NCBI GenBank assembly: GCA_964615625.1
Contig: CAZTQT010000003.1
Coordinates: forward strand, 4,379 to 68,378
Source: an uncultured Candidatus Saccharibacteria bacterium
Lineage (GTDB): Bacteria; Patescibacteriota; WWE3; UBA101185; UBA10185
Direction: 5' to 3'
Length of the DNA stretch: 64,000 nt
Below are positions 1-64,000 of this stretch, one piece after another. The notes beneath the pieces are model-generated. The model worked only from the letters and a program-made list of their open reading frames with translations, did not search any database and had not been told where the DNA came from. A program made the translations under genes and the position numbers. Positions within the stretch are counted from its first letter, which is position 1. Each line of letters begins with the position of its first letter.

Positions 1-1535
1 CCAATTAGTTTTTCTGATAAGTCTATACATGATGTTATAGCAGGAAGGGTTATAAAAACCTCGTGTCTCTTTTCAATATCTTCAGCTTTCTCTTCCAATA
101 TACTTATAGTATCTTCTCTTGAATTTTCCTCAATTTTCACTATATGAAAAAGTCTAGATATTGCTTCATTCGGTTCTATATATTTTCTATAATTTGATAT
201 GGAAATAGCTCCTATAAGTCGTATTCTCTGTCTTGATATATGGCTTTCTAAAACTGACAGTACTGTTGAGTTATAACCCCCTTCTTCGCCCATTCCCGTA
301 ATGAGATTTTGGATCTCATCAATGAAAAGTATTATATCTCCGGATCCTTCTGCTTCTTCTAAAGCCAAAGATACTTTATCTGAAACATTTCCCGAATCTT
401 TGTTCTCAGAAGTTAGGAGACCTACATTTATACTAACCATCCTTTTATTTCTTAGAGTTTTATGTTCAGTTCCTGTCATTATTTCGTAAGCTATGCCGTT
501 TATTATAGATGTTTTACCAACTCCAGATTCTCCTATCATTAAGATATCATTCTTCTCACTATCTAATATATCTGCAATTTGTTTTATTTCTAAATCCCTT
601 CCTATAACATTTTTAACTTGCCCTCTTTTCACTTGTTTTGTTATATCTACAGAAATTTTGTCTAAATTTGGTGTTACTCTACCCAACATTCCCTTTCCTA
701 TCCCTCCAGAAGGAGGTTTTCTGTACCCATCTTGCCATATATATTGTTTTTCCTTATTTTCTTTTTGATTTACTATCCAAAAAGCAGACTTCTCTATAAT
801 GTCAAAATTTGAGTTAAATATTAAAAGTAGTGTGTTTATATTTGGTATATTTTCTACTATTGCTATAAAAAGATGTTCTAACTCAACATATCTTGAAGAG
901 TTAGTTTTAGCTTTCTCAAAACTACTCCCTACTATGTCGTCAATTTTGGGATTTTGTGCGTTAAGTATTTTTTCCTCAAATTCTGGAATATCTAGCTCAC
1001 ACTTTTTAAGTAAATGTTTTATTTGCTCATCTTTAAAAAGTTCAAGAAGAATTAATCTTGTATCTTTGTTCGTGTTTTTTAATATATAGGCCGGTTTAGG
1101 TCTGAAAGACTTTATTTTTGATTGTTGTGTGGATATTTGTGAGATTTTTTTGGATGGTTTATCTAAGTTTATGTATACAAATACCAAGTATAGAAAAATA
1201 AAATAAAGTATTACATAAATAAGGGAGGATGATTTAAAAATAAAAAATGGAATGGCGATCCATATTATAGGAGATATTATTAGTGCTATTACGGCAAAGA
1301 ACATTAATATCATTCCTATAAAAATCATGAATATTCTAGTAAAAAAACTGACCATTCTACCTGTGAAGTTAGTTAAACCAAAAAGTGGGACAAAAAGAAG
1401 CCTTATGTTGTCAGTAAAGGAAATTGTATTGTCAAAACCAGATAAAAGTATTCCACCAACTTTAGTTATTTTCAACGGTGTTTTTACCAACCACCAATAT
1501 AAGAATTTGTGAGGAGGTTTTACGTAATAAGGCAT
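1..1535 (-). CDS. Membrane-anchored Clp/Hsp100-family AAA+ ATPase (partial; C-terminus outside window)
   Basis: Translated the minus strand by hand; the frame is open from the ATG at 1535 down to position 1 with no stop, and it is missing from the ORF track because it is open at the window edge. N-terminal ~140 aa are strongly hydrophobic (about 4 predicted TM helices, e.g. FGLTNFTGRMVSFFTRIFMIFIGMILMFFAVIALIISPIIWIAIPFFIF). Then a Clp_N-like repeat (VELEHLFIAIVEN). Then the AAA-1 region: NVIGRDLEIKQIADIL...NDILMIGESGVGKTSIINGIAYEI (Walker A) and DIILFIDEIQ (Walker B), typical of ClpA/B/C. Start codon is uncertain (1535, or an internal Met such as 1355). Confidence 0.6.
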   Translation of the reverse strand, partial: MPYYVKPPHKFLYWWLVKTPLKITKVGGILLSGFDNTISFTDNIRLLFVPLFGLTNFTGRMVSFFTRIFMIFIGMILMFFAVIALIISPIIWIAIPFFIFKSSSLIYVILYFIFLYLVFVYINLDKPSKKISQISTQQSKIKSFRPKPAYILKNTNKDTRLILLELFKDEQIKHLLKKCELDIPEFEEKILNAQNPKIDDIVGSSFEKAKTNSSRYVELEHLFIAIVENIPNINTLLLIFNSNFDIIEKSAFWIVNQKENKEKQYIWQDGYRKPPSGGIGKGMLGRVTPNLDKISVDITKQVKRGQVKNVIGRDLEIKQIADILDSEKNDILMIGESGVGKTSIINGIAYEIMTGTEHKTLRNKRMVSINVGLLTSENKDSGNVSDKVSLALEEAEGSGDIILFIDEIQNLITGMGEEGGYNSTVLSVLESHISRQRIRLIGAISISNYRKYIEPNEAISRLFHIVKIEENSREDTISILEEKAEDIEKRHEVFITLPAITSCIDLSEKLI

Positions 1536-1574
1536 TAAGAAAAGAATAACAGAAATAAAAGGAATAGGGTATAT

Positions 1575-2027
1575 TTAAAGATTTATTCCCTTAAAAATTA
1601 CTCCAGATATAAAGCCTAACAAAATTGAAATTATGAAAAAAAGTTTGTTTTTATTAAAAACTACAATTCCTAGGTATGGGATTGATGCTATCACTTTTCC
1701 TATAATCTCCTTTTCTGAAATTGGTTGGGGATCTTTTTCTTCGTTATTATCACCCTTAGTATAAAAAAAGTATTGACCGTGTGTAAAAGATATATCTGTT
1801 ATTCTGTGAGTTATTATCGGACCTTTGTTGTTCTGTTTATAAGAGATAATGTCACCTATTTTTAAAGTTTTAGGTTTTTTTACTATTACAAGTGAGTTTA
1901 ATTTTAAACTTGGGGACATAGATGATGAAGATATTTTATAGATTTTTATATTTAATTTGAGAATAATCAATAATATTATTAATGTAGGTATTATCAAAAA
2001 TAGGGAAGTGGATAGAACTTTTCTCAT
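1575..2027 (-). CDS. Type I signal peptidase, SipW/archaeal-ER type (S26B)
   Basis: 150 aa with an N-terminal TM segment, a catalytic Ser box (SSSMSPSL), a His box (ITHRI), a GDNN box and a C-terminal TM anchor. This architecture is typical of SipW/Sec11-type peptidases rather than LepB. Confidence 0.75.
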   Translation of the reverse strand: MRKVLSTSLFLIIPTLIILLIILKLNIKIYKISSSSMSPSLKLNSLVIVKKPKTLKIGDIISYKQNNKGPIITHRITDISFTHGQYFFYTKGDNNEEKDPQPISEKEIIGKVIASIPYLGIVVFNKNKLFFIISILLGFISGVIFKGINL

Positions 2028-2061
2028 ATTGTTTTTTTAAGTTTAAATTTTAATAACATGC

Positions 2062-2089
2062 TCCGCGGCGGGCTAAAGCCCGCCGCGGA
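2062..2089 (-). terminator. Perfect 11-bp GC stem-loop (ccgcggcgggc-taaa-gcccgccgcgg) between the TasA-like gene and the sipW-like gene
   Basis: It is the only GC-rich stretch in an AT-rich spacer. On the minus strand it is followed by a U/A-rich tract. It lies 3' of the 2108..2695 gene and 5' of the signal peptidase gene, so it could be an intra-operon attenuator or terminator. Confidence 0.4.
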
Positions 2090-2107
2090 AGCCTGAGTTT
2101 TAACAAA

Positions 2108-2695
2108 TTACATTTGTATAGCATTAAACTCAAAATCAAACGTTGCAGCAGCTCCCTGTTTTGTAGCACTTATATTAGGCGTAGAAAATCTCAATATTAG
2201 CTCCATAGTTTGTCCATGGTTAAGTTCTCCTAAACTAAATCCTTCAGTTTTCCACTTAATAAATGATTTCTGCCCCAAGCTGAGTCCTTCTTCACCTGGA
2301 TCCACTATTCCGTTTTGGTTTGTATCTGCCCATTTTATTATTTCAACCATTATGTCTGATCTTAGGTCTTTAGGATCATTCACGGTTTCGTAGTAAGCTT
2401 TAGAGGTTATACCTATTTTTGATGTTGCCATACTTATTAGTTTTATAAGATAGTCTTGTTGCCAACCAGGTCCTAGATTATCAAAACTTGGTCCTGGAAG
2501 CCCGTCTCTGTAGTTTGCTGGATCTGTTCCCATTGATAAAGATTCTAAAAACATTAAATTAGCACTACCTACACTAAAAGTAGATCCAGCAACCTTTGCT
2601 TGGTCGGTAAAAGCAGAGTAGGTTATACCTGCTAATAGAGATATTGTTACAATGGCTAAGCCTATTATATATGGTATTTTCTTTTTCATAATCAC
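2108..2695 (-). CDS. Secreted TasA/camelysin-like (peptidase M73 family) protein with a SipW-cognate-type signal peptide
   Basis: 195 aa. N-terminal signal/TM (KKKIPYIIGLAIVTISLLAG) is followed by SAFTDQAKVAGSTFSVGSANL, which matches the AYFSD.E......F.AGTLDL signature of TasA/CalY. The C-terminal strand ATFDFEFNAIQ resembles the TasA C-terminus. The gene is adjacent to the SipW-type peptidase. Confidence 0.6.
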   Translation of the reverse strand: MIMKKKIPYIIGLAIVTISLLAGITYSAFTDQAKVAGSTFSVGSANLMFLESLSMGTDPANYRDGLPGPSFDNLGPGWQQDYLIKLISMATSKIGITSKAYYETVNDPKDLRSDIMVEIIKWADTNQNGIVDPGEEGLSLGQKSFIKWKTEGFSLGELNHGQTMELILRFSTPNISATKQGAAATFDFEFNAIQM

Positions 2696-2711
2696 CTCCT
2701 TTCTTTTTAAA

Positions 2712-3395
2712 TTAACAACAACTTATCAGGTTGGAAGATTTCATGCTTGAAAAATTGTCATTTGTAACAATGACGTGATCTATCAATGGTATCCCCATGT
2801 TTATACCAGCGTTGTGTATTCTTTTTGTTACTTTTATGTCTTCGTCACTTGGTTCACATTTTTCAGATGGGTGATTGTGGGCCAAAATTATATAACAAGA
2901 GTTTTTGGAGACAGCTTTTTTGAATATTTCTCTTGGGTGTATCAGAGTTTCGTTTAGAGTGCCTTTGGATATTATGTCTTTTGATATAAGTTTGTTCCTA
3001 CTATCAAGACACAGCAAAAATAGGTATTCTTGATTTTTATTGAAAATGTCCTTTCTAACAATGTCATATACATCTTTTGGTGTTTTTACATAAGTTGGAG
3101 TTTCTCGTGACGGTGATAAGTATCTTTTAGATATTTCTTCCACGGCTTTTAAAGAGGATGCCTTTGCTGTATCTATATTTTTAAACTCTAATATCTCTTC
3201 TATATCAGCTAAAAGCAATTCTTTTATACCGCCAAATTTATTTATTAAATCCCTAGAGAGGGATGTGACAGGGTAGTCTTTACCACCAGATCTTAATATT
3301 ATAGATACAAGTTCCACATCTGTTAGGTTTTCTGCTCCTATTTTCATGAGTTTTTCCCTTGGTTTTTCAATTTTTTGAAGATCGTTAATTTTCAT
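2712..3395 (-). CDS. radC: RadC-family JAMM/MPN domain protein
   Basis: 227 aa. Has an N-terminal HhH-like region and an HNHPSEKCEPSDEDIKVTKRI...IPLIDHVIV JAMM motif. Confidence 0.8.
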   Translation of the reverse strand: MKINDLQKIEKPREKLMKIGAENLTDVELVSIILRSGGKDYPVTSLSRDLINKFGGIKELLLADIEEILEFKNIDTAKASSLKAVEEISKRYLSPSRETPTYVKTPKDVYDIVRKDIFNKNQEYLFLLCLDSRNKLISKDIISKGTLNETLIHPREIFKKAVSKNSCYIILAHNHPSEKCEPSDEDIKVTKRIHNAGINMGIPLIDHVIVTNDNFSSMKSSNLISCC

Positions 3396-3470
3396 ATCAT
3401 TTTCGTTTTGTAAAATTTATCTCAGCATTTATTTAATATCAATAAAGGTTAGTCTATTTTTAGTAGTAAT

Positions 3471-3779
3471 ATGTTAAATAATAAGGAAATAATAATAGCT
3501 CAAAAAATAAAAAATATAAGATTATTGAAAAATCTATCCCAAGATAGATTTGGGAAGAAGATAGGTAAGTCTGGAAAGACCATCTCTGCTTATGAAAGTG
3601 GGAGGTGTGTTCCTACATTAAAGGTATTAGATGATATATCTCAGGTTTATGATGTAACTTTTATACATACAAATAACGATAGGAAAGAGCAGTTAAGGAG
3701 CAAATTGGATTATTTAAAAAACACAATAAAAGATATAGAGTCAGCGTTTTTAACAGATGAGAACAATTCTGATATTTGA
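3471..3779 (+). CDS. XRE-family helix-turn-helix transcriptional regulator
   Basis: 102 aa. HTH_3-like motif (IRLLKNLSQDRFGKKIGKSGKTISAYESGRCVPTLKVLDDISQVY). Divergent from radC. Confidence 0.6.
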   Translation: MLNNKEIIIAQKIKNIRLLKNLSQDRFGKKIGKSGKTISAYESGRCVPTLKVLDDISQVYDVTFIHTNNDRKEQLRSKLDYLKNTIKDIESAFLTDENNSDI

Positions 3780-3782
3780 TTT

Positions 3783-4304
3783 CTACCTCTTTGAATATTG
3801 TGGTTTCTTTCTTGCTTTTCTGAAGAATGGTTTCTTCCTCTCAACCATTCTAGAGTCTCTAGTCATGAAGCTTTGTTTTCTTAGTGTTTTATCAAATTCC
3901 TCATCTATCTTAGCAAGTGCCTTCGATAGTCCTAGTATAATTGCGTCCATTTGAGAAGGTTTACCAGATCCTTCTACCTTTATAGTAGCTGAATATTTTG
4001 ATTCAGGGTGAGATATTCCAACCGCATGGAATGGTTTTTCCCATCTTGATTGTGTTTTTTCAAAAGGGAAATACTCTGATATAGGCATGTCGTTTACAGT
4101 AAAAGGACCTTTTTCGTCATACAAGAATACTCTAGCTACGGCTGTTTTCCTTCTTCCTGTTCCAGTGAACAAACCTGTTTTGGATTTCTTCTTTTCTTTT
4201 TTTACTTTAGTATTTTCTGCAGTATTTTCTACTACTTCAACTTTCTCAACCTTTTCTTCTTTTATAACTTCTTTTTTCTTTGTCTCTTTTTTTGTTGTAG
4301 CCAT
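3783..4304 (-). CDS. rpsI: 30S ribosomal protein S9 with a Lys/Glu-rich N-terminal extension
   Basis: GRRKTAVARV...QSFMTRDSRMVERKK...YSKR. About 45 extra N-terminal residues (KKETKKKEVIKEEKVEK...). Confidence 0.9.
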   Translation of the reverse strand: MATTKKETKKKEVIKEEKVEKVEVVENTAENTKVKKEKKKSKTGLFTGTGRRKTAVARVFLYDEKGPFTVNDMPISEYFPFEKTQSRWEKPFHAVGISHPESKYSATIKVEGSGKPSQMDAIILGLSKALAKIDEEFDKTLRKQSFMTRDSRMVERKKPFFRKARKKPQYSKR

Positions 4305-4735
4305 TATTTGTTTAACTGTGCAGTGTGTGGGTGTTCCTCACCTGCGTAAATATATAAATTTGCTAATCTTTCTTTTCTTAATTTATTTTTTGGTAACATT
4401 CCAGAAACAGATCTTCTCAAAGCCTCTGTAGGTAATCTTACCATCAAAGACTCCAAGCTTTCTGATCTTAATCCTTTTGGAAAACCTGTATGTCTTATGT
4501 ATTGTTTATCTTCCATTTTTTTACCTGTTACCTTAATTTTTTCGGCATTTATAACTACAACCTTACCTCCCCAATTTTGAGACGGTGTGTAGTTAGGATT
4601 ATCTTTTCCCGTTAAGAGAATTGCTATCTTTTCACTGATTTTTCCTAATATCTGATCTTTGGCATCAACTAGATACCATTTATCTTCTCTTTTTGTAGGA
4701 TTTAAAAATGTAGTTTTATTCGGTTTTGTTTTCAT
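4304..4735 (-). CDS. rplM: 50S ribosomal protein L13
   Basis: KWYLVDAKDQILGKISEKIAILLTGK..., immediately upstream of rpsI. Confidence 0.9.
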   Translation of the reverse strand: MKTKPNKTTFLNPTKREDKWYLVDAKDQILGKISEKIAILLTGKDNPNYTPSQNWGGKVVVINAEKIKVTGKKMEDKQYIRHTGFPKGLRSESLESLMVRLPTEALRRSVSGMLPKNKLRKERLANLYIYAGEEHPHTAQLNK

Positions 4736-5168
4736 CCTTATTTTCTTTCTTGCTAACTTTTCTCTTTAGTTTCTCTTTAGTTTCTTCTATGTTAGAAACC
4801 AATTCTATCCTAGCTGTTTGCGCATTATCTCCGTCTCTGTTACCAGTTTTGATAATTCTTGTATAACCACCTTTTCTTTCTAAGAACTTTGGAGCTACTT
4901 CATCTACAAGTTTTCTTATTGCGGACTCAGATCTTATTTCTTTTCTAATATTTTTAACAATATTAAATTTAGATATTTTATCACCAGTTTTGTTTGCTTT
5001 TATACCCTTTGTTATAACCCTTTCAACTTTGGGCTTTATGTATTTAGCCTTTGCTAGAGTTGTATTAATCTTACCTTCCTCAATTATTTGAGTAATAAGA
5101 TTCATAGTTAAAGCTTTTCTATGATCTTTATCTCTATTTAAAGTTTTCTTTACAACTCTGTGTCTCAT
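4716..5168 (-). CDS. rplQ: 50S ribosomal protein L17
   Basis: MRHRVVKKTLNRDKDHRKAL...GGYTRIIKTGNRDGDNAQTARIEL. Confidence 0.9.
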   Translation of the reverse strand: MRHRVVKKTLNRDKDHRKALTMNLITQIIEEGKINTTLAKAKYIKPKVERVITKGIKANKTGDKISKFNIVKNIRKEIRSESAIRKLVDEVAPKFLERKGGYTRIIKTGNRDGDNAQTARIELVSNIEETKEKLKRKVSKKENKDENKTE

Positions 5169-5171
5169 TGT

Positions 5172-6095
5172 TTACTTTCTATAGCCTTCCTTTTCTAGTA
5201 AATCTTTTATTTCTTGAAGTGATTTTTCACCTATATTTTTAATATCTTCTAGTTCTTCATTTGTTTTCTTTGCTAATTCTTGAAGAGTGTTGATTTTACT
5301 CTTTTTCAAAGCGTTTATGGTTCTTGTTTGTAGTAAGAGCTCCTCAACTAAGATATCTTCTACAGGTTTAGACATTGTCTTAGGTTTTTCCTTCACTTCT
5401 TTTTCTTGTGGATCTGCTTTCCATTCTTGGAAGTTTATATAATATTCTTTTAATATACCTGCAGCGTCTTTTATAGCATCTTTAGGAGATATGCTACCGT
5501 CTGTTTCAATTGTAAAAGTTATTTTATCTAAGTCTGTTCTACCGCCAAATCTTGTAGGTTCAATCTCGTAATTAGCACTTACTATTGGAGAGAATAAAGC
5601 ATCTAATATAATGACCCCAACTTTTGATGTTTGTCTATCTTCCATAGGGGAATAACCGACACCTTGTTCTACAACAATTTCCATTTCTAATTTAGCTTTA
5701 GCGTCTGATAGTGTAGCTATATGCTGGTCTTTGTTCATTATTTCAACGTCAGATGTTAGTTCAATATCCTTAGCGGTTACTTTTCCAGGACCTTTTTTAT
5801 TCAAAGTTACTATGACTGGTCCTTCGGAATGGCTCTTAAATCTTATTTTTTTCAAATTTAGTGTTATTTCAACTATGTCTTCTTTGACACCTGTAAGTGT
5901 TGTAAATTGATGGGTAGCACCACTTACTTTAACTTGTGTGGCTGCCGAACCTTTTATAGAGGATAAGAGAACTCTTCTTAATGCATTTGCCAATGTATAA
6001 CCAAAACCTGTAGGTAACGGTTCATAAGAATAAACTCCAATATTTCCATCCTCTTTTATGGTGTTTATTTTTAAATTTTCTTTAGTAACTTCCAT
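5172..6095 (-). CDS. rpoA: DNA-directed RNA polymerase alpha subunit
   Basis: 307 aa. N-terminal dimerisation domain plus a C-terminal alphaCTD (LLLQTRTINALKKSKINTLQEL). Sits in the conserved rpsD-rpoA-rplQ context. Confidence 0.9.
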   Translation of the reverse strand: MEVTKENLKINTIKEDGNIGVYSYEPLPTGFGYTLANALRRVLLSSIKGSAATQVKVSGATHQFTTLTGVKEDIVEITLNLKKIRFKSHSEGPVIVTLNKKGPGKVTAKDIELTSDVEIMNKDQHIATLSDAKAKLEMEIVVEQGVGYSPMEDRQTSKVGVIILDALFSPIVSANYEIEPTRFGGRTDLDKITFTIETDGSISPKDAIKDAAGILKEYYINFQEWKADPQEKEVKEKPKTMSKPVEDILVEELLLQTRTINALKKSKINTLQELAKKTNEELEDIKNIGEKSLQEIKDLLEKEGYRK

Positions 6096-6132
6096 ATTTT
6101 CCTCCTTAGCCTACACAAGCAGGCTATTAAAA

Positions 6133-6735
6133 TTATCTTGAATAGAACTCAATTATTGATTGAACATCAACGTTTTCTTGAAGATCGTCTTCAGCAGGGA
6201 ACCTGCTGTATTTAACTGATTTTTCTTTTAAGTTGACTTCTAGCCAATCAGGCATTATGAAACCTTCTCTTAAACTTATTTTCTCAATACTTACAGGTTT
6301 TATAATATCCCCAACTTTTATTTGTGCTGAGGGTACGTTTATTTCTTTGTCATTGACAGTAAATAAACCTCTTCTTATATTTTGTCTTGCTTGTGCTCTA
6401 GATACGGCAAAACCACTTCTGTATACCAAATTATCTAACCTGGATTCTAGTTTTTGCATTAAAATACTTCCAGAAACCCCCTTAGATTTTAAGGCTTCTT
6501 TTACGTAGCTTCTAAATTGTTTTTCAAGCAATCCGTATATCCTTTTTGCCTTTTGTTTTTCCCTTAATTGTTGGCCATAAGAGGAAAGAGTCTTTCTGCT
6601 TAGACCATGTTGTCCTGGGGCTTGTATTTTATCAGCTAAGGGACATTTTTCACTTTCACATTTTTTACCTTTTAAATAGAGCTTAACCCCTTCTCTTCTA
6701 CACATTCTGCATTTTGGTCCTATATATCTTGCCAT
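6133..6735 (-). CDS. rpsD: 30S ribosomal protein S4
   Basis: MARYIGPKCRMCRREGVKLYLKG...PGQHG. Confidence 0.9.
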   Translation of the reverse strand: MARYIGPKCRMCRREGVKLYLKGKKCESEKCPLADKIQAPGQHGLSRKTLSSYGQQLREKQKAKRIYGLLEKQFRSYVKEALKSKGVSGSILMQKLESRLDNLVYRSGFAVSRAQARQNIRRGLFTVNDKEINVPSAQIKVGDIIKPVSIEKISLREGFIMPDWLEVNLKEKSVKYSRFPAEDDLQENVDVQSIIEFYSR

Positions 6736-6737
6736 TT

Positions 6738-7112
6738 TTACACCCTTCTCCTATTTTTAGGTCTACACCCGTTGTGAGGCATAGGTGTTTGATCAGAAAT
6801 TGATACCACATTAAGTCCTGCAGATTTTAAGGCTTTTATAGAAGAAATTCTTCCCATTCCAGGTCCTTTAACAAATACAGAAACCTCTCTTAAACCAGCA
6901 TTAAAGGCCACAACCCCTGCTTGTTCAGCTGCTTTAGTAGCAGCATACGGGGTTGACTTTCTTGAACCTTTAAAACCAGATCTACCAGAACTTCCAGAAA
7001 ATAGAGCATTTCCCTGATCATCAGTTATAGTTATTAAAGTATTATTTACACCGGCTGTAACGTAAGCCCTACCGGTAGAAGATATTTGTTTTTCCTTTTT
7101 TTTCTTTGCCAT
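6738..7112 (-). CDS. rpsK: 30S ribosomal protein S11
   Basis: GRAYVTAG.NNTLITITD..GNAL...SGRSGFKGSRKSTPYAA. Confidence 0.9.
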   Translation of the reverse strand: MAKKKKEKQISSTGRAYVTAGVNNTLITITDDQGNALFSGSSGRSGFKGSRKSTPYAATKAAEQAGVVAFNAGLREVSVFVKGPGMGRISSIKALKSAGLNVVSISDQTPMPHNGCRPKNRRRV

Positions 7113-7113
7113 A

Positions 7114-7500
7114 TTATTTCTTAGCTAATTTTTTCTTTTGACCTCCGACAGTCTTCTTTTTACCTTTTCTGGTTCTAGCATTTGTTCTTGTTCTTTGACC
7201 TCTTGCCGGAAGACCTAGGTGGTGTCTTAAACCTCTATAACTTTTAATTTCTTTTAACCTTCTTATGTTAGAAGTAGTTATTCTTCTAAGCTCACCTTCT
7301 ATAGGTATCTCTAATGTAGATATAGCATTACTTATCTCAGCAATTTCAGCATCTGTCAGGTCTTTGGCTCTGGCATCGGGATTAACCTTAGCCATATCTA
7401 ATATCTTTTTTGATGTCTCTAAACCAATACCTTCAATGTATGTTAAGGACGTTTCTATTCTTTTTTCATTTGGTATATCAACACCTTTAATACGAGGCAT
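7114..7500 (-). CDS. rpsM: 30S ribosomal protein S13
   Basis: [24 protein letters not shown]...[22 protein letters not shown]. Confidence 0.9.
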
Positions 7501-7502
7501 AT

Positions 7503-7619
7503 TTATCCTTGTCTTTGTTTGTGCTTAGGGTTTCTTTTACATATAACCCTAACAACACCCTTTCTTCTTATTATTTTGCAATCTTTGCAAATAGGTTTTA
7601 TAGACGACCTTACTTTCAT
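7503..7619 (-). CDS. rpmJ: 50S ribosomal protein L36 (38 aa, below the ORF-track size cutoff)
   Basis: Hand translation of the minus strand gives [38 protein letters not shown], sitting between infA and rpsM in canonical order. Confidence 0.8.
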
Positions 7620-7621
7620 AT

Positions 7622-7840
7622 TTATCTTAGACGAAAAGTTATCCTACCTCTCGTTAGATCGTGGGGGGAGAACTCCACTTTTACTTTATCTCCCACTAAC
7701 ACCCTAATACGTTGTTTTCTCATTTTTCCAGATATTACAGCCAAAGCTGTAGAATCATCACCAAATTGAACCTTGAACATACCGCCCATCAGGGTCTCTG
7801 TTACTTTTCCTTCTTTTGTTATTACTTCCTTACTTATCAT
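7622..7840 (-). CDS. infA: Translation initiation factor IF-1
   Basis: 72-aa S1-like OB fold ([21 protein letters not shown]...[27 protein letters not shown]). Confidence 0.9.
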
Positions 7841-7861
7841 TCTTTTTAAAAGACGCGCTTG

Positions 7862-7890
7862 ATTGTATCAGAACAATTTTTCAAGGTCAA
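7862..7890 (-). promoter_or_regulatory. Candidate sigma70-type promoter for the infA-rpmJ-rpsM-rpsK-rpsD-rpoA-rplQ operon
   Basis: On the minus strand: TTGACC, 17 nt, TACAAT, ending about 20 nt upstream of the infA ATG. Confidence 0.45.
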
Positions 7891-8048
7891 TAACCCCAAT
7901 TTGATGACACTTCTTAGTCACCTCATGAGGTCAACATTGTTTTAAATGTCTTAAAATTTAATTAAGACATTCTGTAATCCTTACGCTAATGACTTATATT
8001 ACCACCCCTTATTGAAAAAGCAACGAAAAAAGGATTAAAATGTAAAAG

Positions 8049-9386
8049 ATGTTAGATATTAATTATATTAAAGATAATAGAGAAATAGTTAAAAAAGTTG
8101 CCGAGCAACGAAAAGTAAAGGGTTTAGATATAGATGGGTTGTTATCTGATTATGAAAAATATTTAAAGGTTTTACGGGAAGTAGAGGCTTTAAGGCAAAA
8201 AAGAAACGAACTGTCATCTTCTATTTCAAAGGCTTCTGAAGAAGAAAGATCTGGAATAATCTCCCAAGCATCTGATGTTAAAAACGAGCTATTGAAATTA
8301 GAGGATGAATTAGGTGTGTTGAAAGAAGCTGTGGACAAGGCTTTGTCTTATGTTCCAAATATTGTTTCTCAAGAGATGCCTGTCGGAGAAGATGAGCAGG
8401 GAAATTTAGTTATTAAAGTCTGGAATCCGAAAAATGGCTATTTACATATTGATAAACCTCTTCCATACGATGATATATCATACGCTCCTAAAGATAGTTT
8501 TAACCACAAAGATCATATTGAATTGGGGACAAAATTAGACATTATAGATATAGAACAAAGTGGGAAGGTTTCTGGTAGTAGGTTCTATTATCTAAAATCA
8601 GAAGCAGTTATTGTCCTAGAGGCAGTGTTCTCTTTGTTAAAAAGCGAGTTGATTAGGAGAGGTTACACTCCTTTAATGCCACCATTAATGGTAAAGGAAA
8701 GATCTCTTTTTGGTACAAGCCATTTTCCTGAAGGTAGGGATCAGGTCTATAAAATATCAAATGATAATGTTGAAGGTGGTAGTGATCTATTTTTAATAGG
8801 ATCAGCTGAGCCTACAAATTTTTCTTATTTCATGGATAAAGTTTTGGAAAAAGATAAATTGCCTACCAAAGTGTATGCGCAAACAACTTGTTTTAGAAGT
8901 GAGGTAGGGTCTTGGGGAAAAGATGTTAGAGGTATAAAAAGAGTTCATCAGTTTGATAAATTAGAGATGAATTGTGTCTGCACTGAAGAGCAAGAAAGAG
9001 AAGTGTTTGATGAGTTTTTGGAAATAAATGAGTGGTTATACCAGAAACTTGAGATACCTTACAGAGTTGTAAATAAGTGTACCGGAGATTGTGGTTATAA
9101 CGCTTCTTATTTTCAATATGATGTTGAAGGCTGGAGGCCGAGTGGAAAAGAATACATGGAGCTAGGTACAAACACTATGACAACTGACTACCAAGCTAGA
9201 AGATTAAACATAAAGTATAGGGATGGTAACGAGCTCAAATTTGCCAGAACTGTAAACGATACAGGGGCTAGTACCAGACCCTTAATAGTGTTGTTGGAAA
9301 ATCATCAGCAGGAAGATGGGTCTATAAATATTCCTGAAGCTTTACAGAAGTACACTGGGTTTAGTAAGATCCTGCCTAAGAACTAA
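8049..9386 (+). CDS. serS: Seryl-tRNA synthetase
   Basis: 445 aa. Has the N-terminal coiled-coil arm and a class II core (GYTPLMPPLMVKERSLFGTSHFPEGRDQVYKIS). Confidence 0.9.
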   Translation: MLDINYIKDNREIVKKVAEQRKVKGLDIDGLLSDYEKYLKVLREVEALRQKRNELSSSISKASEEERSGIISQASDVKNELLKLEDELGVLKEAVDKALSYVPNIVSQEMPVGEDEQGNLVIKVWNPKNGYLHIDKPLPYDDISYAPKDSFNHKDHIELGTKLDIIDIEQSGKVSGSRFYYLKSEAVIVLEAVFSLLKSELIRRGYTPLMPPLMVKERSLFGTSHFPEGRDQVYKISNDNVEGGSDLFLIGSAEPTNFSYFMDKVLEKDKLPTKVYAQTTCFRSEVGSWGKDVRGIKRVHQFDKLEMNCVCTEEQEREVFDEFLEINEWLYQKLEIPYRVVNKCTGDCGYNASYFQYDVEGWRPSGKEYMELGTNTMTTDYQARRLNIKYRDGNELKFARTVNDTGASTRPLIVLLENHQQEDGSINIPEALQKYTGFSKILPKN

Positions 9387-9406
9387 TTTATGGTACGATT
9401 TTAATA

Positions 9407-10096
9407 ATGACTATATTTGATGAGCTCAGAATGCCTAAAGTTATATGTGACGTTGAATCTGAGCTTAATGGTAGGATACGTGTTGTAGATGTTGGAAGAA
9501 CAAGAAAAATAGTTGTAGATAATATTATTCAATCTCTTAATCCAGATTCCCCAGCTTGTGGAAGACTGGTTTGGGGACAGTTGACAGACAAGCTAAAAGA
9601 AAATATGCCTGAAGCTGAGAAGGTTTTGATACTTGGCATGGGTGGTGGCACCATGGCCAGTTTAATATCAAGAAAGTTTCCTAATATAGATATAACAAGT
9701 GTTGAATATGACCCTGTTATGGTAGATGTTGCAAAGAAATTTTTTAATGTGGAGTCAATTCCGAACCATAAGATTATAGTTGCAGATGCCTTGCGTGTAG
9801 TGATAGAACCAGAGTCATACGACATGATCCCCAGCGGTTTTGATGTTTTAGTTGTTGATATTTTTAATGGTGAGAAATATCCAGATTTAGGGAAAACTGG
9901 TAATTTTATAGCTGCAGTAAAAAGGTTGGTTAGAGGAGGGGGTCTTGTTGTATTTAATAGGATATATACGGAACCTAATCAAGAAGATGTCAATATTTTC
10001 ATGGATAATTTAGAGGGTTATTTTTCTGATGTTAGTTATGAGGTAGTTGCAGGGTATACGAACTCTGACAATATTATTATCTTTGGGAGAGTTTAA
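9407..10096 (+). CDS. Spermidine synthase-like SAM-dependent methyltransferase-fold protein
   Basis: KVLILGMGGGTMASL...ITSVEYDPVMVDVAKKFF...IIVADALRVV resembles the polyamine aminopropyltransferase core. Confidence 0.5.
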   Translation: MTIFDELRMPKVICDVESELNGRIRVVDVGRTRKIVVDNIIQSLNPDSPACGRLVWGQLTDKLKENMPEAEKVLILGMGGGTMASLISRKFPNIDITSVEYDPVMVDVAKKFFNVESIPNHKIIVADALRVVIEPESYDMIPSGFDVLVVDIFNGEKYPDLGKTGNFIAAVKRLVRGGGLVVFNRIYTEPNQEDVNIFMDNLEGYFSDVSYEVVAGYTNSDNIIIFGRV

Positions 10097-10099
10097 ATT

Positions 10100-10918
10100 A
10101 TGTCTATAGTTCAGTCTATAATATTAGGAATTGTTCAGGGTGTGACTGAATTTTTTCCTATATCTTCAACAGCTCATCTTATAATTTTTCCTAAGCTTTT
10201 TGGATGGGAGGAACAAAAGTTAGTTTTTGACACCACTCTTCATCTAGCAACCGCGTTAGCATTGATTGTTCATTTTTGGAAAGATATTGTTTCTATAATA
10301 AACTCCTTTTTCAAAGATATATCCAAGCATGGTAAAAATATTAAACATTATTCTTCTGAATCAATGATGGGATTGAAAGTTATTGTTGGTTCTATCCCTG
10401 CGGGAGTAATAGGTTTTTTGTTTGGGGATCTTATAGAAAAAGTTTTTAGAAGCGTTTTTAGTGTAGTTGTTTTTTTACTAATGGGAAGTTTTCTAATGTA
10501 CTTAGCAGAGATAAATCATAAAAAAAGATTTTTGGTTAAAGATGAGATATCTTTGGGGAAAAGTTTTAAGGTTGGTTTGTTCCAATCCTTAGCTTTACTT
10601 CCAGGTTTTTCTAGATCTGGTTCTACTATGTCTGGAGGCATGTTTTTAGGTTTGAGTAGGAAAGAAGCAACTAGATTTTCATTTTTATTGTCTATTCCCG
10701 TTGTTTTGTTTGCAGGTGTATCACAACTTATTTCATCGTTAGATTATTTTAATATGGCAGACTTTCCTCCTGCATTTTTTGGTTTTGTAGCAAGTTTTAT
10801 AACAGGTTCATTTGCTATCAAATTCATGCTTAGATTTGTTAGAGAGAATAAATTACAACCATTTATCTATTACAGGGTTGTTTTAGCAATCTTTTTAGCA
10901 ATTTTATATATATTTTAA
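10100..10918 (+). CDS. uppP: Undecaprenyl-diphosphatase (BacA/UppP)
   Basis: GIVQGVTEFFPISSTAHL signature, polytopic membrane protein, and PGFSRSGSTMSGG motif. Confidence 0.85.
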   Translation: MSIVQSIILGIVQGVTEFFPISSTAHLIIFPKLFGWEEQKLVFDTTLHLATALALIVHFWKDIVSIINSFFKDISKHGKNIKHYSSESMMGLKVIVGSIPAGVIGFLFGDLIEKVFRSVFSVVVFLLMGSFLMYLAEINHKKRFLVKDEISLGKSFKVGLFQSLALLPGFSRSGSTMSGGMFLGLSRKEATRFSFLLSIPVVLFAGVSQLISSLDYFNMADFPPAFFGFVASFITGSFAIKFMLRFVRENKLQPFIYYRVVLAIFLAILYIF

Positions 10919-10943
10919 ATAATCTGCTAAAATTTTTATCTAT

Positions 10944-13493
10944 ATGTTTGGACTTTTTGATACTAATGAAAAACAAATAAAAAAATTAAGACCTATTGTT
11001 GATCACATAAATAGTTTAGAGGAAAGTGTTAAAAATTTATCTCAAGATGAAATAAGAGAAAAGACACTGAGTTGGAAAAAAGAATTCGAGGGTTTAAGTG
11101 TTGAAGACCAAGATAGGAAATTAGATAGAATCCTTCCAGAAGCCTATGCGTTAGTTAGAGAATCTGCCAAAAGAGTATTGAATATGCGACATTACGATGT
11201 TCAGTTATTAGCTGGGATTGTTTTACATCAAGGAAAGATAGCTGAACAAAAGACAGGAGAAGGGAAAACTTTAACGGCTACTTTGCCTCTTTATCTTAAT
11301 TCTTTAACAGGCAGAGGTGTTCATTTAGTTACACCAAATGATTATCTTTCAAGACACGGTGCTGGGTGGATGGGTTCTTTATATGATTATATGGGTGTGT
11401 CTGTAGGTGTAGTAATGCAAGAAAAAGCATTTGTGTACGATCGCGATTTTGAAGGAAAGAATTTTGAAGATTCTTATTCCATTCATTTAAAAGAAGTTTC
11501 ACGACAAGAGACATATAAGTGCGATATTGTTTATGGGACAAACCATGAGTTTGGGTTTGATTATCTTAGAGATAACATGGTTAGATCGTTGTCAGAAATG
11601 GTTCAGACTAACCCTAATGGAGATTGGGGTGTTCATAATTTTGCAATTGTTGACGAAGTGGATTCTATTCTAATAGACATGGCTAGAACTCCGTTGATAA
11701 TTTCAACTGCCGATGCAAAGCCAAGTGATAGATACCATCAAGCAAATTCTATTATCAAATCTCTTATAAAGGATACAGACTATGAAATGGAGGAAAAATA
11801 TAGAAATGTAACTTTGACTGATCTTGGTGTTAGAAGAGTGGAAAGGCTTTTGGGAATTGAAAATCTATATGAGCAGGATTTTGAGATGGTCCATTTAATA
11901 GAACAGGCTTTGTTGGCCAATACCTTATACGAAAAAGACAGGGATTATGTTGTTAAAAACGGTAGTGTTGTTATTGTTGATCAATTTACAGGAAGATTAC
12001 TTCCAAGTAACAGATTTTCTAACGGACTCCACCAAGCCATAGAAGCAAAAGAAGGTGTAACTATTCAACAAGAATCAAGAACCTTAGCTGAGATCTCATA
12101 TCAAAATTATTTTAGAATGTATAAAAAACTTGCGGGTATGACGGGTACCGCTGCTACAGAATCAGAAGAGTTTTATAAAATATACAAACTTGAAGTCATT
12201 GCAGTTCCTACAAACAAACCTAGCATCAGAAAGGATGATAATGATGTTGTTTACAAAACAGAGGCTGGGAAGTTTAAGGCTGTAGCTGATGAGATTGAAA
12301 AAAGATACAAAGCAGGACAACCGGTTTTAGTAGGAACTACTTCTGTTGATAAAAGTGAACTTTTACATAATTTTTTACAAAGAAGAAATATTCCTCACCA
12401 AATTTTAAATGCAAAAAATCATGAAAAAGAGGCTCTGATAATAGCTCAGGCTGGTAGAGAGGGTTCGGTTACAATTTCAACCAATATGGCAGGTAGAGGA
12501 GTTGATATTATTCTTGGTGGAGATCCGCCAGACGTGGAAATGCAGGAAAAAGTGGTTAATGCCGGAGGTTTGTGTGTTATAGGAACTGAAAGACATGAAT
12601 CCAGAAGAATTGATAATCAATTAAGAGGAAGATCGGGTAGGCAGGGAGATCCTGGAGAATCAAAATTCTTTGTTTCTTTGCAGGATGACTTAATGAGAAT
12701 TTTTGGTGGAGAGTCTGTTTCTAGAGTAATGGACAGGTTTGGATTGGATGAAAATGTCCCTTTGGAGGCAGGTATTGTTTCAAAATCTATTGAAAATGCA
12801 CAAAAACGTGTTGAGGGTTTTAACTTTGATAGAAGAAAACAACTAGTTGAGATGGACGATATTATGAATACACATAGGGAGGTTGTATATGAGCTTAGAA
12901 GAAGAATTTTGGAACTTGAAAATGGTAACGAGAGCCATAAAGAATGGTTAATTGGGAAATTAAGTCAATTCTCGGATCTTGATTATGATACTTGGGATCA
13001 AAAAGAAAAAGATTTTGGAAAAGAAACGTGGTTTCAAATTGTTAGTGGTTTTGGATGTCCTGTTATAGATTATCTTTGGATGAGCCATCTTGTTGATATG
13101 GATCAAGTAAGAGATGGTATTGGTTTGAGAGGTTATGCTCAAAGAGACCCGATGGTTGAATATAAAAGAGAGGGTCATGAAAGATTTGAGATATTAGTTT
13201 CAAAAGTTTATTCAATGATGGGTGAGAGATTATCCTCTGTTTCTAAAGATGTTTCACTAAAAGATAGGGTTTCAGATCAACAACAAAAATTAACATACCA
13301 TCAAAGTGAATTAGAGACAGGTGTTTCAGTTGAAGGTCAGGAGATTCAGGAACGTAAAGTTATAGATCAGAATTCTGGAAGAGAATTAAAGGTTGAAAAA
13401 ATAGAATCTGGAAAAGAGAAAGTTGGGAGAAATGACCCATGTCCGTGTGGTTCAGGTAAGAAGTACAAGAACTGCCACGGTCGAAATATCTAG
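10944..13493 (+). CDS. secA: Preprotein translocase ATPase SecA
   Basis: 849 aa. Has DEAD-like motor motifs and a C-terminal zinc finger CPCGSGKKYKNCHG. Confidence 0.9.
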   Translation: MFGLFDTNEKQIKKLRPIVDHINSLEESVKNLSQDEIREKTLSWKKEFEGLSVEDQDRKLDRILPEAYALVRESAKRVLNMRHYDVQLLAGIVLHQGKIAEQKTGEGKTLTATLPLYLNSLTGRGVHLVTPNDYLSRHGAGWMGSLYDYMGVSVGVVMQEKAFVYDRDFEGKNFEDSYSIHLKEVSRQETYKCDIVYGTNHEFGFDYLRDNMVRSLSEMVQTNPNGDWGVHNFAIVDEVDSILIDMARTPLIISTADAKPSDRYHQANSIIKSLIKDTDYEMEEKYRNVTLTDLGVRRVERLLGIENLYEQDFEMVHLIEQALLANTLYEKDRDYVVKNGSVVIVDQFTGRLLPSNRFSNGLHQAIEAKEGVTIQQESRTLAEISYQNYFRMYKKLAGMTGTAATESEEFYKIYKLEVIAVPTNKPSIRKDDNDVVYKTEAGKFKAVADEIEKRYKAGQPVLVGTTSVDKSELLHNFLQRRNIPHQILNAKNHEKEALIIAQAGREGSVTISTNMAGRGVDIILGGDPPDVEMQEKVVNAGGLCVIGTERHESRRIDNQLRGRSGRQGDPGESKFFVSLQDDLMRIFGGESVSRVMDRFGLDENVPLEAGIVSKSIENAQKRVEGFNFDRRKQLVEMDDIMNTHREVVYELRRRILELENGNESHKEWLIGKLSQFSDLDYDTWDQKEKDFGKETWFQIVSGFGCPVIDYLWMSHLVDMDQVRDGIGLRGYAQRDPMVEYKREGHERFEILVSKVYSMMGERLSSVSKDVSLKDRVSDQQQKLTYHQSELETGVSVEGQEIQERKVIDQNSGRELKVEKIESGKEKVGRNDPCPCGSGKKYKNCHGRNI

Positions 13494-13593
13494 AATTATC
13501 TACAAACTTTCGCACTGCAGTTCTTGCATTACTTCATGGTTATTAGCTTGCAGGTTTAAATCCTAAATAAATTATTCATAAAAATAATAAAAA

Positions 13594-13986
13594 ATGAAAG
13601 TAATAACAATTAAACAACCTTTTGCATCCTTAATTGCCGCGGGGATAAAGGAATATGAATTTAGAACTTGGAAAACCAAATATAGAGGGGATATATTAAT
13701 CCATGCAGGTAGAGGAATAGATAAAAAAGCAATGGAGAAATTTGAATTTTATAATTTGGATTATCCTTCCGGTTGCATAATTGCAAAAGCAAAATTAACT
13801 GATTGTATTAAAATAGGATCTAAAGAAAGAGACCTGTTGCAAAAGAAAAACCCAGCAGTTTACTCTAGCATAGTAAAATATAGTGGTTGGGATGGGTACG
13901 GTTTTAAATTAGAAAACATTGAAAAGATACCACCAGTTTATATTAAAGGTAATCTTGGTCTGTGGGATTACGATTATAACGAATAG
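13594..13986 (+). CDS. ASCH (PUA-like) domain protein
   Basis: 130 aa. MKVITIKQPFASLIAAGIKEYEFRTW...ILIHAG matches the ASCH fold signature. Confidence 0.55.
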   Translation: MKVITIKQPFASLIAAGIKEYEFRTWKTKYRGDILIHAGRGIDKKAMEKFEFYNLDYPSGCIIAKAKLTDCIKIGSKERDLLQKKNPAVYSSIVKYSGWDGYGFKLENIEKIPPVYIKGNLGLWDYDYNE

Positions 13987-14002
13987 TATCTATAGACGGT
14001 CT

Positions 14003-15682
14003 TTATTGTCGAGCCTTTTGTAATATCAACTGTTCTACTGTTGATACACCCTGTACACATTCAGGATTATCTGGGCTAAACTCTAAACATTTTTCAAAGT
14101 AACTCCTTGCTTTTTCATAATCACCCTGTCCTATGTATATAACACCTAATTTGTATGCAGAAGGATAAAGCCTTGGGTTCATATCTAATGATTTTTGAAG
14201 ATGAAAAATGGCTTGAGGGTAATCTTTTTTGACCATATAAATATGTCCTACATTATGAACCGCATCTGCATAGTCTGGTTTTAAAGCCACCGATCTCTTG
14301 AAGTTTTCTAAAGCTCCGTCTAAATCACCTTCGTTTGCTAAAACATCTCCCATATTGTTGTAAACTCTGTAACTGTAAGGAGCTGTTTTTCTAGTAGCTA
14401 TCCATAGATTTTTACTATTTCTTAAATCTACATTTCTAACCACAGTTCTTATTGAGTACAAAGCAAGTATTATCAAAAACGAATAAGTGACAAAATTATT
14501 CTTTTTTCCACTTTTACTGTTTTTACTTATCTGTCCCTCTACCCATATTAAAAATAGAGCTATTAAAGTAGATGAAAATATAGTCGGTATATATAAATAT
14601 CTTTCAGCAGCTAGCCAAGCAATTATGATAGGGCTAAAAGAAGGAAGTATTGAAAAAAGAATCATGAGTAAAAGTCCTGATACTCTTATATCTTTTTTGA
14701 GAAAATAAAGTATCCCAGATATTACCACTAGAGTTACAACAATCATTAAAGAGTATTCCACGGAGCTTATGTAAGCACCTTCGTGGTAGATACTTAAAAT
14801 TATTGGGTAAAAAAGAGTTCTGAATTCCATATACACTATGTAGGGTATTCGGTTTATTAGTGGTGTAGTTGCGTCTGTGTTTACATAGTACAAAGTGTTC
14901 AGATCCTCTATTCTTCCTTTATAGAAACCAGGCAAGAGAAGTGCTGCAAATACTAAAGATATTATCAGTACTGGTAAATAAAATGTAATATTTTTGAAAT
15001 TTATTTTTTTCTCAATTAAAAATTGGTCCATTAACACCAATAGAAAGGGTGTTATAAACATCCATCCTTGGATTTGGAAAAATATCATGCTCAAAAGATA
15101 AATGAAGCTGGATATTATTAGATATTTTTTATTCCCTGATTTTCTGTATAGAGCAAAAAATATGAGGATAGGAAGTATCAAGTTGGCTCTTAAGGCATAA
15201 ACTTGTCCAGCATGCCAACTTATGGATTCTGTATTTGCTGGATGTGCCAGAAAAAGAAATGTTCCTATAATGGAGATCCGTCTATCAAACAGTATTCTAA
15301 GAAGTAAAAATGCCAGTACCCCATTTACCATATGCATTATTATTGATTGGACATGGAAAGCGGAGGAGCTCTCTCCGAAGATACGGTACATAATAGACAT
15401 TATCATCATATGACCGTCTCTGGCTTTCATGGCTACACTGAAATCTTGAACGATTGGCAATTTTAAGGTAATTGATAGATCATCTAGATTGACAAATTTT
15501 CCCGTTATTATGTTTGCATATATAAGTAAAGTGAAAGCAAATATCAAACCAACAATAAATTTGTTTTCTTTTATGTATTTAATTAAGTCTTGAAAATTTC
15601 TTACTTCGGAGCTTTCGTTGTTGGTTTCGAGCGCTTGTGTTTTGGTCTTCTTCTTTTTCATCTTGATAATTTTACTATACAA
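14003..15682 (-). CDS. TMTC/PMT-like GT-C membrane protein with C-terminal TPR repeats
   Basis: 559 aa. About 10 predicted TM helices are followed by three or more TPR units (YNNMGDVLANEGDLDGALENFKRSVALKPDYADAVHNVGHIY...YEKARSYFEKCLEFSPDN). Confidence 0.6.
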   Translation of the reverse strand: MYSKIIKMKKKKTKTQALETNNESSEVRNFQDLIKYIKENKFIVGLIFAFTLLIYANIITGKFVNLDDLSITLKLPIVQDFSVAMKARDGHMMIMSIMYRIFGESSSAFHVQSIIMHMVNGVLAFLLLRILFDRRISIIGTFLFLAHPANTESISWHAGQVYALRANLILPILIFFALYRKSGNKKYLIISSFIYLLSMIFFQIQGWMFITPFLLVLMDQFLIEKKINFKNITFYLPVLIISLVFAALLLPGFYKGRIEDLNTLYYVNTDATTPLINRIPYIVYMEFRTLFYPIILSIYHEGAYISSVEYSLMIVVTLVVISGILYFLKKDIRVSGLLLMILFSILPSFSPIIIAWLAAERYLYIPTIFSSTLIALFLIWVEGQISKNSKSGKKNNFVTYSFLIILALYSIRTVVRNVDLRNSKNLWIATRKTAPYSYRVYNNMGDVLANEGDLDGALENFKRSVALKPDYADAVHNVGHIYMVKKDYPQAIFHLQKSLDMNPRLYPSAYKLGVIYIGQGDYEKARSYFEKCLEFSPDNPECVQGVSTVEQLILQKARQ

Positions 15683-15708
15683 TTAAAAATTATTCACTTA
15701 ATATAACT

Positions 15709-16284
15709 GTGTTAGTAAGAAATTTTTCTCCTGTTGTTTTTATGAAGTTAAAAAGCTTTATATTAGAAATAATAGAAACTATTTTAGTGTCTGGGGTTGT
15801 AATACTCCTAGTTTATTACTTTATAGCTTCTATAGAGGTGGTTTCTGGTTCCAGTATGGAACCTTATTTTCATTCTGGAGAGAGGATACTTGTTGATAGG
15901 GTGGCTGGAAGATCACGATTAAAAAGAGGAGAGATTGTTGTTTTTTACCCACCGGATAATGATACTTTGCATTATGTGAAGAGGATAGTAGGTATTCCTG
16001 GAGATATATTTAAGATAATTGATTGTAAAATTGTTATATCTAGGGGAGGGGAGCAGTTTATCTTAAGCGAGGATTACCTGTCTCCGGAGATTTGTACTAA
16101 AGCTGGGGGATTCTTGAGAGAAGGTAGGTCTATCAGAGTTCCTGAGGATAAATATGTCTTGCTCGGTGATAACAGGGATCATTCACTTGACTCTAGGAAT
16201 CTAGGCCTTATAGATGTTGATAGGATAGTTGGAAGAGTTGTATTTAGACTTTGGCCTATAAATAAAATCAATTTTATTAACTAA
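15709..16284 (+). CDS. lepB: Signal peptidase I, bacterial LepB type (S26A)
   Basis: SGSSMEPYF (Ser box), VKRIVGIPGD (Lys box) and LLGDNRDHSLDSR. Confidence 0.85.
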   Translation: MLVRNFSPVVFMKLKSFILEIIETILVSGVVILLVYYFIASIEVVSGSSMEPYFHSGERILVDRVAGRSRLKRGEIVVFYPPDNDTLHYVKRIVGIPGDIFKIIDCKIVISRGGEQFILSEDYLSPEICTKAGGFLREGRSIRVPEDKYVLLGDNRDHSLDSRNLGLIDVDRIVGRVVFRLWPINKINFIN

Positions 16285-16287
16285 GTA

Positions 16288-16316
16288 TTGACACCTATGT
16301 TTTATTGTGTTATTTT
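16288..16316 (+). promoter_or_regulatory. Candidate promoter for rpoB-rpoC
   Basis: TTGACA, 17 nt, then TGtTATTTT (an extended -10-like element), about 150 nt upstream of the rpoB ATG. Confidence 0.35.
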
Positions 16317-16465
16317 TCGCACTGTTCCAAGCTCGAGCAATAAAAATAAATAGTATATAAATGACCCAGTGTATTAGGGTGATTTTTTACTTTTGTTTAT
16401 TTAGTGCTTTTAAGATTTCGGTGTTTTGTAGTAAAATTTTACTTTAAGTAAGTCTTTTAAAATTA

Positions 16466-19400
16466 ATGCGAGAAACTTTTTTAAAAAGAAAAATAGCCCT
16501 ACCTTTGCCTAATCTTGTTGGTGTCCAGCTTGAGTCTTTTGATTGGCTTAAAAGAGAAGGTTTAAAAGAAGTTTTAGATGAACTTGGAACTATTGAGGAT
16601 AATTCTGGAAGAGGCTGGGTGTTAACTTTATCAGATCCCCGTGTTGAAAAAGAAAATATAACTATAGAAGAGGCAAAAAGAACAGGAAGGACTTATGACG
16701 CAGCTTGGTATTTACAGGCTACTATAGAAGACCCTATAACCAAAAAAACTAAAACTAATGAGATATATATGGGTGATATTCCATTAATGACAGATCAAGG
16801 TACCTTTGTTATTAATGGTGTTGAGAGAATTATAATTAATCAACTTATAAGATCCGAGGGAGTTTTATTTGGTGGAGAACACTCTCCAATTACTGGCCAG
16901 TTTTTAGCCGGTGCTATTGTTATACCAAGAAGTGGTGTTTGGCTAGAGTTTGAAACTTCCAGAACTGGAGTTATAACCTTAAGAATAGATAGAAAAAGAA
17001 AAATAACAGCAACAACTTTATTGAGAATATTTGGTCTTGAGACAGATGATGACATAAGAGAAGCATTTGTTGGTGTGGAGACAAACCCAGAAATTAATTA
17101 CACAGAAGCTACTTTAGCAAAAGATCCTGCATCAAATTTTGATGAAGCTTGTTTAGAAATATACAAAAAGATGAGACCTGGGGAGCCATTAGTACTTGAA
17201 AATGCTAAAGCCCTAACCCATTCAATGTTTTTTAATAAGAGAAGATACAGCATGGGGCCAATAGGTAGATTTAAATTAAATCAGACTTTAGGTTTGAATT
17301 TTCCTAATGATCCTAAACACAGGCTTTTACAGTTAGAGGATGTAGTTAAAATACTTTCAAAAGTAATAGAATTAAATAACGGTATTGGTGATCCTAGTGA
17401 TGTTGATTTCCTTGGAAACAGAAGAGTTAAAAGTATGGGAGAGTTGTTGCAGTGGCAAATGAGAGTTGGATTTTTGAGAATGGAAAAGAACATTAAGGAA
17501 AGAATGAGTTTAGCTCAAAGAGATAAATTACCCGAACCATCAACATTAATAGCGCCAAGAGCAATATCAGCCGCCGTGTACTCGTTTTTTGCTACAGGGC
17601 AGCTTTCTCAGCTCCATGATCAGCAAAATCCTCTAACAGCTCTTGATCATTTGAGAAGATTATCAGTTCTTGGGCCAGGAGGACTTTCAAAGGAAAGAGC
17701 AAGTTTTTCAGTTAGAGATGTCCACAACTCTTATTTTGGTAGGATATGTCCTGCAAGAACCCCAGAAGGTCCAAATGTAGGGCTTATTAACTACATGTCT
17801 ATATATGCACGTGTTAATGAATATGGGTTTTTGGAAACACCTTATGTGAAACTTGAAAAAGATTCAAAGGGAAGAGTTAAACTTACAGATAATGTTGTTT
17901 ACCTTGCTGCTTACGATGAAGAGAATATAAATATTACCGACCAATCCGTTGAAATAGATGACGATGGTTATATTTTGGATACACATGTTCCTATAAGAAG
18001 AGGTTCGGAATTTTTCCTTGGGGATGTATCTGTGGCTGAGTATATAGAGGTTGTTCCTGCACAAGTACTGGGAGTAATTGCTGGTTTAGTGCCCTTTGTT
18101 CAAAACGATGAAGTTACTCGTATAACAATGGCAACCCAACAAATGTCACAGGCCGTTCCTTTGGTCATGCCTCAGAGACCTATTATAGGGACAGGTATAG
18201 AAGCAGAGGTTGCTAGAAATACAGATGCCCTAATTTTAGCTGAGGAAGATGGGGTAGTTGAATATGCAGATGCTGAAAAAGTAGTTGTTAAATATTCTGG
18301 TAAAAGTAAAAAGTCGGAGTACTTAACAAAGAAGTTTATACAGACAAATAGTGGAACAAGTTATAACCAAACAGTAAAAGTTGTTACAGGTCAGAAGATT
18401 AAGAAAGACGATATTTTAGTAGAAGGGCCTGCTGTAGATAATGGTGAGATAGCTATTGGAACAAATATGAAAGTAGCTTACATGATATACGAAGGTTTGG
18501 AATATGAAGACGGAATTATAATATCAGATCGTATAGTAAAAGAAGATGTCTTAACATCTATACATATCCAAGATTATGTTGTGTCAGTTCAAGATACAAA
18601 GCTTGGCCCAGAAGAAATAACAAGGGATATACCAAATGTTTCAGAAGATACCTTAAGAAATCTTGATGAGAAGGGTATTGTAACAGTAGGATCAAAAGTA
18701 AAATCAGGTGATGTGTTAGTAGGAAAAGTAGCTCCTAAAGGTGAGGTTGATTTAACATCTGAGGAAAGATTATTAAGAGCTATATTTGGAGAAAAAGCTA
18801 AAGATGTTAGAGATACTTCTCTAAGAATGCCACACGGTGAGCACGGAGTTGTTATAGGAATTAAATCTGTAACTAAAGAAGATAACGAATCTCTTCCTGC
18901 AGGGACAATTGAAAAAATAACTGTTTATGTTGCACAGCAGAAAAAGATAGAAATTGGAGATAAGTTAGCTGGAAGACACGGTAACAAAGGAGTTATTTCG
19001 GCAGTGGTTCCTGCAATTGATATGCCTTTGCTTCCAGATGGTTCTTCTGTTGACATTATCTTTTCTTCTGAGGCGGTTTTGAAAAGAATGAATGTTGGTC
19101 AGATATTAGAAACATCTTTAGGTGCTGTTGGTAAAAAGCTTGGGAAGTTTTATGAAATACCACCACTTCAAAGAATACCAGAAGAAAAATTATTGGAAGA
19201 ATTCAAAAAAGCAGGTTACCCAGCTAATGGAAAAATGAAGTTAATAGATGGTAGAACTGGGGAGTATTACCACAATGAAATTGTCGTGGGTGATGCATAT
19301 ATTCTTAAGCTTGTTCACATGTCAGAAGAAAAGATACACGCTAGATCAACAGGTCCTTACTCATTAATAAACCAACAACCTTTAGGTGGTAAGGCACAGT

Positions 19401-19822
19401 TTGGTGGTCAGAAGTTTGGAGAAATGGAAGTGTGGGCATTAGAAGCTTACGGGGCTGCACACATGTTAAAAGAGATGTTAACAATTAAATCAGATGATAT
19501 GGTTGGTAGAGTTCAGGCATACAGTGCTTTAATACAAGGAAACAAAATTCCTGGATCAACAACACCAGAAACATTTAAATTGCTAGTCAGACAATTAAAC
19601 GGTCTTGGTCTTGGGTTAGAAGCTTATTCTGCAGAAGACGGTGTTGAGGGATCTGATGAGGAAGTTGATAAACAAAATGATCAAAAAGACGTTGGAGAAA
19701 AAGAGGATTTGGCTGATATAAGTAAAGAGATAGAAGATGAAGAGGTTGTAGATGACGAGGGGTTAAAAGAGGCTGGTTTAGAAGAAGTAGATGATTCTGA
19801 TGAAAGTGAAGAGGAAATTTAA
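16466..19822 (+). CDS. rpoB: DNA-directed RNA polymerase beta subunit with an acidic C-terminal tail
   Basis: 1118 aa. Canonical N-terminus (LPNLVGVQLESFDWL) and conserved core. Ends with a roughly 60-aa D/E-rich extension. Confidence 0.95.
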   Translation: MRETFLKRKIALPLPNLVGVQLESFDWLKREGLKEVLDELGTIEDNSGRGWVLTLSDPRVEKENITIEEAKRTGRTYDAAWYLQATIEDPITKKTKTNEIYMGDIPLMTDQGTFVINGVERIIINQLIRSEGVLFGGEHSPITGQFLAGAIVIPRSGVWLEFETSRTGVITLRIDRKRKITATTLLRIFGLETDDDIREAFVGVETNPEINYTEATLAKDPASNFDEACLEIYKKMRPGEPLVLENAKALTHSMFFNKRRYSMGPIGRFKLNQTLGLNFPNDPKHRLLQLEDVVKILSKVIELNNGIGDPSDVDFLGNRRVKSMGELLQWQMRVGFLRMEKNIKERMSLAQRDKLPEPSTLIAPRAISAAVYSFFATGQLSQLHDQQNPLTALDHLRRLSVLGPGGLSKERASFSVRDVHNSYFGRICPARTPEGPNVGLINYMSIYARVNEYGFLETPYVKLEKDSKGRVKLTDNVVYLAAYDEENINITDQSVEIDDDGYILDTHVPIRRGSEFFLGDVSVAEYIEVVPAQVLGVIAGLVPFVQNDEVTRITMATQQMSQAVPLVMPQRPIIGTGIEAEVARNTDALILAEEDGVVEYADAEKVVVKYSGKSKKSEYLTKKFIQTNSGTSYNQTVKVVTGQKIKKDDILVEGPAVDNGEIAIGTNMKVAYMIYEGLEYEDGIIISDRIVKEDVLTSIHIQDYVVSVQDTKLGPEEITRDIPNVSEDTLRNLDEKGIVTVGSKVKSGDVLVGKVAPKGEVDLTSEERLLRAIFGEKAKDVRDTSLRMPHGEHGVVIGIKSVTKEDNESLPAGTIEKITVYVAQQKKIEIGDKLAGRHGNKGVISAVVPAIDMPLLPDGSSVDIIFSSEAVLKRMNVGQILETSLGAVGKKLGKFYEIPPLQRIPEEKLLEEFKKAGYPANGKMKLIDGRTGEYYHNEIVVGDAYILKLVHMSEEKIHARSTGPYSLINQQPLGGKAQFGGQKFGEMEVWALEAYGAAHMLKEMLTIKSDDMVGRVQAYSALIQGNKIPGSTTPETFKLLVRQLNGLGLGLEAYSAEDGVEGSDEEVDKQNDQKDVGEKEDLADISKEIEDEEVVDDEGLKEAGLEEVDDSDESEEEI

Positions 19823-19836
19823 AAAGGTTTAAAAAT

Positions 19837-22800
19837 ATGAGAGATATTAATAAATTAAAAGATTTTGATGCATTAAGAATATATTTAGCCTCTTCAGAGG
19901 ACATATTAGATTGGTCTTATGGTGAGGTTACTAAGCCAGAGACTATTAACTATAGAACCTTCAAATCCGAAAGGGATGGTTTGTTTGATGAAAGAATTTT
20001 TGGACCTGCAAAGAATTATGAATGTTATTGTGGAAAATATAAGGGTATAAGATACAAAGGTGTCATTTGTGACAAATGCGGTGTTGAGGTAACACATAAC
20101 AGAGTTAGAAGAGAAAGAATGGGTCATATTAAATTAGCATCCCCAGTAGCACATGTTTGGTTTTTCAAAGGCATCCCTTCTAACATGGCTTTGTTGTTGG
20201 ATTTAACTCCCAGAAATGTTGAATCGGTAGTATATTTTGCTTCATTTATTGTTACGGAAATAGATGAGAAGAATAAGGCAAAAGCAGTCTCTCAAATTGG
20301 TAAAGATTTGGATGTAACAAAAGCTACTTTACAAAAAGATTTTGACGATCAAGTTAAAGTTTTGAATAAAGATATAGAAAATCTCTCAAAGTTAAATGAC
20401 GAGATGAAGGCAAAGGAAGAAGAATTAAAAATAAGACAACAAATACAAAAAATAACAACAGCACATGAGAAAAAGATTGAGGAACAAGAGAAGAAATTTA
20501 AAATAATTCAAAAGAAAATTGAGAGTGTTAAGATTAATTCTGTAATCTCAGAAAGTGAATATATAACCCTTATCTCTTATTTAGATAAATTTTGTAAATT
20601 AGATATTGGTGCTGATGCTCTGAAAATAATTTTGGAAAGATTAGATTTAAATTCATTATCAGAACAATTAAGAGAGCAGTTAGAAAAAGCAAAAGGCCAA
20701 AAAGCACAAAAGATAGCAAAAAGATTAACAGTTGTTGAGAGATTCAGAAGATCTGGTGTGACTCCTGATAGAATGATAATGGATGTAATTCCTGTTATCC
20801 CACCTGATTTAAGACCTATGGTTCAACTTGATGGTGGTAGATTTGCAACATCAGACTTAAATGATCTTTACAGAAGACTTATAAATAGAAATAACAGACT
20901 TAAGAGGCTTTTGGATTTAGGTGCTCCTGAAATAATAGTAAGAAATGAAAAAAGAATGCTTCAAGAATCTGTAGATGCTCTCTTGGATTCTTCTAAGAAG
21001 AAGAAAAAAGCTAGAGCAAACGTTAGAGGCAAGGAGCTTAGATCATTGGCTGATATGATAAAAGGTAAGCAGGGTATTTTCAGGTTAAATTTGCTTGGTA
21101 AAAGAGTGGATTATTCAGGTAGAGGAGTTATTATAAATGGTCCCGACCTTAAATTAAACGAATGCGGTATCCCTAAAGAAATGGCTTTAGAACTGTTTAA
21201 ACCGATGGTCCTTAGAGAAATATTAGCGAGGGGATATGCACCAAATGTTAAGAGTGCAAAATTCTATCTTGATACAAGGGTTCCAGAGGTTTGGGATATT
21301 CTTGAAGAAGTTGTTGAGGGCCATCCTGTATTGTTAAACAGAGCTCCTACACTTTGGAGACTTGGTATTCAGGCTTTTTATCCTAAACTTGTTGAGGGTA
21401 ACGCAATAAAACTTCATCTTTGCGTTTGTAAAGGTTATAATGCTGACTTTGATGGTGACCAGATGGCCGTACACGTTCCTTTAACAGACGAAGCTATTGA
21501 TGAAGCAAAGAATGTTTTAATTTCAAATAAAAATCTTTTGAATCCATCAAGTGGTTCTCCTATATCAATTCCATCAAACATTATGTTGTTTGGTGTTTAC
21601 TACATAACCTCAATTGATGAAAGCCTTCCTATAAAGGAAAAGGTTTATTTTGGTGAGACAGAGTTAATGTATGCAGTAGACGTTGAAAAAGAAGTTGATT
21701 TAAGACAATTAGTAAAAGTAAAAATAGGTAGTGATGTTTTAGAAACTACTGCAGGTAGAGTTATATTCAATAAAGTGTTGCCCGATAACTATAGTTATAT
21801 AAATGAACCAATGGATAAAAAGAGAGTTACAAGTTTATTAACGAAAGTATTAAGAGAAGAAGAAAATGAAGTAGCTGTGAAAATGATAGATGATATAAAA
21901 GATATAGGTTTAAAATACGGGACTATTTGTGGTCAGTCAGTGTCCTTGGCGGATATTGATATACCTGCTCAGAGAGAGCAGTTGATAGAAAGTGGTAAAA
22001 AGCTTGTTATGGATGTTGAGGGTTACTATACAAGAGGTCTTATTACTAAAGCAGAGGTAGCAAGGCAAAAAGAAGATATTTGGAACAAGATAATCGGGGA
22101 ATTGGACAATGTTGTTTGGGATAACTTGAAAGACGATAATCCAGTTAAGATATTGGTTAAATCTGGATCTACAAAAGCTTCAAGAGACCAAGTTAAACAG
22201 CTTGCTGGTATGAAAGGTCTTGTATCAGATCCTACAGGAAAAGTTGTTGAGGTTCCTATTTTTGGAAACTTTAAACTCGGCCTATCTGCTACAGAGTATT
22301 TTGTTGGGTCAAGAGGTGCTAGAAAAGGGTTAGCTGACAAGGGTTTAAAGACTGCTGATGCTGGTTATCTAACAAGAAGATTAGTTGATGTTAGTCAAGA
22401 TGTAATAGTAAGAGAGGACGATTGTGGTACAGATGAGGGTAGAGAAATGATAGTAGGTAAGGGTACTCTTCTTCAAACATTTGCAGATAGAGTTATAGGT
22501 AGGTTTTTAGCTAAAGATGTAAAAGTTGGTAGTAAAGTAATTGTAAAAGCAGGAACTTTATTAAATGAAGAAGATGTTGAAAATATAGAAAAATCTGGTG
22601 CTGAAAAGATAATAATAAGGTCCCCTATGCATTGTGAGACAAGAAGAGGTATTTGCGCAAAATGTTATGGAGCAGATTTAATGACAGGTAAATTAGTAAT
22701 GGTAGGGACTGCAGTTGGTGTTGCAGCAGCTCAATCAATTGGTGAACCTGGAACACAGCTTACAATGAAGACCTTCCACTCTGGAGGTATTGCAGGAAAA

Positions 22801-23505
22801 GATATAACCCAAGGTCTTCCAAGAGTTGAAGAATTGGTTGAAGCAAGAGCACCTAAATTTTTATCCATAATGAGTGAGGTCTCAGGTACTGCAAGAATTG
22901 AAAAGAATGGTGATGAAAGAAAGATAGTTATTATACCTTCTGATGCTGGTGAGGAAGTTACAGAATATAATGTTGATCCTATTGAAGAGATTCTTGTAAA
23001 AGATGGTGATTTGGTAGCTAGAGGACAGAAACTTACAAGTGGTAACTTAAACTTAAGTGATTTATACAGAGCAGTGGGTGTAGATGAGACAAAGAGATAC
23101 ATAATAGAGGAAGTTCAAGGAGTATATGCTTCTCAAGGTGTTCCTATAAACGATAAACATTTAGAAGTTATAGTTAAGCAAATGTTTAATCACGTCAAGA
23201 TAGAAGATATAGGAGATACAGAGTTTATGGTTGATGAAATTGTTACAAGAGCAAGATTTGATGAGGAAACAGAAAGAGTTATAGCTAGTGGTGGTATCCC
23301 AGCAACTGGTAAATTGATAATGCTTGGGATAACAAAGGCAGCTTTGTACACTGACAGTTGGATGGCCGCAGCTTCATTTATACATACAAGTAATGTATTG
23401 ACCGAGGCGGCTTGCTCTGGTAAGGTTGATTACTTGTTGGGGTTGAAAGAGAACGTGATAATAGGAAGATTAATCCCAACCGGAGAGAGGGCTAGAATAG
23501 AATAA
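19837..23505 (+). CDS. rpoC: DNA-directed RNA polymerase beta' subunit
   Basis: 1222 aa. Zn-binding CxxC...CxxC N-terminus, the NADFDGD catalytic motif and a trigger-loop region. Confidence 0.95.
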
Positions 23506-23506
23506 T

Positions 23507-23929
23507 ATGCCAACAATTAACCAACTTCTCAGAAAAGGAAGAAAAAGAAACGTAAAAAAAGCAAGCACTCCGGCTCTTAAGGAAGTTTTTAATACTAAAA
23601 AAAGAGTTGTGAAGAAAAGAAACAGTCCTTTAAAAAGGGGAGTTGTTCTTTTGGTTAGAACTCAAACACCAAAAAAACCTAACTCCGCTTTAAGAAAAGT
23701 TGCAAGAGTCAGGTTATCAAATAAAAGGGAAGTCACAGCTTATATACCAGGAGAAGGACACAATCTTCAAGAGCACTCTGTGGTAGTTGTCAAAGGTGGT
23801 AAGGTACAGGATTTACCAGGTGTAAAATATGAGATAGTTAGGGGAACTGCAGATTTGGCAGGTGTTGATAAAAGAAAGACCTCAAGATCTATATACGGTA
23901 CAAGGAAAGTTAAGGAGAAAAAAGAATGA
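23507..23929 (+). CDS. rpsL: 30S ribosomal protein S12
   Basis: [13 protein letters not shown]...[52 protein letters not shown]. Confidence 0.9.
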
Positions 23930-24393
23930 GAGGTAAAAGAGCAAAGAAAAAAATATTAATAGCCGATCAAGTTTATAAATCAAAAGTAGTTTCAAGAATG
24001 ATAAATGCTGCTATGGAAAGAGGCAAGAAGAGTCTTGCTATGACAATAGTTTATGACTCAATGTTGAAGTTGAACGAAGACGAAAAAGAGAGATTAAGAA
24101 TTTTTGAGCAGGCAGTTAAAAATGTAATGCCTCAACAAGAAGTTAGATCAAAAAGAGTTGGTGGGGCTACCTATCAGGTTCCAATGCCTTTGAAGCACGA
24201 CCGAGCAGAAGCATTAGCTGTAAGATGGATAGTTGATGCTGCAAAGTCTAAAAAAGGTAAATCAATGATAGATAAATTATATGAAGTTTTGAATGATTCT
24301 TATCAAAATACAGGAGATGCTGTAAAAAAGAGAGATGACGTTCATAGAATGGCCGAAGCTAATAGAGCTTTTGCACATTTTGCGAGGTATTAA
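23926..24393 (+). CDS. rpsG: 30S ribosomal protein S7
   Basis: 155 aa in str-operon context, with conserved ...[10 protein letters not shown]...VGGATYQVP. Confidence 0.9.
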
Positions 24394-24394
24394 A

Positions 24395-26482
24395 ATGGCT
24401 GAAACAATGGATAAAGTATATCCCTTAGATAAAATTAGAAATATAGGTATTATCGCCCATATAGATGCGGGTAAAACTACAACCACAGAGAGAATTCTCT
24501 ACTACACTGGAAAGTCTCACAGGATAGGTGATATTGATGATGGTAATACTCAAATGGATTGGATGGCTCAGGAAAGAGAAAGAGGTATTACAATCCAATC
24601 GGCTGCCACTACATGTTTTTGGAAAGATCACAGAGTTAATATCATAGACACACCAGGACACGTTGACTTTACGGCTGAGGTTGAGAGATCTTTAAGAGTG
24701 TTAGATGGCGGTGTTATTGTATTAGATGGTTCTCAAGGTGTTGAGCCTCAATCGGAAACAGTTTTTAGACAAGCACAAAAATATGATGTCCCATTACTAT
24801 TTTTTGTAAATAAAATGGATAAAGTAGGTGGTGACTTTTTAATGTCTTTAGAATCCATATCTGAAAAACTTACGAAGAAAGGTTTAGCTGTTCAACTACC
24901 AATAGGTTTAGAAAGTGGTTTTATAGGATCAGTAGATTTGATAACCATGAAAGCTTATAAGTTTGAAGGAGCTGATGGGGGAGATGTCGTTGAATTTGAT
25001 ATTCCAGAAGATCTCTTAGAAGATGCTAAGAAATACAGATCTATTATGGTTGAGAAAGTTGCTGAATCAGATGATGCTTTAATAGAGAAATATTTAGGAG
25101 GGGAAGAACTTACAATAGATGAAATAAAAGAGGGATTAAGAAAAATGACTATTTCCACTCAAATATACCCTGTTTTTTGTGGATCTGCTCTTTCTAACAA
25201 AGGTATTCAAAAAGTGTTAGACGGTGTTATAGATTACCTACCTTCTCCAAAAGATGTACCACCAGTTAAAGCTGTTAAAGTAGATACAGGTGAAGAAATT
25301 AATGTAGAGTCTGACGAAAATGGTTCATTTACAGCACTTGCTTTTAAGATCCAAACAGATCCATATGTTGGTAGACTTACCTATTTTAGAGTTTATGCTG
25401 GTAAAGCTGCTGCTGGATCATATATATACAATGCTACATCAGATAAAAAGGAAAGAATTGGAAGAATACTTCTTATGCACGCTAACCACAGGGAAGAGAT
25501 AAAAGAAATTACAGCCGGTGAAATTGCTGCAGGTGTTGGTTTAGAATCATCAACAGGTGATACCCTATGTTTAGAGGGGGACAAGGTCTTACTAGATAAG
25601 ATAAGTTTTGCAGAACCGGTCATAGGTATTGTTATTGAGCCTAAGACCAAGGCTGACAGAGATAAAATGTCTCAAATCATAAAGAAATTCCTAGAAGAAG
25701 ATCCTACTTTACAAATAAAAACAAATATAGAGACAGGTCAGACATTACTTTATGGTATGGGAGAGCTTCACCTAGATATTATTGTAGATAGGATGAAAAG
25801 AGAGTTTAATCTTGATATAAACACAGGAAAACCTCAAGTTGCCTACAGAGAAACTATCAGAAAAACAGTGGAGCAAGAAGGAAAATATATCAGACAGTCT
25901 GGTGGTAGAGGTCAGTACGGCCATGTTTATTTGAAAGTAGAGCCTCTTGAAAGAGGTGAGGGTTTTAAATTTATAGACAAAATCGTTGGAGGTACTATTC
26001 CAAGAGAATATATTCCTGCGGTTGAAAAAGGTATAAAAGAAGCCGCAGAAAGTGGTGTTATCGCAGGTTACCCCCTAGTGGATTTTCAAGTTACATTGTT
26101 TGATGGTTCTTTCCATGAAGTTGACTCTTCTGAAATGGCTTTTAAGATGGCAGCTATTGAGGCTATGAGAGATGCTCAAAGATCTGCTGATACATTTTTA
26201 TTAGAACCTATAATGAAGGTTGAAGTAATTACGCCCGAGGAATTTATGGGAGATGTAATAGGGAACATATCTTCTAAGAGAGGTAAGATAGAGAGCACCG
26301 AACAAAAAGGAAACGCAAGAATAATAATATCAAAAGTTCCTTTGGCTGAAATGTTTGGATATGCGACAGAACTTAGAGGCATGACACAGGGAAGAGCATC
26401 ATTTGTTATGGAACCAAGCCATTACGAGGAAGTACCTTCTAACATAGCTGATACGTTGTCCAAGGAAAATATAAGACGATAG
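24395..26482 (+). CDS. fusA: Elongation factor G
   Basis: [13 protein letters not shown]-domain plus EF-G domains II-V. The start is placed at MAETMDK (24395), not at the upstream in-frame ATG at 24335, which would overlap rpsG. Confidence 0.9.
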
Positions 26483-26686
26483 AAATTGTTATTTAGCTAA
26501 AAGTCTTGATTTTTTTGATTTAATTTGATTAACTATCACTTGCTTTAGTAAATGTTTTTAAGCTATGGCAACGCTGTTCCGCACGGAAGCGAGTGTTCTT
26601 GGTTTTTATAAAGAACTTTCGCAAACGTTCAGAACAATGTTGTCTGGCAAAATGTAAGTAATTTATTTACCGAAAGGAAAAACAAA

Positions 26687-27865
26687 ATGTCAGATTTCGT
26701 AAGAAATAAGGAACATGTAAATATCGGAACCATTGGTCACGTTGACCATGGTAAGACAACCTTAACATCGGCCATTACAAAAGTTTTGGCAGATAACGGG
26801 ATGGCTTCTTACAGGGATTTTACTACAATAGATAACGCCCCTGAAGAAAAAGAAAGAGGTATAACAATTAATATTACTCATGTTGAGTATGAGACAGAAA
26901 AAAGGCACTATGCTCATATAGATGCACCTGGTCACAAAGACTACATCAAAAACATGATAACGGGAGCTGCACAAATGGATGGTGCTATACTCGTCGTTTC
27001 AGCTCCAGATGGCCCAATGCCTCAAACAAAGGAACACATTTTGCTTGCAAGACAAGTTAACGTTCCTGCAATGGTAGTTTTCATGAACAAATGTGATATG
27101 GTTCAAGACAACGAGATATTAGATCTTGTTGAAATGGAAATTAGAGAATTGCTAAATAAATATGGATTCCCTGGAGATACAACTCCTATAGTAAGAGGGT
27201 CTGCACTAAAAGCTTTAGAAGGTGATGCTGATGCAGCTGCTAAGATTTTGGAATTGATGAAAGCTGTTGATGAATTCATTCCTACACCTCAAAGAGATTT
27301 AGATAAACCTTTCTTGATGCCTGTTGAAGACGTTTTCACAATATCAGGAAGAGGAACTGTTGTTACAGGAAGAATTGAAAGAGGGGTTGTTAATCTTAAC
27401 GATGAGATAGAGATAGTTGGTATAAGAGAAACCAAAAAGACAACAGTAACAGGTATAGAAATGTTCAAGAAATCCTTGAAAGAAGGTCAGGCCGGAGATA
27501 ACGTTGGAATTCTTTTAAGAGGTATAGAAAGAACAGACGTTGAAAGAGGGCAAGTTCTTGCTAAAGCAGGAAGTGTAAAACCTCATACAGAATTTGAATC
27601 TGAGGTATATGTACTTTCAAAAGAAGAGGGTGGTAGACATAAACCTTTCTTTACAGGTTATAGACCACAGTTCTATATCAGAACAACAGATGTTACTGGA
27701 GAAGCTTTCTTACCAGAAGGTGTAGAAATGGTTCTTCCTGGAGATAATGTAAAGATGAGAGTTAAGCTTATTACACCTGTTGCTTTGGAAGAAGGTATGA
27801 GGTTTGCTATAAGAGAAGGCGGTAATACAGTTGGTCACGGAGTTATTTCAAAGGTAATAGCTTAA
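26687..27865 (+). CDS. tuf: Elongation factor Tu
   Basis: 392 aa. [18 protein letters not shown] and NKCD GTPase motifs. Confidence 0.95.
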
Positions 27866-27882
27866 GGTTGATGTAAATTGGG

Positions 27883-27909
27883 ATGTCCCCCGCCAAAGGC
27901 GGGGGACAT
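27883..27909 (+). terminator. Perfect 12-bp GC stem-loop (atgtcccccgcc-aaa-ggcgggggacat) followed by tttatctta, lying between tuf and rpsJ
   Basis: Strong hairpin in an AT-rich spacer. It ends 9 nt before the rpsJ ATG at 27919. Reads as an intrinsic terminator/attenuator or a leader structure. Confidence 0.5.
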
Positions 27910-27918
27910 TTTATCTTA

Positions 27919-28245
27919 ATGGCTAAAGGTAAAACACAAAAAGAAACAAAGATAAGAATAAAATTAAAGTCTTATGATAGTAGGATAATAGATCTTAGTT
28001 GTTCAAAAATAGTTGATACTGCAATAAGAACAGGTGCTCAGGTTGCAGGACCTGTCCCATTACCTACAAAAACAGAAAGATTCACTGTTATAAGAGGTCC
28101 TCACATAGATAAAAGGTCTAGGGAACAGTTTGAATTAAAAACGCATAAAAGAGTTATAGATGTTATGAATCCTACACCATCTACTATTGAAACATTGTCA
28201 AAATTAAGCTTACCAGCAGGGGTTGGAATTTCAATAAAAATGTAG
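27919..28245 (+). CDS. rpsJ: 30S ribosomal protein S10
   Basis: [35 protein letters not shown]... The start is taken at 27919; the ORF-track start at 27883 lies inside the hairpin. Confidence 0.9.
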
Positions 28246-28337
28246 TATTCTATCTTGTTTTTGGATTATTAGGCAAAAAGTTAAAATAATGATAAAAATA
28301 AGGACATAAATAACAGTTACAAAAGGGTTTATATAAA

Positions 28338-28362
28338 GGCGCCCTTGGGCGCTAATTTTTTT
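28338..28362 (+). terminator. Short GC stem (gcgcc-cttg-ggcgc) followed by a T-run (taattttttt), just upstream of rplC
   Basis: Sits in an unusual 125-nt gap between rpsJ and rplC. Looks like an intrinsic terminator. Confidence 0.4.
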
Positions 28363-28370
28363 AAATAAAA

Positions 28371-28799
28371 ATGGAAAAACTAACAGGAAAAAAGATGAAT
28401 ATGACACAGATCTTCTCTGATGATGGGGCTGTTACCCCTGTTACCGTTATACATTGTGAGAATTTGACAGAAGATATGGAGAATAGAGATGTTGTTGTTG
28501 TAGGAACCTCGAAGGGTAAAGGTTTCACGGGTGTTATGAAAAAATGGGGTTTTCACGGTGGGCCTGCCACTAGAGGTCAGGGGATAACTGCAAGAGCACC
28601 TGGATCTATAGGATCTCAAACACCAGGAAGAGTTTTAAAAGGTAAAAAGATGGCCGGTAGGGCAGGAAATAGTAGGGTAACTATAAAAGGTTTGAAAGTA
28701 ATGAAAGTTTTACCAAATGAAAATCAGATTATGGTGTCAGGTCCTGTTCCTGGGGCAAGAAATTCTAAAATTGAGATAGTTTTTATTGAAGGTAAATAA
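28371..28799 (+). CDS. rplC: 50S ribosomal protein L3 (compact, 142 aa)
   Basis: LTGKKMNMTQIFSDDGAVTPVTV...GTSKGKGFTGVMKKWGFHGGPATRGQ...APGSIGSQTPGRVLKGKKMAGRAGN. It lacks the roughly 70-aa internal segment of typical L3 proteins. Confidence 0.85.
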   Translation: MEKLTGKKMNMTQIFSDDGAVTPVTVIHCENLTEDMENRDVVVVGTSKGKGFTGVMKKWGFHGGPATRGQGITARAPGSIGSQTPGRVLKGKKMAGRAGNSRVTIKGLKVMKVLPNENQIMVSGPVPGARNSKIEIVFIEGK

Positions 28800-28800
28800 A

Positions 28801-29424
28801 ATGCAAGTAGATGTATTAAATCTAAAAGGTGAAAAAATAGAACAAATAGAGCTAAAAGATAGTATCTTTGATTTTGAACCTAATATGAACGTTTTGACCC
28901 AATATATTAGGGTTTACCAAATGAATCAACGACAGGGCACAGCTTCTACAAAGGACAGATCTGAAGTTTCTGGTGGTGGAGCCAAGCCTTGGAGACAGAA
29001 AGGTACTGGAAGAGCAAGACACGGATCTACAAGAAGCCCTATTTGGGTACATGGTGGTATTGCCCATGGGCCAAAACCTAAGAGTTGGAAATTATCTATT
29101 AGCAAAAGTTTAAGAGAAAATGCTTTGAAATCGGCTTTGTCCTTAAGAATGAGGGAAGGAAAAATTGTTGTAATAGATGGTTCTGATATAAAGGAGCCTA
29201 AAACGAAGATTTTTGCAGATGCTTTAGAAAAATTAAAGATTAATGGAAGAGTTATGTTTGTCTGGAATGGTGATCAAGAAAATATCGTTAGAAGTTCCAG
29301 AAATATACCAGAAGTATTTTTAGTAAATTCAGATAGTTTGAATGCCTACGATGTTGTAAAGACCCCGACAGTTTTATTTTTAAAGGATGCAGTATTAAAG
29401 GTTCAAGAAAGGTTTTCTAAATGA
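28801..29424 (+). CDS. rplD: 50S ribosomal protein L4
   Basis: MQVDVLNLKGEKIEQIEL...GGGAKPWRQKGTGRARHGSTRSPIWVHGG. Confidence 0.9.
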   Translation: MQVDVLNLKGEKIEQIELKDSIFDFEPNMNVLTQYIRVYQMNQRQGTASTKDRSEVSGGGAKPWRQKGTGRARHGSTRSPIWVHGGIAHGPKPKSWKLSISKSLRENALKSALSLRMREGKIVVIDGSDIKEPKTKIFADALEKLKINGRVMFVWNGDQENIVRSSRNIPEVFLVNSDSLNAYDVVKTPTVLFLKDAVLKVQERFSK

Positions 29425-29714
29425 GATTAAGCAAGTCTATTATAGAACCAATAGTAACAGAGAAATCATATGACCATTCTGCTTATGGGAGATATGTTTT
29501 TAAAGTTGCTATGAGTGCTACAAAAGGTGCTATAAAAGATGAAATGAAAGATGTATATGGTGTAGATGTCACAGAAGTAAAAACTGTTATAATGCCTGGA
29601 AAATCTTCTAGAATAGGTAAAACAAGAGAATTCTCTACACCTAGAAGATGGAAAAAGGCTGTAGTCAGATTAAAAGAAGGCCAAAGTATTGATTTATTTC
29701 CTAAGGATAAATAA
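29421..29714 (+). CDS. rplW: 50S ribosomal protein L23
   Basis: 97 aa in the conserved S10-operon position. Confidence 0.85.
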   Translation: MRLSKSIIEPIVTEKSYDHSAYGRYVFKVAMSATKGAIKDEMKDVYGVDVTEVKTVIMPGKSSRIGKTREFSTPRRWKKAVVRLKEGQSIDLFPKDK

Positions 29715-29726
29715 CGGAGATAATAA

Positions 29727-30560
29727 ATGATTAAAACATATAAACCTACAAGTGAAGGGCTTAGAACAAGAAAAACCTTAGTAAAGGGAGTTGATGATGT
29801 TAGACCTTTAAAATCTTTAACTAAAGGAAAAAATGCTACAGCAGGTAGAGTCAGAGGTAAGATAACGTCAAGACATAAGCAAAGGGGTGCGAAAAAACTT
29901 TATAGAATAATAGATTTCAAAAGAGATAAGTATGATATTCCAGCAAAAGTAGTTAGTATACAAAATGATCCAAACAGAGGTCCTAATATAGCACTTTTAT
30001 CTTATGCAGATGGTGAAAAGAGGTATATAATAGCTCCCGAAGGTTTAGAGATAGGCACTACCGTAATGTCCGGAGAAAGTGCTGATATTGCAGTTGGGAA
30101 CAGCGTCCCTATGTCTAAAATACCTCTTGGGATGTCAATTCATAATATAGAGATCAATCCTAAAGCTGGGGCCAGACTTTGCAGAGGAGCTGGAAATCAG
30201 GCTCAAATTATTGCAAAAGAGGGAGAATATGTTAACGTAAAGCTTCCTAGTGGCGAGGTTAAGAGAATTAGAAGCGTTTGCTATGCCACCATAGGTGTAA
30301 TAGGAAATGCTGATAAGAGAAATATTGATTTAGGAAAAGCTGGAAGAAAGAGATACTTGGGAAGAAGACCTCATGTTAGAGGTGTTGCTATGGGAGATCC
30401 CCATAGAGATCACCCACATGCTGGTAAATACGGCACATCTGGTATTGGTATGGTAGCTCCTGTATCTCCGTGGGGATGGAAAACTAAAGGTGTTAAAACC
30501 AGAAAGAGAGCTAAAACTGATTACACTATAGTTAGTAGGAGAAAGGGTAAAAAGAAGTAA
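29727..30560 (+). CDS. rplB: 50S ribosomal protein L2
   Basis: GRN..G.IT.RH.....KK.YRIIDFKR...GDPHRDHPHAGKYGTSG. Confidence 0.9.
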   Translation: MIKTYKPTSEGLRTRKTLVKGVDDVRPLKSLTKGKNATAGRVRGKITSRHKQRGAKKLYRIIDFKRDKYDIPAKVVSIQNDPNRGPNIALLSYADGEKRYIIAPEGLEIGTTVMSGESADIAVGNSVPMSKIPLGMSIHNIEINPKAGARLCRGAGNQAQIIAKEGEYVNVKLPSGEVKRIRSVCYATIGVIGNADKRNIDLGKAGRKRYLGRRPHVRGVAMGDPHRDHPHAGKYGTSGIGMVAPVSPWGWKTKGVKTRKRAKTDYTIVSRRKGKKK

Positions 30561-30579
30561 TTTCTTATAAAGGATTAAT

Positions 30580-30852
30580 ATGTCTAGATCACTAAAAAAA
30601 GGAATATACGTAGACGAAAAATTAATGAAAAAAGTGGAAAAAGCCTTGGCAAGCGGTGATAGGAATCCTATAAAAACATGGTCAAGAAGATCTACAATAA
30701 TACCTGAAATGGTTGGGTTAACATTTGAAGTTTACAACGGAAAGAAGCATATTCCGTTTTTTGTTACGGAATCTATGGTAGGCCATAAACTAGGTGAGTT
30801 CTCCCCCACAAGAACGTTTAGGGCGCACTCATCTAAGAAAGGAACCGAATGA
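30580..30852 (+). CDS. rpsS: 30S ribosomal protein S19
   Basis: [20 protein letters not shown]...[30 protein letters not shown]. Confidence 0.9.
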
Positions 30853-31199
30853 TAGACGTTAAAGTTACAGCAAAACACATGGGGGCAAGAATATCACCAA
30901 AAAAGGTGGCCATAGTTTTGGATTTGGTAAGAGGAAAAGATTTAGAAAGTGCTAAGAGAATATTAGCTTTTGATAGAAGCAAAGCAGGGAAGATAGTTTT
31001 AAAAGTAGTAAAATCTGCAGAAGCAAATGCAGTAAACAATAATAAGATGGATAAGGATAAATTATTTATAAAAAGAATATGGGTTAGCGAAGGCCCTATG
31101 CAGAAAAGGATGAGTCCTGGGGCTAAAGGAAGAGTTGATCCTATTTTGAAAAGATATAGTCATATTTATGTAAGTTTAGATGAAAGGGTTGAAAAATAA
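30849..31199 (+). CDS. rplV: 50S ribosomal protein L22
   Basis: 116 aa in the conserved position; [23 protein letters not shown]. Confidence 0.85.
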
Positions 31200-31834
31200 T
31201 GGGGCAGAAGATAAATCCTGTAGGATATAGAGTTGGAATATCAAAAAACTGGGGTTCCAGATGGTTTGCCTCTAAAAAAGATTACGCCAATCTTTTAATT
31301 GAGGATAAAAAGATAAGAGATTTATTGTCCGAGAGGTTGAGCAGTGCTGGTTTGAAAAATGTTGAAATAGAAAGAACAGAAAATGAGGTAAGTGTTTTGA
31401 TAAAAGTTTCAAAGCCGGGGGTTGTTATTGGAAGAGGTGGTACAGGAGTGGAGGAAATTGAAAAAGAAATAAAAAAGATAACTAAGGGTAAAGTGAAAAT
31501 AACAGCAGAAGGGGTAAAATCTTCTGAAACCGAAGCCCAGCTTGTAGCTGATTACATATGCAGACAATTAAAAAGAAGAGTTCCTTATAGAAGAGTTATT
31601 AATTTTGCCTTGAGTTCTGCTATAGATAAGGGTGCAAAAGGTATAAAGATTAGATTAGCTGGAGTTTTGAGTGGAAGTAATACAATATCAAGGTCAGAAA
31701 CATACAAAGAGGGTTCTGTACCAGCACAAACTTTAAGAGCAGACATAGATTTTGCTCAAGTCCATTGTCAAATGATTTTTGGGACAATTGGAATAAAAGT
31801 ATGGATTTATAAGGGAGAAGTAACACTTAAATAG
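31199..31834 (+). CDS. rpsC: 30S ribosomal protein S3
   Basis: [24 protein letters not shown]... with a KH domain. Confidence 0.9.
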   Translation: MGQKINPVGYRVGISKNWGSRWFASKKDYANLLIEDKKIRDLLSERLSSAGLKNVEIERTENEVSVLIKVSKPGVVIGRGGTGVEEIEKEIKKITKGKVKITAEGVKSSETEAQLVADYICRQLKRRVPYRRVINFALSSAIDKGAKGIKIRLAGVLSGSNTISRSETYKEGSVPAQTLRADIDFAQVHCQMIFGTIGIKVWIYKGEVTLK

Positions 31835-31846
31835 TGAGGAAATATT

Positions 31847-32260
31847 ATGTTGTTGATGCCTAGAAAAGTAAAATTTAGGAGACAGCAAAGAGGTACTAAT
31901 AAAGGTATCTCTGTAAGAGGATCCGAAATAGCTTTTGGAGATTTTGGATTAAAGGTAGTTGATAGATGTCTTCTGTCTTCTAGGCAATTAGAATCAGCAA
32001 GAAAAGCTATTTCTCATGCAACAAAAAGAGGTGGGAAACTTTGGATAAGAGCTTTTCCTGATAAGCCTGTTGCTAAAAAACCTAATGAAACAAGAATGGG
32101 TAGTGGTAAGTCTCCTACAGATCATTACTCTGCTCTTGTTAAGCCCGGTAAAATAATTTTTGAATTAGCTGGTGTTACAGAAGATTTAGCTAAAAAGGCT
32201 TTTGCAAAGGCCTCAGCAAAATTACCTGTGAAGACTAAGTTTGTTAGAAAGGAAATGTAA
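31847..32260 (+). CDS. rplP: 50S ribosomal protein L16
   Basis: MLLMPRKVKFRRQQRG...GKLWIRAFPDKPV. Confidence 0.9.
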   Translation: MLLMPRKVKFRRQQRGTNKGISVRGSEIAFGDFGLKVVDRCLLSSRQLESARKAISHATKRGGKLWIRAFPDKPVAKKPNETRMGSGKSPTDHYSALVKPGKIIFELAGVTEDLAKKAFAKASAKLPVKTKFVRKEM

Positions 32261-32463
32261 TGTTGGATATTACCGAGCTTAGAAAAAAGAATATAGACGA
32301 TTTGAAAAAGGAGTTAGAAAAGATAAAGAAAGATAAACAAAAGGTTGTAGCTGATGTCTTACAAAAAAAGGAAAAAAATGTTAAAAAAGCAAGTCTGATG
32401 AAAAAGGATATTGCTAGAATCCAAACTGTGTTAAATGAAAAATTAAGTGAGGGTAAAAAATGA
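32260..32463 (+). CDS. rpmC: 50S ribosomal protein L29
   Basis: 67 aa, helical, in the conserved position between rplP and rpsQ. Confidence 0.8.
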   Translation: MLDITELRKKNIDDLKKELEKIKKDKQKVVADVLQKKEKNVKKASLMKKDIARIQTVLNEKLSEGKK

Positions 32464-32708
32464 GCGTAAAAATACTAAAAGGAAAAATAATATCTAATAA
32501 AATGGATAAGACAGTAGTGATTGCTGTAGATAGATCAAAAAGACATCCTATATACGGAAAGAAATATAGAAATACAAAAAAGATAAAAGCTAGAGATGAT
32601 TTAGGACTATCAGTAGGAGATTTTGTAACTATAGAGGAATGTAAGCCTTTTAGCAAAGAAGTTTCTTTTAAGGTGATAGGTAAAATCACTGATAAGGAGG
32701 AAATTTAA
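32460..32708 (+). CDS. rpsQ: 30S ribosomal protein S17
   Basis: GKIISNKMDKTVVIAVDRSKRHPIYGKKYRNTKKIKARDD...GDFVTIEECKPFSKEVSFKV. Confidence 0.9.
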   Translation: MSVKILKGKIISNKMDKTVVIAVDRSKRHPIYGKKYRNTKKIKARDDLGLSVGDFVTIEECKPFSKEVSFKVIGKITDKEEI

Positions 32709-32709
32709 A

Positions 32710-33075
32710 GTGTTACCAATTGGTGCATATTTAAAACCAGCTGATAACTCTGGTGCCATAATGTTGAAGATAGTTGGTATTCCAGGTTCCAATAAAAGAC
32801 AAGCCAGACTTGGTGATATCGTGACAGTTGTCGTTAAAGGAGCTTCTTCTACAGGTGTTTTAAAAGATCATAGTATAGCTAAAGCAATAATTATAAGAAC
32901 TAGAAAAGAAGTAAGAAGAAAAGATGGTAGTTACATAAGATTTGATGATAACGCTGCAATAGTTATAGATAAAGATAAAAATATGGTTGGAACTAGAGTT
33001 TTTGGGCCTGTAGCAAGGGAAATAAGAGATAAAGGTTATACAAAAATGGTTTCTTTAGCTAAGGAGGTTCTATAA
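32710..33075 (+). CDS. rplN: 50S ribosomal protein L14 (GTG start)
   Basis: KPADNSGA...NAAIVID...GTRVFGPVAREIR. Confidence 0.9.
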   Translation: MLPIGAYLKPADNSGAIMLKIVGIPGSNKRQARLGDIVTVVVKGASSTGVLKDHSIAKAIIIRTRKEVRRKDGSYIRFDDNAAIVIDKDKNMVGTRVFGPVAREIRDKGYTKMVSLAKEVL

Positions 33076-33393
33076 ATGAGGATTAGAAAAGACGATAAAG
33101 TAAAAATAATATTAGGTAAAGACAGAGGTAAGATAGCTAAAGTATTAAAAGTTATAAACTCTGAGAATAAAATTGTTGTTGAAGGTGTGAACGTGGTTAA
33201 AAGACATGTTAAACCAGGGGCAGTGTCAAAAGAAGGGGGAATAATAAGTATAGAAAAACCTATAGATGTTTCTAACGTTATGTATTATGATGAGTCCTCA
33301 AAAAAGACAGTAAGAGTTGGATATAAGATGATAGATGGTAAAAAATATAGAGTTTCTAAGAAAACTGGCGATGTTTTAGATAAAAAGATATGA
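33076..33393 (+). CDS. rplX: 50S ribosomal protein L24
   Basis: MRIRKDDKVKIILGKDRGKIAKVLKV...KRHVKP. KOW motif. Confidence 0.85.
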   Translation: MRIRKDDKVKIILGKDRGKIAKVLKVINSENKIVVEGVNVVKRHVKPGAVSKEGGIISIEKPIDVSNVMYYDESSKKTVRVGYKMIDGKKYRVSKKTGDVLDKKI

Positions 33394-33950
33394 ACAGATT
33401 AAAAGAAGAATATAAAAATAGAATAGCTGAGGAAATAAAAAAAGAATTTAAACTTCAAAATGTAATGGAAGTTACAGGTATTGAAAAAATAAGTGTAAAT
33501 TCTGGAATAGGTCCTTTTAGAGAAAACAAAGAAGCTGTTGATTCTTTTGCTGAAGAGCTATCTGAAATATGCGGACAGAAGGTATTTGAAAGAAAAGCTA
33601 GAAAATCTGAAGCTGGTTTTAAAATAAGAGAAGGGGATGTTGTTGGTTTTGCAGTAACTTTAAGAGGTGATAGGATGTGGGCATTTTTGGATAAACTAAT
33701 TAATATAGCCTTTCCAAGAATAAGAGATTTTAGAGGTTTTAGCCCAGATTCCTTTGATCAGAATGGTAACTATTCTGTTGGGATAAGAGAACATGTTATA
33801 TTTCCTGAAGTAAATCCTAACACCACTAAAGGGATAAGAAGTCTACAAGTGACAATAGTTTTTAGTGGTAAAGATATAGAACAAAATAGATTTTTACTTA
33901 AAAAGTTGAATTTTCCGTTTTCTGAGGTTATAGTGGCACAGGATAAATAG
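33390..33950 (+). CDS. rplE: 50S ribosomal protein L5
   Basis: 186 aa in the conserved spc position; [26 protein letters not shown]. Confidence 0.9.
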
Positions 33951-33957
33951 GTTAATT

Positions 33958-34143
33958 ATGGCGAAAGAAGCTTTAATACAAAAAAATAAAAAGGAACAAA
34001 AATTTTCTTCCAGAGAATATAATAGATGTTCTGTGTGTGGAAACCCAAGAGGTTACATGAGAAGGTTTAAGATATGTAGAAAATGTTTTAGGGAAATGGC
34101 TCACAAAGGGGAACTTCCCGGAGTAAGAAAGGCAAGCTGGTAA
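33958..34143 (+). CDS. rpsN: 30S ribosomal protein S14, Zn-ribbon (type Z)
   Basis: 61 aa with [23 protein letters not shown]. Confidence 0.9.
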
Positions 34144-34145
34144 AT

Positions 34146-34544
34146 ATGAGTATAGATAGAACATCCAACATGATAAGCTCTCTTAAAAATAGTGCTATGG
34201 CAGACAGAAGTGTTTTGGAATTGCCTCATACAATTGAGTGTGAGTCTATTGCCAAGGTCTTGAAAGATTGTGGTTTTATAGAAGAAGTTAAGGTTTTTAA
34301 AGAAGAAAATAGTAAGTCAAAAATGTTGGGGTTAACTTTATCAAGAGAAGATGGTGTTATAAGACTTTCTCATGCCAAGAGAATATCTAAGCCAGGTAGA
34401 AGGATTTATAGAAAATCGGAAGAATTAAGACCTGTTCTTCAGGGAATGGGTGTTTTGGTTGTCTCCACTTCCAGAGGAATTATGGATGGAAGAGAGGCTA
34501 AAAAGAAAAAATTAGGTGGAGAAGTTTTGTGCGAGGTTTATTAA
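34146..34544 (+). CDS. rpsH: 30S ribosomal protein S8
   Basis: 132 aa in the conserved position; ends GGEVLCEVY. Confidence 0.9.
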   Translation: MSIDRTSNMISSLKNSAMADRSVLELPHTIECESIAKVLKDCGFIEEVKVFKEENSKSKMLGLTLSREDGVIRLSHAKRISKPGRRIYRKSEELRPVLQGMGVLVVSTSRGIMDGREAKKKKLGGEVLCEVY

Positions 34545-34547
34545 AAT

Positions 34548-35108
34548 ATGAGTAGAATAGGAAAAGCACCAATTGAAATACCACAAGGAGTAACCGTAGA
34601 AATGAACGGTAGTGATGTCGTGGTAAAAGGTCCAAAGGGGGAAATGTCTTTGAAAATTGTAGATGATGTGGTTTTAAAAAAGGATGATAATTCTTTAACA
34701 ATTGAGATGGTAGGAAAGAAAAAAGACTCTCCTGCTAAGTGGGGCATGACCAGGGCTATAATTGCCAATATGATAAAAGGTGTTACAGAGCCTTTTGAGA
34801 AGAAATTAGAGCTTGTTGGTGTTGGTTATAGAGCAAAACAGGTATCTAATAATGAGATATCTTTAACAGTAGGTTTTTCTCATCCCGTTACTTTTGTTTC
34901 TCCAAAAGGTGTGGATTTAAAGGTTGAAGATAACACTCATATAACTGTTTCTGGGATTGATAAGCATCTAGTGGGTTTGGTTGCAGCAAATATTAGAAAG
35001 ATAAGAAAGCCGGAACCGTATAAAGGGAAAGGTATAAAATATGAAAACGAAGTTATAAGAAGAAAAGCTGGTAAGGCAGGAAAAGTTGGATCAGGAGGAG
35101 CTGCTTAA
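34548..35108 (+). CDS. rplF: 50S ribosomal protein L6
   Basis: MSRIGKAPIEIPQGVTVEMNGSDVVVKGPKGEMSL. Confidence 0.9.
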   Translation: MSRIGKAPIEIPQGVTVEMNGSDVVVKGPKGEMSLKIVDDVVLKKDDNSLTIEMVGKKKDSPAKWGMTRAIIANMIKGVTEPFEKKLELVGVGYRAKQVSNNEISLTVGFSHPVTFVSPKGVDLKVEDNTHITVSGIDKHLVGLVAANIRKIRKPEPYKGKGIKYENEVIRRKAGKAGKVGSGGAA

Positions 35109-35110
35109 AA

Positions 35111-35470
35111 ATGTATCACGTAATTAAAAGAAAAACTAAAAGAGAAAGAAGAAAGCTAAGTATAAGATCTAAGGTATTTGGAACATCAGAGACACCTAGA
35201 TTGTCTGTTTTTAGATCTAATAACTATATATACGCTCAGATTATTGATGATAGCAAGGATAATACTTTGGTGGAATTTTCATCAAAGAAGCTTGAAAACA
35301 AAAAAGGGGTAACTAAAACACAAGAAGCTTTTGAAGTTGGAAAAGAGATTGCTAAAAGAGCTTTAGAGAAAAATGTTAAGAGTGTAGTTTTTGATAGAAG
35401 TGGTTATAGATACCATGGGCGTGTAAAATCTCTTGCAGAAGGTGCCAGAGATGGGGGTTTGAAATTATGA
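35111..35470 (+). CDS. rplR: 50S ribosomal protein L18
   Basis: [25 protein letters not shown]. Confidence 0.9.
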
Positions 35471-35985
35471 AAAAAGAAGAAAAGAAAAAAATAGAAGACA
35501 GAAAAGAGAATAAAAAAGAAGAGAAAAAGAAAGATATTTCTGTTAAACCAGCTAAGATAACTGAGTTTGAGGAAAAAATAATAGAAATAAAAAGAGTTTC
35601 TAAAAAAGTAAAGGGTGGTAACACAATAGGTTTTACTGTTCTTGTTGTCGTGGGTGATAGAGATGGTAGGGTCGGATATGGGTATGGGAAGGCCCTTAAT
35701 GTTGCTGATGCTATAGGTAAAGCAGTATCTTCTGCCAAAAAGAATACCTACTCAATTAAAATGGAAGGAAAAACAATATTTCATCAAGTTGAGGCTAAGG
35801 TTGGGGCATCTAAAGTTTTGTTAAAACCCGCTCCCGAAGGTGCTGGGGTTATAGCAGGGGGTTCTGTTAGAACAGTTTTAGAACTTGCAGGTATTAGAGA
35901 TATTTCATCAAAAGTATTAGGTTCAAATAATAAGCTTTTAAATGTCAGATGCACCTTAAAGGCTTTAAAAAAATTAAAGAAATAA
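35467..35985 (+). CDS. rpsE: 30S ribosomal protein S5 with a K/E-rich N-terminal extension
   Basis: [43 protein letters not shown]. About 30 extra N-terminal residues ([22 protein letters not shown]). Confidence 0.9.
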
Positions 35986-35986
35986 T

Positions 35987-36430
35987 ATGGTTTTGAGTAA
36001 TCTTAATAAACTTAATGATCGTAAAAAAAGCAAAAGAGTTGGTAGAGGTATAGGTAGTGGTAAGGGCGGTCACACAGTAGGGAAAGGTCAGAAAGGTCAA
36101 AAGTCTAGGCAAGGAGTAAAACCAAGGATCGGTTTTGAGGGCGGTCAATCTCCATTGTATAAAAAATTACCTAAGTTAGGTGGTTTTAAAAACCCAGCAT
36201 CTAAAAAATATGTTTCAATTAATCTTGATGTTTTAAATAAGTTTAAGGATGGTGAAGAAGTAACAGTTGCAAAGTTGGTAGAAAAGAAAGTTATAAAATC
36301 TGTACCAGCAGGTGGCGTGAAAATACTATCAACTGGTGAGATAAAGAAAAAAGTAGTTATAAAGGACCTTAAATATTCGCAAAAAGCTAAAGAAAAGATT
36401 GAAAGTTTCGGTGCTACTATAAATGCTTAA
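35987..36430 (+). CDS. rplO: 50S ribosomal protein L15
   Basis: LNDRKKSKRVGRGIGSGKGGHTVGKGQKGQKSRQGVKPRIGFEGGQSPLYKKLPK. It starts 2 nt after the rpsE stop, so there is no room for an L30 gene. Confidence 0.9.
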   Translation: MVLSNLNKLNDRKKSKRVGRGIGSGKGGHTVGKGQKGQKSRQGVKPRIGFEGGQSPLYKKLPKLGGFKNPASKKYVSINLDVLNKFKDGEEVTVAKLVEKKVIKSVPAGGVKILSTGEIKKKVVIKDLKYSQKAKEKIESFGATINA

Positions 36431-37679
36431 AATACTTAAACTTCCTGAATTAAGGAAGAAAATAATTTTTACATTATTTATTATTTCTATATTTAGGTTG
36501 TTGGCTCATATACCTGTTCCTGGGGTTGACTCATCCTCTATTAAATCTTATTTAGAGCAAAGTGTGTTTTTTGGATTTTTTAATTTATTTAGTGGCGGCG
36601 GTTTTCAGAATTTTTCAATTGTCACTCTTGGGTTAGGGCCTTATATCAATGCTTCAATTATAATTCAACTTTTAACAATGTTAATCCCGTCATTAGAAGA
36701 GATGTCCAAAGAAGGAGAATATGGTCAGGAAAAGATAAATATGTATACAAAACTTTTATCTGTTCCAATGGCTTTTGTTCAGTCCTATGGTATCTACTTT
36801 TTATTAAGTAGGCAGGGGATAATAAATACCCTCTATTCCTTTGATCTTGTAATACTTATATTGACTTTTACTGCTGGCACATTACTTCTTGTTTGGTTGG
36901 GAGATTTATTGACCGAACACGGTATAGGGAATGGAATCTCAATGCTTATATTTGTATCAATAATAAGCAGATTGCCTGCAGGTATTTTAAGTGTTTTGGC
37001 TGGTATATCATCCTCAAGTTATTTAAATGTGATTATTATGTTGGTTCTGATGTTACTCATAATAGTTGCTGTAGTTTTAGTAAATGAGGGAACTAGAAAT
37101 ATACTTATAGAATACGGTAGAAGAGGTGAAAGATCCCAGAAAGTAACCAATTATTTGCCTATAAAAATAAATCAAGCAGGTGTAATTCCAATAATATTTG
37201 CCGTTTCTTTAGTTTCAATACCAAGAATGATAGGAGGACCTTTGGCTGCGTCTGGAAAAGCATCTTTAATTGGTTTAGGAAATTTTCTGATTAATACATT
37301 TGAAAGCACATCTTTAACTTATAATCTTGTTTACTTTCTCTTAGTTGTAGGTTTTACATTTGTTTATACTTTTATACAGTTTAACCCTGACAAAATAGCT
37401 GATGATATTAAAAAGAGAGGGGGTTTTATACCTGGGGTTAGACCAGGAACATCTACATCTCAGTATTTAAAGAGAATCGTTTCTAGAACAACTTTAGCAG
37501 GATCTTTGTTCTTAGGATTGGTTGCTATAACGCCGTATCTTATGAATTTTATATTTGGATCTCAAGCTATAGACATAGGAGGCACAAGTTTGCTTATAGT
37601 AGTATCGGTTGTTCTTGAAACCGTAAGGCAAATAGAGTCCCTCACTGTCACTAGAAGTTATGAGAAATTTTTAGGCTAA
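36423..37679 (+). CDS. secY: Preprotein translocase subunit SecY
   Basis: 418 aa with 10 TM helices, in the conserved position after rplO. Confidence 0.9.
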   Translation: MLKILKLPELRKKIIFTLFIISIFRLLAHIPVPGVDSSSIKSYLEQSVFFGFFNLFSGGGFQNFSIVTLGLGPYINASIIIQLLTMLIPSLEEMSKEGEYGQEKINMYTKLLSVPMAFVQSYGIYFLLSRQGIINTLYSFDLVILILTFTAGTLLLVWLGDLLTEHGIGNGISMLIFVSIISRLPAGILSVLAGISSSSYLNVIIMLVLMLLIIVAVVLVNEGTRNILIEYGRRGERSQKVTNYLPIKINQAGVIPIIFAVSLVSIPRMIGGPLAASGKASLIGLGNFLINTFESTSLTYNLVYFLLVVGFTFVYTFIQFNPDKIADDIKKRGGFIPGVRPGTSTSQYLKRIVSRTTLAGSLFLGLVAITPYLMNFIFGSQAIDIGGTSLLIVVSVVLETVRQIESLTVTRSYEKFLG

Positions 37680-37702
37680 TACTAATCTGATACAATATTT
37701 CT

Positions 37703-37969
37703 ATGTTTGATAAAATAAAAGAATTAAATAGACTTAAACAGGCTCAGAGTAAAATAAAAAAGCAAATGGAGGAGATATCGGCAACTAGGGAAAAGGATGG
37801 TATTAAAATCGTCGTTAGGGGTGATAAAAAAATACAAAGACTTGAAATAGATGGAGAAGATCAGAGAGACTTAAAAGATCTGATAAACAATACTTTTGGA
37901 GACGTTGATAAGAAAGTGGAGAAACAAATGAGAGGTCAGTTAAAGGATTTAGGTCTTCCCGACTTTTAG
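37703..37969 (+). CDS. ybaB: YbaB/EbfC-family nucleoid-associated protein
   Basis: 88 aa. MFDKIKELNRLKQAQSKIKKQMEEI...IKIVVRGDKKIQRLEIDGE...LKDLINNTFGD...LGLPDF matches the YbaB pattern (LMKQAQ.MQ, V.IDP, LEDL, P.GF). Confidence 0.65.
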   Translation: MFDKIKELNRLKQAQSKIKKQMEEISATREKDGIKIVVRGDKKIQRLEIDGEDQRDLKDLINNTFGDVDKKVEKQMRGQLKDLGLPDF

Positions 37970-37973
37970 AATT

Positions 37974-38594
37974 ATGAAACTGCTCTTAATTGGACCTCAA
38001 GGTAGTGGTAAGGGTACAGTTGGAAAAATGTTGGGGGAGTATTTTCATATTCCTTTAATATCATCAGGGCATCTTCTTAGGGATCTCCCAGAAAATCATG
38101 CTAAAAAGAAGGAGATAGATGAGGCTATGGAAAAGGGGGAGCTTGTACCTCAGGATTTGGTTGCAGACATACTAAAAGAAGAAGTTCAAAAAGATATTTA
38201 TGAAAAAGGTTATATATTAGACGGTTGGGGTAGAGCTTTGGTGGATTTAGATTATTTTAATCCAGGTTTTGATTGGGTTTTGTACATAAATATATCTCCA
38301 GAAACATCTGTTAAAAGACTTTCATCAAGGAGAACATGTTCTGAATGTGGGTCTATTTTTAACATCATATCAGTTCCTCCAAAAGTGGATGGTGTCTGCG
38401 ATGATTGCGGTGGAAAATTGATCCAAAGAGAGGACGATGTAGAAGATGCTGTGAGGAGAAGGCTTGAAATATTTAATACTGAGACAATGAGAACACTTGA
38501 TGTTTTTAGAGATGAAGGTAAGGTTTTAGAAATAGATGGCGAGGGTTCTCCTGAAGAAGTTTTTAAACTCGCTGTAGAAGCCTTAAAGCCCTAA
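37974..38594 (+). CDS. adk: Adenylate kinase with a zinc-binding LID
   Basis: GPQGSGKGT P-loop, plus CSECGSIF...CDDCGG. Confidence 0.9.
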   Translation: MKLLLIGPQGSGKGTVGKMLGEYFHIPLISSGHLLRDLPENHAKKKEIDEAMEKGELVPQDLVADILKEEVQKDIYEKGYILDGWGRALVDLDYFNPGFDWVLYINISPETSVKRLSSRRTCSECGSIFNIISVPPKVDGVCDDCGGKLIQREDDVEDAVRRRLEIFNTETMRTLDVFRDEGKVLEIDGEGSPEEVFKLAVEALKP

Positions 38595-38611
38595 TTAGTG
38601 TTATAATTATC

Positions 38612-39649
38612 TTGATGATGAAAGACCTGCAACCAAAACAAGAAAAAGAAGGATCCGGTGTAGTAAGATATTGGAGAAAACATCCAAAGTCTATAGAGAA
38701 ATATCAATTTGTTTATCGTTTTTTACCCAAAGATGATAAGAAAAAAAGAGCAGATTTTCTTGATAATAAGGCTATTTTAATCTATTGTGCCGTAATACTT
38801 TTTGTAACATTAGCTTTTAGATTTATTCCAAAATTTGCACCTGGGGTTTTAGGCTACGCTTCAAATATAAGTGTGTCCGATCTTTTGAAGTACACTAATA
38901 AGAAGAGAGAGGAGAACGGGGCTTCAAATTTAAGGTTAAACGCAAAATTGTCTTCAGCTGCGGAAAAGAAAGCTCAAGATATGTTTGCAGACGGTTATTG
39001 GGCTCATGTAGCTCCGGATGGAAAAGAACCTTGGGATTTCATTATTTCTGAAGGCTATGATTACATATATGCTGGTGAAAATCTTGCAAAGAACTTCTCT
39101 ACTTCAAAAGAAGTTGTAGAGGCTTGGTTTAATTCTCCATCTCACAAGAGTAATCTTATAGGTAAAAATTATGATGAGGTTGGTTTTGCAGTTGTTAACG
39201 GTGTTATGGATGGTTATGAAACAACTCTGGTAGTACAAATGTTTGGCAGACCAAGACAACCTTCTATGTTAGCTGATACTAAAGAAGAGCAAGCAGTTTT
39301 GGAAAAAAGTCAGATTAAAGCTGTGACTTCTGTTGCTGGAGCTACAGAAAAAACAGAAAATCTCAACGAACCTCCCAGTGAGGAGCAAAAAGACCCTGAG
39401 GAGAATAACACTGTTGTAGTGGCCACAAACCCACAAGAAACAAAAGTTGTGGTAGATGTAACAAAAGCTACAAAAACAGTCAGTCTTGCCTTTGGAGGAT
39501 TTGTAGGGTCCCTTCTTGCAGTAGATGTTTTATATTCAAGAAAGAAAGGTATTAGGAAATTTACGGGTCTGACTCTAGCCCATATTGTTATTATAGCTAT
39601 GGTTATTGCTAGTATTTGGTTTATATTAAGACCTGGGTTGGTAGTTTAA
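38612..39649 (+). CDS. CAP/SCP/PR-1-like domain membrane protein
   Basis: 345 aa. N-terminal TM, a CAP domain (AHVAPDGKEPWDFI...NSPSHKSNLIGKNYDEVGFAV), an acidic/Thr linker and a C-terminal TM anchor. Confidence 0.6.
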   Translation: MMMKDLQPKQEKEGSGVVRYWRKHPKSIEKYQFVYRFLPKDDKKKRADFLDNKAILIYCAVILFVTLAFRFIPKFAPGVLGYASNISVSDLLKYTNKKREENGASNLRLNAKLSSAAEKKAQDMFADGYWAHVAPDGKEPWDFIISEGYDYIYAGENLAKNFSTSKEVVEAWFNSPSHKSNLIGKNYDEVGFAVVNGVMDGYETTLVVQMFGRPRQPSMLADTKEEQAVLEKSQIKAVTSVAGATEKTENLNEPPSEEQKDPEENNTVVVATNPQETKVVVDVTKATKTVSLAFGGFVGSLLAVDVLYSRKKGIRKFTGLTLAHIVIIAMVIASIWFILRPGLVV

Positions 39650-39656
39650 GGAGAAT

Positions 39657-39917
39657 ATGTTGGAAAATATAAAAGAAAACAGAATAGAATATTTTATCTT
39701 AATGGTGGCAGTGATAGCTTTTATTATTCTGATTTATATTTTTAGGTTTAATAAAGATGTTTTGATATTGCTTAGTGGGTTAGGTTCTGTTTTATACATT
39801 TTTTGGGGTATAATTCACCACTATATAAGAGGAAAACTAACAAAAAACATAGTTTATGAGTATTCTTTGTTTGGTTTGTTATCATTCCTTTTATTCTTTG
39901 TTGTTTTAAGTTTTTAA
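39657..39917 (+). CDS. Small predicted membrane protein (3 TM) of unknown function
   Basis: 86 aa, hydrophobic; tightly packed between the CAP protein gene and the GT2 gene. Confidence 0.35.
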   Translation: MLENIKENRIEYFILMVAVIAFIILIYIFRFNKDVLILLSGLGSVLYIFWGIIHHYIRGKLTKNIVYEYSLFGLLSFLLFFVVLSF

Positions 39918-39920
39918 GTT

Positions 39921-41051
39921 ATGAAAATAGTTATTGTAGTTCCTACTTATAACGAGTCTAAAAATATAGGCAGGTTAATAGAGGCACTAGATAAAGAATT
40001 TAAAAATATTCCTTCCCATGAGCTAAATCTTTTGGTAGTTGAAGGTAATTCCCCTGACGGCACTGCTGACGTAGTGAGAGACAAAATGAAAGATTATAAA
40101 TTTGTTCATCTGTTAATGGAGGAGAAAAAAGCTGGTTTAGGAGCAGCATATGTTTATGGTTTCAAACATGCTATGAAAGAAATGGGGGCTGATGTTTTGA
40201 TAGAAATGGATGCGGACTTTCAACATGATCCAAAGGAAATAAAAAACCTTGTAAAACAAATTGATGAAGGTTATGACTACGTTATAGGTTCCAGATTTGT
40301 AAAAGGAGGTAGTATCCCAAAGGAATGGGAGTTTAAGAGAAAAATGTACAGTAAGCTAGGTAATACCCTTTCTAAAGTTATTCTTGGTGTTAAAGGAGTT
40401 AATGACTTTACGACAGGTTACAAAGCTTCAAGGGTTAAGGGATATGCAGATTCCATTGATTTAGATAATATCTTATCAAAAGGTTTTGCTTATAAAATGG
40501 ATCTTTTGTATAAAATGCACAAAGCAGGTGCAAAAATAAAGGAAATTCCTATACAGTTTGGTTTAAGAGACGAGGGTACATCCAAAATGGAGAGAAATAA
40601 CATGATAGATTCTCTAAGAGTGGTTTTAAATCTTCGTCTGAAAGATCCTCAAACTCAAAAATTTCTTAAATTTTGTATTGTTGGTGTTACGGGTCTTATT
40701 GTTGATTCCGGTCTTTTTAATGTTTTAAGAATTTCTTTTTCAAATTCAAAGACGGCCTCTTTACTATCGGGTTTAATTGCTATGCTCGTGACTTTTACTA
40801 TTAATAACTTTTGGTCTTTTAAAGAAAATAAGATATCTGGAATAGTTGGAAAAATAAAGGGTTTTCTCATTTATATACTTTCTTCTTATGTCCCAATATT
40901 TTTACGTTCTCAAATGATAAAATTTTCGGTATCACAATTTGGAGACACATTTTTAGTTTCTAATATTACATTTTTTATAGGGATAATGCTTGGCTTAATA
41001 TGGAACTATACTGTGTATAATAAGATAATATGGAAGGAAAAGGATCTGTGA
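39921..41051 (+). CDS. GT2 polyprenol-phosphate glycosyltransferase (DPM1-like) fused to a GtrA-like TM domain
   Basis: MKIVIVVPTYNESKNI...EMDADFQHDP...; C-terminal FLKFCIVGVTGLIVDSGLFNVL is GtrA-like with 4 TM helices. Confidence 0.7.
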   Translation: MKIVIVVPTYNESKNIGRLIEALDKEFKNIPSHELNLLVVEGNSPDGTADVVRDKMKDYKFVHLLMEEKKAGLGAAYVYGFKHAMKEMGADVLIEMDADFQHDPKEIKNLVKQIDEGYDYVIGSRFVKGGSIPKEWEFKRKMYSKLGNTLSKVILGVKGVNDFTTGYKASRVKGYADSIDLDNILSKGFAYKMDLLYKMHKAGAKIKEIPIQFGLRDEGTSKMERNNMIDSLRVVLNLRLKDPQTQKFLKFCIVGVTGLIVDSGLFNVLRISFSNSKTASLLSGLIAMLVTFTINNFWSFKENKISGIVGKIKGFLIYILSSYVPIFLRSQMIKFSVSQFGDTFLVSNITFFIGIMLGLIWNYTVYNKIIWKEKDL

Positions 41052-41827
41052 AGTATTCAATAGTAATACCAACTTACAATGAGTCAGGTAGAATATCTCC
41101 CACTCTTGTCCAAATCCTTGGTTTTATGAGGGGGTATACAGAATCTTTTGAAGTTATAGTCTCTGATGATAATAGTTCTGATAATACTTTAGAAATAGTT
41201 AAAAATCTTGCAAGTGAGAATTCTGAGATAGTAGTTTTAGAAAACCCACATAGAGGTAAAGGTCCTACAGTTTGGTCAGGTTTTATGGAGGCCAAAGGAG
41301 ACCTTATTTACATGGCCGATGCTGATTTGTCGGCACCTATATCTGAAATAAAAAAACTTTCTGTTTGGATAGAAGAACAGGGATATGACGTTGTTATAGC
41401 TTCCAGAGAAGGTGTAGGTGCAGAAAGAATAAATGAACCTTTTCACAGGCATCTTATGGGAAGAGTTTTTAACTTTTTAGTTAGGATAATAGCTCTACCT
41501 GGAATAAAAGATACACAATGTGGTTTTAAACTTTTTACTAAGAAATGTGTTAAAGATGTTTTTCCAAGGATAGAGTCGCTTAAGAACGCAAAAGAGCTAA
41601 AATCAGCTTATACTGGGGCGTGGGATGTAGAAGTTTTGTTGCTATCTAGGCAGTTAGGTTATAAAATAAAGTCCGTTCCTGTTACTTGGGTACATGTGAA
41701 GACAGAAGGAGTGAGTCCTATAAGGGATTCAATTAAAATGGCCCTTGAAATATTGCAGATAAAATGGCGTTTTGTTAGGGGAAAATATAAATCTGCTCAA
41801 CTTACCTCAATTTCCCCACAAGAATAG
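41030..41827 (+). CDS. GT2 glycosyltransferase (dolichyl-phosphate glucosyl/mannosyl-transferase-like)
   Basis: YSIVIPTYNESGRI...ADADLSAPISEI...QCGFKLF. Overlaps the preceding gene; an alternative GTG start at 41048 is possible. Confidence 0.7.
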   Translation: MEGKGSVKYSIVIPTYNESGRISPTLVQILGFMRGYTESFEVIVSDDNSSDNTLEIVKNLASENSEIVVLENPHRGKGPTVWSGFMEAKGDLIYMADADLSAPISEIKKLSVWIEEQGYDVVIASREGVGAERINEPFHRHLMGRVFNFLVRIIALPGIKDTQCGFKLFTKKCVKDVFPRIESLKNAKELKSAYTGAWDVEVLLLSRQLGYKIKSVPVTWVHVKTEGVSPIRDSIKMALEILQIKWRFVRGKYKSAQLTSISPQE

Positions 41828-41858
41828 ATATTTATTTATGAGGTGTTTTTAAATTAAT

Positions 41859-43229
41859 ATGAAAATATGCGTTGTAGGTACAGGTTATGTTGGTTTAGTT
41901 GGTGCGGCTGTTTTTTCAGATTGGGGGAATGATGTAGTAGGTGTTGATATAAATGCCGAAAAAATAGAGAGAATTAAAAAAGGCGATATGCCTATATTTG
42001 AGCCTAGTCTTTCGGAGATAGTTTTAAAAAATATAAGTGAAGGTAGATTATCTTTCACGACATCTCTTTCAGAAGGTGTAAAAAAATCTGACATCATTTT
42101 CATCTGTGTTGGAACTCCTCAAAGTGAGGCAGGGGATGCTGATTTATCATTTGTTTGGAAAGTAGCTGAAGACATAGGAAAATGTTTAGATGGGTATAAA
42201 GTGATTGTTGTAAAAAGTACAGTACCTGTAGGGACAAATGAGATAGTAAAGAAAAAAATAAAAGAAAATCTTACTTACAACGTAGATTTTGATGTTGTTT
42301 CTAATCCTGAGTTTTTAAGAGAAGGTTATTCAGTAGAAGATATGAGAAACCCTGAAAGAACAGTTATAGGTTCTGATTCAGAAAAAGCTTTGTCTATTAT
42401 GAGAGAACTTTATTCTCACCTAGAAAGACCTATTGTTGAATGTGATCTAAGATCGGCCGAAATGATTAAGTATGCCTCTAACGCTTTTTTGGCGTCAAAA
42501 ATATCTTTTATAAATGAGATGGCTCAACTTTGTGAGAGATCTGGTGCTGATGTATCAACAGTAGCAAAAGGGATGGGTTTAGATTCAAGAATAGGTCCAA
42601 AGTTTTTGAATGCTGGTATAGGTTATGGTGGTAGCTGTTTCCCTAAAGATGTATCGGCTCTTTATAAAACTTCAACTAACCAAGATTATGACTTCAGACT
42701 CCTGAGAGGTGTTATAGAAGTTAATAAATTACAAAGAGAGTATTTTGTTAACAAAATTTCAAGGTATTTTGATGGTAATTTGTCTGGAAAGACTATTGGA
42801 GTTTTGGGATTATCTTTTAAGGAAAATACTGATGATGTGAGAGAGTCAGTAGCAATGGGAGTTGTTAAACATTTACGCGGTCTTGGGGCAAAAATAAAAG
42901 CTTTTGATCCAGAGGCAATGTACAATGCAAAGAAGGTTTTAGGAGAAGTGAGTGTTGATTATTGTTTAGATAAATATGAGGTAATGCATGATTCAGATGC
43001 TCTTGTTATATTGACCGAGTGGAAAGACTTCTCCAACCTAGATCTTGATAAAGTTAAATCTTTATTAAAAGAACCCGTGATATTTGACGGTAGGAACGTG
43101 CTTGATAGAAAGAAAGTCGAATCAGCTGGGTTTGTGTATTTTGCTGTAGGTAAGAGAACCAACGGGACCGAGTTGTTAGATAAAAAATCTAGCAGCGGTT
43201 CTGGTGTAATATTAAGAGATGGGAAATAA
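41859..43229 (+). CDS. ugd: UDP-glucose 6-dehydrogenase family (nucleotide-sugar dehydrogenase)
   Basis: MKICVVGTGYVGLV Rossmann N-terminus and GYGGSCFPKD catalytic Cys motif. Confidence 0.85.
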   Translation: MKICVVGTGYVGLVGAAVFSDWGNDVVGVDINAEKIERIKKGDMPIFEPSLSEIVLKNISEGRLSFTTSLSEGVKKSDIIFICVGTPQSEAGDADLSFVWKVAEDIGKCLDGYKVIVVKSTVPVGTNEIVKKKIKENLTYNVDFDVVSNPEFLREGYSVEDMRNPERTVIGSDSEKALSIMRELYSHLERPIVECDLRSAEMIKYASNAFLASKISFINEMAQLCERSGADVSTVAKGMGLDSRIGPKFLNAGIGYGGSCFPKDVSALYKTSTNQDYDFRLLRGVIEVNKLQREYFVNKISRYFDGNLSGKTIGVLGLSFKENTDDVRESVAMGVVKHLRGLGAKIKAFDPEAMYNAKKVLGEVSVDYCLDKYEVMHDSDALVILTEWKDFSNLDLDKVKSLLKEPVIFDGRNVLDRKKVESAGFVYFAVGKRTNGTELLDKKSSSGSGVILRDGK

Positions 43230-44457
43230 AAAAGCCCTTATCTTTATACCGGAATTTCCGGTTCTTACAGAGACATTTATAGAGCGAGAAGTCTCAAAGC
43301 TTTCAGAGCGGGGTAATGTAGATGTTGTTGTATTTTCTATCCTAAAGGGAAAGGGAAGTGTTTCTTCTGAACTGAATGGTAAGATTGTTTATAGCAGACC
43401 CGCTGTTCTTGATATTCTAGAATCTGCTTTTTTTGTGATTTCTAAGTTTAGAAAAATAAAAAGCGCTTTTAGTAATTTTATTAGTATTGAGAACACAGGT
43501 GCCTCTCCAGATGTAATTGCAAATCAAGCAAGTTTTGGAAAGAAATTATATGTCTTCTTAAAATCCGTTTTATACGCTCACAAATTTTCCAAATTAAACC
43601 CGAACATTATTTTGGCTCATTTTTTATCAGAACCGTCTACAATAGCTATGATTATTGCTAATATACTGGAAGTTCCTTACATTATCTCAGCACATGCAAA
43701 AGATATAACGGTAAATTCTGAATATGTTGAGGAAAAGGTTAAAACTGCGAAATATATAACAATATGTAACAAAAATGCTTATCAAAATGTTCTATCTTGG
43801 GCCAATAAATTAGGAAAAAACAATGTGGTTTTAGCTTACCATGGTGTTGATACCTATAAAATTTCACAAATACCAGAAAAAGCGAATTTAGACGTAAAGC
43901 GGCCCTATATGTTATCCGTTGGTAGATTAGTTGAGAAAAAGGGTTTAGTTTATTTAATTGAAGCTATTAAAATTCTGAAAAATAAGGGTATTTTAATTAA
44001 TTCTGCCATTATAGGTTCCGGACCTTTGTACGAGGTTTTAGTGGAGAAAATAAAAGAACTAGGTCTAGTTGAAACGGTAAAAATAATTGGTGAAAATAAA
44101 GGACTGTCCAATGAAGAAACACTTTCTTACTATAAATCAGCTGATTTCCTAGTTTTTCCAAGTATACAAACTAAAGAAGGAGACGTTGATGGTATAGCCA
44201 ATGTTTTATTTGAAGCAGGTGCTTTTAAACTGCCAGTGATAGCCACTGACGCTGGGAGTACAAATGAATTGATAATAGATAATTTGACCGGTTTGGTTTG
44301 TAGACAAAAAGATCCAACTTGTCTTGCTGATAAAATTGAGGAATTAGTAAATAACAAGGAAAAGGCAAAAATATTAGGAGAAAACCTTTATAATAAGGTT
44401 AAGGAAGATTTCAGTTTAGATAAAAATATAGAAAAACTGGAACAAATGCTTTTATAA
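43219..44457 (+). CDS. GT4-family glycosyltransferase (WcaL-like)
   Basis: LSVGRLVEKKGLVYL...FLVFPS...EGDVDGIANVLFEAGAFKLPVIATDAG. Confidence 0.7.
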   Translation: MGNKKALIFIPEFPVLTETFIEREVSKLSERGNVDVVVFSILKGKGSVSSELNGKIVYSRPAVLDILESAFFVISKFRKIKSAFSNFISIENTGASPDVIANQASFGKKLYVFLKSVLYAHKFSKLNPNIILAHFLSEPSTIAMIIANILEVPYIISAHAKDITVNSEYVEEKVKTAKYITICNKNAYQNVLSWANKLGKNNVVLAYHGVDTYKISQIPEKANLDVKRPYMLSVGRLVEKKGLVYLIEAIKILKNKGILINSAIIGSGPLYEVLVEKIKELGLVETVKIIGENKGLSNEETLSYYKSADFLVFPSIQTKEGDVDGIANVLFEAGAFKLPVIATDAGSTNELIIDNLTGLVCRQKDPTCLADKIEELVNNKEKAKILGENLYNKVKEDFSLDKNIEKLEQMLL

Positions 44458-44459
44458 AA

Positions 44460-45641
44460 ATGAAAATAGCTGTATTTGCAAAATCTACAACACTTCACAA
44501 AAATTATGGGGGTTTAGAAACTCAGAACAGAGCTTTGTGTGAGGAACTTGTGAAAAGGGGACATGAAATAACAATTTTTTCACCTAAAAGAGATTTTGAG
44601 GGAGATGATGCTTTTGTTAATGGTGTAAAGTACGTTTTTATTGATGCTGAGTATGGAAACTATTTATTTTCAGGTTTAAAAAAGGATAGCTGGACAAAGA
44701 AGTCTTTAGAGGTTTTTGAAGAATTTCATAAAAAAGAAAAATTTGATTTGGCTTTAGGTCAAAGTTCTGCCGCGGAAAGTATCATTGAAAATAAAATTAA
44801 ACTTAATATTAAAACTGCTTCAATATCACATGGAACCGCTTTATCGGAGCTTGTCACTTTCTTTAAAAATATCTCAGGAATTAAAGATATTTACTGGTCA
44901 TTGAGGAATACTCAATATTTTTTAAGACAGTATTTTGGTAGACAAAGAAGGTTTGTTTTACACTCTGACGTTGTGGTTGCAGTATCACATTATGTTAAAA
45001 AAGCTTTAATTTCAGAGACTTTTGTTGATGATAAAAAAGTCAAAGTTATACATAACGGAGTTGATGGGTCGTTATTTGAAAATAAAAAAACAAAAACAGA
45101 TGAAAAAAATACAGACATTTACTTTATAGGCAGGGTAGAAAAATCAAAAGGGATAATGACTGTTATAAAAATGATGAAAGAAATTGATAGAAATGTGAAA
45201 CTGCATGTTGTTGGTGACGGACCTTGTTTAGAAGAAGCAAAAAAGAAAGCTGAAGATTTAAATATTAAAGATAGGGTTATATTTCACGGAAAAATGCCTC
45301 ATTATGAATTTATAAAAAATTTATCACCCGACGTTTTTGTTTTTCCAACCAATAGAGTAGAAGGATTTCCAATGGTTTTAGTTGAATCTATGTTCTCTGG
45401 AATACCTGTTGTGGCTTTTGATATGGGTGGTGTTCCCGATGCTATAGAAGATGGTAAAAACGGGTTTTTGATAGAAAGTGGCAATAAAGTGTTATTTAAG
45501 AAAAAACTAGTAGAATTAATAGATAATAAAACTTTAAGAGATAATATGGGAAATTATGCAAAAGAAAAAGCTGAAAAAGAATTTACAATTGGTAAAATGA
45601 TAGATGATTACGAAAAAGTTTTTTTGGACATATTAAAATGA
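44460..45641 (+). CDS. GT4-family glycosyltransferase
   Basis: FIGRVEKSKGI...VFVFPTNRVEGFPMVLVESMFSGIPVVAFDMGG. Confidence 0.7.
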   Translation: MKIAVFAKSTTLHKNYGGLETQNRALCEELVKRGHEITIFSPKRDFEGDDAFVNGVKYVFIDAEYGNYLFSGLKKDSWTKKSLEVFEEFHKKEKFDLALGQSSAAESIIENKIKLNIKTASISHGTALSELVTFFKNISGIKDIYWSLRNTQYFLRQYFGRQRRFVLHSDVVVAVSHYVKKALISETFVDDKKVKVIHNGVDGSLFENKKTKTDEKNTDIYFIGRVEKSKGIMTVIKMMKEIDRNVKLHVVGDGPCLEEAKKKAEDLNIKDRVIFHGKMPHYEFIKNLSPDVFVFPTNRVEGFPMVLVESMFSGIPVVAFDMGGVPDAIEDGKNGFLIESGNKVLFKKKLVELIDNKTLRDNMGNYAKEKAEKEFTIGKMIDDYEKVFLDILK

Positions 45642-46840
45642 AAATATTAAGACTTATATACGATTGGCCACCTCCCTGGCAGGGTTTGGCGGCTCATCCA
45701 TACGAACTAACTGCTAGTCAGTTAAAAGAAGGTCATGAGGTAGAGATTTTTTGCGGGAGGTGGCCAAATGCTGGGGCTATAGAAAATCCTGGGGGTGCAA
45801 AAATAAACCCTATTATAAGAGAGCCTCTTCCTGGAACTATATTTTTTACAAGTTCCGTGATTCTATTTTTTAAGTATCTTATATGGAGAAGGAAAAATAC
45901 CCCAGATATAATTCATTCTCACGGGCATTTTGCGGTTTGGATCTACTGGTATAGGTGGTTTTTGCAGAAATTTTTTCCATGGTCAAAAGAACTAAATGTA
46001 CCTTTAGTTGTCCATTTTCATAATGTTGCTAAAGATAGGTGGGCCAAAATGGAGGAGCAAAATAAACCTATAACCCCCTTAGCTAGGTATTTGGTTTGGC
46101 CATTATCCATTTTTTCTGATAAACACGCTGTAAAAGCTGCAGCAGCCTGTATATTTGTTAGTAAATCTAATTTAGAAAAAGCTGTTGAATATTATGGAGC
46201 AGACCCAAAGAGATGTTTTTTTGTTGAGTCTGGTGTTAATCCTGAGTTGTTCAAGCCTGTAGGTGTGGAGGAGATGGAGAAATCTAGACGTGATCTAGGT
46301 CTTGATATTGAAGATAAAGTAATACTTAACCATGGGGTTATGTCCGAAAGAAAGAATGTTCACTTGTTAGTCGAAGCTTTAAGATATTTGCCAAAAGACT
46401 ACAAACTTTTAATGGTAGGTCCTGGAGATTCTGGATATATGGGAAAAATAAATGAGACTATTAAGATAAATGGTTTAGAAGGTAGGGTTGTAAAAGTAGG
46501 TTATACACCTTATGTTCAAGTCCCTATCGCATATCAGGTGTCTGACATTTTTGTACTTCCGTCAGTTTGGGAAGGTCTGCCTAAAGTTGTTACACAAGGT
46601 CTTTCTTGTGGCATACCGTGCTTAGTTTCAGGTTTCAAGCTATCAGAAGATATAGAGGGTTTGTATTATCTGGAAGATCTAGATGCTGAGTATATTGCTA
46701 ATTATATTTTTAAAATTGTTGATGGTGGTTTGAGTACCGTAGATTTTAATAAAGTAGCCTTAATATATTCTTGGACTGCTAGGGCCAGAGAAATAGATAG
46801 AGTATACGAATTTGCCAAAGCGAATTATCTTTTAGAATAA
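45638..46840 (+). CDS. GT4-family glycosyltransferase
   Basis: NHGVMSERKNVHLLVEA...IFVLPSVWEGLPKVVTQGLSCGIPCLVS. Confidence 0.65.
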   Translation: MKILRLIYDWPPPWQGLAAHPYELTASQLKEGHEVEIFCGRWPNAGAIENPGGAKINPIIREPLPGTIFFTSSVILFFKYLIWRRKNTPDIIHSHGHFAVWIYWYRWFLQKFFPWSKELNVPLVVHFHNVAKDRWAKMEEQNKPITPLARYLVWPLSIFSDKHAVKAAAACIFVSKSNLEKAVEYYGADPKRCFFVESGVNPELFKPVGVEEMEKSRRDLGLDIEDKVILNHGVMSERKNVHLLVEALRYLPKDYKLLMVGPGDSGYMGKINETIKINGLEGRVVKVGYTPYVQVPIAYQVSDIFVLPSVWEGLPKVVTQGLSCGIPCLVSGFKLSEDIEGLYYLEDLDAEYIANYIFKIVDGGLSTVDFNKVALIYSWTARAREIDRVYEFAKANYLLE

Positions 46841-46871
46841 TCAGTTATAATACAGGTCGTTTTGGTTTTAT

Positions 46872-49016
46872 TTGGTTATTGAGATGTTATCTAAGTTCTT
46901 TAATTTAATAAAAAAGCATATATTTTTGGTAGTTTTAATAGCTTTTTCGGCTATTAATTTTTTTGTAGCTTATAAGCTTAATATTTTCAGATATAACAAC
47001 TTTGATTTTGGAAAATTTGATCTTGGAAACATGGTTCAGATGATTTGGTATACCCTGAATGGTAAATTCATGTATTTGACTGATTATTTTGGTTCAAATG
47101 TTCCAAGATGGTCTATGAGCCATGTAGATCCCCTGCTTGTGTTGTTTGCCCCAGCTTTTGCAATATACCCACATCCTTTAACAATAGTCATAGTAGAGGT
47201 TTTTCTCGTTATTTTTTCTTCTATTATTGTTTATAAAATTGCCCAAATGGAATTAAAATCAGATCTAGCCGCCTGCTTACTTGGATGTGCCTATCTTCTT
47301 TACCCATCCATGGGTTTTATAAACGGTACAATGGGGTTTCATGCTGTTACTGCAGCCATACCATTTTTCCTTGGAGCTTTTTATTTATTTGAAAAAATGT
47401 ACAAGGAAAATAAATTCACTACAAAAAAATTGATCATATTTTGGATACTTGTGGTTTTAACAATGGCTGGAAAAGAACAAATCCCACTATATATTTTCAT
47501 GTGGGGGATTTTTATTTTGTTCTTTAGAACACCTGAAGCTGGGGGTTTTAAATTAAATTTAGATTGGTTTAAGAACTTTTTTAAACTTAAAACTGCAAGA
47601 ATAGGTATAAGTATGGCTATCGTAGGATTACTGTGGTTTGTAACGGCCTTTTTTGTAATAATTCCAAAAAATTCTCACTATAGGGTTGATAGTTACAACA
47701 GATTTTTGGAGTCAATTGGAGTAAGTATAGATGCCTCAAGTGATGTAACCATGGAAAATTACTTTTTAAGTAGATACAGTGCTTTTGGTGAGTCTTACTC
47801 AGAGGTCATAAAAAATATGATTGTAAATAATAAGGAGATAATTAGAGTATTTTTTAGTGGAGATAGACTTGATAGTTTAGATAGAACTTTAAGACCTGTT
47901 GCTTACATGCCTTTTGTTAATCCTGCAATGTTTTTAATATCTGCTCCCGACTTTTTAATAAATTATTTGGTTACAGAAGGTGGTTTGGGAGTTGAAGATA
48001 TAGAAAATCATAGAATCTCCATGATAATACCGGTTCTTATTGTATCTACAATATACGGTATAAGTATGTTGGTAGGTATAGCAGAAAGCATTTTTGAAAA
48101 AATAAAGAAACATAGAAATTTGGTTATATCAATACTTTCAGCAATTGTTTTGTTTTTTAGCTTTGAAACTACAGTTAAATACAACAATCCTATGTATCTT
48201 TGGTTTACCCAAGCTGTAAAAAGAAGAGTTTCCGCCGATGAGAGGAAAGATATTGTTAAAAATATAAAAGTTGGGGATGTGGTTAAACTTCCAGACTTAG
48301 ATCTTAAAGACATAAAATGTGCCAACGCTATAATTGATAAGATACCTGAGAATGCTTCTATTTCAGGCCCGGACAATCTTGGTGACCACTTAAGTATGAG
48401 AGAAACTTATGCAATTTTTCCCGCTTTATGGAATGAGGCCGATTACGTAATAGTAGATGTTCAATCAAGAAAATTACTGTCTATACTTGGATTAAATAGA
48501 AACATAATAAGAGATTTAACTCAAAGTTTAATCTCCACAGAAAGATACAACCTTATTATGGCTTGTGGGAACTTATATCTTTTTGAAAAAGGGGAGCCAC
48601 AAGAAAAGGTTAAGCTCCTTCCTATTCAAGAACGTTACTCATATAAGGAAAAATATGATTTTAACATTCTTGATCTTTTGGGAGTTGTTGATTTTGAAAT
48701 GCCTGAGAATGTTGAAAGAGAGAAAGTTTATGATGGTAGTGTAGTTTATAAGAAACTAACCAACAATGGTATGGATGGGTATCTTATTTACATGACTTTT
48801 ATGAATAAAAAAGATGGGCAAATATTTCAAGTAGCACATTTACCATCTTTTGCTGTTTTAGAACCATCTGATTGGTCAAAAGATATGTATTATGTTGAAT
48901 CAATTGATATAGCTTTACCGTCGTATGTTGATCCTGGGGATTATAGTTTGTTTTTGAGCTTGTCTAATAAAATAAAAATGAGAAGTATGTATTTAGGTGA
49001 TGTTGTCGTAAAATAG
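46872..49016 (+). CDS. Large polytopic membrane protein with a big extracytoplasmic C-terminal domain (possibly DUF2079/GT-C-like)
   Basis: 714 aa. About 10 or more TM helices at the N-terminus, then a roughly 250-aa soluble C-terminus. Confidence 0.45.
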   Translation: MVIEMLSKFFNLIKKHIFLVVLIAFSAINFFVAYKLNIFRYNNFDFGKFDLGNMVQMIWYTLNGKFMYLTDYFGSNVPRWSMSHVDPLLVLFAPAFAIYPHPLTIVIVEVFLVIFSSIIVYKIAQMELKSDLAACLLGCAYLLYPSMGFINGTMGFHAVTAAIPFFLGAFYLFEKMYKENKFTTKKLIIFWILVVLTMAGKEQIPLYIFMWGIFILFFRTPEAGGFKLNLDWFKNFFKLKTARIGISMAIVGLLWFVTAFFVIIPKNSHYRVDSYNRFLESIGVSIDASSDVTMENYFLSRYSAFGESYSEVIKNMIVNNKEIIRVFFSGDRLDSLDRTLRPVAYMPFVNPAMFLISAPDFLINYLVTEGGLGVEDIENHRISMIIPVLIVSTIYGISMLVGIAESIFEKIKKHRNLVISILSAIVLFFSFETTVKYNNPMYLWFTQAVKRRVSADERKDIVKNIKVGDVVKLPDLDLKDIKCANAIIDKIPENASISGPDNLGDHLSMRETYAIFPALWNEADYVIVDVQSRKLLSILGLNRNIIRDLTQSLISTERYNLIMACGNLYLFEKGEPQEKVKLLPIQERYSYKEKYDFNILDLLGVVDFEMPENVEREKVYDGSVVYKKLTNNGMDGYLIYMTFMNKKDGQIFQVAHLPSFAVLEPSDWSKDMYYVESIDIALPSYVDPGDYSLFLSLSNKIKMRSMYLGDVVVK

Positions 49017-49024
49017 CTTTTAAT

Positions 49025-50515
49025 ATGAAAGATCTTGGAAAATGGCAATTTATTAGCATGATTTCTCAAGGAATCGCAATGGTTCTTGGGATGGTTGGTA
49101 CGTTTGTAATTATTAGGATTTTAACAGTTGGGGAATGGGGAGTCGTTCAGCTTGCAATGTCTATTGGGGGTACTCTTGGTATATATCAACATTTAGGTTT
49201 AGTCTCAGCAAGTACAAGAGAAATATCTTCTGCAAAAAATGATAAGGATATATTTAAAATATTTGTTACATCGGCAGTAGTAAGGTATTGCGTGACCTTG
49301 CCCATAGCTTTGGGCTTGTTTTTCTTATCAAAACATATAGCCATAAATCTTTATCACAATGAAGATCTTGTTACTCCTCTAAGATTGTATTCAACAGCGT
49401 TATTATTCCAGGGTATTCAAGGAATTTTAAATTCAGTTATATCTGGGACAAAGAGATTTAAGCATTTATTTTTGTATCAAATAATTATTTCGGTGGTAAA
49501 TATACTTATATTTATTCCATTTGTTTACATTTTTAAGATAAATGGTTATTTCTACGGATTTTTGGTTTTTAATATAATTTCATCAATTGCCTTATCAATA
49601 ATTGCTTTTAAACCATTAAAAGGTAAGTTGATAATGCCTAGTAAAAAAGATTTTGTAAGGCTTTTTAAAGAGATATTTTCAATAAGTATAGCTATTTATC
49701 TAGTTAAAATTTTGTACACAAACTGGCAGAAATTTGGAAACAATGTTCTTGGATTGTATAACTCTACTGAAGTTGTAGCTATATTTGCTTTTGCACTTCT
49801 ATATGCTGAAAAAATAATGATGGTATCTGACTCTGTTACAACAGTTAATATCCCTATGTTTTCAGAAAGGTACGTCAATGATTTTAAAGAATTTAAGACA
49901 TCATTTGAAAAGAACTTCAATAAACTTTTTTCATTTATTATTTTTACAGGCACATTTGCTGCTTATTTTGCACCTTTTTTAATTAACATACTAGTAGGTG
50001 GGAAAAAATATGACGAAGCCTTGGTTTTAGTCGCCCCCGTTATAACGGCTTTTGTAATATACTCTTTCATTAACATAATAACTTCTAGTGTAATGATCCC
50101 GGCGAAGTTGGCAAAAAGTATGATTGGAAGTTATATCTTTTTGTTAGTTGGAACAGTACTTTCATTTTTCATTCTAAGAGGTTTTATAAATCCTCTACCT
50201 TCTGTTTCTTGGTCAATGGTTATAGGTAGCATTTTAGGTTTATTCTTTGTCCTTTACTGGGTTAGAAAACGATTAGGTTTTTCATTTTTTAATATAGATC
50301 ATGTTGTAATAATAGTTCAGGGTTTTGCTATATCTATGTTGTGTGGTGTAACCATACCTTTTTTAACTAAATTATTTTTAGCAATACCGTTGTTTGGTCT
50401 TTTAATTTGGGGATTTTTTGAATCTAAGTTTATAGATAAGAACGATATTAAAAATACATTTGGAAAGTTTTCTGCAATTTTTAAAAAGGAAAGTGTTGCT
50501 AAAAGTGGAAAATAA
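49025..50515 (+). CDS. Wzx-like oligosaccharide flippase (MOP superfamily)
   Basis: 496 aa with about 12-14 TM helices; N-terminal ISQGIAMVLGMVGTFVIIRILTVGEWGVVQLAMS is typical of Polysacc_synt. Confidence 0.65.
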   Translation: MKDLGKWQFISMISQGIAMVLGMVGTFVIIRILTVGEWGVVQLAMSIGGTLGIYQHLGLVSASTREISSAKNDKDIFKIFVTSAVVRYCVTLPIALGLFFLSKHIAINLYHNEDLVTPLRLYSTALLFQGIQGILNSVISGTKRFKHLFLYQIIISVVNILIFIPFVYIFKINGYFYGFLVFNIISSIALSIIAFKPLKGKLIMPSKKDFVRLFKEIFSISIAIYLVKILYTNWQKFGNNVLGLYNSTEVVAIFAFALLYAEKIMMVSDSVTTVNIPMFSERYVNDFKEFKTSFEKNFNKLFSFIIFTGTFAAYFAPFLINILVGGKKYDEALVLVAPVITAFVIYSFINIITSSVMIPAKLAKSMIGSYIFLLVGTVLSFFILRGFINPLPSVSWSMVIGSILGLFFVLYWVRKRLGFSFFNIDHVVIIVQGFAISMLCGVTIPFLTKLFLAIPLFGLLIWGFFESKFIDKNDIKNTFGKFSAIFKKESVAKSGK

Positions 50516-51416
50516 AGAAGAAAAAAAATCTATAAAAATATTAAAAACTGTTATCAAGATATTAATAAGTTCAGTTCTTATATTTTATTTATTCTCACGT
50601 AAAATAGACAAAGGTGAGTTGGTTGAGAATTTTAAGCTCTTAGACTGGAGATATGTCCCTCTTGTTTTTGCCACTATCATAATACATTACGCTATCAGTT
50701 CTTTTAGATGGAAATCACTTTTAATTCATGAAAAATCTAATGAAGTATCACGATGGTATCTTCTCAAGCTTTATTTCATGGGAGCATTTTTTAATAACTT
50801 TATGCCTACCAGTATAGGTGGTGATGTTTTTAAAATGTATAAATTGGGTAAGAAAATTAAAGACCCTGCCACAGGATTCACGTCTGTTTTTACAGAAAGA
50901 TTTACTGGTATTGTAATGTTATTTTTAATAGGACTTTTAAGTATTGGTAAAAATTTAGGTTGGGGAGTGATTATACTTTTAATTTGGTTTATTGTAGCAA
51001 TGTATATTGGTATGTTTGTTCTAAAAGTATTGGGCGGGAAGATAAAATTCTTCGGAGACATTTACAATTCTTTAATGGTATATAAGAATCATTTAAAAGT
51101 TCTTTGGTTTGCAATGTTTACGTCTTTTTTAATTCAACTTTTAGCTATATCTACCCAATATCTTTTGTTTGTAGCAGTAGGTATAAAACTACCATTATTT
51201 TATAGTTTAATGGCTTTTCCAATAATTACACTTGTAGGGTTTTTTGTTCCATCAATAAACGGTTTGGGAGTTCAAGACACTTTATATGCCAGTATGTTTT
51301 CTTTGGTCGGAGTATCTACGAGCACTGCTATATCAGTTTCAGTCATGTACCACATGGTAAGAATGGGTGTAAGTTTAATCGGAGGTGTAATGTATGCCCT
51401 CGATAGGGATTCTTAA
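50460..51416 (+). CDS. LPG-synthase-TM-like (UPF0104, flippase-like) membrane protein
   Basis: LLDWRYVPLVFATIIIHYAISSFRWKSLL...FFNNFMPTSIGGDVFKMYKL. The true start is probably the in-frame GTG at 50505 or TTG at 50496, overlapping the flippase stop. Confidence 0.55.
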   Translation: MESFLQFLKRKVLLKVENKEEKKSIKILKTVIKILISSVLIFYLFSRKIDKGELVENFKLLDWRYVPLVFATIIIHYAISSFRWKSLLIHEKSNEVSRWYLLKLYFMGAFFNNFMPTSIGGDVFKMYKLGKKIKDPATGFTSVFTERFTGIVMLFLIGLLSIGKNLGWGVIILLIWFIVAMYIGMFVLKVLGGKIKFFGDIYNSLMVYKNHLKVLWFAMFTSFLIQLLAISTQYLLFVAVGIKLPLFYSLMAFPIITLVGFFVPSINGLGVQDTLYASMFSLVGVSTSTAISVSVMYHMVRMGVSLIGGVMYALDRDS

Positions 51417-52980
51417 AGAACTAAAAGATAAAAAAGTTTTCCGTTTTGCCCTTTTGTTTTTATTCTTGGTTTTGTTTGCTATTACACGTTTACCTAGACT
51501 AAAAGATGATGTTGTAAATCCAGATGGAACAAACTGGCATTATAGATCAGAGCAATTTATATCTGGAATAAAGCACGGACAGTTTGAAAAAACATACCAG
51601 CATTATCATCCAGGAACAACTTTAATGTGGATTTCTGGAGTTGGGGTAGAAGTATATAAACAAGTTACAGGAATTACATCTTATAATTCTGAAAATTTTT
51701 TAACGTTTGATTTAGTTGCAAAAATTTCGGTTATTTTTGTTCAATTTATATTGTCTGTTTTTCTAATATTTCTGTTTTCAAAGTTAGTAGGGTTTTATAA
51801 ATCTTTTTTAACTGTTTCAATTTTTACTTTTGAGCCTTGGTTTTTGGCTAATTCAAGACTTTACCACTTGGATGTTCTTCTTACACTGCTAATTTTTATT
51901 AGCATTATTTTTGCTTATATAAATATGAAAGAGCCTTCAGTCAAGAACTCTTTACTGACTGGTCTTTTTATATCTTTATCATTTTTAACAAAAAGTGTTG
52001 CTCTAGGACTGTTAATATTTGTAATTTTTTGCACCTCATTTTGTTTGTTTAGAGCAGGTAAAAAAGAGAAGATATTTTCTTCTGTTGGTTATATTTTTCT
52101 ATCATTCACATTTTTCACATTTTTACTTTTACCGGCTTTGTGGGTAAATCCTAAGTATTGTCTATCTAATATGATAAGTGAGACTGGGAAGGCTGGAATA
52201 GAAAGAGGACATGACCAGATAATATTTGAAAAAGAAACTAATGACGGTGGAGCCCTTTTTTATCCTTTAGTAACGTTGTTAAAAGTTAGTCCATTTATGA
52301 TAATTGGTTCCTTGCTTGGATTTTATTATTTTATAAATAGAAAAATAAAAGATAAGAAATTTAGTAATTTTGGGATTTACCTCTTATTCTTTTTAATTGG
52401 GTATTTAGTTGGGATGACTATTCCCTCTAAAAAAATAGACAGATATATTTTGGTGCTTTTTCCATTTTTGGCTTACTCCTGTGTGGTTGGATATAAATTT
52501 TTATTTGAAAATTTAAAGAGCGAGAGCCAGAAAAATATTTTTAAGATTATTGTTCCGTCAATGTTAGCAGTGTTTTGGGTTATACCTTACTTTACACTGT
52601 TCCCATGGTATTTTGTTTACACAAATCCTTTATTTGGATCCCCATGTAATGCTAATAAAATAATAGGTCAAAAACCATTTGGTGTTGGAATTCCTGACTT
52701 AGAAAAATTGATTAAAGCTCGTTATGGTGATCCTAAACTTGGGTTTTATGATACCCAGCCTATAAAAGCTATTTATCCAAATTCTAAGGTATTTGATGTT
52801 AGAACTTATGGGCCAAGTAGTTATAACCTTTTGATTCTTGGTATAAATGAAGGTATACCCAAAAAAGTTTTGGATAATGAGAAGTATTCTTTTAGGAAGG
52901 ATTATTCTTTGTGGATAAATGGGTTAGAATATTGGAGAGTCTATGTTAGAGAGGATAAGGTAGTTGAATATGAAAAATGA
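51394..52980 (+). CDS. GT-C-like integral membrane glycosyltransferase, paralog A
   Basis: 528 aa, polytopic. Motifs WHYRSEQF...YHPGTTLMWISG, FEPWFLANSRLYHLD and KKIDRYIL are shared with the 54603 gene. Confidence 0.55.
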   Translation: MPSIGILKELKDKKVFRFALLFLFLVLFAITRLPRLKDDVVNPDGTNWHYRSEQFISGIKHGQFEKTYQHYHPGTTLMWISGVGVEVYKQVTGITSYNSENFLTFDLVAKISVIFVQFILSVFLIFLFSKLVGFYKSFLTVSIFTFEPWFLANSRLYHLDVLLTLLIFISIIFAYINMKEPSVKNSLLTGLFISLSFLTKSVALGLLIFVIFCTSFCLFRAGKKEKIFSSVGYIFLSFTFFTFLLLPALWVNPKYCLSNMISETGKAGIERGHDQIIFEKETNDGGALFYPLVTLLKVSPFMIIGSLLGFYYFINRKIKDKKFSNFGIYLLFFLIGYLVGMTIPSKKIDRYILVLFPFLAYSCVVGYKFLFENLKSESQKNIFKIIVPSMLAVFWVIPYFTLFPWYFVYTNPLFGSPCNANKIIGQKPFGVGIPDLEKLIKARYGDPKLGFYDTQPIKAIYPNSKVFDVRTYGPSSYNLLILGINEGIPKKVLDNEKYSFRKDYSLWINGLEYWRVYVREDKVVEYEK

Positions 52981-54601
52981 AAATAAAATGAAAAATGAAA
53001 AGAAAATTAAATTTAATTTGCTTCTATTTTTAATCATAGTTTTAGCTTTAATTTTAAGGTTGGTTGGGATACAGCACGGGTTTCCTTTCATTTACCATCC
53101 CGACGAGCCTACAATAATACGATCAGCTTTAGGTGTTAGGTTTAATCTAAACCCTGGGCATTTTGATTGGCCTCATTTGTATATTTATTTAAATTTTATT
53201 TTATATAAAGTTTTTGCTGCAGTTAGGGATCTTGCCGTAAGCGCGGGGTTGAAAGAAACTATTTCCTCATCCTTACCTTTAGTTTGGAATGACAATTTAA
53301 TTTTTTACTACCTAACAAGGTGTCTTTCTGCTATCTTTGGAGCTTTAACAGTTATTCCGTTATATTTAACAGGAAAAGAGTTATTTGGAAAAAAAGCTGG
53401 TATACTTTCCGCCTTAACTATGGCCATTTTACCTTACCATGTTTGGCACTCCCATTATTCCTTAGGGGATGTTCCAATGGTTTTTATGCTTGCTTGGGGT
53501 TTGTATTTTTCATCAAAGATAATAAAAAGCTCGGATACTAAAAATTACTTGTTAGCAGGTTTATTTGTAGGTTTATCTGCCTCTATGAAGTACAACGGAG
53601 GTTTATCTGCCTTAATGGTTCCTGTTGCTCATTTTATTAGGGTTCTTATATCCAAAAAAGACTCTGAGGTCTTTGTAAAATCAGAAATTTTAGATAAAAA
53701 GGGGTTTTTAAGCTTAGTGTTTTCTGGTGCGTTTGCTTTATTTGGTTTCTTAATTGGAACTCCCTATGCTTTGTTTGATTTCAAAACTTTTTCAAGAACA
53801 GATGGTCCTCAGGGAGCTTTTTGGCAGTTTACAAATGTTGGTTCTGTAAGGTTTATGGAACATGTTGGGAAGTTTTTTACAGAAAGTTTTGGAAGAATAC
53901 TTACCAACACTGGATATGTCGTTATGCCTGTGTACTTTATAGTTCTTGGTTATTTAATTTATAAAATAGTAAAAAAGAAAACAGAAGAAAGAGATTTTTA
54001 CTTACTATTTTTATACATTGTTTCACTATTTTTAATTTGGTATGAGTCTGGATTTAAAAATAATAGGTCTCATTATTACTTTATTTTCTACCCGTTTTTA
54101 GCCTTGATTTTCGGATTTTTTGTAAACTGCTTAAGGTATAAGTTTAGTTTAGGTTGGCCAAAAGAAAATTTTTCTAAATTATTTTCAAAAATTGTGGTTC
54201 CCATACTTTTTGCACCATTGTTAATCTCATCAATCTCAAGTTCCCGTGCTTTTGTGCAAAAAGATACCAGAAACATGCTTTATGATTGGCTTAAGAAAAA
54301 CTACGTTAGTAGAGATATTATTTTTTACACAGACAGAGACTTAAAACAAATATTTGATTTTGTTAATGCAAGATCCGTTAAAGGCTTAAGTAGGTATGAC
54401 AAATCAGGAGATTCTATAATTATACTTTCTAGTCAGTCTACAGTTGAATTTAAAGGTGTTGATAGTGAGTTTGTAAAAAAGGAGATAAGATTCGATAGTA
54501 AAGGCAAGAGAGGTCCTGATATTGAAGTTTATTTTTATGACGGTCCTGATGATGTTGTGAAAAAAGAAAATAGTGGTGGAGGTTGTGGTTGTGGGAGATA
54601 A
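52964..54601 (+). CDS. GT39/ArnT/PMT-like GT-C membrane glycosyltransferase
   Basis: 545 aa. HGFPFIYHPDEPTII loop motif and about 11 TM helices. Gly/Cys-rich C-terminus (SGGGCGCGR). Confidence 0.55.
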   Translation: MNMKNENKMKNEKKIKFNLLLFLIIVLALILRLVGIQHGFPFIYHPDEPTIIRSALGVRFNLNPGHFDWPHLYIYLNFILYKVFAAVRDLAVSAGLKETISSSLPLVWNDNLIFYYLTRCLSAIFGALTVIPLYLTGKELFGKKAGILSALTMAILPYHVWHSHYSLGDVPMVFMLAWGLYFSSKIIKSSDTKNYLLAGLFVGLSASMKYNGGLSALMVPVAHFIRVLISKKDSEVFVKSEILDKKGFLSLVFSGAFALFGFLIGTPYALFDFKTFSRTDGPQGAFWQFTNVGSVRFMEHVGKFFTESFGRILTNTGYVVMPVYFIVLGYLIYKIVKKKTEERDFYLLFLYIVSLFLIWYESGFKNNRSHYYFIFYPFLALIFGFFVNCLRYKFSLGWPKENFSKLFSKIVVPILFAPLLISSISSSRAFVQKDTRNMLYDWLKKNYVSRDIIFYTDRDLKQIFDFVNARSVKGLSRYDKSGDSIIILSSQSTVEFKGVDSEFVKKEIRFDSKGKRGPDIEVYFYDGPDDVVKKENSGGGCGCGR

Positions 54602-54602
54602 C

Positions 54603-56360
54603 ATGGTGAAAAAACAGGTTAATGCAACAAAAGAAAAGAAGGGATCTAAAAATAACAAAAAAGTATGTTTCATAAAAAGGTTTTTGTACGAAATATTGGT
54701 TTTTGTGTTTTTTGTATTGATACACATTCCCAGCTTGGGTAATGATAACTTCAACACTGATGTTTGGAAGTGGAAGGCCAGATCCCAAGGGTTTGGTAAT
54801 GGTGTAACAAGTTTAAAGTTTAAAGATACTCTACAAACATACCACCCAGGAGTAATTTTAATGTGGGCGGGAAGTGTAGGGTCAAAAATTAATAATTTTG
54901 TGGCTACTTCCAAAGGAATGTCCTTGTTAATAGATGATGATGTAGACATTGTTTTTCAGTTAGATTTTATCCAGAAATTGGTTGTAGTTATCATAGCTGG
55001 AATTTCCATCTCATTTATATTCTATATTCTTAAAAAATTATTTTCTGTTAAGCACGCATTAATTTCTGTTGTTTTACTTTCTCTTGAACCTTTTTATCTT
55101 GGTCTAACAAGAGTTTTTCACCTAGAAGGTTTAGTTTCTACCTTTATGTTGGCTAGTGTTTTATGGCTGTATTACTTTTTCCAAGATAGTAATAAAAAAC
55201 CAAGATTAGTATTATCTGCAATTTTTGCTGGTTTTGCTGTTTTAACAAAAACATCTGCATTATTTTTAGTTCTTTTCTGTGGTTTGACCGTGTTAATTTA
55301 CATTTTCCTTAACGGGAAATACTGTTTTAAAAATAGATCAGGGGCAAAAAATTTGTGGAAAAACTTAGGTGATTTTTTAAAGGCATTTGGAAAGATATTT
55401 TTGCCGTGGTTTGGTGTTTTAATTATGGTATTTTTTATTCTTTGGCCAGCAATGTGGGTAATTCCTGGGCAAGCATTATCAAGTTTATTTACAGGAATAA
55501 GTGATGTAGGTGTAGAAGGAGATCATATTCAGTTTTATTTTGGAAAACTGGTTGAAGATCCGGGTTTTAGTTTTTATTTTGTAGTTTTAGCTCTAAGATC
55601 TTCTGCGTACCTTTTAATTGGGTTTATAGGATCTTTCATAATTAGGAAAAAATTACCAGAAAATATTAGAAACTTTGTTAATTTTCTTTTAATTTTTGTA
55701 TTTTTTTACTTTATACAGCTCATTATTCCAACAAAAAAGCTAGATAGATACATATTGCCTACGTTAGTGGTCATATCCTTAATTTCATCTACATTTTATG
55801 TTTGGGTTTTTGAAAAATTAAGTTCTAGGAAAACATGGGAAAAAGTACTATCTTTTGTAATTTTTATTTTTCCTGCTATTTACATTTGTGTCTTAGTCCA
55901 TCCAGATTATTTATCTTACTTCAACCCCATGTTTGGTGGTTTAAAAACAGGCATGAAGATTATAGAACCTAAGTGGATTGTAGGTGAAAGGGAGATAACC
56001 AATTATTTTGATGCATTAGCTAAAAAAGAAGGTGATGTGTTTTCTACAGATACATCGTTTAAGGACATTGTATATAAACAGTTTGGTGTAAGGTTAAAAA
56101 CTACAATGACAGTAGGTTTTCAAGAAAAATATTACACTCAAATATGGCCATTTTTTAGGCAAAAAGGAAACTGGGCTGTGGTAGAAAATTTAACTCCCTA
56201 TGCTACCAAAACTAAGTATTTTATATATCCTGTGTGGGATGATGTATCCGGAAATGAAACAAGGGTGCCTTTAAGATATTTTGACACAATATTTGTTAGA
56301 GGTGTCCCAATGTACAATGTTTACAAAAACGAGGGGGAAGGTGTCCATAATAAAAAGTAA
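54603..56360 (+). CDS. GT-C-like integral membrane glycosyltransferase, paralog B
   Basis: 586 aa from the ATG at 54603. WKWKARSQGF...YHPGVILMWAGS, LEPFYLGLTRVFHLE and KKLDRYIL are clear paralogy with the 51394 gene. Confidence 0.55.
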   Translation: MVKKQVNATKEKKGSKNNKKVCFIKRFLYEILVFVFFVLIHIPSLGNDNFNTDVWKWKARSQGFGNGVTSLKFKDTLQTYHPGVILMWAGSVGSKINNFVATSKGMSLLIDDDVDIVFQLDFIQKLVVVIIAGISISFIFYILKKLFSVKHALISVVLLSLEPFYLGLTRVFHLEGLVSTFMLASVLWLYYFFQDSNKKPRLVLSAIFAGFAVLTKTSALFLVLFCGLTVLIYIFLNGKYCFKNRSGAKNLWKNLGDFLKAFGKIFLPWFGVLIMVFFILWPAMWVIPGQALSSLFTGISDVGVEGDHIQFYFGKLVEDPGFSFYFVVLALRSSAYLLIGFIGSFIIRKKLPENIRNFVNFLLIFVFFYFIQLIIPTKKLDRYILPTLVVISLISSTFYVWVFEKLSSRKTWEKVLSFVIFIFPAIYICVLVHPDYLSYFNPMFGGLKTGMKIIEPKWIVGEREITNYFDALAKKEGDVFSTDTSFKDIVYKQFGVRLKTTMTVGFQEKYYTQIWPFFRQKGNWAVVENLTPYATKTKYFIYPVWDDVSGNETRVPLRYFDTIFVRGVPMYNVYKNEGEGVHNKK

Positions 56361-57648
56361 AATAAAACAAATTGGTAATAATGAAGAAGTTTTGGATACT
56401 ATCATTGTTAGTATTGCTACTTTAGTAGGTTCGGTTTTTAGCTATCTTTTGCAATTTGTTTTAGGACGAAAATTATCTGTTGAGGATTACGGTACTTTTA
56501 ATACCCTTCTTTCTTTAACCACTATAGTTGGAGTTTTATCGGGAGTTTTAGGAACGGCTTTAATAAAAGTATCTGCCGAGATGTATGCTAAAGATAAAGA
56601 TAATGGAAAGTTAGAGTACTTTCTTTACAAAACCTTGGCTTTTTCCTTTTTAGCTTTAATTATTTCGTTTTTCCTAGGAGTCTTATTTTCTAATTTTGTT
56701 TCTATTTATTTGAATATAAACGACAGTGTTTTAATAATGCTCTTAGGTTTATTTGTAGGACTCTCCTTTTTACTGATAGTTCCCCAAGCTTTTTTGCAAG
56801 GAGTACAGAAATTTAGGAGGTATTCAATTTTTCATGTTGTGAATATGGTTTTAAGGTTAGTTATTCCTATAGTCTTTGTTTATGCCGGGTTTAGCATTAG
56901 AGGTGTCTGGGTTGGTTTATCTGTATCTTATGTTTTTTCATTTTTGTTGGGAATGTTACTGCTAAAGGTTAAAGTTAAAAATGTTGAAAAAAAGGACATT
57001 TCATCTTATTTGGAGAAATTAAAATCCTTATCTGTTTCAATAATTTTAGTTAATTTTGCTTTAATGTTTTTAAACAATATTGATGTGATTATGGTTAAAA
57101 AGTACTTTTCTCCTACAGAAGCAGGTTATTATTCTGGAACTGTAACTTTAGGAAAAATATTACTTTTTGGAGCTGGGGCCTTTACTACAGTTATGTTTCC
57201 AAGAATAACTGCACTTTACGTTAGTGGTAAGGAGTTTATACATAAGCTAAAAATGATATTTTTTCTTCTTCTTGGAGTGCTTTTTGTAGGAGTTTTATGT
57301 TATAGAATTTTCCCAGAGTTTTTAACTAGAGTTTTCTTTGGAGAGGCTTTTATGAGTTCTCAAGAATACTTACCTTTGTTTTCTATATTTGTTTCTATTT
57401 ATGTATTAATAAATTTTTTAGTTATGTTTTTCTTGGCTATAGATAAAAAAGCTGTGGGTTTTTTGTTACTGCCGGGGGTTGTGGCACAGTATATTCTTTT
57501 AAATATTTTCCATGATAGTTTATGGGATGTAATAAAAATAAATATAGGAGTTAGTGTTTTTATACTTGTGTTGTTGTTGGTTTACGGATTGTTTGGGAAA
57601 ATATTGAATAAAATGTCGTCTTTTGAAAAAAGTAGAAAATTTAAGTAG
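56317..57648 (+). CDS. Second Wzx-like flippase (MOP superfamily)
   Basis: Polytopic, with a Polysacc_synt-like N-terminus (IATLVGSVFSYLLQFVLGRKLSVEDYGTF). Start is ambiguous: ATG at 56317 or GTG at 56341. The ORF-track start at 56281 overlaps the upstream gene by 80 nt. Confidence 0.55.
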   Translation: MFTKTRGKVSIIKSKIKQIGNNEEVLDTIIVSIATLVGSVFSYLLQFVLGRKLSVEDYGTFNTLLSLTTIVGVLSGVLGTALIKVSAEMYAKDKDNGKLEYFLYKTLAFSFLALIISFFLGVLFSNFVSIYLNINDSVLIMLLGLFVGLSFLLIVPQAFLQGVQKFRRYSIFHVVNMVLRLVIPIVFVYAGFSIRGVWVGLSVSYVFSFLLGMLLLKVKVKNVEKKDISSYLEKLKSLSVSIILVNFALMFLNNIDVIMVKKYFSPTEAGYYSGTVTLGKILLFGAGAFTTVMFPRITALYVSGKEFIHKLKMIFFLLLGVLFVGVLCYRIFPEFLTRVFFGEAFMSSQEYLPLFSIFVSIYVLINFLVMFFLAIDKKAVGFLLLPGVVAQYILLNIFHDSLWDVIKINIGVSVFILVLLLVYGLFGKILNKMSSFEKSRKFK

Positions 57649-57659
57649 AATTTCATCTG

Positions 57660-58364
57660 ATGAATAAATTAAGAAGTTTAGCAAATAATTGGATGTGTGG
57701 TGTTGAGGAGACAAACCGAAGGAATATATTGAGTATGCTTGATAAAAATCCAGATGCTAAAGTGTTGGATTTAGGATGTGATGATGGTTCTTGGAGTATA
57801 GAGTTAGGAAAAGAAATTGGTTCTAATAATATTTATGGGGTTGAGGTTGTTGAGAGTAGGGCAAAAGATGCAATGGATAAAGGTGTTGTGATAAAGGGTT
57901 TTGATTTAAATGGGGAATTTGATTTTGAGGATAATTTTTTTGATGTAGTTCATTCTAATCAAGTAATTGAGCACTTACACGATACCGATAATTTTATTTC
58001 CGAAATATACAGAATTTTAAAACCTGGAGGATACATAATAGTATCTACCGTTAATTTAGCAAGTTGGCATAATGTTTTTTCATTAATATTGGGTTTTCAG
58101 CCTTTTGATGTTACTAATATAAGTATTAAGGGGAGCGTTGGGAACCCAGTTTCTATTTGGCGTGGTGTTGATAGTGGGTTTAATAAGCATAAGTCTTGGC
58201 AACATGTCAGAATGTTTACGCTACGTGCTCTGAAAGAATTTTTAGAATTATATGAATTTAAAGATATTAAATCCAAATCTGCTGGTTATTACCCATTACC
58301 AAATTTTTTTGCCAATATAGATAAAAATCACGGCCACTATATCGTTGTCAAAGCTTACAAATAA
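57660..58364 (+). CDS. Class I SAM-dependent methyltransferase
   Basis: VLDLGCDDGSW (motif I), VVHSNQVIEHL, ILKPGGYIIVST. Confidence 0.7.
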   Translation: MNKLRSLANNWMCGVEETNRRNILSMLDKNPDAKVLDLGCDDGSWSIELGKEIGSNNIYGVEVVESRAKDAMDKGVVIKGFDLNGEFDFEDNFFDVVHSNQVIEHLHDTDNFISEIYRILKPGGYIIVSTVNLASWHNVFSLILGFQPFDVTNISIKGSVGNPVSIWRGVDSGFNKHKSWQHVRMFTLRALKEFLELYEFKDIKSKSAGYYPLPNFFANIDKNHGHYIVVKAYK

Positions 58365-58454
58365 TAAGAGTCTCATCAATGTCAATTTTTCTCTAATGTT
58401 TAAGGTGTGTTGGTTATAATTAGTAAAATATCCATAATATAGTAAAATGACAGT

Positions 58455-59273
58455 GTGACTTTAGCCAATAAAACAGTATCACTCATAATCCCAGCCTATA
58501 AGCAGGAAAAAACTATTGTAGAAGATGTGAATAGGATACTCGATACGGTTTCACAGACTAGATGGAAGTTTGAAGTGATTGTTGTTGTAGATGGGTTTGT
58601 AGATAAAACATTTGAAAATTTAAAAGAAGTAAAAGACAACAGTGTTAAAGTTTGTGGGTATAAAGAAAACAAAGGAAAAGGTTATGCTATAAGATACGGG
58701 ATGACCAGAGCCAAAGGTGATTACATTGCCTTCATAGATTCTGGGATGGATATAGATCCAAATGGTATATCAATGTTGTTGGAGCATATAGAGTGGTATG
58801 ACGCTGATATAATTGTGGGTAGTAAAAGACACCCAGCGTCAGTGGTGTATTACCCATTTGTTAGAAGGGTCTACAGTTTTGTGTATAGTAAGATGGTTAG
58901 AATTTTGTTTGGTTTATCTGTTACTGACACCCAATCTGGAATAAAAGTCTTTAAGAGCGAGGTTTTAGAGAAAGTTCTTCCAAGACTAGTTGTTAAGAGA
59001 TTTGCCTTTGACATTGAAATATTAGCTGTGGCTAGGTATTTAGGATTTAAGAAGATATATGAGGCACCTATAAAGGTTAACTGGGGAGAGGGTTACACTG
59101 ATTTTAGTTTCCTCTTTATATTTGATAAAAATATTAGAAGGATGATTATAGATACATTAGGTGTTTTTTACAGATTAAGGATATTAGATTACTACAGTGA
59201 TAAAAAGAAGAGAGATTGGGTTTATGACAAAGATTTAGATATGAAGATAAATACAGGGAGGTTAGATGAATAA
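58455..59273 (+). CDS. GT2 glycosyltransferase (GTG start)
   Basis: VSLIIPAYKQEKTI...VIVVVDGFVDKT...AFIDSGMDIDP. Confidence 0.65.
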   Translation: MTLANKTVSLIIPAYKQEKTIVEDVNRILDTVSQTRWKFEVIVVVDGFVDKTFENLKEVKDNSVKVCGYKENKGKGYAIRYGMTRAKGDYIAFIDSGMDIDPNGISMLLEHIEWYDADIIVGSKRHPASVVYYPFVRRVYSFVYSKMVRILFGLSVTDTQSGIKVFKSEVLEKVLPRLVVKRFAFDIEILAVARYLGFKKIYEAPIKVNWGEGYTDFSFLFIFDKNIRRMIIDTLGVFYRLRILDYYSDKKKRDWVYDKDLDMKINTGRLDE

Positions 59274-60357
59274 AAGATATATATTTTTTATAGGAACTCT
59301 AGCAGAGTTTATTAAAATTTTTCCCATAATGAAGAGGTTTACAGACCTAAATATACCTTTTGAGATTATTGCATCAGGTCAAAACGATATTGAAAATTCG
59401 GAGATTTTTTCATATCTGAAGTTAGAAAAGGTTAATTTAAAACTTTCAAATGGCCCTAAGAAAAAGACAGCTTTATCACTGTTTTCTTGGTTTGTGAAAA
59501 CATTTTTTTCATCAATATTTGTTGTTAAAAAATATTTAAAAGATACAAAAACAGATAAGGAATCTGTAATGATAGTTCATGGGGATACTGTGTCTACTTT
59601 AATGGGGGCTTATGTTGCAAAAATATTAGGTGTGAAGGTTGCTCATATAGAGGCTGGTTTAAGATCTTTCAATATTTTTCACCCATTTCCAGAGGAAATA
59701 AATAGAGTTTTAACATCTAAAGTTGTTGATAAGCATTTTTGTCCAAATGACTGGGCAGTCAATAATTTAAAAAATATTAAAGGAGAAAAAATAAACACCC
59801 TAAACAACACTTTATTAGAAAGTTTGCATTTATCTAAAGAGATCCCAACTCCAGATAATATAAAAACACTTTTAAATAGAAAACCGTTCTTTATTTTTGT
59901 AGTTCATAGACAAGAGAATTTATATAACAGTCAAAGATTGAATAATTTTATAAATGACATGTTAGATTTATCAAATGAAATGCATTGTATTTTTATACTT
60001 CACGAACCTGCAAAAGTAGCTTTGGAAAGCGCTGGTTTACTAGAAAATATAACTAGCGCCAAAAATATTACAGTACTTCCACGACAGGGTTATTTTGATT
60101 TTATGAAACTAATAGATGGTTGTGAGTTTTTTGTTACTGATGGTGGTAGTAATCAAGAAGAGGCTTACTATTTTGGTAAACCGTGCTTAATCCTAAGAGA
60201 TCATACTGAAAGATTAGAAGGTCTTGATAATAATGTTTTATTGTGGCAGGAGGGTAAAAACAGTGTTAAGGATTTTGGTAAAAACTATATGAAATATAAG
60301 TGTGATTTTGTTTCTTATGATGTGCCTCCAAGTAAAATAATTTGTGAAAATTTATAA
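59266..60357 (+). CDS. UDP-N-acetylglucosamine 2-epimerase family (WecB-like)
   Basis: FIGTLAEFIKIFPIM...MIVHGDTVSTLMGAYVAKILGVKVAHIEAGLRSFNIFHPFPEEINRVL. Confidence 0.7.
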   Translation: MNKRYIFFIGTLAEFIKIFPIMKRFTDLNIPFEIIASGQNDIENSEIFSYLKLEKVNLKLSNGPKKKTALSLFSWFVKTFFSSIFVVKKYLKDTKTDKESVMIVHGDTVSTLMGAYVAKILGVKVAHIEAGLRSFNIFHPFPEEINRVLTSKVVDKHFCPNDWAVNNLKNIKGEKINTLNNTLLESLHLSKEIPTPDNIKTLLNRKPFFIFVVHRQENLYNSQRLNNFINDMLDLSNEMHCIFILHEPAKVALESAGLLENITSAKNITVLPRQGYFDFMKLIDGCEFFVTDGGSNQEEAYYFGKPCLILRDHTERLEGLDNNVLLWQEGKNSVKDFGKNYMKYKCDFVSYDVPPSKIICENL

Positions 60358-61398
60358 ATGTCTAAGGAAATATACTTTAGTGTAATTATGCCCACTCTTA
60401 ATAGTGAATCTACTATTGAGAAATCTTTAATTTCAATAAGATCTCAAAACTTTGACCAAGATCAGGTTGAAATAATAGTGGCTGACGGAGGTTCCGTTGA
60501 TAAAACTAAGGAAATAGCTCAAAAATATTCATGCAGAATTTTGCATAATGAACAAGTACAGCCAGAATCAGCCAAATATATAGGAATAACCAACGCAAAA
60601 GGAAAGGTATGTTTATTTTTAGATTCAGACGAGGTTTTAAAGGATAAGGAATCTTTCAAAAAAAGAAAAGATATATTTGAAAACTTTCAAGATGCTAAAG
60701 TTATTTTATTTGGTGGGTATGAGAAGCCGGAGGGAGAATCATCACTAAACGATTATATAAATTATTATTCTGACCCATTTTCATTTTTTGTGTCAAAAAC
60801 CTCAACAGAGCATAAAGTGATACACAGTGTTTGGAAAAATAATTTTAAAGATTTTAGTGAAGAAGATAGTTATATTAAATTTAGATTAAAAGATTCTGAT
60901 TACTTACCCCCGGTGGATATGTGTGCAGGTAACTGCTTTTTACGTGAGTACTATTTGGATTTGGTTGGGGAAGAGATAAAAGACCAAATGATTGTGCCTG
61001 AAATATTTTACAGAATAGTTAAAGATACAGGGTGTTTTTACATGTTAAAAGATTCTCCTACGATCCATAACTCTTCCGTTGGTCTTGGACAATATATTAA
61101 AAAATTGAATTGGAGAATTATAAACAATGTTCATTATAAAAATGTTCCTGGAACAGGGTTTTCAAATAGAGAAGAATTTCAGCCCAAAGGATCCTCACTT
61201 AAAAAATATTTGTTTATACCTTTTGCATTGACAATAATAGGACCGTTAATCGTTAGTATTTATATGGCTCTCAAGTATAAAAAACCTATTTTGTTACTAA
61301 ATTTTCCATTAACAATTTATGTTGCTTTTTATATTTCTTATCAATATATTAGGCTAATATTTGGAAGAAAATCTGCTTTAAAACCTTATGGAAAATAG
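60358..61398 (+). CDS. GT2 glycosyltransferase with C-terminal TM helices
   Basis: FSVIMPTLNSESTIEKSL...VADGGSVDKT...LFLDSDEV. Confidence 0.65.
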   Translation: MSKEIYFSVIMPTLNSESTIEKSLISIRSQNFDQDQVEIIVADGGSVDKTKEIAQKYSCRILHNEQVQPESAKYIGITNAKGKVCLFLDSDEVLKDKESFKKRKDIFENFQDAKVILFGGYEKPEGESSLNDYINYYSDPFSFFVSKTSTEHKVIHSVWKNNFKDFSEEDSYIKFRLKDSDYLPPVDMCAGNCFLREYYLDLVGEEIKDQMIVPEIFYRIVKDTGCFYMLKDSPTIHNSSVGLGQYIKKLNWRIINNVHYKNVPGTGFSNREEFQPKGSSLKKYLFIPFALTIIGPLIVSIYMALKYKKPILLLNFPLTIYVAFYISYQYIRLIFGRKSALKPYGK

Positions 61399-63427
61399 TA
61401 AATTTAGCAATGTTTTAATACTATCTCACTCTCAAGAAGGCACCGTAGGAGCCGATGATGAGCTTTTAAAGTATGTGGTAAAAAAAGGGATTGAATCTCA
61501 TCTTTTTCAATTTCCATTTGTTCATTCTTCTGATGGGGCTACCAGAATCACACACGTTGTAAATAAAGAATATGTAGCTTTGAGGTCTAAAATAAAATTT
61601 TATAAACCCCAATTATTATCTTATGTGAAAGATGTGGTTTCTGCGTTTTTTTATTGCAAGAAATACATAAAAAACAATTCTCTTATTGTATGTTCAGACA
61701 ATATACTTGTTCTATCCGCACATTTATCATCCATTTTTGCAAAGTTTTTTGGAAAAAAGCCAAAAATTGTTTATTACGTTATAGATTACACACCAAGAAG
61801 ATTTAAAAGTACTTTTTTAAATTCGATTTATGAGTGGGTTGATAAAAAAGCCTTTGAATATACAGATTTTGTATGGGTTTTAAATAAGGAAATGATAAAT
61901 GGAAGGTTGAATGATAAAGGGTATCCAAAAAGAGATGACAACATTGCAGTAGTTCCATTTGGAAATAATTCTTTAGATTATAAAGATGAAGATTACAATA
62001 ATTTTGACATTAATAATATTGTGTACTTGGGTGGTGTTTACAAAAGCAAAGGATCTGAACTTTTTACAGATATAGTTAAAGAGTTAATAAAAAAAGGATA
62101 TAAAGGTATAAAACTACACGTCATTGGAGGTGGTGCTACCGATGAGTTGAAAGAAGCATCAAAAGAAAAGGGTTTAGAAGAAAATGTAATAGTCTATGGA
62201 AGAAGTGCCGATCAATCAGAAACAGAAAAATTACTTTTGAAGTGTGCCTTAGCAATAGCTCCGTATAACCCGAATGATAAAAATAGTTTTTCCTTTTATG
62301 CTGATCCAGGGAAAGTTAAAGTTTACTTAGGTTGTGGGTTACCTATTGTAATAACAGAAGTTCCAAGTATTTATAAAATTTTAGTTCAAGAAAAAGCAGG
62401 GCTTACAGCAAAATACGAAGGTAAGGATTTTGCCGATAAAATTGAAAAAGTGATGGAAGATATTAAAAATTATAGAAGTAATGCAAGACAACTTGGCCTT
62501 AAATATTCTTGGGATAGTATATTTTCAGAAGCTTTTGATTTTGTAAATTATAATGAGGGAATGAAAAAAATTAAAAGAAAATTTAACTATTCTTTTATAG
62601 ACAAAGCAAGGTTTTATATATCCTACTCTTATTATAGATTTGTAAGATTTTTTATTGATGTAAAGAGAGATAGGGTAAAACTTTTTATAAAACAGCTTAT
62701 TTTATTTTCCAACCAGTTATTAAAGACCAAAACAGATCTATGGAAAAAGATATATGCAGATAATATATCTTCTAGGTATGGGGATTTCAAAGTAAGGTCT
62801 GATACGTTAGATTTTTTCTGCGTTATGCCGTTTTTTGAAAGACAGGATATATCACATATGGGGAAGGTAATCTCAAACTCATTAGAGGAGGGAAAGAAAG
62901 TTCTTTTTATTGATGTTGGTGCTGATATAGGGACTTACTCCGTCCAAATAGGAAGGGTTTTTTCTAACAGAATAAAAATTGTTTCATTTGAACCTTGTGA
63001 GGAAAGTTATAAATATTTAAAAGAAAATTTGTCTAATAACAAAGTTGAAGCTGATGTTTTTAACGTAGCTTTATCGGATGAAAATACTGAGGGATATCTT
63101 AATTACGATAAAACTCTACCTGGAAATAATAGGCTGCTAGATCCACAAGATAGGTTAGGGGAAAAGATATATATAAAAACTATGGATAGTGTTCTTGATT
63201 CTAATTATTTTAAACAATTTGACACTGTTGTTGTAAAAATGGATATAGAAGGAAGTGAATCCAAGTGTCTAAAAGGTTGTAATAATTTATTAAAGTCTGG
63301 AAAAGAGATATTTTTGTTGGTTGAGGATTTTGTAGATACAAGAATAATAAATGACTTACAAGATAGGGGTTTTAGTTTTATTAATAAGAAAACACCTTAT
63401 AATAGTTGGTGGTATTTGGGTTTATAA
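61388..63427 (+). CDS. Fusion protein: GT4-like glycosyltransferase domain plus FkbM-family methyltransferase domain
   Basis: N-terminal roughly 370 aa is GT4-like (IVYLGGVYKSKGSELF...KVYLGCGLPIVITEVPS). C-terminal domain has LFIDVGADIGTYSV...VVVKMDIEGSESKCL, typical of Methyltransf_21/FkbM. Confidence 0.6.
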   Translation: MENSKFSNVLILSHSQEGTVGADDELLKYVVKKGIESHLFQFPFVHSSDGATRITHVVNKEYVALRSKIKFYKPQLLSYVKDVVSAFFYCKKYIKNNSLIVCSDNILVLSAHLSSIFAKFFGKKPKIVYYVIDYTPRRFKSTFLNSIYEWVDKKAFEYTDFVWVLNKEMINGRLNDKGYPKRDDNIAVVPFGNNSLDYKDEDYNNFDINNIVYLGGVYKSKGSELFTDIVKELIKKGYKGIKLHVIGGGATDELKEASKEKGLEENVIVYGRSADQSETEKLLLKCALAIAPYNPNDKNSFSFYADPGKVKVYLGCGLPIVITEVPSIYKILVQEKAGLTAKYEGKDFADKIEKVMEDIKNYRSNARQLGLKYSWDSIFSEAFDFVNYNEGMKKIKRKFNYSFIDKARFYISYSYYRFVRFFIDVKRDRVKLFIKQLILFSNQLLKTKTDLWKKIYADNISSRYGDFKVRSDTLDFFCVMPFFERQDISHMGKVISNSLEEGKKVLFIDVGADIGTYSVQIGRVFSNRIKIVSFEPCEESYKYLKENLSNNKVEADVFNVALSDENTEGYLNYDKTLPGNNRLLDPQDRLGEKIYIKTMDSVLDSNYFKQFDTVVVKMDIEGSESKCLKGCNNLLKSGKEIFLLVEDFVDTRIINDLQDRGFSFINKKTPYNSWWYLGL

Positions 63428-63428
63428 C

Positions 63429-64000
63429 ATGAAGAGGTTTAATAACAGGATAAAAGATAATATGTACACTGCTTGGAGAGTGGTTTCTCCTGTATTTGAT
63501 GTCACAAAGCCAGTAAACGGTATAAAAGGTTATTTTTGGTTTATAAGAGACATTCTAAAATTTAACAAACTTAATCCAAAGGAAAAAATTAAACTGTCTC
63601 TTATATCTCCACAGCTTATGGATAAGACATCCGTGACCCATTTTGACGCCCATTATTTTTATCAGCAACTTTGGGCATTTGAGAAGATATTTAAATCTAA
63701 AGTGAAAAGACATGTGGACGTAGGATCAACATTTGAAATGAGTGGTTACATATCTAAAATAACAAAAGCGGAATTTGTTGATATAAGACCTTTAGAGGTT
63801 AACTTAAATAATTTTAAGTCTGTTGATGGTAGTATTGAGAATTTACCTTACGGGAGTGGTGAGTTAGATTCTGTATCTTGTTTACATGTAATTGAACATA
63901 TAGGTTTAGGAAGATATGGGGATAAAGTTGATCCAAGTGGTCATGAAAAAGCTATAAAAGAATTACAGAGAGTTGTAAAAACAGGTGGGAGTTTATATCT
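63429..64000 (+). CDS. SAM-dependent methyltransferase-fold protein (partial; 3' end outside window)
   Basis: ATG at 63429; the frame stays open to the window end. VDVGSTFEMSGYIS...ENLPYGSGELDSVSCLHVIEHIGLGRYGDK...LQRVVKTGGSLY has a MT motif I and a post-I acidic loop. Confidence 0.5.
   Translation, partial: MKRFNNRIKDNMYTAWRVVSPVFDVTKPVNGIKGYFWFIRDILKFNKLNPKEKIKLSLISPQLMDKTSVTHFDAHYFYQQLWAFEKIFKSKVKRHVDVGSTFEMSGYISKITKAEFVDIRPLEVNLNNFKSVDGSIENLPYGSGELDSVSCLHVIEHIGLGRYGDKVDPSGHEKAIKELQRVVKTGGSLY

Follow-up and report, generated by a model that had tools for sequence, protein, structure and literature searches.

Gene content of the locus

The window is the whole 64-kb stretch of WWE3 DNA that was analysed. 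Three minus-strand ORFs lie there in succession (2108-2695, 1575-2027, and a third that is open from 1535 to the window edge), with gaps of 80 nt between the subunit and peptidase genes and 39 nt between the peptidase and ATPase genes. An earlier, sequence-only reading had described three co-directional minus-strand genes, the last two 39 nt apart, and the ORF positions and the gap were re-found as stated. Of the third ORF, 511 codons fall within the window. The annotated features were as follows.

2108..2689, minus strand: TasA-superfamily secreted subunit, 193 aa, ATG start
2615..2689, minus strand: signal peptide of the subunit, residues 1-25 (TIGR04088 near-match and predicted helix; putative cleavage)
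2061..2090, minus strand: GC-rich hairpin, 18 nt past the subunit stop codon
1575..2027, minus strand: ER/archaeal (SipW)-type signal peptidase I, 150 aa (TIGR02228)
1167..1535, minus strand: N-terminal membrane module of the ATPase, residues 1-123 (hydropathy, AlphaFold2, hhalign)
753..1118, minus strand: Clp_N-like helical domain of the ATPase, residues about 140-261 (Pfam Clp_N, 20.7 bits, exactly at the cut-off)
1..668, minus strand: first AAA ring (D1) of the ATPase, cut by the window edge (Pfam AAA and AAA_lid_9)
15709..16284, plus strand: general LepB-type signal peptidase I, 191 aa (Pfam Peptidase_S26, TIGR02227)

Secreted subunit and downstream hairpin

The subunit gene had been placed at 2695 to 2108. 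A gene is present, but its true start is most likely the ATG at 2689, which has a perfect Shine-Dalgarno sequence (AAGGAGGTGA) 7 nt ahead of it. In an exact-protein look-up, the 193-aa ATG product was on record in 23 public contigs, whereas the 195-aa form from the alternative GTG start at 2695 gave no match.

The SipW-cognate signature claimed for this protein was recovered in part: the signal motif (SAFTDQAKVAGSTFSVGSANL) is there, but the scores for TIGR04088 (cognate_SipW; 18.4-18.5 bits, cut-off 19) and Peptidase_M73 (PF12389; 16.5 bits, cut-off 22.5, covering residues 3-47 only) were just under the cut-offs. At E<0.01, the two models were matched by 12/33 and 7/33 subunit-family members, respectively, and close homologues are named SipW-cognate signal peptide proteins by NCBI and JGI. 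The sequence cut-offs for TasA/camelysin were not reached (NCBIfam TasA NF046066, 11.8 bits vs 450), and TasA was absent among the PDB sequences matched by the subunit-family profile, the sole match being the Ca-loop motif of SdrD. The subunit itself carries a Ca-binding-like loop, W-x-D-x-N-x-N-G-x-x-D-x-G-E, at residues about 120-133. In the structure model, a helix spans residues 5-26 and pLDDT is low at 21-27; signal cleavage is tentatively placed between TYS and AFTD, by analogy with the cleavage site of TasA.

The structure check suggested in the earlier reading gave the anticipated result, as the predicted subunit has the jelly-roll fold of the TasA/AbpA/CanA fibre subunits. The single-chain model is a closed monomer. 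Modelling suggests that the subunit may form fibres; that it is instead a monomeric secreted or wall-associated Ca-binding protein, adhesin or camelysin-like enzyme, which shares the jelly-roll fold and makes no fibre, is a lesser but appreciable possibility. No subunit paralogue was found in the 64-kb window, and no other ORF there has an N-terminal A-x-F-[ST]-D in a secreted context, in line with the earlier remark that TapA is lacking. The subunit was single-copy at the locus in 62/62 related loci, at 41-76% identity to the window protein. TasA homologues in Patescibacteria have been reported before (PMC9245690).

The hairpin behind the subunit gene has a 13-bp stem with 11 G-C pairs (about -32 kcal/mol). 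Hairpins of <= -12 kcal/mol were found at the same place in 47 of the 62 loci, with differing stem sequences, compared with 2/54, 2/51, and 1/51 after the control genes S9, L13, and RF. The element resembles a terminator, an attenuator or a structure that stabilises the 3' end of the mRNA. Since the U-tract of the window hairpin is weak, transcription may continue into the peptidase and ATPase genes. A perfect Shine-Dalgarno sequence together with a conserved post-gene hairpin is a pattern typical of abundant structural subunits.

Signal peptidases

The assignment of the second gene to the SipW/Sec11-type peptidases was upheld: its product passes TIGR02228 (92.5 bits, cut-off 51.85) and keeps the motifs SSSMSPS, ITHRI, and KGDNN of the Ser/His (not Ser/Lys) type. 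The patterns S-M-x-P, (I/V)THR(I/V), and KGD(N/S)N hold across 23 orthologues. Hydrophobic segments are present at both the N- and C-terminus, and the score for the Bacillus SipW equivalog (NF046067) was 64 bits, below its cut-off of 190. Because a gene for a general LepB-type enzyme (Peptidase_S26, 119.5 bits; TIGR02227, 141.3 bits vs cut-off 47) also lies in the window, the SipW-type enzyme represents a second, specialised peptidase.

Hsp100-like ATPase

The full ATPase, completed from identical contigs (L001:11155-13728), has 857 aa and two AAA rings, which settles the choice between one and two AAA domains that had been left to contig extension. It is one Clp/Hsp100 polypeptide with a hydrophobic N-terminus, as expected from the initial description of a Clp-family AAA+ ATPase at the membrane. 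A frameshift origin of the fusion was rejected, since the architecture is the same in 41 full-length orthologues, which come from independent assemblies.

With the class-1 Hsp100 proteins ClpB, ClpC, and ClpA, the ATPase shares a Clp_N-like domain (a helical repeat in the structure model), two AAA rings, AAA_lid_9, and ClpB_D2-small. D1 has the Walker A GESGVGKT and the Walker B ILFIDE, and the Walker motifs of the two rings are preserved across WWE3. The best PDB and NCBIfam matches were ClpC, ClpB, and ClpA (E down to 1e-155), and similarity to the ClpC and ClpB structures was high (E about 1e-120). The matches, the intact Walker motifs and the location of the gene among housekeeping genes speak for a standard ClpB/ClpC that serves as a housekeeping disaggregase or protease partner and has an odd N-terminus, but the scores stayed below half of every curated equivalog cut-off: 518.9 bits vs 1232.1 for ClpB (TIGR03346), 449 vs 993 for ClpA/ClpC (TIGR02639), and 433 vs 885 for ClpV/TssH (TIGR03345). 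The 20-kb context showed no type VI genes.

The losses are also at odds with an ordinary ClpB or ClpC. Pore loop 1 reads KDSG in place of KYRG and the GYVG pore-2 stretch is missing (41/41 WWE3 orthologues), so that the pore-loop Tyr is absent from both rings. The M-domain for DnaK coupling is lacking (comparison with the canonical ClpB paralogue in L079), as is the ClpP-docking (I/L/V)-G-(F/L) loop of D2, the ClpC region FAGFGG aligning to gaps; these losses, too, extend over the 41 orthologues. Having lost the aromatic pore loops of both rings as well as the M-domain and the ClpP-docking loop, the protein is unlikely to be a processive unfoldase. The family is an uncharacterised Hsp100 variant; a literature search on membrane-anchored Hsp100 in Patescibacteria found nothing specific.

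Membrane module and Parcubacteria counterparts

The N-terminus had been described as a four-helix membrane anchor. About four helices are predicted (AlphaFold2, pLDDT 87; residues 8-38, 40-45, 57-102, and 105-123), but hydropathy favours just a two-span hairpin, and the module probably consists of amphipathic helices plus that hairpin at residues about 76-123. FtsH and Msp1 are hexameric AAA+ motors that likewise use N-terminal transmembrane helices as a membrane tether; they keep aromatic pore loops, thread their substrates and are not of the Hsp100 class, and FtsH has a protease domain. A word-indexed search with the ATPase N-terminus gave 3 matches, and an exhaustive HMMER search was used instead; the fused N-terminus occurs in only about 80 clusters at 50% identity. 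Large repeat proteins (1.5-2 thousand aa) of cell-surface type, with CBM_X2, LRR_5, and fn3, matched residues 10-66 and were judged spurious.

The module (roughly 100 aa) has a homologue in Parcubacteria, where it is a separate membrane protein of 120 aa (hhalign probability 98.7%, E 1.5e-16, residues 5-103). The gene for the latter is directly upstream of an atypical Hsp100 of 870-924 aa in 6/6 Parcubacteria loci, and Glycos_transf_4 is next downstream in 5/5 loci with downstream data. Within 6 kb of the pair, no TasA-like or SipW-type gene was found in any of the six loci. As in WWE3, the M-domain and the pore-1 Tyr are lacking from the Parcubacteria ATPases; a deleted or shortened pore-2 was seen in 4/6, the Tyr being kept in two, and only the D2 nucleotide site is retained. 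Two of the Parcubacteria gene sets (L079 and L082) carry a canonical ClpB, with KFRG/GYVG and the M-domain, in addition to the atypical form. This coexistence, too, speaks against an ordinary ClpB/ClpC, a reading that we consider improbable. From the WWE3 side, bit scores overlap (359-397 for Parcubacteria atypical ATPases, 368 for canonical ClpB), and common ancestry of the atypical subfamily is drawn from reciprocal scores, shared losses and the shared membrane module taken together.

The window ATPase fits a previously unnamed group that is defined here as atypical membrane-associated Hsp100 of Patescibacteria: a WW...LFxPxFG..GR module fused or immediately upstream, Clp_N, two AAA rings, and no M-domain or pore-1 aromatic. 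This architecture and the motif losses are common to 41 WWE3 and 6 Parcubacteria proteins.

Conservation of gene order

The gene string L13-S9-HTH-RadC-subunit-(peptidase)-(ATPase)-RF-FtsK was kept in 62 related WWE3 loci, with frequent start-stop overlaps (RadC/subunit and ATPase/RF). Sixty loci were informative for presence or absence. The peptidase and ATPase genes were both beside the subunit gene in 19 loci, the ATPase without an adjacent peptidase in 31, the peptidase without an adjacent ATPase in 3, and neither in 7; the tally refers to the locus only, and where the ATPase (10 loci) or the peptidase (38 loci) is not next to the subunit gene, it may be encoded elsewhere. Hidden fibre genes or peptidases in subunit-ATPase gaps or insertions were rejected, as the contents were unrelated or mobile genes (L041, L042, L045, L048, L054, L056, L062, and L064). 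The synteny check on the trio thus had a mixed outcome: the order is conserved, but only inside a far longer lineage-wide string of unrelated core genes.

These counts bear on the proposal that the three genes form one apparatus, in which a membrane-tethered Clp-like ATPase unfolds, chaperones or energises export and assembly of the SipW-processed subunit. Co-directional genes with short gaps (80 and 39 nt), an ATPase located at the membrane, and its position downstream of the subunit gene in 50/60 WWE3 loci (83%), even without the peptidase, argue for it. However, RadC, S9, and the release factor adjoin just as strongly, and the ATPase is missing beside well-conserved subunit genes in 10 loci; in one of these (L016) the subunit is 73% identical to the window protein, compared with 76% in L018, where the ATPase is kept. 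The conserved hairpin stands between the subunit gene and the downstream genes, the pore-loop aromatics that Hsp100 unfoldases use for threading are missing, and the AAA rings are cytoplasmic, whereas TasA-type fibre assembly in known systems is extracellular and chaperone- and ATP-independent (PMC9674648, PMC9245690). The occurrence of all four peptidase/ATPase combinations and of the Parcubacteria pair with no fibre gene within 6 kb also counts against it. The earlier suggestion of an ATPase-containing assembly or secretion apparatus is not supported, and we hold such an apparatus to be quite unlikely.

Comparison with known systems

The fibre/peptidase pair belongs to a known kind of pair. 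In Bacillus subtilis tapA-sipW-tasA (TasA, 8AUR), the secreted subunit is also a jelly-roll protein, its signal is of the SipW-cognate type (A-F-x-D ... T-F-x-x-G) that the window protein resembles at a near-cut-off score, and an ER-type Ser/His peptidase is likewise encoded next to it, with a general LepB-type enzyme elsewhere; both subunits probably assemble by donor-strand exchange. The window locus differs in having no TapA-like partner and in its order, subunit then peptidase, within a ribosomal/housekeeping string instead of a biofilm operon. The subunit is shorter (193 aa vs 261 aa for TasA), has an SdrD-like Ca loop and scores under the TasA and Peptidase_M73 cut-offs. To the archaeal TasA-superfamily filaments (AbpA bundling pili, 7UEG; cannulae CanA/CanX, 9H8B; AbpX) there is no detectable sequence similarity; these rely on a generic signal peptidase (PMC9245690), whereas a dedicated one is adjacent here.

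Pam pili, reported from Saccharimonadia and Microgenomatia, are also donor-strand fibres on Patescibacteria, fibre formation being only predicted here; each of their pilins comprises two domains and depends on PapD-like chaperones that are anchored in the membrane (bioRxiv 10.64898/2026.03.03.709456). The Pam neighbourhood also keeps unrelated housekeeping genes, and an ATPase or trans-envelope machine is thought unnecessary for both fibres. There is no TasA-like subunit and no SipW in the Pam system, and a Pam-type pilin was rejected as the identity of the window subunit because of the two-domain pilins and the different operon.

Unlike ClpB, ClpC, and ClpA, the ATPase has an N-terminal membrane module. 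A parallel, by analogy only, may be Torsin with LAP1/LULL1, in which a Clp/Hsp100-related AAA+ protein likewise lacks aromatic pore loops and has an N-terminal hydrophobic membrane attachment and a membrane-spanning partner (PMC5425593). The counterpart to LAP1/LULL1 would be the small membrane protein that Parcubacteria encode as a gene of its own and WWE3 as a fusion. Torsins are eukaryotic and luminal, with one ring and a cofactor whose degenerate AAA+ fold supplies an Arg finger (PMC5425593), whereas the window-type ATPase is a two-ring protein on the cytoplasmic side, and its partner is small, helical and membrane-bound.

Probable two-unit organisation

The locus probably holds two functionally separate units, a TasA-type subunit with its SipW-type peptidase and a membrane-fused atypical Hsp100, which are neighbours because gene order around L13-S9 is frozen in the WWE3/Katanobacteria lineage. 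The 50/60 adjacency is attributed to this frozen synteny, which does not by itself disprove a lineage-specific functional link. In WWE3 only, the membrane-fused, pore-loop-less Hsp100 might have been recruited to the TasA-like fibre, e.g., for holding or releasing the signal-anchored precursor at the membrane or for controlling when the fibre is made; we give this little credence.

The folds and domains, gene order, split/fused relationship and motif losses are observed, and fibre formation, the cleavage site, the membrane topology and any activity of the ATPase are predicted. Under the preferred two-unit explanation, in the first unit, a highly expressed TasA-superfamily subunit would be exported via Sec, and its signal peptide would be removed by the adjacent ER-type peptidase or, in relatives without it, by a peptidase from another locus. 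Once mature, the Ca-binding jelly-roll protein would most likely polymerise extracellularly through donor-strand exchange and with no energy source, like TasA, AbpA, and cannulae, and yield a surface fibre or matrix on a small symbiont-type cell. In the second unit, the atypical two-ring Hsp100 would be held at the cytoplasmic membrane face by the fused module; more likely than threading in a ClpB-like way, it would remodel or regulate a membrane-associated partner in a Torsin-like one.

Implications

As it is single-copy, well conserved and at a fixed core-genome position, the subunit is a good candidate for the main surface filament. It occurs across a whole class of uncultivated, probably host-dependent bacteria and offers a target for cryo-EM on host attachment. 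For Patescibacteria in general, tight co-directional adjacency conserved within one lineage should be taken with caution, as weak evidence for shared function. If recruitment of the ATPase to the fibre were true, the locus would represent the first case of an AAA+ ATPase linked to a TasA-type system.

Of the two units, the ATPase is the less usual one: an offshoot of Hsp100, spread across Patescibacteria, has kept nucleotide sites and lost the hallmarks of threading unfoldases. In every case in the WWE3 and Parcubacteria sets, a small membrane protein goes with it, either as a partner or as a fused part, in a bacterial parallel to Torsin. The ATPase provides a tractable system for the role of a pore-loop-less Clp-type ring at the membrane.

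Gene layout and source of the sequence

The sequence-only reading had placed three consecutive minus-strand open reading frames (ORFs) at 1-2695, and ORF analysis located them there as follows.

2108-2695 from GTG (195 aa) or 2108-2689 from ATG (193 aa), minus strand: gene 1, TasA-like subunit
1575-2027 (150 aa), minus strand: gene 2, SipW-type signal peptidase
Starting at 1535 and continuing beyond the window edge, minus strand: gene 3, membrane-anchored Clp/Hsp100-like ATPase

The ATG at 2689 lies 7 nt downstream of a perfect AAGGAGGTGA (Shine-Dalgarno, SD). The 193-aa product is on record in 23 public contigs, and the 195-aa form (GTG start) had no exact protein record in public contigs. 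Contigs identical to the window sequence (G+C ~32%) include a 272-kb one in NCBI assembly GCA_046128295.1. Among labelled genomes, the nearest belong to candidate division WWE3 (Katanobacteria) or are MAGs labelled "Patescibacteria group"; one of them is the complete genome CP006914.1. From left to right across ~7840-8049, the genes change from minus to plus strand and the GC skew from negative to positive; the site may be a divergent promoter region or be close to a replication origin.

The subunit and the adjacent signal peptidase

The gene 1 protein matched Peptidase_M73 (16.5 bits, cut-off 22.5) and TIGR04088 cognate_SipW (18.4 bits, cut-off 19) weakly and at the N-terminus only. Among 33 relatives, 7 matched Peptidase_M73 and 12 TIGR04088, and no other family was matched by more than two. 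The gene 1 family has >150 members, all ~195 aa long and all from Patescibacteria/WWE3; conservation is strong, with a mean column identity of 59%. The confident AlphaFold2 model (33 sequences, pLDDT 86.6) places an all-beta domain after a signal helix. Its fold matches include CanX of the cannulae, a DUF1102 tube protein, AbpA (archaeal bundling pili), and the Sulfolobus thread, each a donor-strand fibre subunit; Foldseek agreed (FimA, TasA, AbpA). Fold, motif, and context support the proposed assignment to the TasA superfamily and the SipW-type pairing, with sequence-level membership scores below threshold.

An invariant loop, W-x-D-x-N-x-N-G-x-x-D-x-G-E (residues ~120-133; window 2108-2689, minus strand), is similar to the motif for Ca binding in staphylococcal SdrD B domains/repeats (weak matches). 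The loop suggests calcium-dependent folding or assembly, in line with reports that the cannulae and AbpX relatives depend on calcium. Elsewhere in the window, a cluster of genes for envelope functions and glycosylation (46872-63427, plus strand) encodes a DUF2079 membrane protein, a Polysacc_synt flippase-like protein, two PMT_2/STT3-like glycosyltransferases, and a Glycos_transf_1 domain fused to an FkbM methyltransferase; these might glycosylate surface proteins, e.g., the gene 1 subunit.

The gene 2 protein scored above the archaeal/ER-type model TIGR02228 (92.5 bits, cut-off 51.85) and did not pass the Bacillus SipW equivalog model. Its Ser/His-type motifs SSSMSPS, ITHRI, and KGDNN are kept in 23 orthologues. 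A canonical LepB-type signal peptidase I is encoded at 15709-16284 (plus strand; TIGR02227, 141 bits, cut-off 47), divergently from the gene of a 559-aa TPR protein (14003-15682, minus strand). The genome therefore carries two signal peptidase types within 14 kb of each other, which makes the gene 2 enzyme an additional peptidase with a specialised role, like SipW in Bacillus.

Hairpin downstream of the subunit gene

At 18 nt past the gene 1 stop, in surroundings of 30% G+C, a hairpin (2090..2061, minus strand) has a 13-bp stem with 11 GC pairs and ~-32 kcal/mol. Related loci were scanned over 90 nt past each gene stop for hairpins of -12 kcal/mol or stronger.

Table. Loci with a hairpin downstream of the gene named
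TasA-like subunit: 47/62
S9: 2/54
L13: 2/51
Release factor: 1/51
Peptidase: 4/22
ATPase: 11/44

The post-subunit hairpins (median -17.5 kcal/mol) have stems unrelated in sequence between loci, and U-runs then follow in many. They are probably terminators, attenuators, or 3' stabilisers of an abundant transcript. Together with the perfect SD, the hairpin fits very high expression of gene 1 as a structural gene, its transcript for the most part ending, or being stabilised, ahead of the genes that follow.

Conservation of gene order

One genome per species was scanned, yielding 62 subunit-encoding loci, which were analysed by ORF calling and phmmer. A conserved string runs throughout: L13, S9, an HTH gene on the other strand, RadC, the subunit, (peptidase), (ATPase), and release factor, with FtsK further on. 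The peptidase HMM matched in just 24 loci, every time at the same position.

Table. Gene content of the 60 informative loci
Peptidase present, ATPase present: 19
Peptidase absent, ATPase present: 31
Peptidase present, ATPase absent: 3
Peptidase absent, ATPase absent: 7

The RadC gene often overlaps the start of the subunit gene by 4 nt, and overlaps of ATPase and release factor are also frequent; with the string, this links the subunit as tightly to RadC as to the ATPase. The subunit of a locus missing the ATPase (L016) is as well conserved (73% identity to the window protein) as that of a locus keeping it (L018, 76%). The adjacency of the trio reflects a gene order that has stayed frozen within one lineage, and alone it is no proof of shared function. 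The same kind of housekeeping co-conservation is described for a CPR pilus operon (Pam-pilus preprint, bioRxiv 10.64898/2026.03.03.709456). Insertions interrupt the otherwise frozen string at L056:1430-8030, where a DNA methyltransferase-like gene lies between RadC and the subunit together with further genes that look mobile, and at L054:8580-13123, where unrelated genes stand in the place of the ATPase.

The complete ATPase and its relatives

Identical contigs complete gene 3 to 857 aa (L001:11155-13728), its stop overlapping the start of the release-factor gene. Walker A and B are intact in both AAA rings of the protein, which also carries AAA_lid_9 and ClpB_D2-small. Relative to S. aureus ClpC, it has KDSG in place of KYRG at pore loop 1, lacks four residues of pore loop 2 (YVGH) and the ClpP-docking loop, and has no M-domain; 41/41 full-length orthologues show the same changes. 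Scores against the curated ClpB, ClpA, and ClpV models were less than half of the cut-offs. Residues 1-123 are hydrophobic or amphipathic and are modelled (AlphaFold2, pLDDT 87) as helices 8-38, 40-45, 57-102, and 105-123 before a Clp_N-like helical domain; hydropathy and charge distribution predict a hairpin that spans the membrane twice and has its two ends in the cytoplasm. Gene 3 encodes an uncharacterised Hsp100 variant. Farther on in the same contig, outside the window, a short 354-aa AAA_2/Lon_lid ATPase gene (L001:18863-19927) with no obvious protease domain adjoins UDG and RNase J.

An exhaustive HMMER search with gene 3 residues 1-290 gave just ~80 clusters, mostly ~850-aa proteins, and stand-alone ~120-aa proteins aligned to residues 10-100. 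The latter form a membrane protein family of >100 members in Parcubacteria/Patescibacteria, matched by no Pfam or NCBIfam model. In profile-profile comparison, residues 5-103 of the WWE3 ATPase matched the small protein at its residues 18-116 (probability 98.7%, E 1.5e-16); the relationship is a split/fused ("Rosetta stone") one.

In 6/6 Parcubacteria contexts examined (L078-L083), the small gene lies directly upstream (overlapping to 65 nt gap) of an 870-924 aa Clp_N and two-ring ATPase. A Glycos_transf_4 (MraY-like) gene, sometimes fused to DUF192 or QueH, comes next in 5/5 contexts with downstream sequence. No TasA-like or SipW-type ORF was found within 6 kb in any of the six. These ATPases share several derived features. 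As in WWE3, they are without M-domain and pore-1 aromatic; 4/6 have lost or shortened pore loop 2, and two retain Tyr. They have their own N-terminal hydrophobic segments, some of the proteins beginning in a DnaJ-like zinc ribbon (CxxC...CxxC), and a degenerate D1 Walker B (DN, NN, or EG). Right beside the atypical ATPase, L079 and L082 divergently encode a canonical ClpB (KFRG, GYVG, long M-domain). The atypical ATPase of L079 scored 398-449 bits against WWE3 proteins vs 366-370 bits against its canonical paralogue; the reverse comparison, from the WWE3 side, did not discriminate between the atypical ATPases and canonical ClpB. The gene 3 ATPase belongs to a different, wider module.

Role of the ATPase

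The suggestion that the ATPase serves in fibre assembly is not supported, since the genes are present or absent independently of each other, a separate ATPase module exists in Parcubacteria, the threading pore loops are lost, and the ATPase is predicted to be cytoplasmic, whereas TasA-type fibres in known systems assemble outside the cell without an energy source (PMC9674648, PMC9245690). An ATPase-fibre link in WWE3 is considered very unlikely. By analogy rather than membership, the ATPase comes closest to the Torsins in its set of features, being Clp-related and membrane-associated, lacking aromatic pore loops, and having a membrane partner (PMC5425593). TasA homologues have already been noted in Patescibacteria (Wang et al. 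2022, PMC9245690), and genes 1 and 2 are a further example of the kind reported for this group.

Follow-up and report, generated by a model that had tools for sequence, protein, structure and literature searches.

At the edge of the 64,000-nucleotide stretch of DNA analysed here (the window), we found the 5′ part of a minus-strand gene (positions 1–1535) whose product, here termed TM-Clp, joins an N-terminal membrane domain to a Clp/Hsp100-type ATPase. Retranslation reproduced the unbroken frame reported by an initial sequence-only reading, yielding 511 codons and no stops between the ATG (1535–1533) and the window edge, where the gene runs off within the lid of its first ATPase ring (D1); the nearest in-frame stop 5′ of this ATG is at 1577. 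Full-length orthologs are about 857 residues long, including P0001 and P0002 (both 857 residues; 92% and 85% identical), and the WWE3 locus L007 carries an ortholog at 91% identity. The second ring (D2) lies outside the window, and its features were read from P0001 and L007.

Seven nucleotides 5′ of the ATG sits an extended −10-like box, TGTTATTCT (1543–1551, minus strand). Of 32 WWE3 loci, 22 have the pattern TGnTA[TC][TGA]CT ending 6–8 nt before the TM-Clp start, and 8 of the remaining 10 have a ...TATCCT variant, against a chance expectation of about 0.001 per slot. No SD-like motif precedes the ATG, such motifs being present in only 15 of the 53 ORFs in the window. We interpret the TGTTATTCT box as probably representing TM-Clp's own promoter, with an mRNA that is leaderless or nearly so. 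Further upstream on the same strand are the gene for an archaeal/SipW-type signal peptidase I of 150 residues (1575–2027; TIGR02228 at 92.5 bits, cutoff 51.85), which adjoins the TM-Clp gene in about two-thirds of WWE3 loci, and that for a conserved 195-residue secreted protein that we refer to as cog195 (2108–2695; TIGR04088 at 18.4 bits, cutoff 19), with a signal peptide of the SipW-dependent type (...YSAFTDQAK). The cog195 gene lies just upstream of TM-Clp in essentially all WWE3 loci, with at most the SipW gene in between, and is followed by a strong hairpin; profile comparison of mature cog195 with PDB sequences and Pfam gave no match beyond the signal peptide. Across all WWE3 genomes, TM-Clp sits beside the ribosomal-protein/rpoA cluster, RF-2 and FtsK, with RadC also among the neighbours, which is a housekeeping setting. 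Daviesbacteria orthologs have neighbours unrelated to these, and no T6SS genes were seen near the TM-Clp loci examined. The TasA/SipW-like neighbours had also pointed us to a preprint on the Pam pilus (10.64898/2026.03.03.709456), which mentions no Clp, AAA or signal peptidase and was set aside as irrelevant.

Evaluating whether the two parts of TM-Clp belong together, we drew on ortholog clusters, WWE3 genomes, dN/dS and a survey of start codons. About 95 clusters of ~855-residue proteins from WWE3 and Microgenomates covered 100% of the 511-residue query, down to ~28% identity, and the same fused gene was recovered from 31 species-level WWE3 genomes, including the complete genome CP006914.1 (this locus search used an 8-sequence alignment and recovered WWE3 only, so that Microgenomates are undercounted). 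Among the family orthologs, none lacked the hydrophobic region. Orthologs at 52–92% identity are colinear across nt 1090–1260, the segment previously flagged for possible indels, with no frameshift required anywhere, and codons 1–140 are under purifying selection (dN/dS 0.069/0.584 and 0.064/0.633, about 0.1). The sequence-only reading had also noticed no internal methionine between the membrane region and Clp_N, and this held: methionines occur at codons 1, 61, 70, 75 and 78 and then at 283, while the only other in-frame starts in codons 1–200 are TTG at 16, 21 and 117. Codons 118–282 thus contained no usable internal start, and a soluble product initiated downstream is ruled out because no suitable start codon exists there. 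Together, these analyses strongly support the earlier proposal of a genuine fusion, rather than two genes or an assembly artefact.

To describe the membrane region, we combined hydropathy, charge bias and AlphaFold2 (AF2) modelling. The expectation that residues 1–140 are mostly hydrophobic and form at least four helices was not borne out, two membrane passes being predicted instead. Kyte–Doolittle 19-residue windows exceed 1.6 only over aa 59–126, the AF2 N-terminal model (pLDDT 90.8) places helices at 8–38, 40–45, 57–102 and 105–123, and lysine plus arginine counts across 37 family members average 8.1 per sequence in aa 1–67, 0.14 in the loop at 102–104 and 5.1 in aa 124–145. Together, these three lines indicate a topology that is N-in, crosses the membrane twice and ends C-in. 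The predicted first pass (aa 68–101; 1233–1334, minus) lies within the continuous helix 57–102, and the second (aa 105–123; 1167–1223, minus) would return the chain to the cytoplasm ahead of a K-rich stretch, with an external loop of only 2–3 residues between them. Preceding both is a conserved, K/R-rich and partly amphipathic segment (aa 1–56; 1368–1535, minus), predicted to be cytoplasmic, which comprises helices 8–38 and 40–45 and carries 6.2 K+R per sequence with a helical hydrophobic moment of up to 1.09. Five positions are invariant in the TM-Clp family (P50, R67, G74, W267, G278), and only R67, at the cytoplasmic end, and G74 belong to the membrane part, whose helices have no conserved polar or charged lining. 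The family alignment contains no conserved His, Glu, Ser or Asp in this part, nor is any GxxxG, rhomboid-like or CAAX-protease-like feature conserved there, as had been thought worth checking.

Most of the membrane domain corresponds to a module (aa 5–105; 1221–1523, minus) that profile searches relate to a free-standing Patescibacteria/Parcubacteria family of ~105–125 residues. The module carries the motifs LYWW..K.P (aa 12–20), NIRLLFVPLFG (aa 43–54) and GR...F..R (aa 59–67), followed by a long hydrophobic helix in which G74, P89, W92 and P96 are conserved, and the window protein contains all motifs that define the group as we propose it (WW..P, LF.P[LM][FY]G[DQ], GR...F..R and W..P in a long TM helix). 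The search returned 1059 representatives at E<1e-3, many of which, at 104–157 residues, match only profile positions 5–105, with free-standing homologs reaching E values of 1e-12 to 1e-24. This free-standing family comprises at least 210 clusters, all unnamed or labelled 'hypothetical protein', and the organisms named for them are all Patescibacteria, Parcubacteria or Liptonbacteria. Pfam and NCBIfam offered no model covering the module or its free-standing homologs, returning only noise (e.g., holin, E 0.33). In Parcubacteria, the module is a separate gene of ~115 codons, and in these split systems the small gene lies immediately upstream, on the same strand, of a membrane-anchored two-ring Clp of 829–924 residues (7 of 7 contexts), the two genes overlapping by as much as 20 nt or lying up to 7 nt apart. 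The split-system Clps bear N-terminal hydrophobic segments of their own. Judged from these sequence relationships, the ~105-residue module is an independent evolutionary unit that appears to be obligatorily paired with TM-Clp.

Beyond the membrane passes, Pfam Clp_N, AF2 and Foldseek together point to an eight-helix domain resembling the Clp N-domain (aa 140–262; 750–1118, minus). The Clp_N-like repeat proposed from the sequence is present, as a single Pfam Clp_N repeat whose 20.7 bits fall exactly at the cutoff, and only the second repeat (RYVELEHLF, aa 215–223) is recognisable from sequence. AF2 models the domain as eight helices at pLDDT >90, and all 50 of the 50 PDB matches listed by Foldseek are N-domains of the Clp/Hsp100 family (probability ~1, TMt ~0.5, E ~0.02), such that the domain is a Clp N-domain by its predicted fold and weakly so by sequence. 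From module to N-domain, the AF2 prediction is rigid and of high confidence (pTM 0.81). A Gly-rich, conserved and family-specific linker follows (aa 263–292; 660–749, minus), with the motif WQDGY.....GGIGKGMLGRVTPNLD and the invariant W267 and G278, and is predicted as a loop at pLDDT ~60–70, in the full-length model too. Split-system ATPases share a related linker motif (NRAWT.RPTPTLD, versus GKGMLGRVTP.LD in the fused family).

The AAA-1 module seen earlier proved intact. Its large subdomain (126–659, minus) contains GRDLEIKQI, Walker A (GESGVGKT, aa 335–342; nt 510–533), Walker B (DIILFIDEIQ, aa 400–409; nt 309–338), a sensor-1 region (aa 440–452) and one retained Arg of the ERRF finger pair (AISRLF, aa 458–463), and leads into the D1 lid (AAA_lid_9; 3–125, minus), which the window edge cuts. 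Pfam assigns AAA to aa 331–462 (E 4.6e-10) and AAA_lid_9 to aa 472–510, and the NCBIfam models for ClpV, ClpB and ClpA match aa ~190–511 at E values of 1e-39 to 1e-45. Full-length P0001 matches AAA, AAA_lid_9, AAA_2 (E 6.9e-49) and ClpB_D2-small (E 4.8e-18), and the orthologs carry the D2 motifs G.TGVGKT, L(I/L)DEIEKA, TSN, LNRF and GARP. These D2 motifs are intact in all CPR TM-Clps, as are the D1 motifs in the window's family, and the D1 of the split form is catalytically degenerate. The best PDB sequence match is ClpC 6em9 (HMMER, E 2.5e-126), and the full-length AF2 model compares with ClpC and ClpB protomers at TMt ~0.8 (Foldseek). TM-Clp is a class I (two-ring) Hsp100/Clp AAA+ ATPase, with D1 (PF00004 plus AAA_lid_9) followed by D2 (PF07724) and ClpB_D2-small. 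A neighbour-joining tree, crude, prone to long-branch effects and too weak a basis to claim monophyly of all CPR TM-Clps, grouped the fused forms together, put the split forms on a separate long branch and placed the Zn-ribbon forms P0120 and L038 nearer ClpB/ClpC.

Threading by Hsp100 proteins depends crucially on aromatic pore-loop residues, with the AAA2 pore loop being essential and the M-domain providing the platform for Hsp70 (PMC8129007). At the D1 pore-loop-1 position (aa 374–387, LTSENKDSGNVSDK; 375–416, minus), an Asp replaces the canonical tyrosine, such that KYRG aligns with KDSG in the window and KESG in P0001 (MAFFT; HMMER against S. aureus ClpC 6em9). The same two alignments set the D2 motif GappGYVGhddgG against GspdG----dtsG, a loop four residues shorter, and the D1 and D2 replacements are both conserved across the family. 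This shortened loop reads G-S/A-P-D-G, and its 'PDG' is kept in most members of both the fused and the split subfamilies; we therefore interpret the D2 loop as a selected feature rather than decay. The D1 tyrosine is absent from all fused and split CPR members and the D2 GYVG from nearly all, an exception being the split-system Clp of L038, which keeps GAPPGYAG and suggests that threading may persist in some relatives. Translocation may also be compatible with pore loops that carry no aromatic residue.

The M-domain and the ClpP-docking loop are missing as well. LPDKA and VIGQ are 61–64 residues apart in CPR TM-Clps, versus 123 in ClpC and 186–187 in ClpB, a spacing that leaves no M-domain in fused or split forms, and neither PF02151 nor PF23569 was detected in family members, while canonical ClpC-type matches have one or both. 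No CPR member, fused or split, retains the docking loop (IGF/IGL/LGF-type, after D2 sensor-1), this region being deleted, and the IGF triplets in L042 and L043 occur only before D1, not at the ClpP-loop site. Scores fall far below the NCBIfam cutoffs for ClpB (TIGR03346, 525 against 1232 bits; PRK10865, 434 against 1417), ClpA (TIGR02639, 460 against 993) and ClpV (TIGR03345, 440 against 885). Neither ClpP nor a second Clp was found in the window or in any locus retrieved, except in the Parcubacteria locus L042, where ClpP is encoded two genes upstream of the module; an unconventional coupling to ClpP could still exist. The initial description of a membrane-integral Clp unfoldase is upheld as to membrane anchoring, and its 'unfoldase' label is doubtful given the missing pore tyrosines, ClpP loop and M-domain.

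Weighing these features, we give a slightly better than even chance to TM-Clp, which is a module-fused two-ring Hsp100 specific to CPR/Patescibacteria, being a membrane-tethered, ATP-driven remodeller that works independently of ClpP and Hsp70 through a non-canonical channel. Six protomers would form a double ring, twelve TM helices would keep the N-domain/D1 face of this ring docked to the membrane on its cytoplasmic side, and ATP hydrolysis in both rings would drive conformational work on a membrane-embedded or membrane-associated client, with the module serving as a putative dedicated anchor or adaptor. Such a machine would neither feed ClpP nor be switched by DnaK or MecA-type adaptors, and it would have no canonical polypeptide grip because the aromatic paddles are missing. 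Its most likely work would be to remodel, disassemble or extract membrane-bound proteins, through either a wider polar channel or a non-threading mechanism.

There is a smaller but real chance that TM-Clp is simply the CPR ortholog of ClpC/ClpB, that is, an unfoldase or disaggregase that threads in the conventional way and is tethered to the membrane to localise it, in which other channel residues compensate for the lost pore-loop residues and from which substrates may be handed to ClpP or FtsH through non-canonical contacts. ClpC and ClpB are indeed its best matches in sequence and structure, the WWE3 family retains intact ATPase motifs in D1 and D2, and ClpX is nearly absent while ClpP and 'ClpC-type' are common in CPR, going by the columns of one survey; with ClpX scarce and ClpP common, some Clp ATPase must partner ClpP. 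The ClpP gene near the module–Clp pair of L042 and the D2 tyrosine of L038 fit this as well. However, both aromatic pore-loop residues are gone from a protein whose D2 loop is also shortened by four residues, and the Hsp100s studied no longer thread once they lose the AAA2 pore loop (PMC8129007). Every member has the ClpP-docking loop deleted and there is no M-domain for Hsp70 coupling, scores are far under every NCBIfam equivalog cutoff, and the split form has a degenerate D1.

It is unlikely, in our estimate, that the CPR as a whole possess a two-component membrane machine, made of a small membrane protein and an Hsp100-derived double ring in which short polar 'PDG' loops have taken the place of the pore loops that grip polypeptide, and using ATP rather than classical threading alone to explain its action would mean that cargo is moved or remodelled at the membrane, or through it, by a non-threading mechanism. 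More doubtful still is a membrane-conduit motor. In this reading, the hexamer's 12–18 TM helices (plus module) would build a pore or basket in line with an AAA+ channel that is widened and free of aromatic residues, and ATP cycles would carry cargo that is bulky or not polypeptide into the membrane or across it. Candidate cargoes are folded protein, lipid-linked material and scavenged macromolecules, and Bcs1 and the PTEX Hsp101–EXP2 arrangement are the nearest analogues. The obligatory and ancient pairing of module and ATPase, short polar pore loops that are conserved rather than decayed, and the confident, rigid AF2 model from module to N-domain are all consistent with a conduit, as is the well-known reliance of CPR bacteria on imported building blocks. 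The argument is one from analogy, however, and TM helices in which R67 and G74 are the only invariants, an external loop too short for any extracellular domain, and the lack of a conserved transporter-like partner nearby speak against it.

Returning to the gene neighbourhood, we regard it as very unlikely that TM-Clp is a factor dedicated, in WWE3, to the SipW-type peptidase and its 195-residue secreted substrate, where it might, for example, act at the membrane to clear away or chaperone remnants of precursor or signal peptide. The cog195–SipW–TM-Clp block is kept in essentially all WWE3 loci, even where TM-Clp N-terminal identity falls to ~30%, and both neighbours act at the membrane, but the whole stretch from the ribosomal cluster through RadC and RF-2 to FtsK is syntenic in WWE3, so that the adjacency may be inherited. 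Moreover, the neighbours are unrelated in Daviesbacteria orthologs and in all seven split systems, and the TM-Clp gene is set apart by its own conserved promoter-like box and by the hairpin after cog195. An artefact in which a sequencing indel or wrong start joined separate genes for a small membrane protein and a soluble Clp, although the module truly is a separate gene in other CPR lineages, is effectively refuted by the recurrence of the same continuous frame across more than 30 independent assemblies and some 95 protein clusters, colinear orthologs with no stop or frameshift over the junction, a dN/dS of about 0.1 over the N-terminal codons, the lack of a usable start in codons 118–282 and the promoter-like box kept before the ATG at 1535.

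Hsp100/Clp proteins are textbook soluble threading machines whose pore-loop tyrosines, M-domain and ClpP loop are treated as the functional core. The CPR TM-Clp clade has discarded those three elements and gained a membrane anchor and a dedicated partner module, and thereby offers a natural experiment in what an Hsp100 double ring does without aromatic paddles. In a search that covered mainly literature outside subscription journals, where absence is no proof, no paper turned up that describes the module or, for CPR, a membrane-anchored Clp; a membrane-anchored Clp machine widespread in ultra-small CPR bacteria is apparently undescribed. The CPR radiation has been estimated to hold 15–50% of bacterial diversity, with very small genomes, and TM-Clp bears on how proteostasis and membrane biology are organised in bacteria that, by the survey columns already mentioned, largely lack ClpX. 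With its partner known, the unnamed family of small membrane proteins (at least 210 clusters) can now be pursued, and the fused WWE3 form, which has intact D1 and D2 in one polypeptide, is the most tractable for biochemistry and cryo-EM. If it exists, the two-component machine would add a new mechanistic class to the Hsp100 proteins, one that may be linked to envelope or scavenging biology peculiar to these ultra-small episymbionts.

Among known systems, TM-Clp most resembles ClpC (B. subtilis, S. aureus, M. tuberculosis ClpC1), with which it shares two rings, a Clp N-domain, AAA, AAA_lid_9, AAA_2 and ClpB_D2-small, and which is its best sequence and structural match at a D1–D2 identity of about 35–39%. 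Unlike TM-Clp, however, ClpC is soluble and possesses a short MecA-binding M-domain (UVR-like), a ClpP loop (FAGFGG in 6em9) and the KYRG/GYVG tyrosines. ClpB/Hsp104 is likewise two-ring without a ClpP loop, and its model TIGR03346 yields the top NCBIfam score (less than half of the cutoff), but it is cytosolic (ClpB) and has a ~120-residue coiled-coil M-domain, essential for Hsp70 coupling, and aromatic pore loops, essential for threading, that TM-Clp lacks. Neither ClpA nor ClpV is membrane-integral. ClpA has no long M-domain, and its model aligns unbroken over aa 290–848, whereas its IGL loop for ClpP and both tyrosines are absent from TM-Clp; with ClpV (TssH), TM-Clp shares the lack of a ClpP loop and an N-domain presumably used to recognise targets, whereas ClpV's pore tyrosines and T6SS cluster setting are not found in TM-Clp.

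FtsH and the mitochondrial i/m-AAA proteases have an N-terminal TM anchor and an AAA+ ring whose entry faces the cytoplasmic side of the membrane, but FtsH comprises a single classic-clade ring with an aromatic pore loop, an M41 metalloprotease and a periplasmic domain between its TMs, whereas TM-Clp has two Hsp100-type rings, an external loop of 2–3 residues and no M41 or other peptidase domain that we could find. Membrane protein quality control, as carried out by FtsH, is one candidate for the work of TM-Clp. Msp1/ATAD1 and Bcs1 are also membrane-anchored AAA+ proteins with an N-terminal TM and no protease, Msp1 extracting membrane proteins and Bcs1 translocating folded protein without classical threading, yet they are single-ring eukaryotic/mitochondrial proteins of unrelated AAA clades with no sequence kinship to the module, and Msp1 needs aromatic pore loops. 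Plasmodium Hsp101 (PTEX) and human CLPB/Skd3 are Hsp100 relatives at or near a membrane and were among the PDB matches (6e10/6e11 and 7ttr), but Skd3 has one ring, ankyrin repeats and a hydrophobic stretch that is removed by processing, and Hsp101 is a soluble protein that keeps its pore tyrosines and uses its D2 end to dock on the EXP2 pore.

Seeing that the window stops within the D1 lid of its first gene, the membrane-anchored Clp/Hsp100 ATPase TM-Clp (1-1535, minus strand), we read the remainder of the protein, D2 included, from its orthologs. Within the window, Pfam places AAA at residues 331-462 and AAA_lid_9 at residues 472-510, a Clp_N match scores exactly at the Pfam cutoff, and the NCBIfam ClpV, ClpB and ClpA models match residues ~190-511 (E 1e-39 to 1e-45). 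The full-length ortholog P0001 carries AAA, AAA_lid_9, AAA_2 and ClpB_D2-small; among solved structures it matches S. aureus ClpC best (6em9, E 2.5e-126), along with T. thermophilus ClpB and B. subtilis ClpC, every alignment beginning near residue 286. Protomers of ClpC and ClpB also superpose well on a full-length AlphaFold2 model (pLDDT 82.7; TMt ~0.8, ~570 columns). Residues 140-262 form an eight-helix Clp N-domain fold in the AlphaFold2 model, for which all 50 Foldseek PDB matches listed were Clp/Hsp100-family N-domains, at modest scores. Given these domains, matches, superposition and fold, TM-Clp is a class-I Hsp100, and one outside every named subfamily because all NCBIfam scores fell below half their cutoffs (ClpB, 525 bits vs 1232; ClpA, 460 vs 993; ClpV, 440 vs 885). 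Databases name the family's proteins 'ClpC', 'ClpA', 'AAA family ATPase' or 'hypothetical'.

Whether aligned by MAFFT with canonical ClpB and ClpC or by HMMER with ClpC 6em9, the protein is missing the same Hsp100 elements. In these alignments the M-domain is absent (LPDKA-to-VIGQ spacing of 61 residues), the FAGFGG of the 6em9 ClpP-docking loop falls on a deletion, the D1 pore-loop tyrosine is lost (in place of KYRG the window reads KDSG and P0001 reads KESG, with polar or small residues in other family members), and a four-residue deletion removes the D2 GYVG loop (GappGYVGhddgG to GspdG----dtsG), leaving a conserved 'PDG'. Kept are Walker A and B in both rings, one arginine of the D1 pair, and the D2 sensor-1, arginine finger and sensor-2, so that TM-Clp is by motif a predicted active ATPase. 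According to a review of bacterial disaggregases, Hsp100 activity depends crucially on the aromatic pore residues, threading requires the AAA2 pore loop, and Hsp70 uses the M-domain as its platform (PMC8129007); taken with the missing elements, these roles predict that TM-Clp has no ClpP docking of the known type, no M-domain coupling to DnaK/MecA and no canonical substrate grip. Fused and split subfamilies alike retain the shortened, polar pore loops, which for that reason look like adaptation (for instance a changed grip, a wider channel or remodelling without threading) and not decay. A conventional threading ClpC/ClpB that is merely membrane-tethered would fit the retained catalytic motifs and the ClpC-like fold; with both pore loops altered, we hold it to be unlikely.

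The membrane part was evaluated by hydropathy, modelling and charge bias. The sequence-only reading had proposed at least four hydrophobic helices; we found two membrane passes instead. Above-threshold hydropathy is confined to residues 59-126, and the AlphaFold2 model of residues 1-292, built from 37 family sequences (pLDDT 90.8, pTM 0.81), has helices at 8-38, 40-45, 57-102 (one continuous) and 105-123. Lysine plus arginine averages 8.1 per sequence in residues 1-67, 0.14 in the 2-3-residue loop at 102-104 between the passes and 5.1 in residues 124-145 across the family. Because the AAA+ part is necessarily cytoplasmic, the only consistent topology is N-in, two passes (68-101 and 105-123), C-in, which these three concordant, indirect lines support. 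We lean toward a membrane-tethered remodeller in which a hexameric double ring would be held at the membrane by twelve transmembrane helices with its N-domain/D1 face toward the cytoplasmic side, its ATP-driven motions acting through non-canonical pore loops on a membrane-embedded or membrane-associated client, with neither transfer to ClpP nor control by Hsp70; residues ~5-105 (the module) would serve as a dedicated anchor or adaptor. By analogy with Bcs1 or PTEX, the membrane passes could instead belong to a conduit that the ATPase drives, a reading that the 2-3-residue loop speaks against and that we hold to be improbable.

We searched 1.84 billion representatives exhaustively with a HMMER profile of residues 1-292, revealing 1059 proteins at E<1e-3, among them ~850-aa fused proteins and many of 104-157 aa whose match is confined to profile positions ~5-105. 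These small proteins terminate just past the long helix, share the motifs WW(Y), LF.P[LM][FY]G[DQ], GR..(S/G)F..R and W..LP, and are not fragments, since some of their genes sit on contigs up to 680 kb. A second search from their alignment returned 210 clusters, all unnamed or 'hypothetical protein', with every named organism belonging to Patescibacteria, Parcubacteria or Liptonbacteria; no Pfam or NCBIfam model covers them. In all seven contexts examined, the module gene lies directly upstream of a two-ring Clp-type gene (829-924 aa) on the same strand, the two genes overlapping by up to 20 nt or standing up to 7 nt apart. These split-system Clps carry their own N-terminal hydrophobic segments and a linker, NRAWT.RPTPTLD, related to the fused-form GKGMLGRVTPNLD; they too are without M-domain, ClpP loop and D1 tyrosine, and all but one are without the D2 GYVG loop. 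By its motifs, D1 in these Clps is catalytically degenerate (in five of six sequenced, either Walker A is GKE or Walker B is degraded to LYIPD/LFIPN-like or comparable forms; in the sixth, L038, Walker B reads LYIDN), unlike that of the fused form, which is still motif-intact. The module is thus a unit of its own, obligatorily paired with a Clp, and, given its pairing with transmembrane Clps that share the linker and the losses, the window gene represents in fused, 'Rosetta-stone' form a two-gene system widespread in CPR. A third CPR membrane-Clp architecture (P0120, 894 aa; L038 6365-9139) has an N-terminal CxxC...CxxC zinc-ribbon-like segment before its transmembrane helices; the L038 Clp keeps the D2 pore-loop tyrosine (GAPPGYAG), and a free-standing module gene still lies upstream. 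A UDG-family gene directly precedes the free-standing module gene in several Parcubacteria loci (L040 5419-5982, L041 5371-5985, L043 3322-3945 and the P0357 locus), a family-X DNA polymerase (PolX with PHP domain) follows shortly downstream in L040-L042, and UDG also occurs ~5 kb downstream of TM-Clp in WWE3 (L001 17724-18365), a recurrent neighbourhood that may be inherited synteny.

Gene order around TM-Clp in WWE3 is nearly invariant: a ribosomal-protein/rpoA cluster, an HTH gene, RadC, a 195-aa secreted protein, a signal peptidase I, TM-Clp, RF-2 and FtsK. The peptidase (1575-2027, minus) is of the archaeal/SipW type (TIGR02228, 92.5 bits, passing), and the strongly conserved 195-aa protein (2108-2695, minus) has a SipW-dependent-type signal peptide (…YSAFTDQAK) that is borderline (TIGR04088, 18.4 bits vs a cutoff of 19) and a mature part with no Pfam or PDB sequence match; together they may form a TasA-like secreted structural protein system. 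Between the 195-aa gene's stop (2108) and the peptidase start (2027) lies a hairpin of 13 bp, 11 of them G-C (2061-2090, minus; -31.9 kcal/mol, z-score -4.8), that looks like a terminator or attenuator and so suggests that the 195-aa gene is a separately, perhaps highly, expressed unit. The adjacency of peptidase and TM-Clp could be read as making TM-Clp a SipW-pathway factor, which we judge very improbable: the region-wide synteny, the other neighbours of Daviesbacteria and Parcubacteria homologs, the GC-rich hairpin and TM-Clp's own promoter-like box argue for inherited synteny over a functional operon. The 64-kb window and the WWE3 flanks contain neither ClpP nor a second Clp. One Parcubacteria locus (L042, JBBTPY010000001.1) has a ClpP gene (PF00574, 2337-2924) two genes upstream of its module gene, even though the TM-Clp paired with that module lacks the ClpP-docking loop. 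Some 6 kb downstream of TM-Clp in WWE3 is a conserved gene pair (L001 18368-20370, minus; L004 16616-18568) encoding an AAA protein of ~355 aa with a single ring (matching AAA_2, AAA and Lon_lid, and lacking the ClpX zinc finger) and a ~310-aa protein with no Pfam match, which may be another atypical AAA+ system.

That the fused gene is an artefact has next to no probability. The open frame of the sequence-only reading was confirmed: 1-1535 (minus) translates as 511 codons without a stop, too long for chance at the window's G+C of 33%, from an ATG at 1535-1533 (closest upstream in-frame stop, 1577), and contains GRDLEIKQI, Walker A GESGVGKT (residues 335-342, nt 510-533) and Walker B DIILFIDEIQ (residues 400-409, nt 309-338); its lack of an internal methionine between membrane and Clp_N regions also held, with none from residue 79 to 282, and alternative in-frame starts in the first 200 codons all lie at or before codon 117. 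Among 5.8 billion proteins, ~95 clusters of 852-860-aa proteins span 100% of the query (P0001 at 92% identity, the second 857-aa ortholog P0002 at 85%, others at 58-50%, ~40% for named WWE3 or Patescibacteria, ~28-30% for Daviesbacteria), compared with ~62% for ordinary ClpC and ClpB; the alignment is colinear across the junction, with strongly conserved N-terminal motifs and no stop or frameshift. In GTDB species genomes 31 loci carry the gene; almost all belong to WWE3, and the complete genome CP006914.1 is among them. Codons 1-140 are under purifying selection (dN 0.069, dS 0.584 vs the 91%-identical L007; dN 0.064, dS 0.633 vs L001). In almost every WWE3 locus an extended -10-like box, TGnTAT(T/C/G)CT, has its end 6-8 nt ahead of the start codon (window 1543-1551, minus, as TGTTATTCT; L001, L004, L005 and L008-L036), the strict pattern occurring in 22 of 32 against a chance expectation of ~0.001 per slot. 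The box independently supports the start codon, and with clusters, colinearity and selection it bears out a genuine fusion over either a frameshift or a downstream start with orthologs lacking the hydrophobic part. It also suggests a leaderless or near-leaderless mRNA, which would explain the missing Shine-Dalgarno; only 15 of 53 window ORFs have an SD-like motif. Similar boxes lie 6-7 nt before other window starts at 9407, 37703 and 38615 (all plus), the last a perfect TGTTATAAT. At L037 (9977-13618) the stop-to-stop ORF holding the ortholog is ~1,200 codons long, suggesting read-through into the next gene or an assembly/stop-codon difference.

Full-text literature searches, incomplete in coverage, returned no description of a membrane-anchored Clp/Hsp100 in CPR or of the small module family. 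The supplement of Méheust et al. 2019 assigns no predicted TM helices to its 'ClpC-type' family and, with its columns as we interpret them, lists ClpX in 33 CPR vs 918 non-CPR genomes and ClpP in 1327 vs 1000. TM-Clp is an Hsp100 set apart by a membrane module that is new and by the canonical elements it has lost, among them the M-domain: its LPDKA-to-VIGQ spacing of 61 residues is shorter than that of ClpC (123) or ClpB (186-187).

Follow-up and report, generated by a model that had tools for sequence, protein, structure and literature searches.

A gene cluster conserved in candidate division WWE3 with a probable role in extracytoplasmic assembly of a surface glycan

The segment between the genes of a CAP-domain protein and of the glycosyltransferase GT2_272 (38.6-59.3 kb, ~20.6 kb) is a lineage-conserved syntenic cluster in candidate division WWE3 (Katanobacteria, Patescibacteria), the lineage of the host of the 64,000-nucleotide DNA stretch analysed here (the window). 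Its product is probably a surface glycan assembled extracytoplasmically from single sugars linked to lipid, as judged by homology. We lean, by a little over even chances, to the view that it is a core WWE3 cell-envelope glycoconjugate assembly cluster followed by a species-specific decoration tail. An exceptional abundance of glycosyltransferases was reported for WWE3 (Kantor et al. 2013, PMC3812714).

All ORFs of at least 200 amino acids between positions 38612 and 64000 are encoded by the plus strand, in 20 complete genes and one cut by the window end. The minus-strand ORFs of this region are short and all nested within plus-strand genes. The 21 genes form the co-directional, tightly packed run described in an earlier note, with intergenic distances of −80 to +90 nt when maximal ORFs are used. 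Publicly available gene calls of the same contig narrow this range to −44 to +90 nt, and according to them 10 of the 21 junctions overlap or abut. The many GTG starts listed in that note were an artefact of maximal-ORF calling: the gene calls have 19 ATG, one GTG (58455) and one TTG (50496) initiation codons (2/21 non-ATG). Each of its domain calls was reproduced by Pfam, NCBIfam and PDB searches. The GC content of the run is 0.29-0.35, compared with 0.33-0.37 in the ribosomal region, and a sharp break is absent.

The order of the genes from GT2-GtrA to GT4c is the same in all 28 sufficiently long GTDB WWE3 species loci, and the order from DUF2079 to GT2_272 in the five relatives examined. The core order is also kept in three metagenome contigs (DUF2079 identity 51-75%). 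Core proteins are 46-81% identical to their WWE3 orthologues, sister strains have an identical layout, and the tail found after GT2_272 is the only part that differs between species. The cluster begins 17-20 nt 3′ of adk, where the ribosomal spc operon ends, in 18 of the 29 species that are informative. No terminator-like site was found in the intergenic gaps from 36000 to 56000. The short distance from adk and the lack of a terminator suggest constitutive read-through expression, co-transcription being deduced from spacing alone. The earlier note framed the region as an island, a view that the conservation of the core gene order across WWE3 loci does not sustain. A horizontally acquired, strain-variable genomic island inserted 3′ of adk is very improbable. 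It would fit the slightly lower GC content of the distal half (0.29-0.31 versus 0.33-0.37), the variability of the tail and the restriction of the post-adk position to those 18 species. However, the low GC fits a membrane-protein composition, there is no evidence for a GC break, a tRNA-type boundary, an integrase or repeats, and the shared core order, the protein identities and the sister-strain layout all speak against it. The island reading is contradicted for 38.6-59.3 kb; it might still apply to the tail.

The first gene of the cluster (38612..39649, probable ATG at 38615) codes for a membrane-anchored CAP/YkwD-domain protein (Pfam CAP, 64 bits; NCBIfam YkwD family, 98 bits, below cutoff) whose CAP domain is flanked on both sides by hydrophobic segments. 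This gene adjoins the GT2-GtrA gene in WWE3 and in many Microgenomates loci; here the two are separated by an ORF for an 86-amino acid protein (39657..39917) with three hydrophobic segments, no Pfam or NCBIfam match and orthologues confined to the closest WWE3 relatives. GT2-GtrA (39921..41051) combines a GT2 domain (Glycos_transf_2, 92 bits) with a four-TM GtrA-like domain (GtrA_DPMS_TM, 55 bits) and is classed as a putative polyprenyl-phosphate hexose synthase of the archaeal DPMS type. It aligns over its full length (residues 1-371) to the Pyrococcus furiosus Dol-P-Man synthase (PDB 5mlz, E 1.4e-42) and its EMDADFQH motif (DAD/Q) is invariant. The top NCBIfam match is PgfS, and AglJ matches too (both far below cutoff). 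The source annotation names the protein dolichol-phosphate mannosyltransferase. GT2_265 (41030..41827; 265 amino acids; Pfam GT2, 95 bits) is a soluble DPM1-like GT2 in which no hydrophobic segment was found. Its best PDB matches (DPMS 5.5e-20, ArnC 7.8e-15, GtrB 4.6e-11) make it a candidate second polyprenyl-phosphate sugar synthase. The conserved core ends with the gene GT2_272 (58455..59273, GTG start; Pfam GT2, 78 bits), encoding a DPMS/GtrB-like catalytic domain (PDB matches DPMS 4.9e-12, then ArnC and GtrB) with 64-75% identity to its orthologues and 5241 homologues at E <= 1e-40. The best match of all three proteins to DPMS agrees with the polyprenol-phosphate-sugar synthases predicted earlier. 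A UDP-glucose 6-dehydrogenase (UGD; 41859..43229), the enzyme making UDP-glucuronic acid, has all three UDPG_MGDP_dh domains and is an NDP-sugar dehydrogenase in NCBIfam (478 bits, above cutoff; TuaD 571 and AglM 389 bits, each below its cutoff).

Three consecutive genes code for cytoplasmic GT4 glycosyltransferases. GT4a (43219..44457; Glycos_transf_1, 115 bits) resembles EpsE, TuaC and WcaL in NCBIfam, every match being below cutoff, and GT4b (44460..45641) matches Glycos_transf_1 (135 bits) and Glyco_transf_4 (72 bits). GT4c (45638..46840), assigned by Pfam, is the most conserved of the three, with 74-81% identity to its orthologues in loci L002 and L003. In the PDB it matches MshA best (3c4q, E 1e-11). 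Specific similarity to PimA/PimB was not seen in the GT4 enzymes, a point against the assembly pathway favoured below. Membrane export functions are represented by two Wzx-like flippases of the MOP superfamily, each with 12 hydrophobic segments (flippase 1, 49025..50515, Polysacc_synt_3 67 bits and Polysacc_synt 66 bits; flippase 2, 56281..57648, gene call from 56317, Polysacc_synt 55 bits), and by an MprF-flippase-like membrane protein (50460..51416, TTG start at 50496 in the gene call) that matches LPG_synthase_TM in Pfam (156 bits) and the TIGR00374 flippase-like domain in NCBIfam (79.5 bits, above cutoff).

Four GT-C enzymes had been proposed in the window, a count borne out by three proteins of the PMT_2 type and the DUF2079 protein. 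The latter (46872..49016, probable ATG at 46884; 714 amino acids; Pfam DUF2079, 117 bits) was modelled with AF2 (pLDDT 87.7, pTM 0.85). Foldseek matched its membrane domain to GT-C enzymes only (AglB at 3e-7, STT3A, DPY19, EmbB, PglB) and its C-terminal beta-sandwich domain to Wzt-C (2r5o) at 3e-3; D45 and D50 are invariant in its first loop. On this model we confidently predict a membrane glycosyltransferase with a GT-C fold. GTC1 (51394..52980) is a divergent PMT_2-type GT-C (22.6 bits, below the Pfam threshold of 26.1) that is clearly paralogous to GTC3 (31% identity; BLASTP 1e-53 to the L002 GTC3 orthologue), with which it shares an invariant acidic first loop. GTC2 (52964..54601, gene call from 52970; PMT_2 60 bits) has a weak STT3 similarity (30 bits) and an invariant HPDEP motif, and its profile aligns to GTC1/3 (hhalign 94%). 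GTC3 (54573..56360, gene-call ATG at 54603) matches PMT_2 (38 bits) and PMT (18 bits). Acidic residues are kept in the first extracytoplasmic loop of the GT-C proteins, and the WWDxG oligosaccharyltransferase motif was found in none of them.

A SAM-dependent methyltransferase gene (57660..58364; Methyltransf_23, 84 bits) lies between flippase 2 and GT2_272; it is absent from this position in five loci (L002/L087, L003, P0060 contig, L088, L089) and no orthologue was found in L002 or L003. The variable tail begins with a WecB-like protein of the UDP-GlcNAc 2-epimerase family (59266..60357; Epimerase_2, 184 bits; TIGR00236 wecB, 182 bits, below the 210 cutoff), which is present in L087 and absent from L088 and L089. 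It is followed by a GT2 (60358..61398; 73.5 bits) whose C-terminal part is hydrophobic (segment near residue 281), by a GT4-FkbM methyltransferase fusion (61388..63427; Glyco_trans_1_4 60.5 bits, Methyltransf_21 35 bits, TIGR01444 FkbM 71 bits, above cutoff) and by a DUF268-type methyltransferase (63429..64000, frame-3 translation; 55 bits) cut by the window end, which has 249 amino acids on the source contig (gene call L001 12075-12824). The gene run extends there at least ~7.8 kb past 64000, with further GT4 genes ~4 kb beyond. This continuation codes for two methyltransferases, a putative GT-C (TM716, 716 amino acids) and membrane proteins of 536 (TM536, 12 hydrophobic segments), 728 (TM728) and 140 amino acids, the last three without family match in Pfam and profile comparisons and absent from the relatives' tails examined. 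TM716 has only four close homologues and a poor structure model (pLDDT 53). The match of 24 of its 41 relatives to PF11847 (GT-C_AftD) and the alignment of its profile to DUF2079 (95%), GTC2 (96%) and GTC1/3 (91%) make it, by transitive sequence homology, a divergent AftD-like GT-C.

Homology and fold agree best with the pathway suggested earlier, in which lipid-linked monosaccharide donors feed extracytoplasmic GT-C enzymes; all steps below are assigned by homology. UGD would provide UDP-glucuronic acid. At the inner face the three soluble GT4 enzymes, possibly with one GT2, would build a short lipid-linked primer, probably containing glucuronic acid, on polyprenyl phosphate, whose recycling enzyme UppP is encoded in the window. 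The two Wzx-type flippases would export lipid-linked intermediates. GT2-GtrA and the soluble DPM1-like GT2s would load single sugars onto polyprenyl phosphate, and these would cross the membrane aided by the GtrA-like domain or by the MprF-flippase-like protein. Outside, DUF2079, the three PMT_2-type enzymes and TM716, just beyond the window and predicted to use the same polyprenyl-phosphate-sugar donors, would extend, branch or transfer the glycan. The tail (2-epimerase, GT2, GT4-FkbM and four methyltransferases in all) might add strain-specific decorations that probably are methylated and contain ManNAc. A phosphoglycosyl transferase would be unnecessary if chain initiation on polyprenyl monophosphate fell to a DPM1-like GT2, as it does to AglJ in Haloferax; otherwise initiation would be encoded elsewhere in the genome. 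On the acceptor side, between simple protein O-mannosylation and a glycopolymer or lipoglycan built stepwise in the manner of actinobacterial LM/LAM/AG, we lean towards the latter, because GT-C paralogues are many and DPM1-like synthases match them in number.

The main competitor differs from this reading in the acceptor only and shares its donor logic. In a protein O-glycosylation machinery modelled on actinobacterial Ppm1/Pmt and Streptococcus mutans PgfS/PgfM1/PgfE/PgfM2, PMT-like GT-Cs would transfer sugars from polyprenyl phosphate to Ser/Thr residues of surface proteins, among them S-layer proteins or pilins, and a GT-C would move en bloc a larger glycan supplied by the GT4s and Wzx. We consider it rather unlikely, at about one chance in four. 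The PMT_2/PMT matches of GTC2 and GTC3, the PgfS and AglJ similarities of GT2-GtrA and the protein-modifying nearest structural matches of DUF2079 (AglB, STT3, DPY19) argue for it. Known bacterial protein O-mannosylation requires one GT-C, against four to six here, and neither the WWDxG motif, a PglL/Wzy_C-type O-oligosaccharyltransferase (Pfam, cluster) nor an S-layer or pilin acceptor gene within or beside the cluster was identified, although a glycosylated S-layer was proposed for WWE3 (Kantor et al. 2013, PMC3812714).

A conventional Wzx/Wzy locus for an O-antigen-, capsule- or teichuronic-acid-like polysaccharide appears less probable still. It would place the phosphoglycosyl transferase elsewhere in the genome, take an unannotated polytopic protein as polymerase and let the GT-Cs add side branches like Gtr. 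In its favour are the two Wzx-type flippases. Such a pair usually points to oligosaccharides linked to polyprenyl diphosphate and hence to a phosphoglycosyl transferase, and its presence here without that enzyme counts against the preferred reading of stepwise assembly. UGD, GT4 and GT2 resemble TuaD, TuaC and TuaG, proteins of the teichuronic acid operon in B. subtilis, with every match below cutoff, and the layout of conserved core plus variable tail recalls serotype loci. The earlier note recognised no Wzy, Wzz or initiating phosphoglycosyl transferase, and its test of searching downstream of the window for Wzy/Wzz/WbaP proved negative: Wzy_C, Wzz, Bac_transf and Glycos_transf_4 domains are missing from the cluster, from 10 kb downstream and from five related loci (33 kb here plus the relatives' loci), and the largest unknown downstream is the putative AftD-type GT-C. 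Neither a ligase nor an LCP-type attachment enzyme is present in the cluster, which likewise weighs against the preferred reading. A cryptic polymerase could hide in TM536, TM728 or the 140-amino acid protein, another point against that reading, and the lack of family matches in the first two speaks for a Wzx/Wzy locus; both are confined to the species-specific tail, as is TM716 with its few homologues, and their absence from the relatives' tails examined means that they are not a conserved polymerase. Moreover, the GT-C genes belong to the conserved core and are more numerous than side-branch modification requires.

The junction between GT4c and DUF2079 (46841..46883) lacks a module found at 27 related WWE3 loci. 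It consists of adjacent genes for X, a PMT_2-type GT-C of about 535 amino acids (PMT_2 match in 20 of 23 orthologues; related to GTC1-3, hhalign 94-95% among the four), and for GT2_228, a DPM1-like GT2 of 228 amino acids. X has no tblastn match in the window or in source contig L001, and the pair is missing from the sister strains too. This genome has lost the module, and the joint loss of X and GT2_228 is consistent with a donor-synthase/transferase pair.

The 38.6-59.3 kb segment of the window is a lineage-conserved core and not an island, because its gene order is kept across WWE3 species. It belongs to a co-directional run of genes (38612-64000; the cluster) which comprises 20 complete genes and one cut at 64000. 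As recorded previously, all ORFs of at least 200 aa from 38612 to the window end are found on the plus strand; minus-strand ORFs are short and nested within plus-strand genes. The genes are indeed tightly packed and often have short overlaps, with intergenic gaps of -80 to +90 nt when maximal ORFs are used and of -44 to +90 nt when genes are taken as publicly called on the identical contig. These calls shift inward the starts of the genes coding the CAP-domain protein (38615), the DUF2079 protein (46884), the LPG_synthase_TM protein (50496), GTC2 (52970), GTC3 (54603) and the second MOP flippase, Wzx2 (56317). Only two non-ATG starts are left, TTG at 50496 and GTG at 58455, and the many GTG starts mentioned in the earlier note are thus an artefact of ORF extension. 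No terminator-like hairpin was identified in the intergenic gaps from 36 to 56 kb (9.4 sites expected and 6 found, all of them intragenic). The GC content along the cluster falls from ~0.35 to ~0.30 without a break.

Pfam annotation reproduced the earlier domain list gene for gene. The first part of the cluster codes for a CAP protein, an 86-aa membrane protein with no match, a GT2 fused to a GtrA_DPMS_TM domain (GT2-GtrA), a second GT2 (GT2_265; 41030-41827), a UDP-glucose 6-dehydrogenase (UGD) and three GT4 enzymes (the third, GT4c, at 45638-46840). They are followed by the DUF2079 protein (46872-49016), a Polysacc_synt protein (Wzx1), the LPG_synthase_TM protein, three PMT_2-type enzymes (GTC1, 51394-52980; GTC2, 52964-54601; GTC3, 54573-56360), a second Polysacc_synt protein (Wzx2), a methyltransferase (57660-58364) and a GT2 (GT2_272; 58455-59273). 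The end carries Epimerase_2, GT2, GT4 with FkbM, and DUF268 methyltransferase domains. The only NCBIfam models above cutoff are generic ones (NDP-sugar dehydrogenase, flippase-like domain TIGR00374, FkbM) while all equivalog models score far under their cutoffs for the cluster genes. Judged by these profiles, the cluster falls within no curated system.

The organism belongs to candidate division WWE3 (Katanobacteria, Patescibacteria), as shown by the source names of homologues and genome records, and the same gene order was found on contigs whose DUF2079 orthologues are 75%, 61% and 51% identical to the one in the window: CAP, (86 aa), GT2-GtrA, GT2, UGD, three GT4 and, where present, a GT-C and GT2 pair (see below), then DUF2079, Wzx, LPG_synthase_TM, three GT-C, Wzx and GT2. 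Pairwise identity of the orthologous proteins is 46-81%. Among GTDB species representatives, the order from GT2-GtrA to GT4c is present in all 28 sufficiently long WWE3 loci, two of which lack UGD, and the cluster directly follows rplO-secY-ybaB-adk, as here, in 18 WWE3 loci. In 11 WWE3 loci the sequence available upstream of CAP (4-9 kb) has neither secY nor adk. The distal half, from DUF2079 to GT2_272, is kept in the five relatives examined (5/5). This synteny across species rules out a horizontally acquired island, and the description of the segment as an island in the earlier note is withdrawn, the order from CAP to GT2_272 being common to WWE3 relatives. The variability of content that had been considered possible applies to the tail after GT2_272 and not to the core, which is constant. 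The tails of three relatives differ by species: one has an epimerase, GT2, GT4 and DUF268; another B12-radical-SAM, FkbM and Gtf3-like genes; the third a ferredoxin, a radical SAM protein, an AftB_C-like protein, an epimerase and DegT. Microgenomates loci (of Woese-, Ames- and Levybacteria) share no more of the WWE3 order than GT2-GtrA and additional GT2 genes, with CAP before them in about half of the loci. A membrane-anchored CAP gene directly precedes the one for a DPMS-like GT2-GtrA in WWE3, as it does in roughly every second locus of Woese-, Ames-, Levy- and Blackburnbacteria (L038-L083). This adjacency across lineages suggests that the CAP/YkwD protein is functionally linked to polyprenyl-P-sugar synthesis.

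The polyprenol-phosphate-sugar synthases that had been predicted are borne out at the level of homology, GT2-GtrA, GT2_265 and GT2_272 all matching DPMS. GT2-GtrA aligns over its full length (1-371) with the crystal structure of the Pyrococcus Dol-P-Man synthase (5mlz; E 1.4e-42) and its metal/donor motif EMDADFQH (DAD..Q) is kept in all orthologues. For GT2_265 and GT2_272 the best PDB match is DPMS, followed by ArnC and GtrB. The assignment of a GT2 polyprenyl-phosphate glycosyltransferase of the DPM1/GtrB/ArnC class is therefore well founded, its activity being predicted. A putative membrane component for translocation of lipid-linked sugars is represented by the GtrA_DPMS_TM domain of GT2-GtrA (55 bits; Pfam cutoff 26) and by the flippase-like LPG_synthase_TM protein (156 bits in Pfam; TIGR00374 at 79.5 bits, above cutoff). 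A sequence search of the PDB with the latter protein returned no match.

The window probably codes four GT-C enzymes in the cluster, the number previously proposed: three are of PMT_2 type and the fourth is the DUF2079 protein, by predicted fold. GTC2 and GTC3 score above the Pfam threshold for PMT_2. GTC1 alone is under the threshold and is assigned as a putative GT-C by paralogy with GTC3 (1e-53); it is also profile-related to GTC2 (hhalign 94%). An AlphaFold model of the DUF2079 protein, built from a 40-sequence alignment, has a pLDDT of 87.7 and a pTM of 0.85. Its best 13 Foldseek PDB matches are all GT-C: AglB (3wak; 3e-7), human and yeast STT3, DPY19, which is a C-mannosyltransferase, EmbB and PglB. 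Likeness to AglB/STT3 is at the fold level only (TM-score 0.36-0.45). The C-terminal domain of the protein, a beta-sandwich, shows a weak likeness to the glycan-binding C-domain of Wzt (3e-3), and the first loop has two residues, D45 and D50, that are invariant in the 40-sequence alignment. No mention of DUF2079 was found in the literature searched, and the predicted GT-C fold is to be taken as a new assignment for this family. Predicted GT-C-fold transferases with acidic residue(s) in the first extracytoplasmic loop are present in the cluster, the acidic D/E in loop 1 being invariant within each GT-C family. The motif WWDxG, or W[WY]D[YWFN]G, is in none of the cluster GT-Cs. GTC2 gave no match in a PDB sequence search and scores 30 bits with the Pfam STT3 model versus 60 bits with PMT_2.

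In 27 WWE3 loci a ~535-aa PMT_2-type GT-C (X) and a 228-aa DPM1-like GT2 (GT2_228) are encoded between GT4c and DUF2079 (7701-9993 in L002, the contig of a relative). X matches PMT_2 in 20 of 23 copies, and hhalign of its profile with that of GTC1/3 gives 95%; GT2_228 is 62-88% identical between species. Both are absent here, at 46841-46883 as well as elsewhere in the window and in the source contig continuing past it (L001), the spacing between GT4c and DUF2079 being 31-43 nt. Sister strains with >90% identical adk also lack the two genes. Their joint loss fits X and GT2_228 forming a donor-synthase/transferase pair, and the loss of one GT-C with one DPM1-like GT2 provides a natural experiment on such pairing. 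The GTDB locus L031 seemingly passes straight from GT4c to DUF2079, possibly by an independent loss. In the sister strain JGI 3300010351 the third GT4 (L091, 17674-18768) is called with 364 aa versus 400 aa and is separated from DUF2079 by a 150-nt gap; the shorter protein may be a truncation. Compared with each of the five relatives examined (5/5), the cluster has an inserted methyltransferase gene (57660-58364), and the largest gap of the cluster (90 nt) is found directly after it.

L001 is identical to the window over a 12.6-kb overlap and carries the gene run past 64000. The downstream genes code the full DUF268 methyltransferase, another methyltransferase and membrane proteins of 716, 536, 140 and 728 aa without Pfam match. 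The first of these (TM716, P0136; L001 13504-15654) has only four close homologues among 5.8 billion proteins in a word-index search, and 1105 relatives (E <= 1e-3) by exhaustive HMMER profile search. PF11847 (GT-C_AftD) is matched by 24 of 41 relatives sampled (best E 3.6e-23); the nearer members of the family have no Pfam coverage and the remoter ones match GT-C_AftD. The family profile aligns to DUF2079 (95%), GTC2 (96%) and GTC1/3 (91%) with hhalign. These matches point to TM716 as a candidate divergent AftD-like GT-C rather than a Wzy, and would newly link an unannotated family of more than 1000 proteins to AftD-type GT-Cs. The AF2 model of TM716 is poor (pLDDT 53) and its top Foldseek match, DPY19 at 1.7e-3, is a mere hint of a GT-C. 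Comparison of the 536-, 728- and 140-aa proteins with every GT-C profile by hhalign gave nothing convincing: the 536-aa protein reached 46% (E 2e-4) with the TM716 family and the other comparisons were below 5%. The 536-aa protein is ruled out as a relocated copy of the missing X by lack of similarity. At L084 (16444-19151), ~5-8 kb past the last cluster gene, an 89-aa acidic ORF, extremely Asp- and Cys-rich, precedes four ~190-aa tandem paralogues without Pfam match, after which come a 463-aa ORF and a further two GT4 genes, all of them on the plus strand.

A Wzy, Wzz or WbaP encoded downstream would have indicated a conventional O-antigen or capsule locus. As far as sequence methods reach, none was found past the window, TM716 being a candidate AftD-like GT-C and the remaining proteins matching no Wzy, Wzz or phosphoglycosyl transferase. 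Pfam yielded no Wzy_C or Wzz match in the cluster and downstream genes, Wzy being often undetectable by sequence. Wzx flippases are represented by two Polysacc_synt/Polysacc_synt_3 proteins (49025-50515 and 56281-57648). No initiating phosphoglycosyl transferase (WbaP/Bac_transf or WecA/Glycos_transf_4) was detected with Pfam and NCBIfam in the 21 window genes of the cluster, 9 downstream genes and the annotated upstream genes, nor in the relatives' loci. Initiation may be by a DPM1-like GT2 acting on polyprenyl monophosphate, as with AglJ in Haloferax, or the transferase gene may be elsewhere in the genome.

By analogy, the cluster would work like those systems in which GT-Cs use polyprenyl-P-sugars, namely Gtr, CsbB/GtcA/YfhO, Pgf, Arn, PMT and LM/LAM/AG. 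With the three-component systems (GtrA/GtrB/GtrC; CsbB/GtcA/YfhO; PgfS/PgfM1/PgfE/PgfM2; ArnC/ArnEF/ArnT) it shares a GT2 glycosyltransferase for polyprenyl phosphate, a membrane domain of GtrA type and a GT-C, and with the Arn pathway also Ugd. It differs in that the module is multiplied (three DPMS-like GT2s, four in relatives, and 4-6 GT-Cs), is embedded with GT4s and Wzx flippases, and has no YfhO or GtrC family match. The Arn pathway for L-Ara4N modification of lipid A is ruled out because ArnA, ArnB and ArnD are absent, Pfam detecting no formyltransferase/decarboxylase, aminotransferase or deformylase domains of these types in the cluster, and CPR bacteria have no lipid A (PMC3812714). 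The NCBIfam ArnC model scores 64-69 bits, far under its cutoff of 529. Actinobacterial LM/LAM and arabinogalactan assembly (PimA/PimB GT4, Ppm1 polyprenyl-P-mannose synthase, GT-C MptA/MptB/MptC, EmbA-C, AftA-D) resembles the cluster in its split compartments, with cytoplasmic GT4s acting on a lipid primer, a DPM1-like polyprenyl-P-sugar synthase and several paralogous GT-Cs extending the glycan outside the membrane. The tail adds an AftD-family GT-C candidate and, in one relative, the AftB_C-like protein. C. glutamicum has a glucuronic-acid glycolipid anchor. In contrast to the actinobacterial systems, the organism is a CPR bacterium, the GT4s show no specific PimA/B similarity, there is no GT87 or Emb-type Pfam match, decaprenyl-P-arabinose synthesis genes are absent from the cluster, and two Wzx and an MprF-like flippase are present. 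The B. subtilis tuaABCDEFGH operon has the closest relative of UGD (TuaD; 571 bits); the GT4s match TuaC, the GT2s match TuaG and a TuaB-like Wzx is present. This likeness makes an anionic polymer with glucuronic acid a plausible product. However, all cluster matches are under equivalog cutoffs, TuaA (initiating PGT), TuaE (polymerase) and TuaF (chain-length) have no equivalents in the cluster, and its GT-Cs have no tua counterpart.

Protein glycosylation is a serious rival for the function of the cluster. The Haloferax volcanii Agl N-glycosylation pathway (AglJ, AglG/I/E, AglM, AglP, AglD, AglR, AglS, AglB) shares with it DPM1-like GT2s putatively able to initiate on polyprenyl monophosphate, SAM methyltransferases, a UDP-glucose dehydrogenase for which the AglM model scores 389 bits, a flippase of Wzx type and a GT-C resembling PMT_2, which in Agl uses Dol-P-mannose; Agl-type initiation would explain the absence of a phosphoglycosyl transferase. 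Yet the Agl-model matches are far under cutoff, the lineage is bacterial, and the cluster has no AglB/STT3-type oligosaccharyltransferase, the STT3 match of GTC2 being weak and secondary to PMT_2. N-glycosylation of the STT3/AglB/PglB type is ruled out by the lack of WWDxG in any GT-C. Over simple protein O-mannosylation we favour a stepwise-built glycopolymer or lipoglycan as product because there are multiple GT-Cs with a roughly matching number of DPM1-like synthases. The parts of the cluster fit a split-compartment pathway for such a product. On the inner face, a lipid-linked primer would be supplied by UGD and the three GT4s with polyprenyl phosphate as carrier; intermediates and donors would cross the membrane by way of the two MOP flippases, the MprF-like flippase and the GtrA-like domain; and on the outer face polyprenyl-P-monosaccharides made by the DPMS-like GT2s would feed the four GT-Cs of the window and at least one just beyond. 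The variable genes of the tail would add ManNAc-type and methylated decorations. The pathway logic put forward in the earlier note (DPMS-like GT2 enzymes, GT-Cs, no Wzy or phosphoglycosyl transferase found) is retained in this scheme; its island is not, given the synteny.

CPR/Patescibacteria are ultra-small, mostly uncultured episymbionts and, to our knowledge, their cell-envelope chemistry is essentially unknown. A bolder proposal, which we consider improbable in its entirety, is that the conserved block is the principal WWE3 wall or surface polymer pathway: an acidic, glucuronic-acid-containing glycopolymer or lipoglycan, polymerised by GT-Cs outside the membrane from polyprenyl-monophosphate sugars, and initiated without a phosphoglycosyl transferase, with expression of the cluster continuing from the ribosomal-protein operon. 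If true, the envelope would be built in an arabinogalactan/LAM-like or archaeal style by a lineage of bacteria whose first complete genome (RAAC2) is reported to have no identifiable complete peptidoglycan pathway (PMC3812714). The literature on DUF2079, WWE3 glycosyltransferases and CPR GT-Cs yielded no description of such a cluster. The unusual richness of WWE3 in glycosyltransferases (PMC3812714) is sharpened here to a defined ~20-kb lineage-conserved block with 3-4 DPMS-like synthases, 4-6 GT-C, UGD, three GT4 and flippases of three kinds, to which a species-specific tail is joined. Work on heterologous expression, glycans and host interaction thus has a concrete set of targets in this block.

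Elsewhere in the window the ribosomal super-operon is split between the minus strand (3783-7840) and the plus strand (27883-38594). The genes infA, rpsM, rpsK, rpsD, rpoA, rplQ, rplM and rpsI are on the minus strand, ~30 kb upstream of the spc part and inverted to it, and the GC skew changes sign at ~7.5-8 kb. The spc part ends with rplO, secY, a ybaB-like gene and adk. The gene between secY and adk (37703-37969) is neither infA, which is found at 7622-7840 on the minus strand, nor map: it codes an 88-aa DNA-binding protein of the YbaB/EbfC family whose position is kept in WWE3 relatives. A further GT-C candidate outside the cluster (14003-15682, minus strand) has a weak N-terminal PMT_2 match (20.8 bits, under threshold) and C-terminal TPR repeats, an architecture like that of TMTC-type O-mannosyltransferases. 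An undecaprenyl-diphosphate phosphatase gene (BacA/UppP, 275 bits) is found at 10100-10918, upstream of the cluster by 28 kb, and would fit an active cycle of the polyprenyl-phosphate carrier.
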